From Amphiscolops sp. MND2022 (Eukaryota), in assembly GCA_964187785.1 (NCBI GenBank), contig OZ076409.1:75766001-75830000 (forward strand): 64,000 nt of DNA, written 5' to 3'. Below are positions 1 to 64,000 of the stretch, piece by piece. Every line of letters starts with the position of its first letter. The first letter of the stretch is position 1. The notes beneath the pieces are model-generated. The model was given only the letters and a program-made list of their open reading frames with translations. It made no database searches and was not told where the DNA came from. Made by a program: the position numbers and the translations under genes.

Positions 1-2960
1 GCTATGGTGACGCCCAAGAACCCATCAGTTTACTTGTGGGATGATTCTGTAAAAATTTAGTGTTTTCGTGCAGACTATGTTACATATTACATTGGGAACC
101 GTGTTTTTTTCTCTCCAAAATCATGTTTTTGAGTGCCCAAAAACTGTTTTTAAAGCCCAGTAGCCATCTAAAATGTACTTTTGCATAACATGGGGTGTGA
201 GTAACGTGAAGAAAGTGCTCACTGTGGATTTGGAGTTATGTCGAAAAAATCACCTGCCATTAGACGTTACATTACAGAAAATCGTACCTTACATATCGAT
301 TCATGGGTTGAGTCAAAAACAACTAAAGTTCTTTTTCAGTCAATCAAAACTCTTTTTTGTTCACAACCAAGTGTACTGCTGACGTCGAACCTGTTTTGAC
401 CTTCCACAATGGTTATAGTGCAATTTTGAGGTACAAAAGCCTCGTTGACAAACAAAATTCCAAGATGAAATTGCTTTCCAAATCATTTTTTGAAGTATAG
501 GAACGCCATTTTTAGCCGACAACCATCAAATATCCACTTCTCTTGGCCCAGTGGCTTGTGAAAAATACAACTGGGCATTGACAAGGCACAAGGACCTTAC
601 TTCGAGTAGTCATGTCCCACAATATTTGCTAATCGATAGCAAATTTTGTTGAAAATTGATACAACATCACATTTTTGGTGGACTCGAAATGACAAATTGG
701 AGCTTCTGCAGCAACTATAGGCTTTTAGTGCAACTCAGTGGCACTGTTATTTAGGAAAATACGGTCTACAGTAGTTTCATGCTACTTTTTCAGAATCTGA
801 GGTACATAAAAATATCATTCTGAATAGACATATGACTTAAACATTGGAATTTTTCCAGTTGTGTCACCACTTTTTTGGTATCAGCGGTCCTACCAACACT
901 GTTTTTGGTCTAAAACTAAACCCGAGGCTCAACCAAGATGTATATCAGACTTGTAAAATCAATGCAAGGACTTTCGGCATGTCAAAAGTACTGATAAGAA
1001 GAGAAACTTCTCAAAAAATCATGTTATGTGTCATATTCCACTCCACGTTTTTTAATCGGTGCTTGTCGGTTATGGTATTAACGCTCAACAACGACCTCAC
1101 TGACAACAAACAACTCGTTTATAGTCATTAAAAGTGTTTATAATACAACCATGCTTGGTCTGGACACATTTTTTATCCCATTCGTTCGTAACAATGAAAA
1201 ATTTTTCCCCAATAACCCAATTTTTGTCAGGTCGAAAACTGATTTCTCGTGTTTTGAACAACATTATTGTGTCTGGCGTAACCTGTGGCCTCCAAAATAC
1301 TGAAAAAGAGATATATGACTGGTATCAAATGCTTCAGTGACATGTGAGCCACGATAACACGTTTTGCAAAGAAAAATTCAACTTTCAACTGAAAATTTCG
1401 AAGACACATTTTCACAATAGAAACAGAATATATAACAATCTAACCTAATTCCCGTCAATTACTATTAATATAGTATCATTGTTGCGAATATGAGGTCCAT
1501 ACAGGGGTGTATGGGAAAAATATGGCGCATAAAGCATTGTGTAACACAAAGTTTACCAAAGTACTAAGAATTTGTCACGGTTTTTTTGCGCTCTAACTCA
1601 AAAATTTGATGGTGTAAACATCAATGAGCAGTTCAATTAGGTACGGTTTATCAACTGTGTATCTTTTTCAAAGTGCACGATCTTTCTGTTGTTCCAAACT
1701 CCTTTGTTAGGGCTGAAAAGTGTCATATGTTTTACAACGCAATGTTCATTAAAAGATACATTAGCAAAGACCGAATCAACTTCACAGCAGGTAATCAAAT
1801 TCTCAATACGTCTTTCAGTACTTGGATTTCGCAGACTATATAGATTTCATTTGCATTTTTATAAAGACTTTATAACTGAATCTTGCATTTTTATAAAGAG
1901 CTTATAAAAAATTTTCGTGATAGCCTTCCAAGTTGGCCTTCGGCCAACTTGGAAGGCTAACACTACAAACACCAAAAACCAGGAGTTCCTTTAATCTCAA
2001 AATAGGCGGGGAAACTTTCATTGAACTTCTTTTCTCACGTTAATTGATAACTTCAGGACATGAGCATTTCTATTCGCTATACGATGACCACCATTGTGTT
2101 CAAACAATAAATCTTTCCTTGTTACGCTTAAAAATACCATAAAGACTAACTTGAAACATATGAATTGTATGTGGAACGTACATTTATCTAACCAATGAGT
2201 GGCTACCCCTATTGGTTCCACGAAATCCTCTACCCCTCCACCAGACAGTACGTTACATCATACGTTGATGTATTCCACAGTGGTGACATAGGGCAAAAAA
2301 AGGAAATGGAGTTGGAGTGTATGTATTTCTAATGCATTTAAGTCAGCCACTTGTGATAGGAAAGGTTCAAAACTACGGAATAAATCTATCCTAGCTGAAA
2401 ATTATTTGGGCAAACACATGGCACACAAAAATACTTCAAAAATTTCCAGCAGTCAATTCCTTCCACAAAAATTTTTCTGTCCGATTGTGAATAATTTCAA
2501 TATTTGGAATTCGCCAGTCCCGTCATCTTCGCATCTCAGCTCGGTCACAACAGAGCTTTCTTTTTTACAATTCTCTCCACCCATTTCCACATAACGAGGA
2601 AGTTACGTTCACTATTCGGAGTGTTATTTGAGATTATAAGGCATTAATCACTGTAATGAACAATTACTTCTAATGTTGAAACTCTTCCACCTTTCTTTGT
2701 AAATTCTTAAAGTAGAACATCGCTTTTATTCAGCAGGAACGTCGCGTTGGCTTGCAGATTGATGGATAATAAGTGACAAGTAGCATTGTAAGGCATTACG
2801 TGTCGTGGAGATGCCAAATATGAAATACGTTGAACACAACAAAGACTACTTTTGTCAACAGAACGGAAAACGAAAATTTTATTGTTGAAAATTCTTATCT
2901 TTCTATACACAATTTCCTCGCTTCTCGGCAGTGTAACTGCAACAACCTCGCCTCCACTGG
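1..2960 (+). mobile_element. Family A unit (about 4.9 kb, alpha subtype), 5' part cut by window edge
   Basis: Collinear with the 3' about 2.96 kb of 15890-20786; ends ...cctcgcctccaCTGG followed by GTGGTCCGGGG. Confidence 0.75.
1921..1959. repeat. Perfect 18-bp inverted repeat with 3-nt loop in family A
   Basis: TAGCCTTCCAAGTTGGCC-TTC-GGCCAACTTGGAAGGCTA; identical copies start at 6818, 11717, 19744, 24641, 32766, 37660 and 42554. Confidence 0.95.
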
Positions 2961-2963
2961 GTG
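2957..2963. other. Junction core CT(A/G)GGTG, representative of 28 junctions
   Basis: Present at every unit boundary. New units start at 2961, 7857, 12763, 13811, 14842, 15890, 20787, 25683, 27876, 28909, 33808, 38698, 43593, 44860, 46132, 47402, 48672, 49941, 51207, 52489, 53768, 55054, 56344, 57653, 58925, 60196, 61461 and 62773. Confidence 0.9.
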
Positions 2964-5900
2964 GTCCGGGGCTGTTTTTGCCCCACAAGAAACTTTGCGA
3001 GGCCGGGGAGGGTCCCGATTGCCGAGCGCATTATCCAAAATACATCACTAGTCCACCGGGTCCGATTTCGGCGATTTTGGAATCTAACCATACGATTTTA
3101 ATAAAACTTTGCACACATACCTAAAATCAAATTATAAGAACTTTTTTCACCTGACGTATCATGATTGAAACATTTGTTGAAAAGTTATGTGCAAATGATC
3201 GTGTTTTTTGGCACTTTTTCGCATTTTTCACACAGTAGCTCCACACTTTATGCTATGCATTTGGCCCATTTTTTGCGTGCGAGGCATAAATGATGTCATG
3301 TTTACACATGCCAAAAATTATTCCTCAATTCGCAACAGGAGTGGAGATATGGCGGATAATATTGGCGGAAAATTTACCGAATACGAAAATTTGCACATAT
3401 TTGGCCAAAATTTGTTTCGAAAATGAGAAAAATCAAAAAGTCCGCGGATTGCGTTGAAACTTGGCAAAAAGGTAGTAGAACAAATTCTAAGAACTTTATC
3501 CTTCTGACGTTTTTCCGAAAAATTGCATCTTCTACCTATATTTGCAATATTTCGGGTTTTGTGATTCAAGGTGATTAATCACTCACATATTCAAAGTCCA
3601 TTTTCAGCATGAAGCAATGCAGATACCGCCAATGTGCACATATTGCAAAATCATCAACGGCCAACGGTCTACCGAACGGTCCAAAAAAATTTTCCCCTCT
3701 GGCCCAATCAAAGTGGTCAAAAGTGGCAAAAGGTTTTTTTCAACAGTATCACCATTACAAAATTGATGATTTGACCAGGAGGAACGGTCCGCACGGTCTC
3801 GGACCATTAGGTAAAAAAGTGTCAGTGAGTTATGGTGACGACCAAAATGACATCGGTTGACCTCTAAGAGGCCTTTGGAAAAATTTGATTTTTTTGAGTG
3901 ACGGTCCGAGTTGATCTGTTACGTTGTATCAACATTTCATAATCATGTTACTCATAACCGAGTACAGATAGCACCGTGGGTCATCTTTATCAAAATGAAC
4001 GTTGGGCAGCGGTCTAACGATTGAGTGCAAAAAATATACCTTAGCTGTCATAGTGAAAGAAAAAAATTTTCAGAAGTGTTGTTTTCAATTTTTCATGTCG
4101 ACTCGCAGTTACAAAAATGTGATTTTCTCTTCAGCAACGGTCCGAACGGTCTGGTACCATAAGATAAAAATTTGTCAGTGTGACATGGTGGCGCCCAAAA
4201 ACACATCAGAACAGTGGTAGGAAGCTTCTGAACAAATTTCGAATTTTCACGTAGGTCCGAGAGTTATAGTGTCACATCGTAACTACATTTCGGGTATGCA
4301 TATCTCCTCACAGAGTACAGATGGCATCATGGGTCACCTTTTCGAAAAAGAACGTGGACCACTGGTCAATCGATTGGTCATAAAAAGTTTTCAGTCACTG
4401 CTGCACGGCGTGCACAATATGCCAATATGGGGTATTTAGCATTTTTTTGCACGACTCGGACCTACAAAAGTCCCATTTCTGCTCCACCAACGGTCCGTAC
4501 GGTCTTGAACCATAAGGTCAAAAAGTGTCAGTGTGCTATGGTGACGCCCAAAAACCCATCAGTACACTTGTAGAGTGCTTCTGAAAAATTTTGGTATTTT
4601 CACGTGAGTCCGAGAGTTATAGAGAGTTATGTTGTCACATCGTAACTACTTTTCGGGTATGTATATCTCCTGACAGAGTACAGATAGCAACATGGGTCAT
4701 CTTTTGGAAAGTAAACGTGGCCCACTGGCCTACCGAATGGCGATAAAAAGTTTTCACTAGTTGCTACAGGGAATGATAAAAGTGCTTACATGTGTTACTT
4801 ACCATTTTTTTAGGCGACTCGGACTTACAAAAAGCTTATTTGCTCGCCAACAACGGTGTCTACGGTCTCCGACCATAAGGTCAAAAAAGTTTTGTGAGCT
4901 ATGGTGACGCCCAAGAACCCATCAGTTTACCTGTAGGATGATTCTGAAAAAATTTGTTTTTTTCCAGTTCACTATGTTAGATATTCCATGGCGAACCGTG
5001 TTATTTTTCCAACAAAATTATGTTTTTGAGTGCCCGAAATTAGTTTTTAAAGCACAATAGCCACATAAAATGTTGTTTTGCATAACATGGGATGTGAATA
5101 ACATGAAAAAAGTGCCCACTGTGAGTTTGGGGTCATTTTGGAAAAATCAGCTGCCATTGGACGTTACACATCAGAAAATCATACCTCACATATCAATATA
5201 TGGGATGAGTGAAAAATAGCTTATATGATTTTTCAGTCAATCAAGACCCTTTTTTGTTCACAACCACGTGTACAGCTGACGTTGAACGCATATTGACCTT
5301 CCGCAATGGTTACATTACGATTTTCAGTGACAAAAGCCCCGTTGACAAACAAAATTCCAAGATAAAGTTTGTTTCCAAATCATTTTTTGACGTATACGAC
5401 CGCCAATTTCTGCCCACACACATCAATTATCCACTTCTCTTAGTCCAGTGGCATGTGAAAAACACAACTAGGCATTGACAATCCACATACACTATAAATC
5501 GAGTAGTCATGGGCAACAATATTTACAAATCAGTAGTGAAATTTGTCTAAAATTGATAACACATCACAATTTTGTTGGAATCAAACTAGCAAAATGGAGG
5601 TTTATCAGCAACTTTTGGCTTTCACAGCAACCCACTGGCCCTGTAATATAGGAAAAGGGTGTTTACCGAACTTTTAAGGTTATATTTCAGAGTCTGAGGT
5701 AGCTAAAAATATCATACTGAAGAGACGCATGACTTCAACTTCAGTATTTTTCCCGATGTGTCAGCACTTTTTTGGTATCGGCGGTCCCACCAATACTGTT
5801 TTTGGTCTGACACTAAACCTTAGGATCAATCAAGGTGGATACCAGACTTGAAAAATCATTGCAAGGAATTTCGACATGTCAAAAGTAGTGATGACAGGAG

Positions 5901-7856
5901 ATATTTCCCAAAAATTCCAGTTATTTGTCACGTTCCATTGTGCCTTTTTTAATCGGTCCTTGTCGGTTATGGTATTAACGCTCAACAACAACCTCACTGA
6001 CAACAAACAACTCTTTTATAGTTATAAAAAGTATTTATAATACAACCATGCTCGGTCTGGACAGGTTTTTCATCCCATTCGTTGTTAACAAGCAAATTTT
6101 TTTCCCCAAAAACCCAATTTTTGTCAAGTCGAAAATTGATTTCCCGTGTTTTGAACAACATTATTGTGTCTGACGTAACCTGTGGCCTCCAAAATACTGA
6201 AAAACAGATATATGACTGGTATCAAATGCTTCATTGACATGTGAGCCACGATAACACGTTTTGCAAAGAAAAATTCAACTTCTAAGTTAAAATTTTGAAG
6301 ACACATTTTCATAATAAAAACAAAATTCATAAAAAGTAACTTATTTCCCGTCAAATACTATTGATATACTATCAGTGTTGCTAATATGAGGTCTATACAG
6401 CGGTGTATGGGAAAAATGTGGCGCATAAAGCATTGTGTAACACAAAACTTTCCAAAGTACTGCGCATTTTTCACTGTACTTTTTGGACTCTATGACAAAA
6501 ATTTGATAGTGTAAACATCAATGAGCAGTTCAATTTAGTACGAATATTCAACTGTGCATATGTTTCAAAGTGCACGATCTTTCTGTTGTTCCAAAATCCT
6601 TTGTTACGGCTGAAAAGATTCATATGTTTTACAACGCAATGTTCATTAAAAGATAAATTAGCAAAGACTGAATCAATTTTACAAAAGTTAACAAACTTGT
6701 CAATACGTCTTTCAGTACTTGGATTTTGCAGACTATATAGATCTGATTTGCATTTTTATAAAGACATTATAACTGAATATAGCATTTTTATAAAGAACTT
6801 ATAAAAAAATTTCGTGATAGCCTTCCAAGTTGGCCTTCGGCCAACTTGGAAGGCTAGCACTCCAAATACCAAAAAACAGGAGTTCCTCTATTCTCAAAAT
6901 AGCTGTGGACAGTTTCATTCAACTTTCTTTTCTCACGTTAATTGATAAATTCAGAACATAAACATTTCCATTCGCTATAAGGAGATCATAATTGAGTTCC
7001 ATAAAAACATCTTTCATTGTGTCGCTTAAAAATACCATAAAAACTAACTTGAAACATATGAATTGTATGTGGAACATACATTCTATTTACTAGTGAGTGT
7101 CTACCCTTATTGGCTCCACCAAATCCTCTACCCCTGCACTAGACAGTACGTTACATCATACGTTGATGTATTTCACAGTGGTGACATTGGGCCAAAAAAA
7201 ACGAAATGGAGTGTATGCATTGCTAATGTTATTAAGTCAGCCAATTGTGGTAGGAAAGGTTCAATACTACGAAAAATATCTATTCCAACTGAAAATGATT
7301 TGGGGCAAACACATGGCACACAAAAATACCTCAATAATTTTCACCAATCAATTTCTTCCACAAAAACTTTTGTGTCCGATGGTGTATAATTTCCTAATTT
7401 GGAATCAGCCAGTCACGTCATTTTCGCATCTCAGCTCGGTCATAACAGAGCGTTCTTTTTTGAAATTGTTTCTACCCAAATTCACGTAACGAGGCTGCTA
7501 CGTCCCCTATTTGGAGTGTTATTAGTGTTTATAAGGGATTAATCACTCTAATGAACATATACTTCTAATGTTGAAACTCTTTCACTTTTCTTTGTAAATT
7601 GTTAAAGTAGAACATTGCTGTTATTCAGCAGGAACTCGCTTTGGCTTGCCGAATGATGGAAAATAAATGACAAGTCGCCCTGTAAGGCACCACGTGTCGT
7701 GGGGATGACAAAAATAAAATAAGTTGAACACAACAAAGACTACTTTTGTCAACAGAAGGGAAAAAGAAAATTTTAATTATGAAAATTTTTCTGTTTTTTA
7801 ATACACATTTTCCTCGCATCTCGGCAGTGCAACTGCAACAACCTCGCCTCCACTGG
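2961..7856 (+). mobile_element. Family A unit, beta subtype (4896 bp)
   Basis: Starts GTGGTCCGGGGC, ends ccaCTGG; closely matches 38698-43592. Confidence 0.75.
3610..4950 (+). repeat. Diverged internal tandem subrepeat of family A, period about 353 bp, nearly 4 copies
   Basis: The ATGGTG(A/G)CG landmark recurs at 3832, 4185, 4538 and 4901 (spacing 353, 353, 363); present in every complete A unit. Confidence 0.85.
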
Positions 7857-10800
7857 GTGGTCCGGGGCTGTATTATGCCCCACAGTAGTCCTTGCGAGGC
7901 CGGGGAGGGTCCCGATTGCCGAGCGCATTATCCAAAATACATCACTAGTCCACCGGGTCGGATTTCGGCGATTTTGGAATCTAACCATACGATTTTAATA
8001 AAACTTTGCACACATACCTAAAATCAAATTATAAGAACTTTTTTCCCCTGACGTATCATCATTGAAACATTTGTTGAAAAGTTATGTGCAAATGATCGTG
8101 TTTTTTGGCCATTTTTCGCATTTTTCACACAATAGCTCCACACTTTACGCTATGCATTTGGCCCATTTTTTGCGTGCGAGGCATTTATGATGTCATGTTT
8201 ACACATGCCAAAAATTATTTCTCAATTCGCAACAGGAGTGGAGATATCGCGGATAATAGTGGCGGAAAATTTCATGATTACGAAAATTTGCACATATTTG
8301 CCCAACATTTGTTTGAAAAATGAGAAAAATTAAAAAGTCCGCGGATTGCGTTGAAACTTGGCACACAGGTAGTTGAACAAATTCTAAGAACTTTTTCTCT
8401 CTGACGTTTTTCCGAAAAATTGCATCTTCAACCTATATTTGCAATATTTCGGATTTTTTGATTCAAGGTGATTTATCACTCACATATTCAAAGTCCATTT
8501 TCAGCATGAAGCAACGCAGATACCGGCAATGTGCACAAATTGCAAAATCATCAACGGCCAATGGTCTACCGAACGGTCCAAAAAAATTTTGCCCTCGGGC
8601 CCAATGAAAGTGGCCAAAAGTGCCAAAAGCTTTTTTCCAACAGTATCACCATTACAAAATGGATGATTTGATCAGGAGGAACGGTCCGCACGGTCTCGGA
8701 CCATAAGGTGAAAAAGTGTCAGTGAGTTATGGTGACGACCAAAATGACATTGGTTGACCTCTAAGAGGCCTCTGGAAAAATTTGATTTTTTTGAGTCACG
8801 GTCCGAGTTGATCTGTTACGTTGTATGAACATTTCATAATCATGTTACTCATAACCGAGTACAGATAGCACCGTGGGTCATCTTTATCAAAATGAACATT
8901 GGGCAGCGGTCTAACGATTGAGTGCAAAAAATATACCTTAGTTGCCGTAGTGACAGAAAAAAATTTTCAGAAGTGTTGTTTTCAATTTTTCATGTCGACT
9001 CGCAGTTACAAAATTGTGATTTTCTCTTCTGCAACGGTCCGAACGGTCTCGGACCATAAGATCAAAATTTGTCAGTGTGACATGGTGGCGCCCAAAAACA
9101 CATTAGAACAGTGGTAGGAAGCTTCTGAACAAATTTCGAAATTTTACGTGGGTCCGAGAGTTATAGTGTCACATCGTAACTACATTTCGTGTATGCATAT
9201 CTCCTTACAGAGTACAGATAGCATCATGGGTCACCTTTTCGAAAAAGAACGTGGGCCACTGGTCTATCGATTGGTCATAAAAAGTTTTCAGTCACTGCTG
9301 CACGGCGTGCACAATATGCCAATATGGGGTATTTAGCATTTTTTTGCACGACTCGGACCTACAAAAGTCCCATTTCTGCTCCACCAACGGTCCGTACGGT
9401 CTTGAACCATAAGGTCAAAAAGTGTCAGTGTGCTATGGTGACGCCCAAAAACCCATCAGTACACTTGTAGAGTGCTTCTGAAAAATTTTGGAATTTTTAG
9501 GTGAGTCCGAGAGTTATAGAGAGTTATGTTGTCACATCGTAACTACTTTTCGGGTATGTATATCTCCTGACAGAGTACAGATAGCAACATGGGTCATCTT
9601 TTGGAAAGTAAACGTGGCCCACTGGCCTACCGAATGGTGATAAAAAGTTTTCACTAGTTGCTACAGGGAATGATAAAAGTGCTTACATGTGTTACTTACC
9701 ATTATTTTAGGCGACTCGGACTTACAAAAAGCTTATTTGCTCGCCAACAACGGTCTCTACGGTCTCCGACCATAAGGTCAAAAAAGTTTTGTGAGCTATG
9801 GTGACGCCCAAGAACCCATCAGTTTACCTGTAGGATGATTCTGAAAAAATTTTGCGTTTTCACGCTGACTATGTTACATATTACATAGGGAACCGCGTTC
9901 TATACCCTATCGAAATCATGTTTTTGACTGCCCAAAACCATTTTTTAAATCTCAATAACCACATAAAATGTTGTTTTGCATAACATGGGATGTGAATACT
10001 ATGGAAATAGTGCCGACTGTGGGTTTGGAGTCATTTTGAAAAAATCAGATGCCATTGGACGTTATACATCAGAAAATGATACCCCACATATCAATATATG
10101 GGTTGAGTGAAAAATAGCTTAAATGCTTTTTCAGTCAACCAAGACTCTTTTTTGTTCACAACCACGTCTACAGCTGACGTGGAACACATATTGACCTTCC
10201 GCAATGGATATATTGCGATTTCGAGTGACAAAAGCCCCGTTGACAAACAAAATTCGAAGATAAAATTTGTTTCCAAATCAATTTTTGTCGTATAGGACCA
10301 CCAATTTTTGCCCACAAACATCAACTATCCATTTCTCTTAGCCCAGTGGCATGTTACTAATACAACTGGGCTTTAACAAGGCACGTACACTATAATTGGA
10401 GTAGTCATGGGAAACAATCTTTACAAATCAGTAGTGAAACTTGTCAAAAATTGATAAAGCATCACAATTTTGGTGGAGTCGAACTAACAAAATGGAACTT
10501 TATCAGCAACTATTGGCTTTTAACGCAACCCACTGGCCCTGTAATACACGAAAATGATGTTTACTGCACTTTTAAGGTTATATTTCAGAGTATGAGGTAG
10601 CCAAAAATATCATACTGAATAGACGCATGACTTCAACTTCAGTATTTTTCCCGATGTGTCACCACTTTTTTGGTATCGGCGGTCCCACCAAGACTATTTT
10701 TGGTCTAACACTAAACCTGAGGGTCAACCAAATTGGATAACATACTTGAAAAATCAATGCAAGGAATTTCGACCTGTCAAAAGTAGTGATTACAGGAGAT

Positions 10801-12762
10801 ATTTCCCAAAAATTCATGTTATTTGTCACGTTCCATTATGCCTTTTTTATTCGGTCCTTGTCGTTTATGGAATTAACGCTCAACAACGACCTCACAGACA
10901 ACAAACAACTTGTTTACAGTTTTAAAAAGTATTTATAATACAACCATGCTCGGTCTGGACAGATTTTTCACACCATTCGTTCCTAACAAGAAAAAATTTT
11001 TCCCCAAAAACCCACTTTTTGTCAGGTCGAAAATTGATTTCCCGTGTTTTGAACAACAATAATGTGTCTGACGTAACTTGTGGCCTCCAAAATACTGAAA
11101 AACAGATATATAACTGGTATCAAATGCTTCAGTGACATGTGAGCCTCGATAACACGTGTTTCAAAGAAAAATTCAACTTTTAAGTGAAACTTTTAAAAAC
11201 ACATTTTCATAATAAAAACAGAATTCATAAAAAACTAACCTGTTTCCCGTCAAATACCATTATTATACTATCAGTGTTGCTAACATGAGGTCTATACAGC
11301 AGCGTATGGGAAAAATGTGGCGCATAAAGCATTGTGTAACACATAGCTTACCGAAGTACTGAGAATTTTTCACTGTACTTTTTGAACTCTATCACAAAAA
11401 TTTGATAGTGTAAACATCAATGAGCAGTTCAATTTAGTAGGATTATTCAACTGAGCATATGTTTTAAAGTGCACGATCTTTCTGTTCTTCCAAACTCCTT
11501 TGTTACGGCTGAAAAGAGTCATATGTTTTACAACGCAATGTTCATTAAAAGATAAATTAGCAAAAACTGAATCAACTTAACAAAAGCTAACTAAATTCTC
11601 AATACGTCTTTCAGTACTCGGATTTTGCTAACTATATAGACTTGATTTGCATTTTTATAAAGAGCTTATAACTGAATCTTACATTTTTATAAAGAGCTTA
11701 TAAAAAAAATTCGTGATAGCCTTCCAAGTTGGCCTTCGGCCAACTTGGAAGGCTAACACTACAAACACCAAAACACAGGAGTTCCTCTACTCTCAAAATA
11801 GTTGGGGTTATTTCATTCAGCTTTCTTTTCTCACGTTAAATGATAAATTCAGAACATAAGCATTTCCATTCGCTATAGGATGACCACCATTGAGTTCAAT
11901 AAATACATCTTCCATTGCGTTGCTTAAAAATATCATAAAAACTAACTTGAAACATATGAATTGTATGTGGAACGTACATTCATATTACCAGTGAGTGTCT
12001 ACTCCTATTGGCTCCACGAAATTCTCTACTCCTTCACCAGACAGTACGTTACATCATACGTTGATGTCTTTCATAGTGGTGACATTGGGGCAAAAACTGA
12101 AATGGAGTGTATGCACTGCTAATACTTTTAATTCAGCCATTTGTGGTATGAAAGGTTCAATACTACAGAATAATTATCTTGTAACTGAACCTTAATTGGG
12201 CAAACACATGTCACATAAAAATACTTCAAAAGTTTTCTGCAGTCAATTTCTTCCACAAAAATTTTCTTGTCCGACGGAGTATAATTTCAAAACTTGGAAC
12301 CCGCCAGTCACGTCATCTTCGCATCTCAGCTCCGTCATAACAAAGCGTTCTTGGTTAAACAAATCTCTCCACCCAATTTCACCTAATGAGGCAATTACGT
12401 TGACTATTTGAAGTGTTATTGAAGCTTCTAAACGATTAATCATTTTGAAGAACAAATACTTCTAATGTTCAAACTCCTTTACTTTTCTTTGATAATTACT
12501 AAATTATAACATCGCTGTTGTTGAGCAGGAACACGCGGCGGTTCGCAGAATGATGAGAAATAAGTGGCAAGTAGCCCTGTGCGCTACCACGTGTCGTTGG
12601 GGGATGAGAGCTATGAAAAAAGTTAAACACAACAAAGACTACTTTTGTCAACGAAAGTTTACAGACGGAAAAATGATCACTTTTTAATATAAAATTTCTA
12701 CTTTTTATACACAATTTCCTCGCATCTCGGCAGTGCAACTGCAACAACCTCGCCTCCACTGG
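7857..12762 (+). mobile_element. Family A unit, gamma subtype (4906 bp)
   Basis: Same termini and collinear with other A units; distinct substitution set in the 3' 3 kb. Confidence 0.75.
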
Positions 12763-13810
12763 GTGGTCCGGGGTAGTTCCCCACATTATTTAGTGCGAGG
12801 CCGGGGAGGGTCCCGATGCCGAGCTTAATTTTCGCGTGTCGTACTATATCCTTTAGCACACCAGTCAAAAAACGGCGATTTTCGAATTGAACCGATAAAA
12901 CTTCTTTAAACTTTGCATGTGTACTTATCTTGCCGATGTAAGAATGATGTTCTGCTGGTCAAACATGATCCTATTACTTGGCGGGAAGTTATGAGCAAAT
13001 GATCGGGTTTTTCACCCATTTTCGGTACTTTTTCGCTGCGATATCTGCAGCATGTGGATACAATTGGCTGATACTTTGCATGCGAGGCATAAATGATGTC
13101 AGGTGTTTGCATGCCAAAAATCATTAGGCTGGTGATACTAGGCTGGGAGATAGAAGTAGAAAAAGTAGTGGAAAATCGTGAATACTCCGGTCATCGCGTC
13201 ATAACTTCCGATTTTTGTATGAGATGGTGTTTACTTGAGCGGTAGCAGTACAGTCCATGTGTTTTCAACATCACGTGGCCAGGATAAAAAATAAAAAATA
13301 AAAAAGTTCTACAAAAGTTCTACTAAAATTCTAAAATTTTAGAATTTTTTCAAAAAAAATTTTTTTGTCAAATCCAGCGTAATTTTTTCTCAGGAATGTA
13401 ATAATGACATTGTTTTTACCGTCCCTGTGTTCAAAACAGCTTTATTTTGCATCGTATTAATCATATCATTCGTTTGTTACCCGGGATCACGAAGTAATCA
13501 GGTTTCAGTTTTTGGGAAACAAATATAAACGTATCGCAATTTGGATTCTAAAAACACAGTGTCACCTGTGTTCCGAGTGATGCGGAGCTGCACGCAGGAA
13601 CAGAGGTGACCCGCAGCGAACGCTTGTAGTCCCTTTTTCTGCAAAAGTGACTGCAGTTACAAATGAAATCAGTTATAGTGAAAAAAATGTATGTAAAAAC
13701 ATGTTTTCAAAATGAGTGTTGTACAAATGTAGGTTTCGTTTTACCGCAACTCTACTTTCACAGAATGGATAACGGCCAGTGCTTGCAAAAGGTACCTTTG
13801 CCACCACTGG
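12763..13810 (+). mobile_element. Family B unit, subtype B1 (1048 bp)
   Basis: Starts GTGGTCCGGGGTAGTTCCCCAC, ends cctttgccaccaCTGG; left part homologous to the A left end. Confidence 0.75.
13561..13610. repeat. Imperfect 14-bp inverted repeat in the B1 right arm
   Basis: GTCACCTGTGTTCC ... GGAACAGAGGTGAC (13 of 14 paired). Confidence 0.8.
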
Positions 13811-14841
13811 GTGGTCCGGGGTAGTTCCCCACATTATTTAGTGCGAGGCCGGGGAGGGTCCCGATGCCGAGCTTAATTTTCGCGTGTCGTACTATATCCT
13901 TTAGCACACCAGTCAAAAAACGGCGATTTTCGAATTGAACCGATAAAACTTCTTTAAACTTTGCATGTGTACTTATCTTGCCGATGTAAGAATGATGTTC
14001 TGCTGGTCAAACATGATCCTATTACTTGGCGGGAAGTTATGAGCAAATGATCGGGTTTTTCACCCATTTTCGGTACTTTTTCGCTGCGCTAACTGCAGCA
14101 TGTGTATACAATTGGCTGATACTTTGCTTGCGAGGCATAAATGATGTCAGGTTTGTGCATGCCAAAAATCATTAGGCTGGTGATACTAGGCTGGGAGATA
14201 GAAGTAGAAATAGTAGTGGAAAATTGTGAATTCTCCGGTCATCGCGTCATAACTTCCGAACTTTGTATGAGATGGTGTTTACTTGAGCGGTAGCAGTGCA
14301 GTTGATGTGTTTTCAACATCACGTGGCCAGGATAAAAAATAAAAAATAAAAAAGTTCTACAAAAGTTCTTCAAAAATTCTAAAAATTGCGAATTTTTCAA
14401 AAAAATTGGTTTTTTGTCAATTTTGATGGTTTTTCCAAGTTTTGAACGCAGAAATGAAGTAACGCAGCACTTACGGTGACAATTAAAGGGGTTTCAGAGG
14501 TCAGAAAAGGTAAATGAGACAATACTGAACTGTTGTTTCAGTTGTTGGAACTGAATATGTCAGTATATTTTTGTTGAATTGTAAATAACAACATCACCGT
14601 TCTCCGGAGGACCGCGAAGCGATTCGGAGGAAGAACGGTGATAACAAACAACATGGCCTGTACACCCGTGGTTCGCGCGCGCGTTATAGCATGGATTATT
14701 ACAGATGAAAGAAGGCAGTCTTGAGCAAGTTTTGTACAATGCAAAACAATTAATGGTCGTTATCCTGTGAGTTTCGCCTCAATGCTCACCTCTACAATGT
14801 TATTACGGCCTTTCTCGTGATTGTAACTTTGCCTCCACTGG
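13811..14841 (+). mobile_element. Family B unit, subtype B2 (1031 bp)
   Basis: Shares the first about 610 bp with B1, then a different right arm; ends ctttgcctccaCTGG. Confidence 0.75.
14595..14642. repeat. 11-bp inverted repeat in the B2 right arm
   Basis: ATCACCGTTCT ... AGAACGGTGAT; retained in the second B2 copy near 28655-28705. Confidence 0.8.
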
Positions 14842-15889
14842 GTGGTCCGGCGTAGTTCCCCACATTATTTAGTGCGAGGCCGGGGAGGGTCCCGATGCCG
14901 AGCTTAATTTTCGCGTGTCGTACTATATCCTTTAGCACACCAGTCAAAAAACGGCGATTTTCGAATTGAACCGATAAAACTTCTTTAAACTTTGCATGTG
15001 TACTTATCTTGCCGATGTAAGAATGATGTTCTGCTGGTCAAACATGATCCTATTACTTGGCGGGAAGTTATGAGCAAATGATCGGGTTTTTCACCCATTT
15101 TCGGTACTTTTTCGCTGCGATATCTGCAGCATGTGGATACAATTGGCTGATACTTTGCATGCGAGGCATAAATGATGTCAGGTGTTTGCATGCCAAAAAT
15201 CATTAGGCTGGTGATACTAGGCTGGGAGATAGAAGTAGAAAAAGTAGTGGAAAATCGTGAATACTCCGGTCATCGCGTCATAACTTCCGATTTTTGTATG
15301 AGATGGTGTTTACTTGAGCGGTAGCAGTACAGTCCATGTGTTTTCAACATCACGTGGCCAGGATAAAAAATAAAAAATAAAAAAGTTCTACAAAAGTTCT
15401 ACTAAAATTCTAAAATTTTAGAATTTTTTCAAAAAAAATTTTTTTGTCAAATCCAGCGTAATTTTTTCTCAGGAATGTAATAATGACATTGTTTTTACCG
15501 TCCCTGTGTTCAAAACAGCTTTATTTTGCATCGTATTAATCATATCATTCGTTTGTTACCCGGGATCACGAAGTAATCAGGTTTCAGTTTTTGGGAAACA
15601 AATATAAACGTATCGCAATTTGGATTCTAAAAACACAGTGTCACCTGTGTTCCGAGTGATGCGGAGCTGCACGCAGGAACAGAGGTGACCCGCAGCGAAC
15701 GCTTGTAGTCCCTTTTTCTGCAAAAGTGACTGCAGTTACAAATGAAATCAGTTATAGTGAAAAAAATGTATGTAAAAACATGTTTTCAAAATGAGTGTTG
15801 TACAAATGTAGGTTTCGTTTTACCGCAACTCTACTTTCACAGAATGGATAACGGCCAGTGCTTGCAAAAGGTACCTTTGCCACCACTGG
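14842..15889 (+). mobile_element. Family B unit, subtype B1 (1048 bp)
   Basis: Near-identical to 12763-13810. Confidence 0.75.
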
Positions 15890-18800
15890 GTGGTCCGGGG
15901 TGGTCCCCCACAAGAACTATTGCGAGGCCTGGGGAGGGTCCCGGAGCCGAGCGCTATATACAAAATGCATCCATGGTAGACCGGGAGAAAAACAAGCGAT
16001 TTTCCAATCTAACCGTTAGATTTCCATGAAACTTTGCACACATACATAAAATTAAATTCTAAGAACTTTTTCCCCCTGACGTATCATGATTGAAACATTT
16101 GTTGGAAAGTTATGTGCAAATGATCGTGTTTTTTGGCCATTTTTCGCGTTTTTCACGCAGCAGTTCCACACTTTACGCTATGCATTTGGCCCATTTTTTG
16201 CGTGCGAGGCATAAATGATGTCATGTTTACACATGCCAAAAATTATTTCTCAATTCGCAACAGGAGTGGAGATATGGCGGATAATATTGGCGGAAAATTT
16301 ACCGAATACGAAAATTTGCACATATTTGGCCAAAATTTGTTTCGAAAATGAGAAAAATCAAAAAGTCCGCGGATTGCGTTGAAACTTGGCAAAAAGGTAG
16401 TAGAACAAATTCTAAGAACTTTTTCCTTCTGACGTTTTTCCGAAAAATTGCATCTTCAACCTATATTTGCAATATTTCGGGTTTTGTGATTCAAGGTGAT
16501 TTATCACTCACATATTCAAAGTCCATTATCAGCATGAAGCAATGCAGATACCGCCAATGTGCACATATTGCAAAATCATCAACGGCCAACGGTCTACCGA
16601 ACAGTCCAAAAAAATTTTCCCCTCGGGCCCAATCAAAGTGGTCAAAAGTGGCATAAGGTTTTTTCCAATAGTATCACCATTACAAAATTGATGATTTGAC
16701 CAGGAGGAACGGTCCGCACGGTCTCGGACCATAAGGTAAAAAAGTGTCAGTGAGTTATGGTGACGACTAAAATGACATCGGTTGACCTCTAAGAGGCCTC
16801 TGGAAAAATTTGATTTTTTTGAGTCACGGTCCGAGTTGATCTGTTACGTTGTATCAACATTTCATAATCATGTTACTCATAACCGAGTACAGATAGCACC
16901 GTGGGTCATCTTTATCAAAATGAATGTTGGGCAGCGGTCTAACGATTGAGTGCAAAAAATATACTATAGCTGCCATAGTGAAAGAAAAAAATTTTCAGAA
17001 GTGTTGTTTTCAATTTTTCATGTCGACTCGCAGTTACAAAAATGTGATTTTCTCTTCAGCAACGGTCCGAACGGTCTGGTACCATAAGATAAAAATTTGT
17101 CAGTGTAACATGGTGGCGCCCAAAAACACATCAGAACACTGGTAGGAAGCGTCTGAACGATTTTCGAATTTTCACGTGGGTCAGAGAGTTATAGTGTCAC
17201 ATCGTAAGTACATTTCGGGTATGCATATCTCCTCACAGAGTACAGATAGCATCATGGGTCACCTTTTCGAAAAAGAACGTGGGCCACTGGTCTATCGATT
17301 GGTCATGAAAAGTTTTCAGTCAGTGCTGCACGGCGTGAATAATATGCCTATATGCGGTATTTAGCATTTTTTTGCACGACTCGGACCTACAAAAGGCCCA
17401 TTCCTGCTCCACCAACGGTCCGTACGGTCTTCGACCATAAGGTCAAAAAGTGTCAGTGTGCTATGGTGACGCCCAAAAACCTATCAGTACACTTGTAGAG
17501 TGCTTCTGAAAATTTTTGGATTTTTAAGGTGAGTCCGAGAGTTATGGAGAGTTATGTTGTCACATCGAAACTACATTTCGGGTATGTATATCTCCTGACA
17601 GAGTACAGATAGCAACATGGGTCATCTTTTGGAAAGTGAACGTGAGCCACTGGCCTACCAAATGGTGATAAAAAGTGTTCATCAGTTGGTACAGGGAGTG
17701 ACAAAAGTGCTTACATGGGGTACTTAGCATTTTTTCAGGCGACTCGGACTTACAAAAAGCTTATTTGCCCGCCAACAACGGTCTGTACGGTCTCCACTCA
17801 CTGGGTCGAAAATTTTTTGTGGGCTATGGTGACGCTCAAAAACCCATCAGTTTACTTGTGGGATGATTCTGTAAAAATTTAGTGTTTTCGTGCAGACTAT
17901 GTTACATATTACATTGGGAACCGTGTTTTTTTCTCTCCAAAATCATGTTTTTGAGTGCCCAAAAACTGTTTGTAAAGCCCAGTAGCCATCTAAAATGTAC
18001 TTTTGCATAACATGGGGTGTGCGTAACGTGGAGAAAGTGCTCACTGTGGATTTGGAGTTATGTCGAAAAAATCAGCTGCCATTAGACGTTACATTACAGA
18101 AAATCGTACCTTACATATCGATTCATGGGTTGAGTCAAAAACAGCTAAAGTTCTTTTTCCGTCAATCAAAACTCTTTTTTGTTCACAACCAAGCGTACTG
18201 CTGACGTCGAACCTACTTTGACCTTCCACAATGGTTATAGTGCAATTTTGAGGTACAAAAGCCTCGTTGACAAACAAAATTCCAAGATGAAATTGCTTTC
18301 CAAATCATTTTTTGAAGTATAGGAACGCCATTTTTAGCCGACAACCATCAAATATCCACTTCTCTTGGCCCAGTGGCTTGTGAAAAATACAACTGGGCAT
18401 TGACAAGGCACAAGGACCTTACTTCGAGTAGTCATGTGCCACAATATTTGCTAATCGATAGCAAATTTTGTTGAAAATTGAAACAACATCACATTTTTGG
18501 TGGACTCGAAATGACAAAATGGAGCTTCTGCAGCAACTATAGGCTTTCAGTGCAACTCAGTGGCACTGTTATTTAGGAAAATACGGTCTACAGTAGTTTC
18601 ATGCTACTTTTTCAGAATCTGAGGTACATAAAAATTTCATACTGAATAGACATATGACTTAAACATTGGAATTTTTCCGGTTGTGTCACCACTTTTTTGG
18701 TATCAGCGGTCCTACCAACACTGTTTTTGGTCTAAAACTAAACCCGAGGCTCAACCAAGATGTATATCAGACTTGTAAAATAAATGCAAGGACTTTCGAC

Positions 18801-20786
18801 ATGTCAAAAGTACTGATAAGAAGAGAAACTTCTCAAAAAATCATGTTTTGTGTCATATTCCATTCCACGTTTTTTAATCGGTGCTTGTCGGTTATGGTAT
18901 TAACGCTCAACAACGACCTCACTTACAACAAACAACTCGTTTATAGTCTTTAAAAGTGTTTATAATACAACCATGCTTGGTCTGGACACATTTTTTATCC
19001 CATTCGTTCGTAACAATAAAAATTTTTTCCCCAATAACCCAATTTTTGTCAGGTCGAAAACTGATTTTTCGTGTTTTGAACAACATTATTGTGTCTGACG
19101 TAACCTGTGGCCTCCAAAATACTGAAAAACAGATATATGACTGGTATCAAATGCTTCAGTGACATGTGAGCCACAATAACACGTTTTGCAAAGAAAAATT
19201 CAACTTTCAACTGAAAATTTCGAAGACACATTTTCACAATAGAAACAGAATATATGACAATCTAACCTAATTCCCGTCAATTACTATTAATATAGTATCA
19301 TTGTTGCGAATATGAGGTCCATACAGGGGTGTATGGGAAAAATATGGCGCATAAAGCATTGTGTAACACAAAGTTTACCAAAGTACTAAGAATTTGTCAC
19401 GGTTTTTTTGCACTCTAACTCTAAAATTTGATGGTGTAAACATCAATGAGCAGTTCAATTTAGTACGGTTTATCAACTGTGTATCTTTTTCAAAGTGCAC
19501 GATCTTTCTGTTGTTCCAAAATCCTTTGTTAGCGCTGAAAATTGTCATATGTTTTACAACGCAATATTCATTAAAAGATACATTAGCAAAGACCGAATCA
19601 ACTACACAGCAGGTAATCAAATTCTCAATACGTCTTTCAGTACTTGGATTTCGCAGACTATATAGATTTGATTTGCATTTTTATAAAGACTTTATAACTG
19701 AATCTTGCATTTTTATAAAGAGTTTATAAAAAAAATTTCGTGATAGCCTTCCAAGTTGGCCTTCGGCCAACTTGGAAGGCTAACACTACAAACACCAAAA
19801 ACCAGGAGTTACTTTATCCTCAAAATAGGCGGGGAAACTTTCATTGAACATTCTTTTCTCACCTTAATTGACAAATTCAGGACATGAGCATTTCTATTCG
19901 CTATACGATGACCACCATTGTGTTCAATAAATAAATCTTTCCTTGTGACGCTTAAAAATACCATAAAAACTAACTTGAAACATATGAATTGTATGTGGAA
20001 CGTACATTTATCTAACCAATGAGTGGCTACCCCTATTGGTTCCACGAAATCCTCTACCCCTCCACCAGACAGTACGTTACATCATACGTTGATGTCTTCC
20101 ACAGTGGTGACATAGGGCAAAAAAAAAAGAAACGGAGTTGGAGTGTATATATTTCTAATGCATTCAAGTCAGCCACTTGTGATAGGAAAGGTTCAAAACT
20201 ACGGAATAAATCTATCCTAGCTGAAAATTATTTGGGCAAACACATGGCACACAAAAATACTTCAAAAATTTCCAGCAGTCAATTCCTTCCAGAAAAATTT
20301 TTCTGTCCGATAGTGAATAATTTCAATATTTGGAATTCGCCAGTCCCGTCATCTTCGCATCTCAGCTCGGTCACAACAGAGCTTTCTTTTTTACAATTCT
20401 CTTCACCCATTTCCACATAACGAGGCAGTTACGTTCACTATTTGGAGTGTTATTGGAGATTATATGGCATTAATCACTGTAATGAACAATTACTTCTAAT
20501 GTTGAAACTCTTCCACTTTTCTTTGTAAATTGTTAAAGTAGAACATCGCTTTTATTCAGCAGAAACGTCGCGTTGGCTTGCAGATTGATGGATAATAAGT
20601 GACAAGTAGCATTGTAAGGCACCACGTGTCGTGGAGATGCCAAATATGAAATACGTTGAACACAACAAAGACTACTTTTGTCAGCGGAACGGAAAACGAA
20701 AATTTTATTGTTGAAAATTCTTATCTTTCTATACACATTTTCCTCGCTTCTCGGCAGTGTAAATGCAACAACCTCGCCTCCACTGG
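15890..20786 (+). mobile_element. Family A unit, alpha subtype (4897 bp)
   Basis: A termini; alternative head variant (gagccgagcgctatatacaaaatgcatcc). Confidence 0.75.
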
Positions 20787-23700
20787 GTGGTCCGGGGTGG
20801 TCCCCCACAGGTACCATTGCGAGGCCTGGGGAGGGTCCCGGAGCCGAGCGCTATATACAAAATGCATCCATGGTAGACCGGGAGAAAAACAAGCGATTTT
20901 CCAATCTAACCGTTAGATTTCCATGAAACTTTGCACACATACATGAAATCAAATTCTAAGAATTTTTTTCCCCTGACGTATCATGATTGAAACATTTGTT
21001 GAAAAGTTATGTGCAAATGATCGTGTTTTTTGGCCATTTTTTGCATTTTTCACGCAGCAGCTCCACACTTTACGCTATGCATTAGGCCTATTTTTTGCGT
21101 GCGAGGCATAAAGGATGTCATGTTTACACATGCCAAAAATTATTTCTCAATTCGCAACAGGAGTGGAGATATGGCGGATAATATTGGCGGAAAATTTAAC
21201 GAATACGAAAATTTGCACATATTTGGCCAACATTTGTTTCAAAAATGAGAAAAATTGAAACGTCCGCGGATTGCGTTGAAACTTGGCACACAGGTAGTAG
21301 AACAAATTTTAAGAACTTTTTTCTCCTGACGTTTTTCCGAAAAATTGCATTTTCAACCTATATTTGCAATATTTCGGATTTTTTGATTCAACGTGATTTA
21401 TCACTCACATATTCAAAGTCCATTTTCAGCATGAAGCAACGCAGATACCGGCAATGTGCATATATTGCAAAATCATCAACGGCCAACGGTCTACCGAACG
21501 GTCTAAAAAAATTTTGCCCACGGTCTCAATCAAAGTGGCCGAAAGTGCCAAAAGGTTCATTCCAACAGTATCACCATTACAAAATTGATGATTTGACCAG
21601 GAGGAACGGTCCGCACGGTCTCGGACCATAAGGTAAAAAAGTGTCAGTGAGTTATGGTGACAACCAAAATGACATCGGTTGACCTCTAAGAGGCCTCTGG
21701 AAAAATTTGATTTTTTTGAGTCACGGTCCGAGTTGATCTGTTACGTTGTATCAACATTTCATAATCATGTTACTCATAACCGAGTACAGATAGCACCGTG
21801 GGTCATCCTTATCAAAATGAACGTTGGGCAGCGGTCTAACGATTGAGTGCAAAAAATATACCTTAGCTGCCATAGTGAAAGAAAAAAATTTTCAGAAGTG
21901 TTGTTTTCAATTTTTCATGTCGACTCGCAGTTACAAAAATGTGATTTTCTCTTCAGCAACGGTCCGAACGGTCTGGTACCATAAGATAAAAATTTGTCAG
22001 TGTGACATGGTGGCGCCCAAAAACACATCAGAACACTGGTAGGAAGCTTCTGAACGATTTTCGAATTTTCACGTGGGTCCGAGAGTTATAGTGTCACATC
22101 GTAACTACATTTCGGGAATGCATATCTCCTGACAGAGTACAGATAGCATCATGGGTCACCTTTTCGAAAAAGAACGTGGGCCACTGGTCTATCGATTGGT
22201 CATAAAAAGTTTTCAGTCACTGCTGCACGGCGTGAATAATATGCCTATATGCGGTAATTAGCATTTTTTTGCACGACTCGGACCTACAAAAGGCCCATTT
22301 CTGCTCCACCAACGGTCCGTACGGTCTTCAACCATAAGGTCAAAAAGTGTCAGTGTGCTATGGTGACGCCCAAAAACCCAACAGTACACTTGTAGAGTGC
22401 TTCTGAAAAAATTTGGAATTTTTAGTTAAGTCCGAGAGTTATAGAGAGTTATGTTGTCACGTCGTAACTACATTTCGGGTATGTATATCTCCTGACAGAG
22501 TACAGATAGCAACATGGGTCATCTTTTGGAAAGTGAACGTGAGCCACTGAACTACCGGATGGTGATAAAAAGTTTTCATCAGTTGCTACAGGGAGTGATA
22601 AAAGTGCTTACATGTGTTACTTAGCATTTTTTCAGGCGACTCGCACTTACAAAAAGCTCATTTGCTCGCCAACAACGGTCTCTCCGGTCTCCGACCATAA
22701 GGTCAAAAAAGTTTTGTAAGCTATGCTGACGCCCAAGAACCCATCAGTTTACGTGTAGGATGATTCTTCAAAATTTTTGTGTTTTCATGCTGACTATGTT
22801 AGATATTACATTGGGAATTGCTTTCGTTCCCTATCGAAATCATGTTTTTGACGGCCCAAAATCATTTTTTAAAGCTCAATAACCACATAAATAGTTGTTT
22901 TGCATAACATGGGATGTGCATACCACGAAAAAAGTGCCGACTGTGGGTTTCGAGTCATTTTGAAAAAGTCAGATGCCATTAGACGTTACACATCAGCAAA
23001 TGGTACCTCATATATCAATATATGGGTTGAGTGAAAACTAGCCTAAATGATTTTTCAGTCTATCACGACTCTTTTCTGTGTACAACTACGTGTCCAGTTG
23101 ACGTGGAACGCATATTGACCTTCCGCAATGGTTATATTAAGATTTTGAGTGACAAAAGCCCCTTTGACAAACAAAATTCGGAGATAAAGTTTGTTTCCAA
23201 ATCATTTTTTGACACATAGAACCACAAATTTTTGCCCACAAACATCAACTATCCATTTCTCTTAGTCCAGTGGCATGTGAAAAATACAACGGGGCTTTGA
23301 CAAGGCACATACACTATAATTGGAGTAGTCATGGGAACCAATATTTACAAATCACTAGTGAAATATGTCAAATACTGATAAAGCATCACAATTTTGGTGG
23401 AGTCAAACTAACAAAATGGAACTTTATAAGGAACTATTGGTTTCTAACGCAACTCACTGGCCCTGTAAAATAAGAAAATGATGTTTACCGAACTTGTAAG
23501 GTTATATTTCAGAGTCTGAGGTAGCTAAAAATATCATACTGAATAGACGCATGACTTCAACTTCAGTATTTTTCCCGATGTGTCATCATTTTTTTGGTAT
23601 CGGCGGTCCCACCAAGACTATTTTTGGTCTAACACTAAACTTTAGAATCAACCAAGGTGGATACCAGACTTGACAAATCAATGCAAGGAATTTCGACATG

Positions 23701-25682
23701 TCAAAAGTAGTGATTACTGGAGATATTTTTTAAAAACTCCTGTTATTTGTCACGTTCCATTGTGCCTTTTTTAATCGGTCCTTGTCGGTTATGGTATTAG
23801 CGCTCAACAACGACCTCACAGACAACAAACAACTTGTTTACAGTTGTAAAAAGTATTTACAATACAACCATGCTCGGTCTGGACAGATTTTTCAGCCCAT
23901 TCGTTCTGAACAAGAAAAATTTTTTTCCCAAAAACCCCATTTTTGTCAGGTCGAAAATTGATTCCCCGTCTTTTGAACAACAATATTGTGTCTGACGTAA
24001 CCTCTGGCCTACAAAATACTGAAAAACAGATATATGACTGGTATCAAATGCTTCAGTGACATGTGAGCCACGATAACACGTTTCGCAAAGGAAAATTCAA
24101 CTTTCAACTGAAAATTTCGAACACACATTTTCACAATAAAAACAGAATACATAACAATCTAACCTGTTTCCCGTCAATTACTATTAATATAGTATCAGTG
24201 TTGCGAATATGAGGTTTATACAGGGGTGTATGGGAAAAATGTGGCGCATAAAGCATTGTGTAACACAAAGCTTACCAAAGTACTAAGAATTTTTCACTGT
24301 ATTTTTTGCACTCTAACACAAAAATTTGATAGTGTAAACATCAATGAGCAGTTCAATTTAGTACGGTTCATCAACTGTGTATCTTTTTCAAAGTGCACGA
24401 TCTTTCTGTTGTTCCAAACTCCTTCGTTACGGCTGAAAAGTGTCATATGTTTTACAACGCAATGTTCATCGAACGATACATTAGCAAAGACCGAATCAAC
24501 TTCACAGCAGGTAATCAAATTCTCAATACGTCTTTCAGTACTTGAATTTCGCAGACTATATAGATCTGATTTGCATTTTTATAAAGACTTTATAACTGAA
24601 TCTTGCATTTTTATAAAGAGTTTATAAAAAAATTTCGTGATAGCCTTCCAAGTTGGCCTTCGGCCAACTTGGAAGGCTAACACTACAAACACCAAAAACC
24701 AGGAGTTCCCTTAATCTCAAAATAGACGGGGAAACCTTCATTCAACTTTCTTTTCTCACGTTAATTGATAAATTCAGGACATGAGCTTTTCTATTCGCTA
24801 TACGATAACCACCATTGTGTTCAATAAAGAACTCTTTCATTGTGACGCTTAAAAATACCGTAAAAACTAACTTGAAACTTATGAATTGTTTGTGGAACGT
24901 ACATTCATCTAACCAATGAGTGGCTATTCCTATTGGTTCCACGAAATCCTCTACCCCTCCACCAGACAGTACGTTACATCATACGTTGATGTCTTCCACA
25001 GTGGTGACATACGGCAAAAAAAAGGAAATGGAGTTGGAGTGTATGTATTTCTAATGCATTTAAGTCAGCCACTTGTGGTAGGAAAGGTTCACTACTACGA
25101 AATAAATCCATCCCAGCTGAAAATTATTTGGGCAAACACATGGCACACGAAAATACTTCAAAATTTTTCAGCAGTCAAATCCTTCCACAAAAATTTTTCT
25201 GTCCGATAGTGAATATTTTCAAAATTTGGAACCCGCCAGTCCCGTCATCTTCGCATCTCAGCTCGTTCACAACAGAGCTTTCTTTTTTACAATTCTCTCC
25301 ACCCATTTCCACATAATGAGGCAGTTACGTTCACAATTTGCAGTGTTATTGGAGATTATAAGGCATTAATCACTATATTGAACAATTACTTCTAATGTTG
25401 AAACTCTTCCACTTTTCTTTGTACATTGTTAAAGTAGAACATCACTGTTATTCAGCAGGAACGTCGTGCTGGATTGCAGATTGATGGAGAATAAGTGACA
25501 AGTAGGATTGTAAGGCACCACGTGTCGTGGAGATGCCAAATATGAAATACGTTGAACACAACAAAGACTACTTTTGTCAACAGAACGGAAAACGAAAATT
25601 TTATTGTTGAGAATTATTTTCTTTCTATACACATTTTCCTCGCTTCTCGGCAGTGTAACTGCAACAACCTCGCCTCCACTGG
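20787..25682 (+). mobile_element. Family A unit, gamma/alpha mosaic (4896 bp)
   Basis: A termini; gamma-like at about 22750-24050, alpha-like thereafter. Confidence 0.72.
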
Positions 25683-27875
25683 GTGGAGGTTATTTTATAA
25701 TAATTCATGTGTTTTTTTCCGGAGTTTGTGGCTTTGGAAAAAACAAAAGGCGAGAAATCGTGCACTCCGGGCTGAACCGTATACACTCAAATTTCGCCCA
25801 TTTTTTATACGATCTCGAAACCCAGCCGTACGATTTTGCTCAAAATTTGCATGCGGCTACAAAATCAGATTCTAAGAACTATTTCCTGGTGACATTTTTT
25901 TGAAATTTTTGTGTACGTTTCCCCCCCGCCCCCTAAAGGGGTCACTTTTCCCCACTTTTGCACTTATGAGTCAAATTCTCAAAACTGGTGGATCTGAGCG
26001 TATTCCTGACGGGGACAACTTTTAACAAGCGCTCCTCAGTCGACCTTTTTGACTTTTTACTTTGGTGGTACGTTCACCCCCCGAGGAGGAAATTGCGTTT
26101 TTGTGACTTCCGGTCGAGGCTTTTTTCACCCAAAAATTAGAATTAAGCCAGTTTTGAGCAGGAAGGAGTGGATTTAAAGTGCCTGTACCCTGCTAAAAAT
26201 TTGTTGGGCTTGTAGCGATATATCTCATACCAAGTCTGGTTTTCACCCCCAAACCCCCCTTGAGACCAAAATTCACCCAAAGTTTTTTACCTCTGTTTGT
26301 AGTTTTTTTACCGAATATCGTCATTTCCATGGGTACGGAGTTGAATTAGGGGCTCCTAATAGGGTACCGATGTTCAAGTACACTTGCAGTGCAACTGAGT
26401 GACCCTTTTTGGGCCTCTCCTGTGTTCGGCAAGGACCGGAAGTGGTGTAACCCCCCCTTTTTTGACGTTTGTTGACCTTGAGACTCGCGCTTAGATGACG
26501 TTTATGTCGCGCAAATCCTACAAACAAGTATTAGGATGTCATGCTAGCCAACTAGAGAGCAGTAAGGGAAACAATAATATATCGGAAGTAACCCCCCGTG
26601 ACCGGAAGTTGTCATTTTTGACCGGAAATGGTCCAAAACCTAGCGTTAAAGCAGTTTTTCATTGCTTTTAAAGTCAACTTCTTACATTTTTCAATCTGCG
26701 CGAGCTTTTCTTCAGGTTCGTTTTTGTTGCCGGTGCACAGCAACGAATATACAACTGTAAAATTTTCGCTATAAAATCGTCGGAGAGAGAAATAACGGAA
26801 TATTTGGAGTTTTTTTCGAAAATATTAGTCTATATCTGTCATTTTTACCCAATGTTATTCAACAGTAGAACCACAGATTTTATTCTCTGCCCAAAAATAT
26901 GCCTAACAAATTCACCTGTCCCTTTGGTTGCAGTTTGAGCATTCTAGCTTTTTCTGGTCACAAGTAAGGGGACTTGAAAAAGTTTCAAAAATTTTTCCGA
27001 AAAATTTTTCTAAACGTCATGTCTCCCAAAGTTAAGAAACTTCCGCACAACTAGGATTACAAGTGAATGCACGTGGTAAGACCTCTAATTGGAGAGAAAA
27101 ATTCAGTTTAGAACGTCTCTTTATCGTAACGTGACGTTAAGAGAAGTTGCTTTGAATGCGAGCTTGATGAGACGTCGAGAAGTAACAGTGTGTAAATGGA
27201 ACCTATGTCTCGACAAATACTCATCGGAATACATGAGATGAACCCCAATTACCCTCAATTTCAGTTGCCTAGTACAACAACGTCTTCCAAGGACCCTTTA
27301 ATCTTTTTGATAAGCGTTGAAGTCATCAATAGATTGAGTTCGCAAGAAACAATTGAGTACATTCTCATCTCTCCCCATCGGGTGAGATGAGAATGTTTTT
27401 GCTGAAAGTCAGGTACTACGGCCCAATTTTGTTTCATTGCGACGCATTCTGTGCTTTAGCACATAGATACTTTTATTCCGTCTCACTTTTTGTATACACT
27501 CTGATTTGTTGTTATGAATTTCTCGTCATTACTTTACATAAACTAATTACCATAAAACTTTAACGTCAAAGCCACATTCATTTAGACACCCACCATTCCG
27601 TAGGTATGCCGAGGTATGCCATTCGAAGATGTAGGTCAAACGCAAATGCGATAAAAATAGTGCTGAAAATCGGAAACAGTGACAAACAATTTTGACTTTT
27701 TGATATTTGTTAGGTTTTCATATGGAACTTACACATCACTGACAATTCAAAACATTCCAGCTGACGCTCACATACAAACATCAACGCCCACCGTCTGTGG
27801 GCATGCCTCGGCATGCCCTTCGACGACGTATAGCAAATTCCTTTAATATCTACACCCAATTGCGGTAGCTGCTAG
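25683..27875 (+). mobile_element. Family C unit (2193 bp), single copy, with D-related right arm
   Basis: Bounded by CTGG|GTGG and CTAG|GTGG junctions; carries the left motif gatctcgaaacccagccgtacgattttgctcaaaatttgcatg and both D-type hairpins. Confidence 0.7.
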
Positions 27876-28908
27876 GTGGTCCGGGGTAGTTCCCCACATT
27901 ATTTAGTGCGAGGCCGGGGAGGGTCCCGATGCCGAGCTTAATTTTCGCGTGTCGTACTATATCCTTTAGCACACCAGTCAAAAAACGGCGATTTTCGAAT
28001 TGAACCGATAAAACTTCTTTAAACTTTGCATGTGTACTTATCTTGCCGATGTAAGAATGATGTTCTGCTGGTCAAACATGATCCTATTACTTGGCGGGAA
28101 GTTATGAGCAAATGATCGGGTTTTTCACCCATTTTCGGTACTTTTTCGCTGCGCTATCTGCAGCATGTGGATACAATTGGCTGATACTTTGCATGCGAGG
28201 CATAAATGATGTCAGGTGTGTGCATGCCTAAAATCATTAGGCTGGTGATACTAGGCTGAGAGATAGAAGTAGAAAAAGAAGTGGAAAATTGTGAATTTTC
28301 CGGTCATCGCGTCATAACTTCCGATCTTTGGATGAGATGGTGTTTACTTGAGCGGTAGCAGTGCAGGCGATGTGTTTTCAACATCACCTGGCCAGGATAA
28401 AAAATAAAAAATAAAAAAGTTCTACAAAAGTTCTACAAAAATTCTAAAAATTGCGAATTTTTCAAAAAAAAAGATTTTCTCGTTTTTCGATGCTTTTTCA
28501 CATTTTGAACGCAAAAAAGAAGTGACTCTGCACTTACGGTGACAACTAAAGGGGTTTCAGAGGTCACAAAAAGTAAATCAGACAAAACTGAACTGTTCTT
28601 TCAGTTGTTGGAACTGAAATTGTCAGTATATTTTTGTTGAATTGTAAATAACAACATCACCGTTCTCCGGAGGACCGCGAAGCAGTTCGGAGGAAGAACG
28701 GTGATAACAAACAACCATGGCCTGTACATCACCTGTGGTGGTTCGCGCGTGCGGTATAGGATGAATTATTGCTGATGAAAGAACACTTTTGAGCAACTGT
28801 TGTACAAAGCAAACAATTGATGGTTGTTATCCTGTGACTTTTGCCTCATTGCTTACCTCTACAATGTCATTACGGCCTTTCTCGTGATTGTACCTTTGCC
28901 TCCACTGG
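27876..28908 (+). mobile_element. Family B unit, subtype B2 (1033 bp)
   Basis: Diverged copy of 13811-14841 with the same termini. Confidence 0.75.
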
Positions 28909-31900
28909 GTGGTCCGGGGCTTAATTTGCCCCACAGTAGTCATTGCGAGGCCTGGGGAGGGTCCCGGAGCCGAGCGCTATATACAAAATGCATCCATGGT
29001 AGACCGGGAGAAAAACAAGCGATTTTCCAATCTAACCGTTAGATTTCCATGAAACTTTGCACACATACATAAAATCAAATTCTAAGAACTTTTTTCCCCT
29101 GACGTATCATGATTGAAACATTTGTTGAAAAGTTATGTGCAAATGATCGTGTTTTTTGGCCATTTTTCGCATTTTTCACGCAGCAGCTCCACACTTTACG
29201 CTATGCATTTGGCCCATTTTTTGCGTGCGAGGCATAAATGATGTCATGTTTACACATGCCAAAAATTATTTCTCAATTCGCAACAGGAGTGGAGATATGG
29301 CGGATAATACTGGCGGAAAATTCAATATTTACGAAAATTTGCACATATTTGGCCAACATTTGTTTGAAAAATGAGAAAAATTAAAAAGGCCGCGGATTGC
29401 GTTGAAACTTGGCACACAGGTAGTAGAACAAATTTTAAGAACTTTTTTCTCCTGACATTTTTCCGAAAAATTGCATCTTGAACCTATATTTGCAATATTT
29501 CGGGTTTCTTGATTCAAGGTGATTTATCACTCACATATTCAAAGTCCATTTTCAGCATGAAGCAACGCAGATACCGGCAATGTGCACATATTGCAAAATC
29601 ATCAACGGCCAACGGTCTACCGAACGGTCCAAAAAAATTTTCCCCTCGGGCCCAATCAAAGTGGCCAAAAGTGGCAAAAGTTTTTTTCCAACAGTATCAC
29701 CATTACAAAATTGATGATTTGACCAGGAGGAACGGTCCGCACGGTCTCGGACCATAAGGTGAAAAAGTGTCAGTGAGTTATGGTGACGACCAAAATGACA
29801 TTGGTTGACCTCTAAGATGCCTCTGGAAAAATTTGATTTTTTTGAGTCGCGGTCCGAGTTGATCCGTTACGTTGTATCAACATTTCATAATCATGTTACT
29901 CATAACCGAGTACAGATAGCACCGTCGGTCATCTTTATCAAAATGAACATTGGGCAGCGGTCTAACGATTGAGTGCAAAAAATATACCTTAGTTGCCATA
30001 GTGAAAGAAAAAAATTTTCAGAAATGTTGTTTTCAATTTTTCATGTCGACTCGGAGTTACAAAAATGTGATTTTCTCTTCAGGAACGGTCCGAACGGTCT
30101 CGGTCAATAAGATCAAAATTTGTCAGTGTGACATGGTGGCGCCCAAAAACACATCAGAACACTGGTAGTAGGCTTCTGAACGAATTTCGAATTTTTGCGT
30201 GGGTCCGAGAGTTATAGTGTCACATCGTAACTACATTTCGGGTATGCATATCTCCTCACAGAGTACAGATAGCATCATGGGTCACATTTTCGAAAAAGAA
30301 CGTGGGCCACTGGTCTATCGATTGGTTATAAAAAGTTTTCAATTACTGCTGCACGGCGTGAATATTATGCCAAGATGGGGTATTTAGCATTTTTTTGCAC
30401 GACTCGGACCTACAAAAGGCCCATTTCTGCTCCACCAACGGTCCGTACGGTCTTCGACCATAAGGTGAAAAAGTGTCAGTGTGCTATGGTGACGCCCAAA
30501 AACCCGCCAGTACACTTGTAGAGTGCTTCCGAAAAATTTTGGAATTTTTAGGTGAGTCCGAGAGTTATAGAGAGTTATGTTGTCACATCGTAACTACATT
30601 TCGGGAATGTATATCTCCTGACACAGTACAGATACCAAAATGGGTTAACTTTTGGAAAGTGAACGTGGGCCACTGGCCTACCGAATGGTGATAAAAAGTT
30701 TTCACCAGTTGCTACAGGGAGTGATAAAAATGCTTACATGGGTTACATAGCATTTTTTCAGGCGACTCGGACTTACAAAAAGCTCATTTGCTCGCGAACA
30801 ACGGTCTGTACGGTCTCCACTCAATGGGTCGAAAATTTTTTGTGGGCTATGGTGACGCTCAAAAACCCACCGGTTTACTTGTGGGATGATTCTGTAAAAA
30901 TTTAGTGTTTTCGTGCAGACTATGTTACATATTACATTGGGAACCGTGTTTTTTTCTCTCCAAAATCATGTTTTTGAGTGCCCAAAAACTGTTTTTAAAG
31001 CCCAGTAGCCATCTAAAATGTACTTTTGCATAACATGGGGTGTGAGTAACGTGAAGAAAGTGCTCACTGTGGATTTGGAGTTATGTCGAAAAAATCAGCT
31101 GCCATTAGACGTTACATTAGAGAAAATCGTACCTTACATATCGATTCATGGGTTGAGTCAAAAACAACTAAAGTTCTTTTTCAGTCAATCAAAACTCTTT
31201 TTTGTTCACAACCAAGTGTACTGCTGACGTCGAACCTGTTTTGACCTTCCACAATGGTTATAGTGCAATTTTGAGGTACAAAAGCCTCGTTGACAAACAA
31301 AATTCCAAGATGAAATTGCTTTCCAAATCATTTTTTGAAGTATAGGAACGCCATTTTTAGCCGACAACCATCAAATATCCACTTCTCTTGGCCCAGTGGC
31401 TTGTGAAAAATACAACTGGGCATTGACAAGGCACAAGGACCTTACTTCGAGTAGTCATGTGCCACAATATTTGCTAATCGATAGCAAATTTTGTTGAAAA
31501 TTGATGCAACATCACATTTTTGGTGGACTCGAAATGACAAATTGGAGCTTCTGCAGCAACTATAGGCTTTTAGTGCAACTCAGTGGCACTGTTATTTAGG
31601 AAAATACGGTCTACAGTAGTTTCATGCTATTTTTTCAGAATCTGAGGTACATAAAAATATCATACTGAATAGACATATGACTTAAACATTGGAATTTTTC
31701 CGGTTGTGTCACCACTTTTTTGGTATCAGCGGTCCTACCAACACTGTTTTTGGTCTAAAACTAAACCCGAGACTCAACCAAGATGTATATCAGACTTGTA
31801 TAATCAATGCAAGGACTTTCGACATGTCAAAAGTACTGATAAGAAGAGAAACTTCTCAAAAAATCATGTTATGTGTCATATTCCATTCCACGTTTTTTAA

Positions 31901-33807
31901 TCGGTGCTTGTCGGTTATGGTATTAACGCTCAACAACGACCTCACTGACAACAAACAACTCGTTTATAGTCATTAAAAGTGTTTATAATACAACCATGTT
32001 TGGTCTGGACACATTTTTTATCCCATTCGTTCGTAACAATGAAAATTTTTTCCCCAATAACCCAATTTTTGTCAGGTCGAAAACTGATTTCTCGTGTTTT
32101 GAACAACATTATTGTGTCTGACGTAACCTGTGGCCTCCAAATTACTGAAAAAGAGATATATGACTGGTATCAAATGCTTCAGTGACATGTGAGCCACGAT
32201 AACACGTTTTGCAAAGAAAAATTCAACTTTCAACTGAAAATTTCGAAGACACATTTTCACAATAGAAACAGAATATATAACAATCTAACCTAATTCCCGT
32301 CAATTACTATTAATCTAGTATCATTGTTGCGAATATGAGGTCCATACAGGGGTGTATGGAAAAAATATGGCGCATAAAGCATTGTGTAACACAAAGTTTA
32401 CCAAAGTACTAAGAATTTGTCACGGTTTTTTTGCACTCTAACTCAAAAAATTGATGGTGTAAACATCAATGAGCAGTTCAATTACGTACGGTTTATCAAC
32501 TGTGTATCTTTTTCAAAGTGCACGATCTTTCTGTTGTTCCAAACTCCTTTGTTAGGGCTGAAAAGTGTCATATGTTTTACAACGCAATGTTCATTAAAAG
32601 ATACATTAGCAAAGACCGAATCAACTTCACAGCAGGTAATCAAATTCTCAATACGTCTTTCAGTACTTGGATTTCGCAGACTATATAGATTTCATTTGCA
32701 TTTTTATAAAGACTTTATAACTGAATCTTGCATTTTTATAAAGAGTTTATAAAAAATTTTCGTGATAGCCTTCCAAGTTGGCCTTCGGCCAACTTGGAAG
32801 GCTAACACTACAAACACCAAAAACCAGGAGTTCCTTTAATCTCAAAATAGGCGGGGAAACTTTCATTGAACTTTCTTTTCTTACGTTAATTGATAAAGTC
32901 AGGACTTGAGCATTTCTATTCGCTATACGATGACCACCATTGTGTTCTAAAAAAAAAATCTTTCCTTGTGACGCTTAAATATACCATAAAAACTAACTTG
33001 AAACATATGAATTGTAAGTGGAACGTACATTTATCTAACCAATGAGTGGCTATTCCTATTGGTTCCACGAAATCCTCTACCCCTCCACCAGACAGTACGT
33101 TACATCATACGTTGATGTCTTCCACAGTGGTGACATAGGGCAAAAAAAGGAAATGGAGTTGGAGTGTATGTATTTCTAATGCATTTAAGTCAGCCACTTG
33201 TGATAGGAAAGGTTCAAAACTACGGAATAAATCTATCCTAGCTGAAAATTATTTGGGCAAAAACATGGCACACAAAAAAACTTCAAAAATTTCCAGCAGT
33301 CAATTCCTTCCACAAAAATTTTTCTGTCCCATTGTGAATAATTTCAATATTTGGAATTCGCCTGTCCCGTCATCTTCGCATCTCAGCTCGGTCACAACAG
33401 AGCTTTCTTTTTTACAATTCTCTCCACCCATTTCCACATAACGAGGCAGTTACGTTCACTATTTGGAGTGTTATTGGAGATTATAAGGCATTAATCACTG
33501 TAATGAACAATTACTTCTAATGTTGAAACTCTTCCACTTTTCTTTGTAAATTGTTAAAGTAGAACATCGCTTTTATGCAGCAGGAACGTCGCGTTGGCTT
33601 GCAGATTGATGGATAATAAGTGACAAGTAGCATTGTAAGGCACCACGTGTCGTGGAGATGCCAAGTATGAAATACGTTGAACACAACAAAGACTACTTTT
33701 GTCAACAGAACGGAAAACGAAAATTTTATTGTTGAAAATTCTTATCTTTCTATACACATTTTCCTCGCTTCTCGGCAGTGTAACTGCAACAACCTCGCCT
33801 CCACTGG
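28909..33807 (+). mobile_element. Family A unit, alpha subtype (4899 bp)
   Basis: A termini, collinear with other A units. Confidence 0.75.
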
Positions 33808-36800
33808 GTGGTCCGGGGTGGTCCCCCACATGAACTTTTGCGAGGCCGGGGAGGGTCCCGGAGCCGAGCGCATTATCCAAAATACATCACTAGTCCACCG
33901 GGTCCGATTTCGGCGATTTTGGAAACTAACCATACGATTTTGATGAAACTTTGCACACATACCTAAAATCAAATTATAAGAACTTTTTTCCCCTGACGTA
34001 TCATCATTGAAACATTTGTTGAAAAGTTATGTGCAAATGATCGTGTTTTTTGGCCATTTTTCGCATTTTTCACGTAGCAGCTACACACTTTACGCTATGC
34101 ATTTGGCCCATTTTTTGCGTGCGAGGCATAAATGATGTCATGTTTATACATGCCAAAAATTATTTCTCAATGCGCAATAGGAGCGGAGATATGGCGGATA
34201 ATATTGGCGGTAAATTCAATATTTACGAAAATTTGCACATATTTGGCCAACATTTGTTTGAAAAATGAGAAAAATTAAAAAGTCCGCGGATTGCGTTGAA
34301 ACTTGGCACACAGGTAGTACAACAAATTCTAAGAACTTTTTTCTTCTGACGTTTTTCCGAAAAATTGCATCTTGAACCTATATTTGCAATATTTCGGGTT
34401 TTTTGATTCAAGGTGATTTATCACTCACATATTCAAAGTCCATTTTCAGCATGAAGCAACGCAGATACCGGCAATGTGCACATATTGCAAAATCATCAAC
34501 GGCCAACGGTCTACCGAACGGTTCAAAAAAATTTTCCCCTCGGGCCCAATCAAAGTGGCCAAAAGTGGCAAAAGGTTTTTTCCAACAGTATCACCATTAC
34601 AAAATTGATGATTTGACCAGGAGGAACGGTCCGCACGGTCTCGGACCATTAGGTGAAAAAGTGTCAGTGAGTTATGGTGACGACCAAAATGACATTGGTT
34701 GACCTCTAAGATGCCTCTGGAAAAATTTGATTTTTTTGAGTCGCGGTCCGAGTTGATCCGTTACGTTGTATCAACATTTCATAATCATGTTACTCATAAC
34801 CGAGTACAGATAGCACCGTCGGTCATCTTTATCAAAATGAACATTGGGCAGCGGTCTAACGATTGAGTGCAAAAAATATACCTTAGTTGCCATAGTGAAA
34901 GAAAAAAATTGTCAGAAATGTTGTTTTCAATTTTTCATGTCGACTCGGAGTTACAAAAATGTGATTTTCTCTTCAGAAACGGTCCGAACGGTCTCGGTCA
35001 ATAAGATCAAAATTTGTCAGTGTGACATGGTGGCGCCCAAAAACACATCAGAACACTGGTAGTAGGCTTCTGAACGAATTTCGAATTTTTGCGTGGGTCC
35101 GAGAGTTATAGTGTCACATCGTAACTACATTTCGGGTATGCATATCTCCTCACAGAGTACAGATAGCATCATGGGTCACATTTTCGAAAAAGAACGTGGG
35201 CCACTGGTCTATCGATTGGTTATAAAAAGTTTTCAGTCAGTGCTGCACGGCGTGAATAATATGCCAAGATGCGGTATTTAGCATTTTTTTGCACGACTCG
35301 GACCTACAAAAGTCCCATTTCTGCTCCACCAACGGTCCGTACGGTCTTCAACCATAAGGTCAAAAAGTGTCAGTGTGCTATGGTGACGCCCAAAAACCCA
35401 TCAGTACACTTGTACAGTGCTTCTGAAAAATTTTGGAATTTTTAGGTGAGTCCGAGAGTTATAGAGAGTTATGTTGTCACATCGTAACTACATTTCGGGT
35501 ATGTATATCTCCTGACAGAGTACAGATAGCAACATGGGTCATATTTTGGAAAATAAACGTGACCCACTGGCCTACCGAATGATGGTAAAAAGTTTTCATC
35601 AGTTGGTACAGGGAGTGATAAAAGTGCTTACATGTGTTACTTAGCATTTTTTCAGGCGACTCGGACTTACAAAAAGCTCATTTGCTCGCGAACAACGGTC
35701 TGTACGGTCTCCACTCAATGGGTCGAAAATTTTTTGTGGGCTATGGTGACGCTCAAAAACCCATCAGTTTACTTGTGGGATGATTCTGTAAAAATTTAGT
35801 GTTTTCGTGCAGACTATGTTACATATTACATTGGGAACCGTGTTTTTTTCTCTCCAAAATCATGTTTTTGAGTGCCCAAAATCTGTTTTTAAAGCCCAGT
35901 AGCCATCTAAAATGTACTTTTGCATAACATGGGGTGTGAATAACGTGAAGAAAGTGCTCACTGTGGATTTGGAGTTATGTCGAAAAAATCAGCTGCCATT
36001 AGACGTTACATTACAGAAAATCGTACCTTACATATCGATTCATGGGTTGAGTCAAAAACAGCTAAAGTTCTTTTTCAGTCAATCAAGACTCTTTTTTGTT
36101 CACAACCAAGTGTACTGCTGACGTCGAACCTATTTTGACCTTCCACAATGGTTATAGTGCAATTTTGAGGTACAAAAGCCTCGTTGACAAACAAAATTCC
36201 AAGATGAAATTGCTTTCCAAATCATTTTTTAAAGTATAGGAACGCCATTTTTAGCCGACAACCATCAAATATCCACTTTTCTTGGCCCAGTGTCTTGTGA
36301 AAAATACAACTGGGCATTGACAAGGCACAAGGACCTTACTTCGAGTAGTCATGTGCCACAATATTCGCTAATCGATAGCAAATTTTGTTGAAAATTGATA
36401 CAACATCACATATTTGGTGGACTCGAAAAGACAAATTGGAGCTTCTGCAGCAACTATAGGCCCTTAGTGCAACTCAGTGGCACTGTTATTTAGGAAAATA
36501 CGGTCTACAGTAGTTTCATGCTACTTTTTCAGAATCTGAGGCACATAAAAATATCATACTGAATAGACATATGACTTAAACATTGGAATTTTTCCGGTTG
36601 TGTCACCACTTTTTTGGTATCAGCGGTCCTACCAACACTGTTTTTGGTCTAAAACTAAATCCAAGGCTCAACCAAGATGTATATCAGACTTGTAAAATCA
36701 ATGCAAGGACTTTCGACATGTCAAAAGTACTTATAAGAAGAGAAACTTCTCAAAAAATCATGATATGTGTCATATTCCATGCCACGTTTTTTAATCGGTG

Positions 36801-38697
36801 CTTGTCGGTTATGGTATTAACGCTCAACAACGACCTCACTGACAACAAACAACTCGTTTATAGTCATTAAAAGTGTTTATAATACAACCATGCTTGGTCT
36901 GGACACATTTTTTATCCCATTCGTTCGTAACAATAAAAATTTTTTCCCCAATAACCCAATTTTTGTCAGGTCGAAAACTAATTTCTCGTGTTTTGAACAA
37001 CATTATTGTGTCTGACGTAACCTGTAGCCTCCAAAATACTGAAAAAGAGATATATGACTGGTATCAAATGCTTCAGTGACATGTGAGCCACGATAACACG
37101 TTTTGCAAAGAAAAATTCAACTTTCAACTGAAAATTTCGAAGACACATTTTCACAATAGAAACAGAATATATAACAATCTAACCTAATTCCCGTCAATTA
37201 CTATTAATAAAGTATCATTGTTGCGAATATGAGGTCCATACAGGGGTGTATGGGAAAAATATGGCGCATAAAGCATTGTGTAACACAAAGTTTACCAAAG
37301 TACTAAGAATTTGTCACGGTTTTTTTGCACTCTAACTCAAAAATTTGATGGTGTAAACATCAATGAGCAGTTCAATTTAGTACGGATTATCAACTGTGTA
37401 TCTTTTTCAAAGTGCACGATCTTTCGGTTGTTCCAAAATCCTTTGTTAGGGCTGAAAAGTGTCATATGTTTTACAACGCAATGTTCATTAAAAGATACAT
37501 TAGCAAAGACCGAATCAACTTCACAGCAGGTAATCAAATTCTCAATACGTCTTTCAGTACTTGGATTTCGCAGACTATATAGATTTCATTTGCATTTTTA
37601 TAAAGACTTTATAACTGAATCTTGCATTTTTATAAAGAGCTTATAAAAAATTTTCGTGATAGCCTTCCAAGTTGGCCTTCGGCCAACTTGGAAGGCTAAC
37701 ACTACAAACACCAAAAACCAGGAGTTCCTCTAATCTCAAAATAGGCGGGGAAACTATCATTGAACTTTCTTTTCTCACGTTAAATAATAAATTCAGGTCA
37801 TGAGCATTTCTATTCGCTATACGACGACAACCATTGTATTCAATAAATAAATCTTTCCTTGTGACGCTTAAAAATACCATAAAAACTAACTTGAAACATA
37901 TGAATTGTATGTGGAACGTACATTTATCTAACCAATGAGTGGCTACCCCTATTGGTTCCACGAAATCCTCTACCCCTCCACCAGACAGTACGTTACATCA
38001 TACGTTGATGTCTTCCACAGTGGTGACATAGGGCAAAAAAAGGAAATGGAGTTGGAGTGTATGTATTTCTAATGCATTTAAGTCAGCCACTTGTGATAGG
38101 AAAGGTTCAAAACTACGGAATAAATCTATCCTACCTGACAATTATTTGGGCAAACACATGGCACACAAAAATACTTCAAAAATTTCCAGCAGTCAATTCC
38201 TTCCACAACAATTTTTCTCCCCGATTGTGAATAATTTCAATATTTGGAATTCGCCAGTCCCGTCATCTTCGCATCTCAGCTCGGTCACAACAGAACTTTC
38301 TGTTTTACAATTCTCTCCACCCATTTCCACATAACGAGGCAGTTACGTTCACTATTTGGAATGTTATTGGAGATTATAAGGCATTAATAACTGTAATGAA
38401 CAATTACTTCTAATGTTGAAACTCTTCCACTTTTCTTTGTAAATTGTTAAAGTAGAACATCGCTTTTATTCAGCAGGAACGTCTCGTTGGCTTGCAGATT
38501 GATGGATAAGTGACAAGTAGCATTGTAAGGCACCACGTGTCGTGGAGATGCCAAATATGAAATACGTTGAACACAACAAAGACTACTTTTGTCAACAGAA
38601 CGGAAAACGAAAATTTTATTGTTGAAAATTCTTATCTTTCTATACACATTTTCCTCGCTTCTCGGCAGTTTAACTGCAACAACCTCGCCTCCACTGG
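33808..38697 (+). mobile_element. Family A unit, alpha subtype (4890 bp)
   Basis: A termini, collinear with other A units. Confidence 0.75.
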
Positions 38698-41600
38698 GTG
38701 GTCCGGGGCTGTTTTTGCCCCACAAGAACTTTGCGAGGCCTGGGGAGGGTCCCGGAGCCGAGCGCATTATCCAAAATACATCACTAGTCCACCGGGTCCG
38801 ATTTCGGCGATTTTGGAATCTAACCATACGATTTTAATTAAACTTTGCACACATACCTAAAATCAAATTATAAGAACTTTTTTCCTCTGACGTATCATGA
38901 TTGAAACATTTGTTGAAAAGTTATGTGCAAATGATCGTGTTTTTTGGCACTTTTTCGCATTTTTCACACAGTAGCTCCACACTTTACGCTATGCATTTGG
39001 CCCATTTTTTGCGTGCGCGGCATAAATGATGTCATGTTTACACATGCCAAAAATTATTTCTCAATTCGCAACAGGAGTGGAGATATGGCGGATAATATTG
39101 GCGGAAATTTTAACGAATACGAAAATTTGCACATATTTGGCCAACATTTGTTTCAAAAATGCGAAAAATTAAAAAGTCCGCGGATTGCGTTGAAACTTGG
39201 CACACGTGTAGTAGAACAAATTCTAAGAACTTTTTTCTTCTGACGTTTTTCCGAAAAATTGCATCTTCAACCTATATTTGCAATATTTCGGGTTTTTTGA
39301 TTCAAGGTGATTTATCACTCACATATTCAAAGTCCATTTTCAGCATGAAGCAACGCAGATACCGGCAATGTGCATATATTGCAAAATCATCAACAGCCAA
39401 CGGTCTACCGAACGGTCCAAAAAAATTTTCCCCTCGGGCCCAATCAAAGTGGCCAAAAGTGGCAAAAGGTTTTTTCCAACTGTATCACCATTACAAAATT
39501 GATGATTTGACCAGGAGGAACGGTCCGCACGGTCTCGGACCATAAGGTGAAAAAGTGTCAGTGAGTTATGGTGACGACCAAAATGACATCGGTTGACCTC
39601 TAAGAGGCCTCTGGAAAAATTTGATTTTTTTGAGTCACGGTCCGAGTTGATCTGTTACGTTCTATGAACAATTCATAATCATGTTACTCATAACCGAGTA
39701 CAGATAGCACCGTGGGTCATCTTTATCAAAATGAACAATGGGCAGCGGTCTAACGATTGAGTGCAAAAAATATACCTTAGTTGCCATAGTGAAAGAAAAA
39801 AAATTTCAGAAGTGTTGTTTTCAATTTTTCATGTCGACTCGCAGTTACAAAAATGTGATTTTCTCTTCAGCAACGGTCCGAACGGTCTCGACCGATAAGA
39901 TAAAAATTTGTCAGTGTGACATGGTGGCGCCCAAAAACACATCAGAACACTGGTAGGAAGCTTCTGAACGATTTTCGATTTTTCACGTGGGTCCGAGAGT
40001 TATAGTGTCACATCGTAACTACATTTCGGGTATGCATATCTCCTCACAGAGTACAGATAGCATCATGGGTCACCTTTTCGAAAAAGAACGTGGGCCACTG
40101 GTCTATCGATTGGTTATAAAAAGTTTTCAGTCACTGCTGCACGGCGTGAATAATATGCCAATATGGGGTATTTAGCATTTTTTTGCACGACTCGGACCTA
40201 CAAAAGGACCATTTCTGCTCCACCAACGGTCCGTACGGTCTTCGACCATAAGGTGAAAAAGTGTCAGTGTGCTATGGTGACGCCCAAAAACCCATCAGTA
40301 CACTTGTAGAGTGCTTCTGAAAAATTTTGGAATTTTTAGGAGAGTCCGAGTGTTATAGAGAGTTATGTTGTCACATCATAACTACATTTCGGGTATGTAT
40401 ATCTCCTGACAGAGTACAGATAGGAACATGGGTCATCTTTTGGAAAGTAAACGTGGCCCACTGGCCTACCGAATGGTGATAAAAAGTTTTCACTAGTTGC
40501 TACAGGGAATGATAAAAGTGCTTACATGTGTTACTTACCATTTTTTTAGGCGACTCGGACTTACAAAAAGCTTATTTGCTCGCCAACAACGGTCTCTACG
40601 GTCTCCGACCATAAGGTCAAAAAAGTTTTGTGAGCTATGGTGACGCCCAAGAACCCATCAGTTTACCTGTAGGATGATTCTGAAAAAATTTGTTTTTTTC
40701 CAGTTCACTATGTTAGATATTACATGGCGAACCGTGTTATTTTTCCAACAAAATTATGTTTTTGAGTGCCCGAAATTAGTTTTTAAAGCACAATAGCCAC
40801 ATAAAATGTTGTTTTGCATAACATGGGATGTGAATAACATGAAAAAAGTGTCCACTGTGGGTTTGGGGTCATTTTGAAAAAATCAGCTGCCATTGGACGT
40901 TACACATCAGAAAATCATACCTCACATATCAATATATGGGTTGAGTGAAAAATAGCTTAAATGATTTTTCAGTCAATCAAGACCCTTTTTTGTTCACAAC
41001 CACGTGTACAGCTGACGTTGAACGCATATTGATCTTCCGCAATGGTTACATTACGATTTTGAGTGACAAAAGCCCCGTTGACAAACAAAATTCCAAGATA
41101 AAGTTTGTTTCCAAATCATTTTTTGACGTATACGACCGCCAATTTCTGCCCACACACATCAATTATCCACTTCTCTTAGTCCAGTGGCATGTGAAAAACA
41201 CAACTAGGCATTGACAATCCACATACACTATAAATCGAGTAGTCATGGGCAACAATATTTACAAATCAGTAGTGAAATTTGTCTAAAATTGATAACACAT
41301 CACAATTTTGTTGGAATCAAACTAGCAAAATGGAGGTTTATCAGCAACTTTTGGCTTTCACAGCAACCCACTGGCCCTGTAATATAGGAAAAGGGTGTTT
41401 ACCGAACTTTTAAGGTTATATTTCAGAGTCTGAGGTAGCTAAAAATATCATACTGAAGAGACGCATGACTTCAACTTCAGTATTTTTCCCGATGTGTCAG
41501 CACTTTTTTGGTATCGGCGGTCCCACCAATACTGTTTTTGGTCTGACACTAAACCTTAGGATCAACCAAGGTGGATGCCAGACTTGAAAAATCATTGCAA

Positions 41601-43592
41601 GGAATTTCGACATGTCAAAAGTAGTGATGACAGGAGATATTTCCCAAAAATTCCAGTTATTTGTCAAGTTCCATTGTGCCTTTTTTAATCGGTCCTTGTC
41701 GGTTATGGTATTAACGCTCAACAACAACCTCACTGACAACAAACAACTTGGTTATAGTTATAAAAAGTATTTATAATACAACCATGCTCGGTCTGGACAG
41801 GTTTTTCATCCCATTCGTTGTTAACAAGCAAATTTTTTTCCCCAAAAACCCAATTTTTGACAGGTCGAAAATTGATTTCCCGTGTTTTGAACAACATTAT
41901 TGTGTCTGACGTAACCTGTGGCCTCCAAAATACTGAAAAACAGATATATGACTGGTATCAAATGCTTCATTGACATGTGAGCCACGATAACACGTTTTGC
42001 AAAGAAAAATTCAACTTTTAAGTTAAAATTTTGAAGACACATTTTCATAATAAAAACAAAATTCATAAAAAGTAACTTATTTCCCGTCAAATACTATTGA
42101 TATACTATCAGTGTTGCTAATATGAGGTCTATACAGCGGTGTATGGGAAAAATGTGGCGCATAAAGCATTGTGTAACACAAAACTTTCCAAAGTACTGCG
42201 CATTTTTCACTGTACTTTTTGGACTCTATGACAAAAATTTGATAGTGTAAACATCAATGAGCAGTTCAATTTAGTACGATTATTCAACTGTGCATATGTT
42301 TCAAAGTGCACGATCTTTCTGTTGTTCCAAAATCCTTTGTTACGGCTGAAAAGATTCATATGTTTTACAACGCAATGTTCATTAAAAGATAAATTAGCAA
42401 AGACTGAATCAATTTTACAAAACCTATCAAACTTCTCAATACGTCTTTCAGCACTTGGATTTTGCAGACTATATAGATCTGATTTGCATTTTTATAAAGA
42501 CATTATAACTGAATCTTGCATTTTTATAAAGAACTTATAAAAAAATTTCATGATAGCCTTCCAAGTTGGCCTTCGGCCAACTTGGAAGGCTAGCACTCCA
42601 AATACCAAAAAACAGGAGTTCCTTTATTCTCAAAATAGCTGTGGACAGTTTCATTCAACATTCTTTTCTCACGTTAATTGATAAATTCAGACCATAAACA
42701 TTTCCATTCGCTATAAGGAGATCATAATTGAGTTCCATAAAAACATCTTTCATTGTGTCGCTTAAAAATACCATAAAAACTAACTTGAAACATATGAATC
42801 GTATGTGGAACGTACATTCTATTTACCAGTGAGTGTCTACCCTTATTGGTTCCACCAAATCCTCTACCCCTCCACTAGACAGTACGTTACATCATACGTT
42901 GATGTATTTCACAGTGGTGACATAGGGCCAAAAAAAAACGAAATGGAGTGTATGCATTGCTAATGTTATTAAGTCAGCCAATTGTGGTAGGAAAGGTTCA
43001 ATACTACGAAAAATATCTATTCCAACTGACAATGATTTGGGGCAAACACATGGCACACAAAAATACCTCAATAATTTTCACCAATCAATTTCTTCCACAA
43101 AAACTTTTGTGTCCGATGGTGTATAATTTCCTAATTTGGAATCAGCCAGTTAGTCATTTTCGCATCTCAGCTCGGTCATAACAGAGCGTTCTTTTATGAA
43201 ATTGTCTCTACCCAAATTCACGTAACGAGGCTGCTACGTCCCCTATTTGGAGTGTTATTAGTGTTTATAAGGGATTAATCACTCTAATGAACATATACTT
43301 CTAATGTTGAAACTCTTTCACTTTTCTTTGTAAATTGTTAAAGTAGAACATTGCTGTTATTCAGCAGGAACTCGCTTTGGCTTGCAGAATGATGGAAAAT
43401 AAATGACAAGTCGCCCTGTAAGGCACCACGTGTCGTGGGGATGACAAATATGAAATAAGTTGAACACAACAAAGACTACTTTTGTCAACAGAAGGGAAAA
43501 CGAAAATTTTAATTATGAAAATTTTTATGTTTTTTAATACACACTTTCCTCGCATCTCGGCAGTGCAACTGCAACAACCTCGCCTCCACTGG
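38698..43592 (+). mobile_element. Family A unit, beta subtype (4895 bp)
   Basis: Closely matches 2961-7856; joined to the first D unit at ccaCTGG|GTGGCCGG. Confidence 0.75.
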
Positions 43593-44859
43593 GTGGCCGG
43601 GAATTTTTTTTCTGCTCAATTCTTTGCCACTTGGGGGAGGGGCCCCTGGTGGCTGTTACCCAAATTACATACCTACCCAAAGCGTCCGCTCCGGATACGA
43701 TCTCAAAACTGAGCCACACAATTTTCCTGAAACTTTGCATGTGGGCCTAAAATGAGATTGTAAGAACAATGATATAGGCGTTATTCCTGAATTTTTGCAA
43801 AAAGTTGGTCAAAAACGCAAAAAATGGGTCAAAATTGACCTCTTTTTCAACTTTTTTATTTTTGAGAGCCCATATCTCGGAACGAGGTGGCCCTAGCGAG
43901 CCGCATAAGGACTCCGTTTTTGCTGGGCACTTGATGGGGAGTGCGTGGACAAATTTTCGTCCAAATCAAAGTAAAATTGATTGAGTAATGAGTGATTTTT
44001 TGACGACCTTTTTTGCGAACCCCCTTGTATCTCTGCCATTTTCCGCCAAAATTTTCAAAAGTGATTCTACAGGAGGCAACCCCTGCCCAATTTTCTGCAA
44101 AACAAAACCATTTGGCCCTAAATACGAGGTTTCAGCGTTCTAGCATTCTCCGGTGAAAAGTTATAGGACTTATAAATTTGTCAGTGAAACGCAAAATTTG
44201 TAAAGTCAACTTCCGGTGCCCAAAAGTCACAAAACTTTCACACAACTAGTATTGCAAGTGAATGCATGTGGAAAGTACTGAAATAGACGAGAAAAATGAG
44301 CTATAGAACGACTCTCTACCTTAACCTGACGTTGACTTATGATGTTTTGAATGTGAGCATCCTATCTGATTTTAATGTCAAAAATGAGATTTTGTAAGTC
44401 ATGTCTCATCAAAAACTCATCGGAATACGTTCAATCATCTCTATAGCTGTTCAATTGCCGTAGCTTAGTACAGCAACGCCATTGAATGTCTTTGGACCCA
44501 TTTTGAAAATTATCGATACCGTCTTATTCGTCCGATATCACGAAACAGTTGAGTACATTCCATCTCCCTCTTTGGGGGGAGATGAGAATGTACTCGCTAA
44601 AGAGCTGGTACAATGGCCCATATTTGTTTTTAACTGACGCTTCTCATGATATTTCACACGTACACCTCTATTTGGTAACACATTTTCCTTTGCCCCATGT
44701 TTATATATGCTAAACCACTTCTTTACCTTACTACTTCTACTCAAACATCACCAACGTCAACGCCACATACTCGCATCAACGCCCACCGTCCGTAGGCATG
44801 CCGAGGCATGCCTTTCGACGACGTATACCTAGTATACGCGTTAGCGCGGTAGCCGCTAG
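43593..44859 (+). mobile_element. Family D unit 1 (1267 bp), divergent variant
   Basis: Starts GTGGCCGG, ends ccgCTAG; has the D core and both D hairpins. Confidence 0.72.
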
Positions 44860-46131
44860 GTGGCCGGAAATTTTTTTTTTCATCAAAATCTTTGCCATTG
44901 GGGGAGGGGCCCCGGATGGCCAGTAGTACGGGATAGCTTCCTACCAAATCCAGATGGAAAAAACGTGATTTCGGAAACTAGCCGTCAGAATTTGCTCAAA
45001 ATTTGCATACGGCTTCCTATGACAATCCTAAGAACTAATCCCTACTGGCATTTTGCCCAAAAAACGCAAAAAGTTGGTCAAAATCTTAGTTTTTTGGTCA
45101 AAAAATGGCAATTTTTCGAAAAAATTTTTTTTCAGAGACAATTACTCGGAACTGGTTCACCTAGCGCAAAAACGCCTAGCTGATTTATTGTTGGGCACTT
45201 CATGAGGAGTGTGTATACAAATTTTCGTCCAAATCGGATAAAAGTTGATTGAGAAATAACTGAAAATTTGAGGCATTTTTTTGGAAATTTTTGAAATCCC
45301 AGTCTATCTCTGCCGTTTTTTGCCCAGATTTTTTTCCAGACACTCTCCTAAAGACCTCCCCTGGCCGGTTTACCTCCCAGCAAAACCATTTGGCCCTAAA
45401 TACGGAGTTTCAGCATTCCAGCAAACCCCGGGTAAATGATAAATGACTTAGAATTTTTTCGAAAATTTTTCAAAAATTTTTTTTTCAAATTCAGGCCTCC
45501 TAAAGTCAAGAAAGTTCCACACAACTAGGATTGCAAGTGATAGCATGTGGAAAGTGCTTGAATAGGCGAGAAAAATGAGCTATCATACGACTCTGTAGCT
45601 TAACCTGACGTTGACTTATGATAGTTTTAGTGTGAGCTTCGTATGTGCTGAAAAAATCAAAGAAACCTAAAAGTCTTTTAAAAGTAATCAGAATACGTCC
45701 AATGAACCACAGAGCTGTTAAATTGCCGTTGTGCAGTGGAGCAACACCATTGAGAGTGTTTTGACCCATTTTGACAAGTTTTGATACAGTCTTGTTCATC
45801 CAATAGCACAAAACAGTTGAGTACATTCCATCTCCCCCCTTGTGGGGGAGATGAGAATGTACTCGCTAAAAGTCAGGTACTATAGCGCCCATTTTGTTTT
45901 ATTCGACGCTAGTGATGCTATTGCACACGAATACAATAGTTTTGTGAAATCATGTTTGACATGATGAATCTTACTATACCTTTAGTGTACGTTAACCTAC
46001 TACTACAACATCGCATCCGTAACGTCAACGCCACATACTCGCATCAACGCCCACCGTCCGTGGGCATGCCGAGGCATGCCCTTCGACGACGTATGCCAAA
46101 TAGCGCCACAGGGCGCAAACTTGTCCGCTAG
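44860..46131 (+). mobile_element. Family D unit 2 (1272 bp)
   Basis: D termini; same variant as 57653-58924. Confidence 0.72.
46062..46081. repeat. Subterminal GC-rich hairpin of family D (representative copy)
   Basis: GGGCATGCC-GA-GGCATGCCC, about 40-55 nt upstream of the terminal CTAG in all complete D units and in C. Confidence 0.9.
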
Positions 46132-47401
46132 GTGCCGGGATTTCTATTCGTTCGAGTATGTGGCGCGTGTGGGTAGGGCCCCTGGCGCGCTCTTTTATTT
46201 CGGGTACACCTACTCCAAATTCACGATGTGATTTCGACGATCTCGTAAACTAGCCACACGATTTGGCTGAAATTTGGCACACGTACCCCCCTCGGCACGG
46301 TGAAGATGATTCCCTACTGACGTTTTGCCCGCTAAACATTTTTTGTTGACCAAAATAACGGTTTTTTGGGGAAAATTTTGAACTTTTTTTAAATTTCGTC
46401 TTATATTTCGCCACGGGTTTACGCTAGCGCTTCAAAACCTTGCTAACGAAAGTTTGCAAACTGTCTCAGGAATGCGGTGTGAAAATTTCAGCCCAATCGG
46501 ACTTGAACTCGAGGAGATATAGCGTTTTTCCGGAGCGGGGGGGTTTCATTTTTCTAACGGTCCAGCTTATCTTTGCCATTTTTTCGAAAATGCTCTCGCC
46601 TAAAGGCCTCCCCTGGCCGGTTTTATTCCCAGCAAAACCATTTGGCCCTAAATACGGAGTTTCAGCGTTCCAGCATTCCCGGGCGAAAAGTTGTGGGACT
46701 TAGAAAATTTCAAAAATTTTCAAAAAAATTTTTTTCCGTTATTTGGGCCCCCAAAGTGGGGCAAAAGACCCCCCAACCAGTAAAACAAGTGAATGCATGT
46801 GGAAAGCCCTTGTTTAGACGAGAAAAATGGCGTTTAGAACGTTTTTTTATCGTAACTTGACATTGACTTTTGTCGTTTTGAAGGTGACCGTTAGATACGG
46901 AAAATTGATGTTTTGAGTGTTTATCCCATCTGAAAGCCATTGAGATACAACATGTTTTGCTCAAAACGTGTTTCATTGCAGTTTCGCTGTCCATTAACAC
47001 CCTTTGGTGTCTTTTGACGTAATTTTTTTTTCTATAATAACAATTTCTTTGTGTATTTATTCATTTTTTTCTCATCAAATAACTTGAAACAGTTGAGTAC
47101 ATTCCATCTCCCTTCCCGGGGGAGATGAGAATGTACTCGCTAAAGGTCAGGAACTACGGTCTATATCTTCCACAACACAAAAGAGATTGCAAATTGTTTC
47201 AGTTTGTCGCAGAAAACTTCTTTTTGCACTCTGTGACCCGACAAAGTGAACGTTTCTTACTTACTTTGAATCTCACCATACCACAACTCATCTCTAACGT
47301 CAACGCCCCCCACACACATCAACGCCCCCCGTCCGTGGGCATGCCGAGGCATGCCCTTCGACGACGTATAGCAAAATATATTCGAACGCGGTAGCCGCTA
47401 G
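46132..47401 (+). mobile_element. Family D unit 3 (1270 bp)
   Basis: Starts GTGCCGGG, ends CTAG; same variant as 58925-60195. Confidence 0.72.
47095..47138. repeat. Bulged inverted repeat of family D (representative copy)
   Basis: GAGTACATTC-CATCTCCC loop GGGAGATG-A-GAATGTACTC; present in all 16 D units, with a variant in C. Confidence 0.9.
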
Positions 47402-48671
47402 GTGGCCGTGTCTTTTCGACGTGCTTTTGCATCGAGGAGTGGGTAGGGCCCCGCGACGACCTAGAAGAATTGGATGCTCACCGAAACGTGCAGAATTCTA
47501 CGAGATCTCATAGTTTGAGCCATACGATTTTTCTGAAATTTGGCATGTGGCCTGGAATTGGTGAGTAGGTAAAACGTGTAGGAGGTAATTTTTCCCAAAT
47601 TCCATTGTGAGAGGAGATATGGGCAAATAACGGTCCCAAAAATGGCAAAATTGCACTTTTTTCAACTTTGTCAGCCCATATCTCGTTCCCAGGTGCCCGG
47701 AGCGGGACGCGTTAAGCTGATTATAAACTCTAGGGTGTTGAGGCGGTACGGTGAACTTGAGCCCGTTCCGATCGGACTTGTAGTCTTGGAGAAATAACGG
47801 TATTTTTGGGAATTTTTTTCTAACGGTCCAGCTTATCTTTGCCATTTTTTCGAAAATGTACTCGCCTAAAGGCCTCCCCCTGGCCGAATTTACTCCCAGC
47901 AAAACCATTTGGCCCTAAATACGGAGTTTCAGCGTTCCAGCATTCGCGGGCGAAAAGTTGTGGGACTTGGAAAAATTTCAAAAATTTTCAAATTTTTTTT
48001 TTACGTTTTCCGGGCCCCCAATGAAGGGGAAACGACCCCCCAACCCTTATTTTGAGTGAATGCATGTGGAAAGGCCATGGTTAGAGGAGAAAAATGCCGT
48101 TTAGATTGTCTTTCTATTTTAACTTGACATTGACTTATGACGTTTTGAATGTGATGTTAGGATGTGTGAGGCATGTGAAAAGTTGATGTTTTGAGTCTTT
48201 ATCTCATATGAAAGCAATTGAGATGCACGCTGTCCTGCTCAAAACGTCTTTCGTTGTAGTTTTCCAGTGCACCAGAACCCTTTGGTGTCATTTGAACATA
48301 CTTTTCTTCGGTTTATTAACATTTTTAATGTATTTATTCCAATTTTTATTATCTTATAGCTCAAAACAGTTGAGTACATTTCATCTCCCTTTCGGGGGAG
48401 ATGAGAATGTACTCGCTAAAGACCTAGCGCCATGACCAAAATTTGAAGCGCACGTTTTGTATCTTCTTACAGACTTGTTTTTGTATTTTTTCGGATTTTT
48501 CTAAAAAATAATAACATACTTGAAATACATTACTTGACTTTACTACTACATTCCACCTCCAACGTCAACGCCCCCCTGCTTGCATCAACGCCCACCGTCC
48601 GTGGGCATGCCGAGGCATGCCCTTCGACGACGTATGCCAAATGCCCAGTGCCACGCAGTCATTTTCGCTAG
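47402..48671 (+). mobile_element. Family D unit 4 (1270 bp)
   Basis: Starts GTGGCCGTGTC; near-identical to unit 5. Confidence 0.72.
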
Positions 48672-49940
48672 GTGGCCGTGTCTTTTCGACGTGCTTTTGC
48701 ATCGAGGAGTGGGTAGGGCCCCGCGACGACCTAGAAGAATTGGATGCTCACCGAAACGTGCAGAATTCTACGAGATCTCATAGTTTGAGCCATACGATTT
48801 TGCTGAAATTTGGCATGTGGCCTGGAATTGGTGAGTAGGTAAAACGTGTAGGAGGTGATTTTTCCCAAATTCCACTCTGAGACGAGATATGGGCAAATAA
48901 CGGTCCCAAAAATGGCAAAATTGCACTTTTTTCAACTTTGTCAGCCCATATCTCGTTCCCAGGTGCCCGGAGCGGGACGCGTTAAGCTGATTATAAACTC
49001 TAGGGTGTTGAGGCGGTACGGTGAACTTTGGCCCGTTCCGATCGGACTTGTAGTCTTGGAGAAATAACGGTATTTTTGGGAAATTTTTTCTAACGGTCCA
49101 GCTTATCTTTGCCATTTTTCGAAAATGTACTCGCCTAAAGGCCTCCCCCTGGCCGAATTTACTCCCAGCAAAACCATTTGGCCCTAAATACGGAGTTTCA
49201 GCGTTCCAGCATTCCCGGGCGAAAAGTTGTGGGACTTGGAAAAATTTCAAAAATTTTCAAAATTTTTTTTTACGTTTTCCGGGCCCCCAATGAAGGGGAA
49301 ACGACCCCCCAACCCTTATTTTGAGTGAATGCATGTGGAAAGGCCATGGTTAGAGGAGAAAAATGCCGTTTAGATTGTCTTTCTATTTTAACTTGACATT
49401 GACTTATGACGTTTTGAATGTGATGTTAGGATGTGTGAGGCATGTGAAAAGTTGATGTTTTGAGTCTTTATCTCATATGAAAGCAATTGAGATGCACGCT
49501 GTCCTGCTCAAAACGTCTTTCGTTGTAGTTTTCCAGTGCACCAGAACCCTTTGGTGTCATTTGAACATACTTTTCTTCGGTTTATTAACATTTTTAATGT
49601 ATTTATTCCAATTTTTATTATCTTATAGCTCAAAACAGTTGAGTACATTTCATCTCCCTTTCGGGGGAGATGAGAATGTACTCGCTAAAGACCTAGCGCC
49701 ATGACCAAAATTTGAAGCGCACGTTTTGTATCTTCTTACAGACTTGTTTTTGTATTTTTTCGGATTTTTCTAAAAAATAATAATATACTTGAAATACATT
49801 ACTTGACTTTACTACTACATTCCACCTCCAACGTCAACGCCCCCCTGCTTGCATCAACGCCCACCGTCCGTGGGCATGCCGAGGCATGCCCTTCGACGAC
49901 GTATGCCAAATGCCCAGTGCCACGCAGTCATTTTCGCTAG
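48672..49940 (+). mobile_element. Family D unit 5 (1269 bp)
   Basis: Near-identical to unit 4. Confidence 0.72.
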
Positions 49941-51206
49941 GTGGCCGTGTCTTTTCGACGTGCTTTTGCATTGAGGAGTGGGTAGGGCCCCGCGACGACC
50001 TAGAAGAATTGGATGCTCACCGAAACGTGCAGAATTCTACGAGATCTCATAGTTTGAGCCATACGATTTTGCTGAAATTTGGCATGTGGCCTGGAATTGG
50101 TGAGTAGGTAAAACGTGTAGGAGGTGATTTTTCCCAAATTCCACTGTGAGACGAGATATGGGCAAATAACGGTCCCAAAAATGGCAAAAATGCACTTTTT
50201 TCAACTTTGTCAGCCCATATCTCGTTCCCAGGTGCCCGGAGCGGGACGCGTTAAGCTGATTATAAACTCTAGGGTGTTGAGGCTGTACGGGGAAGTCAGG
50301 CCCGTTCCGATCGGACTTGTAGTCTTGGAGAAATAACGGTATTTTTGGGGAACCTTTTCTAACGGTCCAGCTTATCTTTGCCATTTTTTCGAAAATGTAC
50401 TCGCCTAAAGGCCTCCCCCTGGCCGAATTTACTCCCAGCAAAACCATTTGGCCCTAAATACGGAGTTTCAGCGTTCCAGCATTCCCGGGCGAAAAGTTGT
50501 GGGACTTGGAAAAATTTCAAAAATTTTCAAAAAAATTTTTTTTTCGTTTTCCGGGCCCCCAATGAAGGGGAAACGACCCCCCAACCAGTAATTTGAGTGA
50601 ATTCATGTGGAAAGCCCTTGTTTTGACGAGAAAAATACCGTTTAGAACATCTTTTTATCTTGACTCAACGTTGACTTATGACGTTTTGAATGTGATGTAA
50701 GGATGTAGGAGGCATGTGATAAGTTGATGTTTTGAGTCTTTATCTCATATGAAAGCGGTTGAGATGCAAGCTGTCCTGCTCAAAACGTCTCTCGTTATAA
50801 TTTTCCAGTGCACCAATACCCTTTGGTGTCATATAAACTTTTTGTCGATATATTAACAATTTTAATGTATTTATTCCAATTTTTATTATCTTATAACTCA
50901 AAACAGTTGAGTACATTTCATCTCCCTTTCGGGGGAGATGAGAATGTACTCGCTAAAGACCTAGCGCCATGACCAAAAGTTTGAAAACCACGTTTTTTAT
51001 CTTCTTACAGACTTGTTTTTGTATTTTTTCGGAATTTTTTAAAAATTAATATACTTGAAATACATTACTTGACTTTACTACTACAATCCACCTTCAACGT
51101 CAACGCCCCCCTGCTTGCATCAACGCCCACCGTCCGTGGGCATGCCGAGGCATGCCCTTCGACGACGTATGCCAAATGCCCAGTGCCACGCAGTCATTAT
51201 CGCTAG
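49941..51206 (+). mobile_element. Family D unit 6 (1266 bp)
   Basis: Left arm as in units 4 and 5, more diverged right arm. Confidence 0.72.
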
Positions 51207-52488
51207 GTGGCCGTGTCTTTTCGACGTGCTTTTGCATTGAGGAGTGGGTAGGGCCCCGCGACGACCTAGAAGAATTGGATGCTCACCGAAACGTGCAGAA
51301 TTCTACGAGATCTCATAGTTTGAGCCATACGATTTTTCTGAAATTTGGCATGTGGCCTGGAATTGGTGAGTAGGTAAAACGTGTAGAAGGTAATTTTTCC
51401 CAAATTCCACTGTGAGAGGAGATATGGGCAAATAACGGACCCAAAAATGGCAAAAATGCACATTTTTCAACTTTGTCAGCCAATATCTCTTTTCCAGGTG
51501 CCCGTAGCGTTCCGCACGTGGACATCAATATTGCTCAGCGCTGTTGGAGGAGTGCGTGGACAAATTTTGGTTTGAATCGGACTTAAACTTGACGAGAAAT
51601 TAACGGTTTTTTGGGCGTTTCCGGGGTAAATTTTTTAACGGTCCAGCTTATCTTTGCCATTTTTTCGAAAATGTACATGCCTAAAGGCCTCCCCCTGGCC
51701 GAATTTACTCCCAGCAAACCCATTTGGCACTAAATACGGAGTTTCAGCGTTCCAGCATTCCGGGGCGGAAAGTTGTGGGACTTGGAAAAATTTCAAAATT
51801 TTTTCAAAAATTTTTTTTCCCGTTTTCCGGGCCCCCAATGAAGGGGAACGACCCCCCAACCAGTATTTTGAGTGAATTCATGTGGAACGCCCATGTTTGG
51901 AGGAGAAAAATGCCGTTTAGCACATCTTTTTATCTTAACTTGACATTGACTTATGACGTTTTGAATGTGATGTTAGGATATATGAAGCATGTTAAAAGTT
52001 GAAGTTTTGAGTCTTTATCTCATCGGAAAACCATTGAGATACAAGCAGTTTTGCTAAAAACGATTTTCATTGTAGGTTAGCAGAGTATTAGTACACTTTG
52101 ATGTCATTTGAGTATTTTTTTCTTCTATATAATAACTGTTTTTATGTATTTATTCCAATTTATCTCATCTTTTAACATCAAGCAGTTGAGTACATTTCAT
52201 CTCCCTTTCGGGGGAGATGAGAATGTACTCGCTAAAAACCTAATGCTATGGCGCCAATGTTTGGATGGGAAGTTTTCTATGCTTTGAGAAAAGTTATTTT
52301 TAATTACTTGATTTTTTAAAACAATAATTAACATGAAGTACATTACTTGCTCCTACTACTACCACCATACATCTCTAACGTCAACGCCCCCTGCTTGCAT
52401 CAACGCCCCATCGTCCGTGGGCATGCCGAGGCATGCCCTTCGACGACGTATGCCAAATGCCCAGTGCCACGCAGTCTTTCCCCGCTAG
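51207..52488 (+). mobile_element. Family D unit 7 (1282 bp)
   Basis: Unit-4 head with a different inner left arm (gtgcccgtagcgttccgcacgtggac). Confidence 0.72.
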
Positions 52489-53767
52489 GTGGCCGTGTCT
52501 TTTCGACGTGCTTTTGCATCGAGGAGTGGGTAGGGCCCCGCGACGACCTAGAAGAATTGGATGCTCACCGAAACGTGCAGAATTCTACGAGATCTCATAG
52601 TTTGAGCCATACGATTTTTCTGAAATTTGGCATGTGGCCTGGAATTGGTGAGTAGGTAAAACGTGTAGGAGGTAATTTTTCCCAAATTCCATTGTGAGAG
52701 GAGATATGGGCAAATAACGGACCCAAAAATGGGGAAAATGCACTTTTTTCAAGTTTGTCAGCCAATATCTCATTTCCAGGTGCCCGTAGCGTTCCGCACG
52801 TGGACATTAATATTGCTCAGCGCTGTTAGAAGAGTGCGTGGACAAATTTTGGTTCAAATCGGACTGAAACTTGGCGAGAAATTAACGGTTTTTTGGGCGT
52901 TTCCGGGGTAAATTTTTTAACGGTCCAGCTTATCTTTGCCATTTTTTCGAAAATGTACTTGCCTAAAGGCCTCCCCCTGGCCGAATTTCCTCCCAGCAAA
53001 CCCATTTGGCCCTAAATACGGAGTTTCAGCGTTCCAGCATTTCCGGGCGAAAAGTTGTGGGACTTAGAAAAATTTCAAAATTTTTCAAAAAATTTTTTTT
53101 CCGTTTTCCGCCCCCCCAGAGGGGAAAAGACCCCCCAACCAGTATTTTGAGGGATTGCATGTCGAAAGCCCTTGTTTTGACGAGAAAAATACCGTTTAGA
53201 ACATCTTTTTATTTTAACTTGACGTTGACTAATGACGTTTTGAATGTGATGTTTGGACGTGTGAGGCATGTGAAAAGTTGATGTTTTGAGTCTTTATCTC
53301 ATGTGAAAGCGATTGAGATGCAAGCTGTACTGCTCAAAACGTCTTTCGTTGTAGTTTTCCAGTGCCGCAATAACCTTTGATGTCATTTGAATATACTTTT
53401 CTTCGATATATTAACAATTTTATTGTATTTATTCCAATTTTTGTTATCTTATAACTCAAAACAGTTGAGTACATTTCATCTCCCTTTCGGGGGAGATGAG
53501 AATGTACTCGCTAAAAACCTAGTGCTATTGCGCCGCAATGATTGCAAAAGTTGTTTTTACTGCTGTTCCACAAGCATTTTTAAACTGACTTTTTTAAAAC
53601 TATTAATTAACTTAAAGTACATTACTTGAACTTACTACTAATACCACCTATCTCTAACGTCAACGCCCCCTGCTTGCATCAACGCCCCATCGTCCGTGGG
53701 CATGCCGAGGCATGCCCTTCGACGACGTATGCCAAATGCCCAGTGCCACGCAGTCTTTCCCCGCTAG
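52489..53767 (+). mobile_element. Family D unit 8 (1279 bp)
   Basis: Left arm like unit 7, different right arm. Confidence 0.72.
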
Positions 53768-55053
53768 GTGCCGGGATTTCTATTCGATAAAGTATGTGGC
53801 GCGTGTGGGTAGGGTCCCTGGCGCGCTCTTGGGTATGGTGTTCACCAGCTAGGAAATAGGGGTCGATTTTTCGGGATCTCCTAAACTAGCCACACGATTT
53901 GGCTGAAATTTGGCCCACGTACCCCCCTCGGCACGGTGAAGATGATTTCCTACTGACGTTTTTCCCGCAAAATTTTTTTTGTTGTCCAAAATAACGGTTT
54001 TTGGGGTAAAATTTTGAATTTTTTTTAAATTTCATCTTATATCTCGCCACCGGTTTACGCTAGCGCTTCAAAACCCTGCTAAAGAAAGCTTGCAAACTGT
54101 CTCAGGAATGCGGTGTGAAATTTTCAGCTCAATCGGACTTAAACTCGGGGAGATATAGCGTTTTTCCGGAGCGGGGGGGTTTCATTTTTCTAACGGTCCA
54201 GCTTATCTTTGCCATTTTTTCGAAAATGCACTCGCCTAAAGGCCTCCCCTGGCCGGTTTTATTCCCAGCAAAACCATTTGGCCCTAAATACGGAGTTTCA
54301 GCGTTCCAGCATTCCCGGGCGAAAAGTTGTGGGACTTAGAAAAGTTCAAAAATTTTCAAAAAATTTTTTTTCCGTTTTCCGCCCTCCCCCCTAGGGGAAA
54401 AGACCCCCCAACCAGTAATTTGAGTGAATTCATGTGGAAAGGCCATGTTTAGAGGAGAAAAATGCCGTTTAGAACGTCTTTTTATCTTGGCTCAACGTTG
54501 ACTTATGACGTTTTGAAGGTGATGTTTGGAGGTGTAAAGCACGTGAATAGTAAACGTTATGAGTATTTATCTGATCTGAAAGCCATTGAGATGCAATATG
54601 GTTTGCTCAAAACGTAATTCATGGCAGTTTGGCAATCAATCAACACCCTTTGTTGTCGTTTGACATATTTTTTTGTTGTTATAATAAAAAATTTTGTGTA
54701 TTTATTCATTTTTTTCTCATCAAATAACTTGAAACAGTTGAGTACATTCCATCCCCCCCTTCCGGGGGAGATGAGAATGTACTCGCAAAAAGCACCGAAC
54801 TACGGCCCTTACCTTCCCGAGCTACGCAGTATAAGGATTACATATTGGTTCCGACATTTTCATAGAGTTAAATCTTGGTAATCTGTCTGGATATGCAGAA
54901 AAATCAGCACGTGCCTTTTAATACCAAGTTGCTTACAACGACAATTATTTTATATCAACGCCCCCATATTTATCAACGCCCCCCGTCCGTGGGCATGCCG
55001 AGGCATGCCCTTCGACGACGTATACCAAGATATGTTCGAGCGCGTTAGCCTAG
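53768..55053 (+). mobile_element. Family D unit 9 (1286 bp)
   Basis: Head gtgccgggatttctattcgataaag; right arm shared with units 10 and 16. Confidence 0.72.
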
Positions 55054-56343
55054 GTGCCGGTGTTTTTTTACACAATGGGGGAAGTTGCGCGGTTGGGGAG
55101 GGTCCCTGACGCGCTTCCGTGGTATCGGGTCTTTCAACCGATGAAAACGACATAAAAAATTGGGATCTCGTAAACTAGCCATACGATTTGGCTGAAATTT
55201 GGCACACGTACCCCCCTCGGCACGGTGAAGATGATTCCCTACTGACGTTTTTCCCGCTAAACATTTTTTGTTGACCAAAATAACGGTTTTTGGGGTAAAA
55301 TTTTCAACTTTTTTTAAATTTCATCTTATATCTCGCCACGGGTTTACGCTAGCGCTTCCAAACCTTGCTGACGAAAGTTTGCAAACTGTCTCAGGAATGC
55401 GGTGTGAAATTTTCAGCTCAATCGGACTTAAACTCGAGGAGATATAGCGTTTTTCCGGAGCGGGGGGGTTTCATTTTTCTAACGGTCCAGCTTATCTTTG
55501 CCATTTTTTCGAAAATGCACTCGCCTAAAGGCCTCCCCTGGCCGGTTTATTCCCAGCAAAACCATTTGGCCCTAAATACGGAGTTTCAGCGTTCCAGCAT
55601 TCCCGGGCGAAAAGTTGTGGGACTTAGAAAATTTCAAAAATTTTCAAAAATTTTTTTTTCCGTTATTTGGGCCCCCAAAGTGGGGGAAAAGACCCCCCAA
55701 CCAGTAAAGCAAGTGAATGCATGTGCAAAGCCCTTGTTTAGAGGAGAAAAATGCCGTTTAGAACGTCTTTTTATCTTGGCTCAACGTTGACTTATGACGT
55801 TTTGAAGGTGATGTTTGGAGGTGTAAAGCACGTGAATAGTAAACGTTATGAGTATTTATCTGATCTGAAAGCCATTGAGATGCAATATGGTTTGCTCAAA
55901 ACGTAATTCATGGCAGTTTGGCAATCAATCAACACCCTTTGTTGTCGTTTGACATACTTTTTTGTTGTTATAATAAAAAATGTTGTGTATTTATTCATTT
56001 TTTTCTCATCAAATAACTTGAAACAGTTGAGTACATTCCATCCCCCCTTCCGGGGGAGATGAGAATGTACTCGCAAAAAGCACCGAACTACGGCCCTTAC
56101 CTTCCCGAGCTACGCAGTATAAGGATTACATATTGGTTCCGACATTTTCATAGAGTTAAATCTTGGTAATCTGTCTGGATATGCAGAAAAATCAGCACGT
56201 GCCTTTCAATACCAAGTTGCTTACAACGACAATTATTTTATATCAGCGCCCCCATATTTATCAACGCCCCCCGTCCGTGGGCATGCCGAGGCATGCCCTT
56301 CGACGACGTATACCAAGATATACATAAGCGCGGTAGCCGCTAG
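55054..56343 (+). mobile_element. Family D unit 10 (1290 bp)
   Basis: Head gtgccggtgtttttttacacaatgg; ends ccgCTAG. Confidence 0.72.
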
Positions 56344-57652
56344 GTGCCGGGATTTCTATTCGATAAAGTATGTGGCGCGTGTGGGTAGGGCCCCTGGCGC
56401 GCTCTTGGGTATGGTGTTCACCAGCTAGGAAATAGGGGTCGATTTTTCGGGATCTCCTAAACTAGCCATTCGATTTGGCTGAAATTTGGCACACGTACTC
56501 CCCTCGGCACGGTGAAGATGATTTCCTACTGACGTTTTGCTCGCAAAATTTTTTTTGTTGTCCAAAATAACGGTTTTTGGGGTAAAATTTTGAATTTTTT
56601 TTAAATTTTATCTTATATCTCGCCACGGGTTTACGCTAGCGCTTCAAAACCCTGCTAAAGAAAGCTTGCAAACTGTCTCAGGAATGCGGTGTGAAATTTT
56701 CAGCTCAATCGGACCTAAACTCGGGGAGATATAGCGTTTTTCCGGAGCGGGGGGGTTTCATTTTTCTAACGGTCCAGCTTATCTTTGCCATTTTTTCGAA
56801 AATGCACTCGCCTAAAGGCCTCCCCTGGCCGGTTTTATTCCCAGCAAAACCATTTGGCCCTAAATACGGAGTTTCAGCGTTCCAGCATTCCCGGGCGAAA
56901 AGTTGTGGGACTTAGAAAAATTTCAAAAATTTTCAAAATTTTTTTTTCGGTTTTCCGCCCTCCCCCCGAGGGGAAAAGACCCCCCAACCAGTAATTTGAG
57001 TGAATTTATGTGGAAAGGCCATGTTTAGACGAAAAAATTGCCGTTTAGAACGTCTTTCTATCTCAACCTGACATTGACTTATGAAGCTTTAAAGGTGATG
57101 TTTGGACGTGTGAAGCATGTAAAAAAAGGAATTTTTTTGATTTTATTTCATCAGAAAGTCATTGAATCACACGCTGTGAAGCCCAGAGCGTGGTTTCTAA
57201 TAGTTTGGTATCGTTTAAACGCATTTTGGTGTCTTTTTACTCTGTTTAAAAAACTTTTCTCCTGAAAATTAATAAATTTTGATTACTTTTCTTACTTTCC
57301 ATTAATTTTTTTTCTTATATTTTTACTTGAAACAGTTGAGTACATTCCATCTCCCTTCCCGGGGGAGATGAGAATGTACTCGCAAAAAGCCGCGAACTAC
57401 GGCCCATACCTTCCCGAGATACGCAGTATAAAGATAACATAATGGTCCAGACATTTTAATGGAGTTGTATCTTGGTAATATGTCTGGATTTGCAGAAAAA
57501 TCAGCACGTGCCATTTTATACCAAGTTGCTCGCAACGACAATTAATTTAAATCAACGCCCCCCACAAAAATCAACGCCCCCCGTCCGTGGGCATGCCGAG
57601 GCATGCCCTTCGACGACGTATGCCAAAGATATTCCCGAGCGCGTTAGCCTAG
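56344..57652 (+). mobile_element. Family D unit 11 (1309 bp)
   Basis: Head as unit 9; right arm shared with unit 15. Confidence 0.72.
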
Positions 57653-58924
57653 GTGGCCGGAAATTTTTTTTTTCATCAAAATCTTTGCCATTGGGGGAGG
57701 GGCCCCGGATGGCCAGTAGTACGGGATAGCTTCCTACCAAATCCAGATGGAAAAAACGTGATTTCGGAAACTAGCCGTCAGAATTTGCTCAAATTTTGCA
57801 TACGGCTTCCGATGACAATCCTAAGAACTAATCCCTACTGGCATTTTGCCCAAAAAACGCAAAAAGTTGGTCAAAATCTTAGTTTTTTGGTCAAAAAATA
57901 GCGTTTTTTCGAAAAAAATTTTTTTCAGAGACAATTACTCGTAACTGGTTCACCCAGCGCAAAAACGCCTAGCTGATTTATTGTTGGGCACTTCATGAGG
58001 AGTGCGTATACAAATTTTCGTCCAAATCGGATAAAAGTTGATTGAGAAATAACTGAAAATTTGAGGCATTTTTTTGGAAATTTTTGAAATCCCAGTCTAT
58101 CTCTGCCGTTTTTTGCCCAGATTTTTTTCCAGACACTCTCCTAAAGACCTCCCCTGGCCGGTTTACCTCCCAGCAAAACCATTTGGCCCTAAATACGGAG
58201 TTTCAGCATTCCAGCAAACCCCGGGTAAAAGATAAATGACTTAGAATTTTTTCGAAAAATTTTCAAAATTTTTTTTTTTCAAATTCAGGCCTCCCAAAGT
58301 AAAGAAACTTCCACACAACTAGGATTGCAAGTGATAGCATGTGGAAAGTGCTTGAATAGACGAGAATAATTAGCTATTATACGACTCTGTAGCTTAACCT
58401 GACGTTGACTTATGATAATTTTAGTGTGAGCTTCGTTTGTGCTTAAAAAATCAAAGAAACCTAAAAGTCTTTTAAAAGTAATCAGAATACGTCCAATCAA
58501 CCACAGAGCTGTTAAATTGCCGTTGTGTAGTAGAGCAACACCATTTAGAGTGTTTTGACCCATTTTGACAAGTTTTGATACAGTCTTGTTCATCCAATAG
58601 CTTAAAACAGTTGAGTACATTCCATCTCCCTCCTTGTGGGGGAGATGAGAATGTACTCGCTAAAAGTCAGGCACTATAGCGCCCATTTGTTTTATTCGAC
58701 GCTAGCGATGCTATTGCACACGAATACAATAGTTTTGTCAAATCATGTTTGACATGATGAATCTTACTATACCTTTAGTTTACGTTAACCTACTACTACA
58801 ACATCGCATCCGTAACGTCAACGCCACATACTCGCGTCAACGCCCACCGTCCGTGGGCATGCCGAGGCATGCCCTTCGACGACGTATGCCAAATAGCGCC
58901 ACAAGGCGCAAACTTGTCCGCTAG
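57653..58924 (+). mobile_element. Family D unit 12 (1272 bp)
   Basis: Same variant as unit 2. Confidence 0.72.
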
Positions 58925-60195
58925 GTGCCGGGATTACTATTCGTTCGAGTATGTGGCGCGTGTGGGTAGGGCCCCTGGCGCGCTCTTGTGTTTCGGGTTT
59001 TCCTACTCCTAAACCGCGTTCAGATTTTCGGGATCTCGTAAACTAGCCATACGATTTGGCTGAAATTTGGCACACGTACCCCCCTCGGCACGGTGAAGAT
59101 GATTTCCTACTGACGTTTTTCCCGCTAAACATTTTTTGTTGACCAAAATAACGGTTTTTGGGGTAAAATTTTCAACTTTTTTTAAATTTCATCTTATATC
59201 TCGCCACGGGTACACGCTAGCGCTTCCAAACCTTGCTGACGAAACCTTGCAAACTGTCTCAGGAATGCTGTGTGAAATTTTCAGCTCAATCGGACTTAAA
59301 CTCGGGGAGATATAGCGTTTTTCCGGAGCGGGGGGGTTTCATTTTTCTAACGGTCCAGCTTATCTTTGCCATTTTTTCGAAAATGCACTCGCCTAAAGGC
59401 CTCCCCTGGCCGGTTTTATTCCCAGCAAAACCATTTGGCCCTAAATACGGAGTTTCAGCGTTCCAGCATTCCCGGGCGAAAAGTTGTGGGACTTAGAATT
59501 TTTCAAAAATTCTCAAAAAATTTTTTTCCGTTATTTGGGCCCCCAAAGTGGGGGAAAGCACGCCCCAACCAGTAAAGCAAGTGAATGCATGTGGAAAGCC
59601 CTTGTTTAGACAAGAAAAATGGCGTTTAGAATGTCTTTTTATCTTAACTTGACATTGACTTTTGTCGTTTTGAAGGTGACCGTTAGATACAGAAAATTGA
59701 TATTTTGAGTATTTATCCCATCTGAAAGCCATTGAGATACAACATGTTTTGCTCAAAACGTGTTTCATTGCAGTTCCGCTGTCCATTGACACCCTTTGAT
59801 GTCTTTTGACGTAATTTTCTTTTCTATAATGACAATTTTTTTGTGTATTTATTCATTTTTTTCTCATCAAATAACTTGAAACAGTTGAGTACATTCCATC
59901 TCCCTTCCCGGGGGAGATGAGAATGTACTCGCTAAAGGTCAGGAACTACGGTCTATATCTTCCACAACACAAAAGCAATTGAAAATTGTTTCAGTTTGTC
60001 GCAGAAAACTTTTCTTTTTGCACTCAGAGACTCGGCAAAGTGAACGATTTTGACCCATATTGAATCTTACTTTACCACAACTCATCTCTAACGTCAACGC
60101 CCCCCACACACATCAACGCCCCCCGTCTGTGGGCATGCCGAGGCATGCCCTTCGACGACGTATAGCAAAATATATTCGAACGCGGTAGCCGCTAG
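58925..60195 (+). mobile_element. Family D unit 13 (1271 bp)
   Basis: Same variant as unit 3. Confidence 0.72.
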
Positions 60196-61460
60196 GTGCC
60201 GGGATTTCCATTCGTTCAGGGAAGATGCGCGCTGTTGGGGAGGGTCCCGGGCGCGCTCAGGTGTTTTGGGTCTTTCAACTTTCCAGAACGGGTCTGCTGG
60301 GAACGATCTCGAAAACTATCCATACGATTTGGCTGAAATTTTGCATGTGGCTCCCAATGGACATTGTAAGAACAAATCCCTACTGGCGTTTTGCTGGGAA
60401 AAATCAAAATGTTGGTCAAAAATGCAATTTTCCGACAAAATTTTTGACTTTTTTTTCTTTGACAGTCAAAATCTCGCCACAGGGTCACGCTAGCTACCCT
60501 AAACCCTGCTAATTATAATTTGCAATCTGTCTCAGGAATGCGGTGTGAAATTTTCAGGTCAATCGGACTTAAACTCAGCGACTTAGAACGATTTTTTAGG
60601 TGCATTTTTTGACATTTTTTGCATTTGCTGATTTATCTCTGCCGTTTTTTGCCCAGATTTTTTTTGAGACCCTCTCCTAAAGACCTCCCCTGGCCGGTTT
60701 ACCTCCCAGCAAAACCATTTGGCCCTAAATACGAAGTTTCAGCGTTCTAGCATTCCCGGGCGAAAAGTTGTGGGACTTAGAAAATTTTTTTGGAAACGCA
60801 AAATGTGTAAAGTCAACTTCAGGCCTCCCAAAGTCAAAGAACTTCCACACAACTAGGATTGCAAGTGGATGCATGTGGAAAGTACTGGGATAGACGAGAA
60901 AAATGAGCTATAGAACGTCTCTGTAGCTTAACCTGACGTTGACTTATGACCTTTTGAGTGTGAGCTTGCTATGCGAGAAAAAATGCAAAACATGAAAATG
61001 GAAGCAAAGTATCGTCGAAAACACATCATAAGCTGTTCAACTCATCCTAGAGCGGTTTATTTACAGTTGTTTAGTAGAGCAACACCATTCATGATCATGT
61101 GACCCATTTTTATGGGGAATGAGATTGTCTTATTCATCCGATAGCCCAAAGCAGTTGAGTACATTCCATCTCACCTCCGTGTGAGATGAGAATGTACTCG
61201 CTAAAGTCCAGGTACTACAGCCCATATTGGTTTTATGCGACGCTCTGTATGCAAACTAGCATACTTGAAATTTTTTTAGCTGATATTTTTTTAAACTGCA
61301 CTTTGACTCTGACCTGACATACTGAATATTTAGTCCTTATAACATACACATAATTAACGTCAACGCCCCATCCTTGCATCAACGCCCACCGTCCGTGGGC
61401 ATGCCGAGGCATGCCCTTCGACGACGCGCACCAAAATATTCCCCGAGCGCGTTAGCCTAG
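60196..61460 (+). mobile_element. Family D unit 14 (1265 bp), divergent variant
   Basis: D termini, core and hairpins; arms unique in this window. Confidence 0.72.
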
Positions 61461-62772
61461 GTGCCGGGATTTCTATTCGATAAAGTATGTGGCGCGCCTT
61501 GGGTAGGGTCCCTTGCGCGCTCTTGGGTATGGTGTTCACCAGCTAGGAAATAGGGGTCGATTTTTCGGGATCTCCTAAACTAGCCACACGATTTGGCTGA
61601 AATTTGGCACACGTACTCCCCTCGGCACGGTGAAGATGATTCCCTACTGACGTTTTTCCCGCAAAATTTTTTTTGTTGTCCAAAATAACGGTTTTTGGGG
61701 TAAAATTTTGAACTTTTTTTAAATTTCATCTTATATCTCGCCACGGGTTTACGCTAGCGCTTCAAAACCCTGCTAAAGAAAGCTTGCAAACTGTCTCAGG
61801 AATGCGGTGTGAAATTTTCAGCACAATCGGACTTAAACTCAAGGAGATATAGCGTTTTTCCGGAGCGGGGGGGTTTCATTTTTCTAACGGTCCAGCTTAT
61901 CTTTGCCATTTTTTCGAAAATGTACTCGCCTAAAGACCTCCCCTGGCCGGTTTTATTCCCAGCAAAACCATTTGGCCCTAAATACGGAGTTTCAGCGTTC
62001 CAGCATTCCCGGGCGAAAAGTTGTGGGACTTAGAAAAAATTCAAAAATTTTCGAAATTTTTTTTCCGTTTTCCGGCCCCTCCCCCGAGGGGAAAAGACCC
62101 CCCAACCAGTAATTTGAGTGAATTCATGTGGAAAGGCCATGTTTAGACGAAAAAATTGCCGTTTAGAACGTCTTTCTATCTCAACCTGACATTGACTTAT
62201 GAAGCTTTAAAGGTGATGTTTGGACGTGTGAAGCATGTAAAAAAAGGAATTTTTTTGATTTTATTTCATCAGAAAGTCATTGAATCACACGCTGTGAAGC
62301 CCAGAGCGTGGTTTCTAATAGTTTGGTATCGTTTAAACGCATTTTGGTGTCTTTTTACTCTGTTTAAAAAACTTTTCTCCTGAAAATTAATAAATTTTGA
62401 TTACTTTTCTTACTTTCCATTAATTTTTTTTCTTATATTTTTACTTGAAACAGTTGAGTACATTCCATCTCCCTTCCCGGGGGAGATGAGAATGTACTCG
62501 CAAAAAGCCGCGAACTACGGCCCATACCTTCTCGAGATACGCAGTATAAAGATAACATAATGGTCCAGACATTTTAATGGAGTTGTATCTTGGTAATATG
62601 TCTGGATTTGCAGAAAAATCAGCACGTGCCATTTTATACCAAGTTGCTCGCAACGACAATTAATTTAAATCAACGCCCCCCACAAAAATCAACGCCCCCC
62701 GTCCGTGGGCATGCCGAGGCATGCCCTTCGACGACATGCACCAAAATATGCCCCGAGCGCGTTAGCAGCTAG
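61461..62772 (+). mobile_element. Family D unit 15 (1312 bp)
   Basis: Same variant as unit 11. Confidence 0.72.
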
Positions 62773-64000
62773 GTGCCGGTGTCTTTTTACACAATGGGGG
62801 AAGTTGCGCGGTTGGGGAGGGTCCCTGACGCGCTTCCGTGAGATCAGGTTTTTCAACTAGTGAAATCGACAAAGAAAATTGAGATCTCGTAAACTAGCCA
62901 TACGATTTGGCTGAAATTTGGCACACGTACCCCCCTCGGCACGGTGAAGATGATTTCCTACTGACGTTTTTCCCGCTAAACATTTTTTGTTGACCAAAAT
63001 AACGGTTTTTGGGGTAAAATTTTCAACTTTTTTTAAATTTCATCTTATATCTCGCCACGGGTGCACGCTAGCGCTTCCAAACCTTGCTGACGAAAGTTTG
63101 CAAACTGTCTCAGGAATGCTGTGTGAAAATTTCAGCTCAATCGGACTTAAACTCGAGGAGATATAGCGTTTTTCTGGAGCGGGGGGGTTTCATTTTTCTA
63201 ACGGTCCAGCTTATCTTTGCCATTTTTTCGAAAATGCACTCGCCTAAAGGCCTCCCCTGGCCGGTTTTATTCCCAGCAAAACCATTTGGCCCTAAATACG
63301 GAGTTTCAGCGTTCCAGCATTCTCGGGCGAAAAGTTGTGGGACATAGAAAATTTCAAAAATTTTCAAAAATTTTTTTTTTCGTTATTTGGGCCCCCAAAG
63401 TGGGGGAAAAGACCCCCCAACCAGTAAATCAAGTGAATGCATGTGGAAAGGCCATGTTTAGACGAGAAAAATGCCGTTTAGAACGTCTTTTTATCTTGAC
63501 TCAACGTTGACTTATGACGTTTTGAAGGTGATGTTTGGAGGTGTAAAGCAAGTGAATAGTAAACGTTATGAGTATTTATCTGATCTGAAAGCCATTGAGA
63601 TGCAATATGATTGCTCAAAACGTAATTCATTGCAGTTTGGCAATCAATCAACACCCTTTGTTGTCGTTTGACATACTTTTTTGTTGTTAAAATAAAAAAT
63701 TTTGTGTATTTATTCATTTTTTTCTCATCAAATAACTTGGAACAGTTGAGTACATTCCATCCCCCCCTTCCGGGGGAGATGAGAATGTACTCGCAAAAAG
63801 CACCGAACTACGGCCCTTACCTTCCCGAGCTACGCAGTATAAGGATTACATATTGGTTCCGATATTTTCATAGAGTTATAACTTGGTAATCTGTCTGGAT
63901 ATGCCGAAAAATCAGCACGTGCCTTTTAATACCAAGTTGCTCACAACGACAATTATTTTATATCAACGCCCCCATATTTATCAACGCCCCCCGTCCGTGG
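62773..64000 (+). mobile_element. Family D unit 16, 3' end cut by window edge
   Basis: Same variant as unit 10; the window ends at the start of the terminal hairpin. Confidence 0.7.

Follow-up and report, generated by a model that had tools for sequence, protein, structure and literature searches.

A mixed head-to-tail array of non-autonomous Helitron-like elements chained at a putative rolling-circle origin in Amphiscolops

The window analysed here, a stretch of 64,000 nucleotides from the eukaryote Amphiscolops sp. MND2022 (assembly size 1.07 Gb), holds 29 units that abut head to tail on the plus strand and meet at 28 precise CTRG|GTG joins. The order given by a sequence-only reading, A A A B1 B2 B1 A A C B2 A A A followed by 16 D, was confirmed together with the unit sizes: eight A units of 4,890-4,906 nt, four B units of 1,031-1,048 nt, a single C unit of 2,193 nt and sixteen D units of 1,265-1,312 nt. 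The first three A units (1-2960, cut by the window, 2961-7856 and 7857-12762) are non-autonomous elements of about 4.9 kb running from GTG to CTGG, and precede the B units that unit comparison separates as B1, B2 and B1 (12763-13810, 13811-14841 and 14842-15889). Then come A units 7 and 8 (15890-20786 and 20787-25682), the C unit (25683..27875, GTG to CTAG), a further B2 unit (27876..28908) and A units 11 to 13 (28909-33807, 33808-38697 and 38698-43592). The D units (43593..64000), non-autonomous relatives of the RepHel elements described below, start at 43593, 44860, 46132, 47402, 48672, 49941, 51207 and 52489 for the first eight of the run, and at 53768, 55054, 56344, 57653, 58925, 60196, 61461 and 62773 for the last eight. 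Units 1 and 29 measure 4,894 and 1,291 nt in the flanking DNA; the window edge alone cuts them, and the window indeed holds no truncated unit.

At each boundary the terminal tetranucleotide of one unit meets the invariant start of the next, as in CTGG|GTG at 2957..2963 (plus strand), the first of the 28 joins and a putative nick site and preferred target. The motif CT[AG]GGTG lies on the plus strand of the window at 28 sites, every one a unit boundary, and the rule claimed for all boundaries thus holds at 28/28 joins. Base-shuffled versions of the window carry a mean of 4.5 such motifs and at most 9 (50 shuffles).

The units had been described as four different element families. Four size classes do exist, but the classes are not unrelated, as they share sequence or hairpin blocks. 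A and B have their first ~360 nt in common (67% identity), while a 3' hairpin motif recurs in C and D together with internal blocks. The two B1 units of the window agree at 99.9%; between B1 and B2, similarity is confined to the first ~610 nt (96%), and some B units are chimeric. D comprises several subfamilies with end-to-end identities of 62-99%. Compared with the RepHel elements, D matches over up to ~770-870 nt at its 5' end (67-86%) and over ~50-130 nt close to the 3' end (82-96%). The A units contain a 363-bp internal tandem repeat in ~2-2.4 copies, for example at 4124..4964 (plus strand). No unit of the window contains a remnant of transposase coding sequence, and an Rfam search gave no match. 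Self-BLAST, which could miss repeats of 8-15 nt, found no terminal inverted repeats at the ends.

One hairpin core occurs at about +40 to +55 in 27 of the 28 starts, the exception being C. In the example at 2990..3025 (plus strand), a putative Rep-binding part of the origin, the core GG[GT]AGGG-n-CC occupies 3006-3016 and the arms co-vary between unit types; the mean paired run is 4.9, versus 3.5 when swapped (0/300 swaps). Folding z-scores of whole 80-nt 5' ends are mostly weak. C has a 5' hairpin, but of different sequence and without the core, and its 3' hairpin is of the D type. This C/D hairpin, exemplified at 46062..46081 (plus strand), ends ~43-57 nt before the unit end and is absent from A and B; many 3' end types have no stable fold.

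The same arrays carry units of 12-17 kb whose joins are identical to those of the window. They encode intact proteins of 2,200-2,600 aa with an HUH Rep, a Pif1-like helicase and a C-terminal GIY-YIG domain, and also hold a separate OB-fold gene. Among the window classes, D and C have ends like those of the long units, whereas A and B have only the 5' hairpin in common with them. Long members with the same termini and an HUH Rep/helicase, which the sequence-only reading had proposed to look for, are therefore present in the arrays themselves. Closest to the window is an autonomous unit of 12,230 nt with a 2,349-aa RepHel frame, which starts at G000:C1:75,839,108, 9.1 kb past the window end. Another, of 13,675 nt, has precise joins and a 2,377-residue open frame with the Pfam domains Helitron_like_N, PIF1 and GIY-YIG. 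PF14214 and PF05970 score above cut-off in the RepHel proteins, and the aligned Rep motifs read FxT, ExQ..HxH and YxxxY, with two tyrosines (Y2-type). The Rep region of the 13,675-nt unit has 127 matches in the genome, clustered in arrays, dozens of them within open frames of 2,200-2,600 aa. Comparison of two frames shows a third-position excess (0.33/0.22/0.61), and Rep-region identity among the local intact families spans 28-100%. A structure model of the Rep core was unusable (pLDDT 41.6), and a 222-aa accessory frame matched nothing in Pfam or the PDB. Three autonomous units have D-type ends. Among the RepHel families whose 3' regions were read (about ten others aside), no autonomous unit ends in the manner of A or B; mobilisation of A and B is therefore assumed to occur in trans.

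The units are almost certainly non-autonomous members of a divergent Helitron-like rolling-circle clade. The elements combine a two-tyrosine HUH Rep fused to a Pif1-like helicase (RepHel) with insertion without target-site duplication, both defining features of the Helitron-like superfamily. In two unrooted trees with few references, the RepHel proteins fall outside HLE1 and HLE2. The branch split from HLE1 has an SH-aLRT of 100 (2 HLE1 references), and the local clade also forms a branch separate from HLE2 (4-5 references, unrooted, with a long-branch warning). The first tree left out 8 of 48 rows in which a domain was missing; the second was a quick mixture-model tree of 27 chosen rows, leaving out one long-branch HLE2 row. 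Database relatives at E<=1e-30 number 416. GIY-YIG is found in 67/67 database relatives with a complete C-terminus, versus 0/12 HLE1/HLE2 frames, some of them partial. DUF6570, present in 7/8 HLE2 reference frames, occurs in none of the clade proteins scanned (7 local, 5 database). Sixteen metagenome loci hold the same genes, with homologues of the OB-fold family in 5/15 examined. These loci gave no terminus-defining copy pairs and nothing that matches the local junction motif; chaining is therefore a finding for this genome alone. No relative was found in viral contigs.

The window is ~1% of a same-strand array of ~5.5 million bases on C1 (70.45-76.01 Mb), whose edges were read and whose interior was sampled. 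Sister arrays occur on other chromosomes. The arrays were not taken for centromeres, since their positions are mid-arm (C1), terminal (C2) and close to the start (C3), with several to a chromosome. The two flanks of the large C1 array do not rejoin as one empty site, leaving a single seed site unsupported. An assembly artefact chaining dispersed repeats is scarcely credible, given that copies differ by 1-38%, their order is non-periodic, arrays with clean edges to host DNA stand on many chromosomes, and a 16-kb array lies inside a host gene.

Copies flanked by host DNA begin with GTG, as do all 28 starts of the window, and reveal the target. Insertion takes place 3' of the tetranucleotide CTNG, with GT or TT usually next: in 7/7 resolvable cases the first GTG is preceded by CTNG in the host DNA, and base +2 after the element end is T in 8/9. 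Empty sites read CTTG^GT in five of the six paralogues read and ATTG in the other (3/9 were not matched by the locator), and two of two paralogues of the large array's left flank read CTAG^GT. The expectation of solo copies at GGTG sites was right as to the empty sites and wrong as to the target, which is CTNG^(G/T/A)T. Among 198 junction contexts, found via a CTNG filter, the end tetranucleotide is CTAG in 166 and CTGG in 27. As each element ends in CTRG, the target is rebuilt at every insertion; the proposal of insertion at a junction-like site with the target regenerated is thus supported by solo copies and empty sites.

The base-precise joins, the single orientation and two ambiguous cases with the same tetranucleotide on both sides, resembling a short direct repeat, could also be read as an integron- or Crypton-like cassette array in which a tyrosine recombinase acts on the 7-nt join. 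This is very improbable. The tetranucleotides of end and target differ in five cases, which means that no target is duplicated, and no recombinase family appears in the scanned frames of 10 long units, chosen by, or found with, their RepHel frames. The enzyme being Helitron-like, the term integron-like, apt for the layout, does not extend to the mechanism.

The arrays are strikingly mixed at their joins. At about 98% of D-type ends, another element follows directly: 4,861 continue with CTDGGTG, versus 4,962 copies of a longer version of the motif (controls 0), two patterns of different length that count ends and not independent insertions. C has at least about 40 near-full copies genome-wide, and 20 of 20 copies at 91-100% identity have distinct neighbour pairs; one autonomous element likewise stands in arrays on three chromosomes as 95-99% identical copies with different neighbours. 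Both cases bear out the expectation that near-identical copies have unrelated neighbours. Local duplication and recombination also contribute to the arrays, as an adjacent 99% pair and the chimeric B units attest. One may ask whether a mere short preference for CTNG^GT would suffice, with rare chance insertions at ends followed by rolling-circle concatemers, unequal crossing-over and selective loss of dispersed copies. Runs of like units (long B runs on contig C38 among them), the 99% pair, the chimeras, and solo copies and nested insertions at non-join sites all fit this explanation, and tandem Helitron arrays are already known from the accessible parts of PMC5876387 and PMC11934779. However, crossing-over cannot yield 20 distinct neighbour pairs with one-base joins and only 7 nt in common. 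Moreover, the genome holds ~1.5 million CTNGGT sites by a base-composition estimate, versus ~5,000 counted starts, and chance use of joins would thus be below 1%. Within the window, none of 23 internal CTNGGT hexamers is interrupted, against 28 joins. Nested insertion, denied by the sequence-only reading, is indeed absent from the window; elsewhere it occurs, two D-internal sites of one copy on C8 having served as targets. We consider a mere short preference improbable, and an enzyme-directed preference for joins likely.

The model that we favour, with reasonable confidence from sequence comparison, is that the join is the nick site of the Rep, and that circles leave from join to join and re-enter at joins. 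The origin would be split over the element ends, comprising CTRG (supplied by the target or by the unit upstream), the nick, GTG and the conserved 5' stem-loop; every join would therefore be a complete origin. The Rep would nick one join, the helicase would peel off one strand, and termination by the Rep at the following join would set free a circle of unit length, closed once more by a CTRG|GTG junction. The origin-bound Rep would then move the strand preferentially into a resident join, recognising it by these same signals. Only rarely would bare CTNG^NT sites be used, which would seed new arrays, and concatemer insertion and unequal crossing-over would add runs of like units. That origin-to-origin release is the reason for the join preference seems slightly more plausible than not. 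Helraiser offers a precedent, its own end-to-end junction being cleaved precisely according to the accessible text of PMC5876387. Among the hairpins, the near-universal, co-varying 5' hairpin set against many unfolded 3' ends speaks for the model; the C/D 3' hairpin, possibly just an ordinary terminator, and the missing core sequence of C speak against it.

For the same elements, the fused GIY-YIG nuclease might instead cut or nick resident joins in the manner of a homing endonuclease, the Rep then delivering the strand. The domain's presence in every complete database relative and its absence from the HLE1/HLE2 frames would suit such a role, as would GIY, YIG and Arg motifs that look intact in three local families. 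Yet these motifs are clearly degenerate in three of eight aligned local families, and partly in two more, and families with degenerate motifs still end at precise joins. The break also lies exactly where HUH end-joining must happen, making a second nuclease unnecessary. We hold this explanation to be unlikely.

Helitrons are thought to have only dinucleotide insertion specificity, and their tandem arrays have been read as single-element concatemers. Here, many intact families queue at one base-precise join over megabases, and the arrays offer a direct test of target choice and termination by an HUH transposase. They also suggest how a transposon may give rise to a satellite-like chromosome domain where no homology existed before, point to targeting of the IS91 type in a eukaryote, and might provide a landing site for large DNA that can be regenerated. 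Tools that seek TC...CTRR ends or inverted repeats would overlook this clade. A search outside which lay Repbase, Dfam and subscription papers found no published description of it or of mixed junction-homing arrays; the accessible text on HELIANO mentions at least four further unclassified clusters without describing them. The chances are about even that these elements (RepHel-GIY-YIG with an OB-fold gene) form a fourth deep branch among eukaryotic rolling-circle transposons, widespread and apparently undescribed, with an origin completed only at the element-element join. Joins would then serve as launch and landing site, and autonomous and very different non-autonomous families would share self-built, megabase, strand-polarised safe-harbour arrays with a defined, regenerable attachment site.

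Several known systems share parts of this organisation. HLE1 and Helraiser, as presented in the accessible parts of PMC11417382 and PMC5876387, have a Rep with a Pif1-like helicase, a CTRR 3' end (also found here), an OB-fold accessory gene, which in HLE1 is RPA, and reported tandem head-to-tail arrays, and insert without duplicating the target. However, HLE1 starts with TC, inserts between A and T and has its hairpin 10-15 nt before the 3' end, whereas the local elements start with GTG, have CTTG^GT and CTAG^GT empty sites and carry the C/D hairpin ~43-57 nt before the end. HLE2 (Helitron2, Helentron, FoHeli) resembles them in its 5' hairpin, long transposase and internal satellites, with OTU in some relatives. 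In the accessible text, one moss HLE2 carries GIY-YIG (PMC11417382), FoHeli1/2 insert after TNAT and FoHeli3-5 lack a 3' hairpin (PMC5148889). Unlike HLE2, the local elements lack DUF6570, the T start and the T^T or T^C target, and branch separately.

The Paramecium Helitrons, a third clade, also lie outside HLE1 and HLE2, and combine sequence-targeted, strand-polarised insertion with internal satellites and an end tetranucleotide (CCAA) that matches the target repeat (PMC13085455, accessible part). Their target is the telomeric repeat, whereas the local elements end in CTRG and are flanked by other elements or ordinary host DNA. One copy of Hel01, translated and compared by eye only from the part available, shows a 5-residue motif spacing and no GIY-YIG-like tail. 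Replitrons, in the accessible part of PMC10288648, are eukaryotic HUH elements inserted in fixed orientation 3' of a short target (RG); they have terminal direct repeats and no helicase, in contrast to the fused helicase and GTG/CTRG ends found here. In the IS91 family, HUH rolling-circle elements with a 5'-CTTG/GTTC target beside the palindromic origin end, a terminal cleavage tetranucleotide CTCG and no duplication (PMC13181058, accessible part), the tetranucleotide target beside the origin end recurs as in our elements, a likeness of working only. IS91 is prokaryotic and lacks a helicase, and the same part of that description mentions no homing to its own joins. Finally, in plant DNA viruses a unit-length circle is released from two origins that lie in tandem (PMC8513466, citing Stenger 1991), and this may serve as an analogy for the circle release proposed here.

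The array of chained units described by the sequence-only reading is real: its units, size classes and order came out the same when the window was re-analysed, and the two units cut by the window edges are full length once flanking DNA is included. The plus-strand motif CT(A/G)GGTG occurs 28 times in the window, every time at a unit boundary, while shuffles give 4.5. The four families proposed as different stand as separate classes. They are not unrelated, since ends and hairpins are partly common to them: A and B units are related over their first 360 nt, C and D units have a common 3' hairpin, and one hairpin core is found at 27 of the 28 unit starts. No unit of the window contains transposase remnants. 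The tails of the D units (window 44856-62772; last 25-50 nt, from the 3' hairpin to CTAG) are hypervariable, often carry a small stem-loop of their own and appear exchanged between subfamilies.

Within the 1.07-Gb eukaryotic assembly (G000), the window occupies 75.77-75.83 Mb of chromosome C1. The array to which it belongs starts on the left at C1:70,454,838 and a host-flanked end is found at C1:76,005,437; 20 samples of seven kb were taken along the region, with the interior sampled rather than read throughout. Ten of these, lying between the endpoints, hold 88-100% element DNA with plus-strand joins (CTRG/GTG boundaries), and one contains the left edge; outside, eight of nine have 0% element DNA, while the sample at 76.38 Mb falls in a second array. 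Further arrays occupy other parts of C1 as well as C2, C3, C6, C8, C10 and small contigs. A start-pattern search returned 5,224 matches versus 116 for the control, part of them unrelated repeats. Orientation changes within one array (L028:5274-7640; C1:23.977-23.980 Mb), and the strand of RepHel matches also switches in array regions of C2 and C3. An unplaced contig (C38:672-28847) carries a long run of B1/B2-type ends, spaced about 1.04 kb in irregular order, and a 4.76-kb unit family (stretches L164, L165) contains 336-nt repeats. Some arrays are incompletely readable, as at C4:59.04 Mb (L121:3150-3355), where a C copy adjoins a stretch of N. A 16-kb mini-array of about eight units (L034:5102-9000 and L035:1-3035; C1:29.528-29.544 Mb), flanked as CTAG/...CTAG/TT, sits between coding segments of CFAP69, a gene on the opposite strand; it is a young array, seeded within a host gene.

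Long members with the same termini and an HUH Rep/helicase, envisaged by the sequence-only reading, do exist. In a sister array, one unit of 13,675 nt, precisely joined to its neighbours, has an open frame of 2,377 residues matching Helitron_like_N, PIF1 and GIY-YIG. Its Rep region gave 127 matches (121 of 462 candidates scored), the long ones at 28 to 100% identity; the matches lie mostly in arrays, and dozens belong to open frames 2,200-2,600 residues long. Nine further long units were read from eight regions, three having D-type ends on both sides; one of these three, the autonomous unit nearest the window (C1:75,839,108-75,851,337), starts 9 kb beyond the window end. A downstream accessory gene is kept in nine of the ten long units. 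Its predicted structure (pLDDT 80) matches OB-fold single-strand binding proteins, with Foldseek E values of 1e-4 to CST and 2e-4 to RPA and, against Mcm10, a Z of 9.8 and rmsd of 3.8 over 117 aligned residues; its language-model neighbours are POT1/CTC1, at a recognition score under threshold. An additional accessory frame, 220-275 aa long, occurs in some autonomous units (L030:4362-5027, minus strand; L053:110-778; L059:1602-2426; 34% identity between the latter two); it has no match in Pfam or PDB and may resemble SGNH hydrolases. In the 13,675-nt unit (L030), 76-nt minisatellites at positions 8,200-10,000 separate the RepHel and accessory genes. Some clade members have an OTU-like protease domain (L047:1687-2853; proteins P0020, P0025, P0027). 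In one local family RepHel is divided over three frames, perhaps by introns, with an identical arrangement of a short central frame in several copies.

In two unrooted trees, with 24 database relatives in one and 12 in the other, the array proteins group with these relatives on one side of a long branch (SH-aLRT 100, two models); the trees have 6-7 references and a long-branch warning. The HLE1 and HLE2 reference frames were taken from the same assembly and typed by Pfam. Independent characters agree with this separation: DUF6570 is absent from the array-clade proteins scanned, HUH motif spacing is 5 residues in all ten motif-bearing reference frames versus 7-11 in 133 of the 150 relatives (the other 17 gave no match), and GIY-YIG is present in all 67 relatives having complete C-termini. 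A profile search gave 416 cluster representatives (E<=1e-30), and metagenome loci with the same gene set range from 32 to 57% GC. HLE2 frames on the small contigs C1762 (L111) and C1384 (L112), one of aberrant residue composition, possibly come from a co-assembled organism.

Solo copies had been expected at GGTG sites with empty alleles. Empty sites were recovered from paralogues (CTTG^GTCC, CTAG^GTAT); the exact target is different, since CTNG precedes the start. Seven starts were resolvable among ten host-flanked ones, preceded by CTTG (three), CTAG (two), CTGG or CTCG, and the second base past host-flanked ends is T in 8/9. The interior of one D copy was struck twice, at CTTG^GT and at CTGG^GT, the two positions being 13 nt from each other. 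In five cases the last four element bases are unlike the four preceding the element start, which excludes target duplication.

D-type ends are followed by CTDGGTG 4,861 times, versus 4,962 copies of a longer motif form (the patterns differ in length); 240 matches precede a non-G, and an internal look-alike accounts for 92 among the first 100 of these listed. Six isolated copies occur among the first 100 D-type end motif copies. The hexamer by itself would offer an estimated 1.5 million potential sites, and none of its 23 internal sites in the window was used. Each of 20 C copies compared has a different neighbour pair, and three near-identical copies of an autonomous element were each found in an array on a different chromosome. 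Local duplication and recombination contribute as well.

Nearly all unit types have in common only CTRG, GTG and, 30-65 nt inward, a 5' stem-loop with co-varying arms; 3' ends are otherwise diverse. We infer that the join is both origin and nick site. Copying would proceed from one join to the next, freeing a circle bearing the same join, and the recognition used at the origin would also direct integration into resident joins. Less probably, targeting could be directed by the GIY-YIG domain, but this is clearly degenerate in three of eight local families and partly in two more. Helraiser precisely cleaves its own junction (PMC5876387, in part), which lends plausibility to the proposed scheme; the circle release would resemble the replicational release known from viral origins in tandem (PMC8513466, in part).

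Membership in HLE1, HLE2 or Replitron was rejected on their defining tests, as was, so far as these apply, the Paramecium clade, compared from parts of PMC13085455. Tandem, centromeric or subtelomeric Helitrons are reported in several of PMC3627910, PMC8788227, PMC13404089, PMC11934779, PMC5148889, PMC13286980, PMC10288648 and bioRxiv 10.64898/2026.09.17.752431; the portions consulted contain no mixed junction-homing arrays. Our literature search found no description of the array elements, which are apparently a new variety of rolling-circle transposon; Repbase, Dfam or the HELIANO unclassified clusters may already contain the protein clade under entries without a name. HLE1 and HLE2 target A^T or T^T (PMC11417382, in part), unlike the array elements, whose tetranucleotide rule has the same target arrangement as IS91 (PMC13181058, in part). 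The array elements work like a Helitron having an IS91-type target rule.
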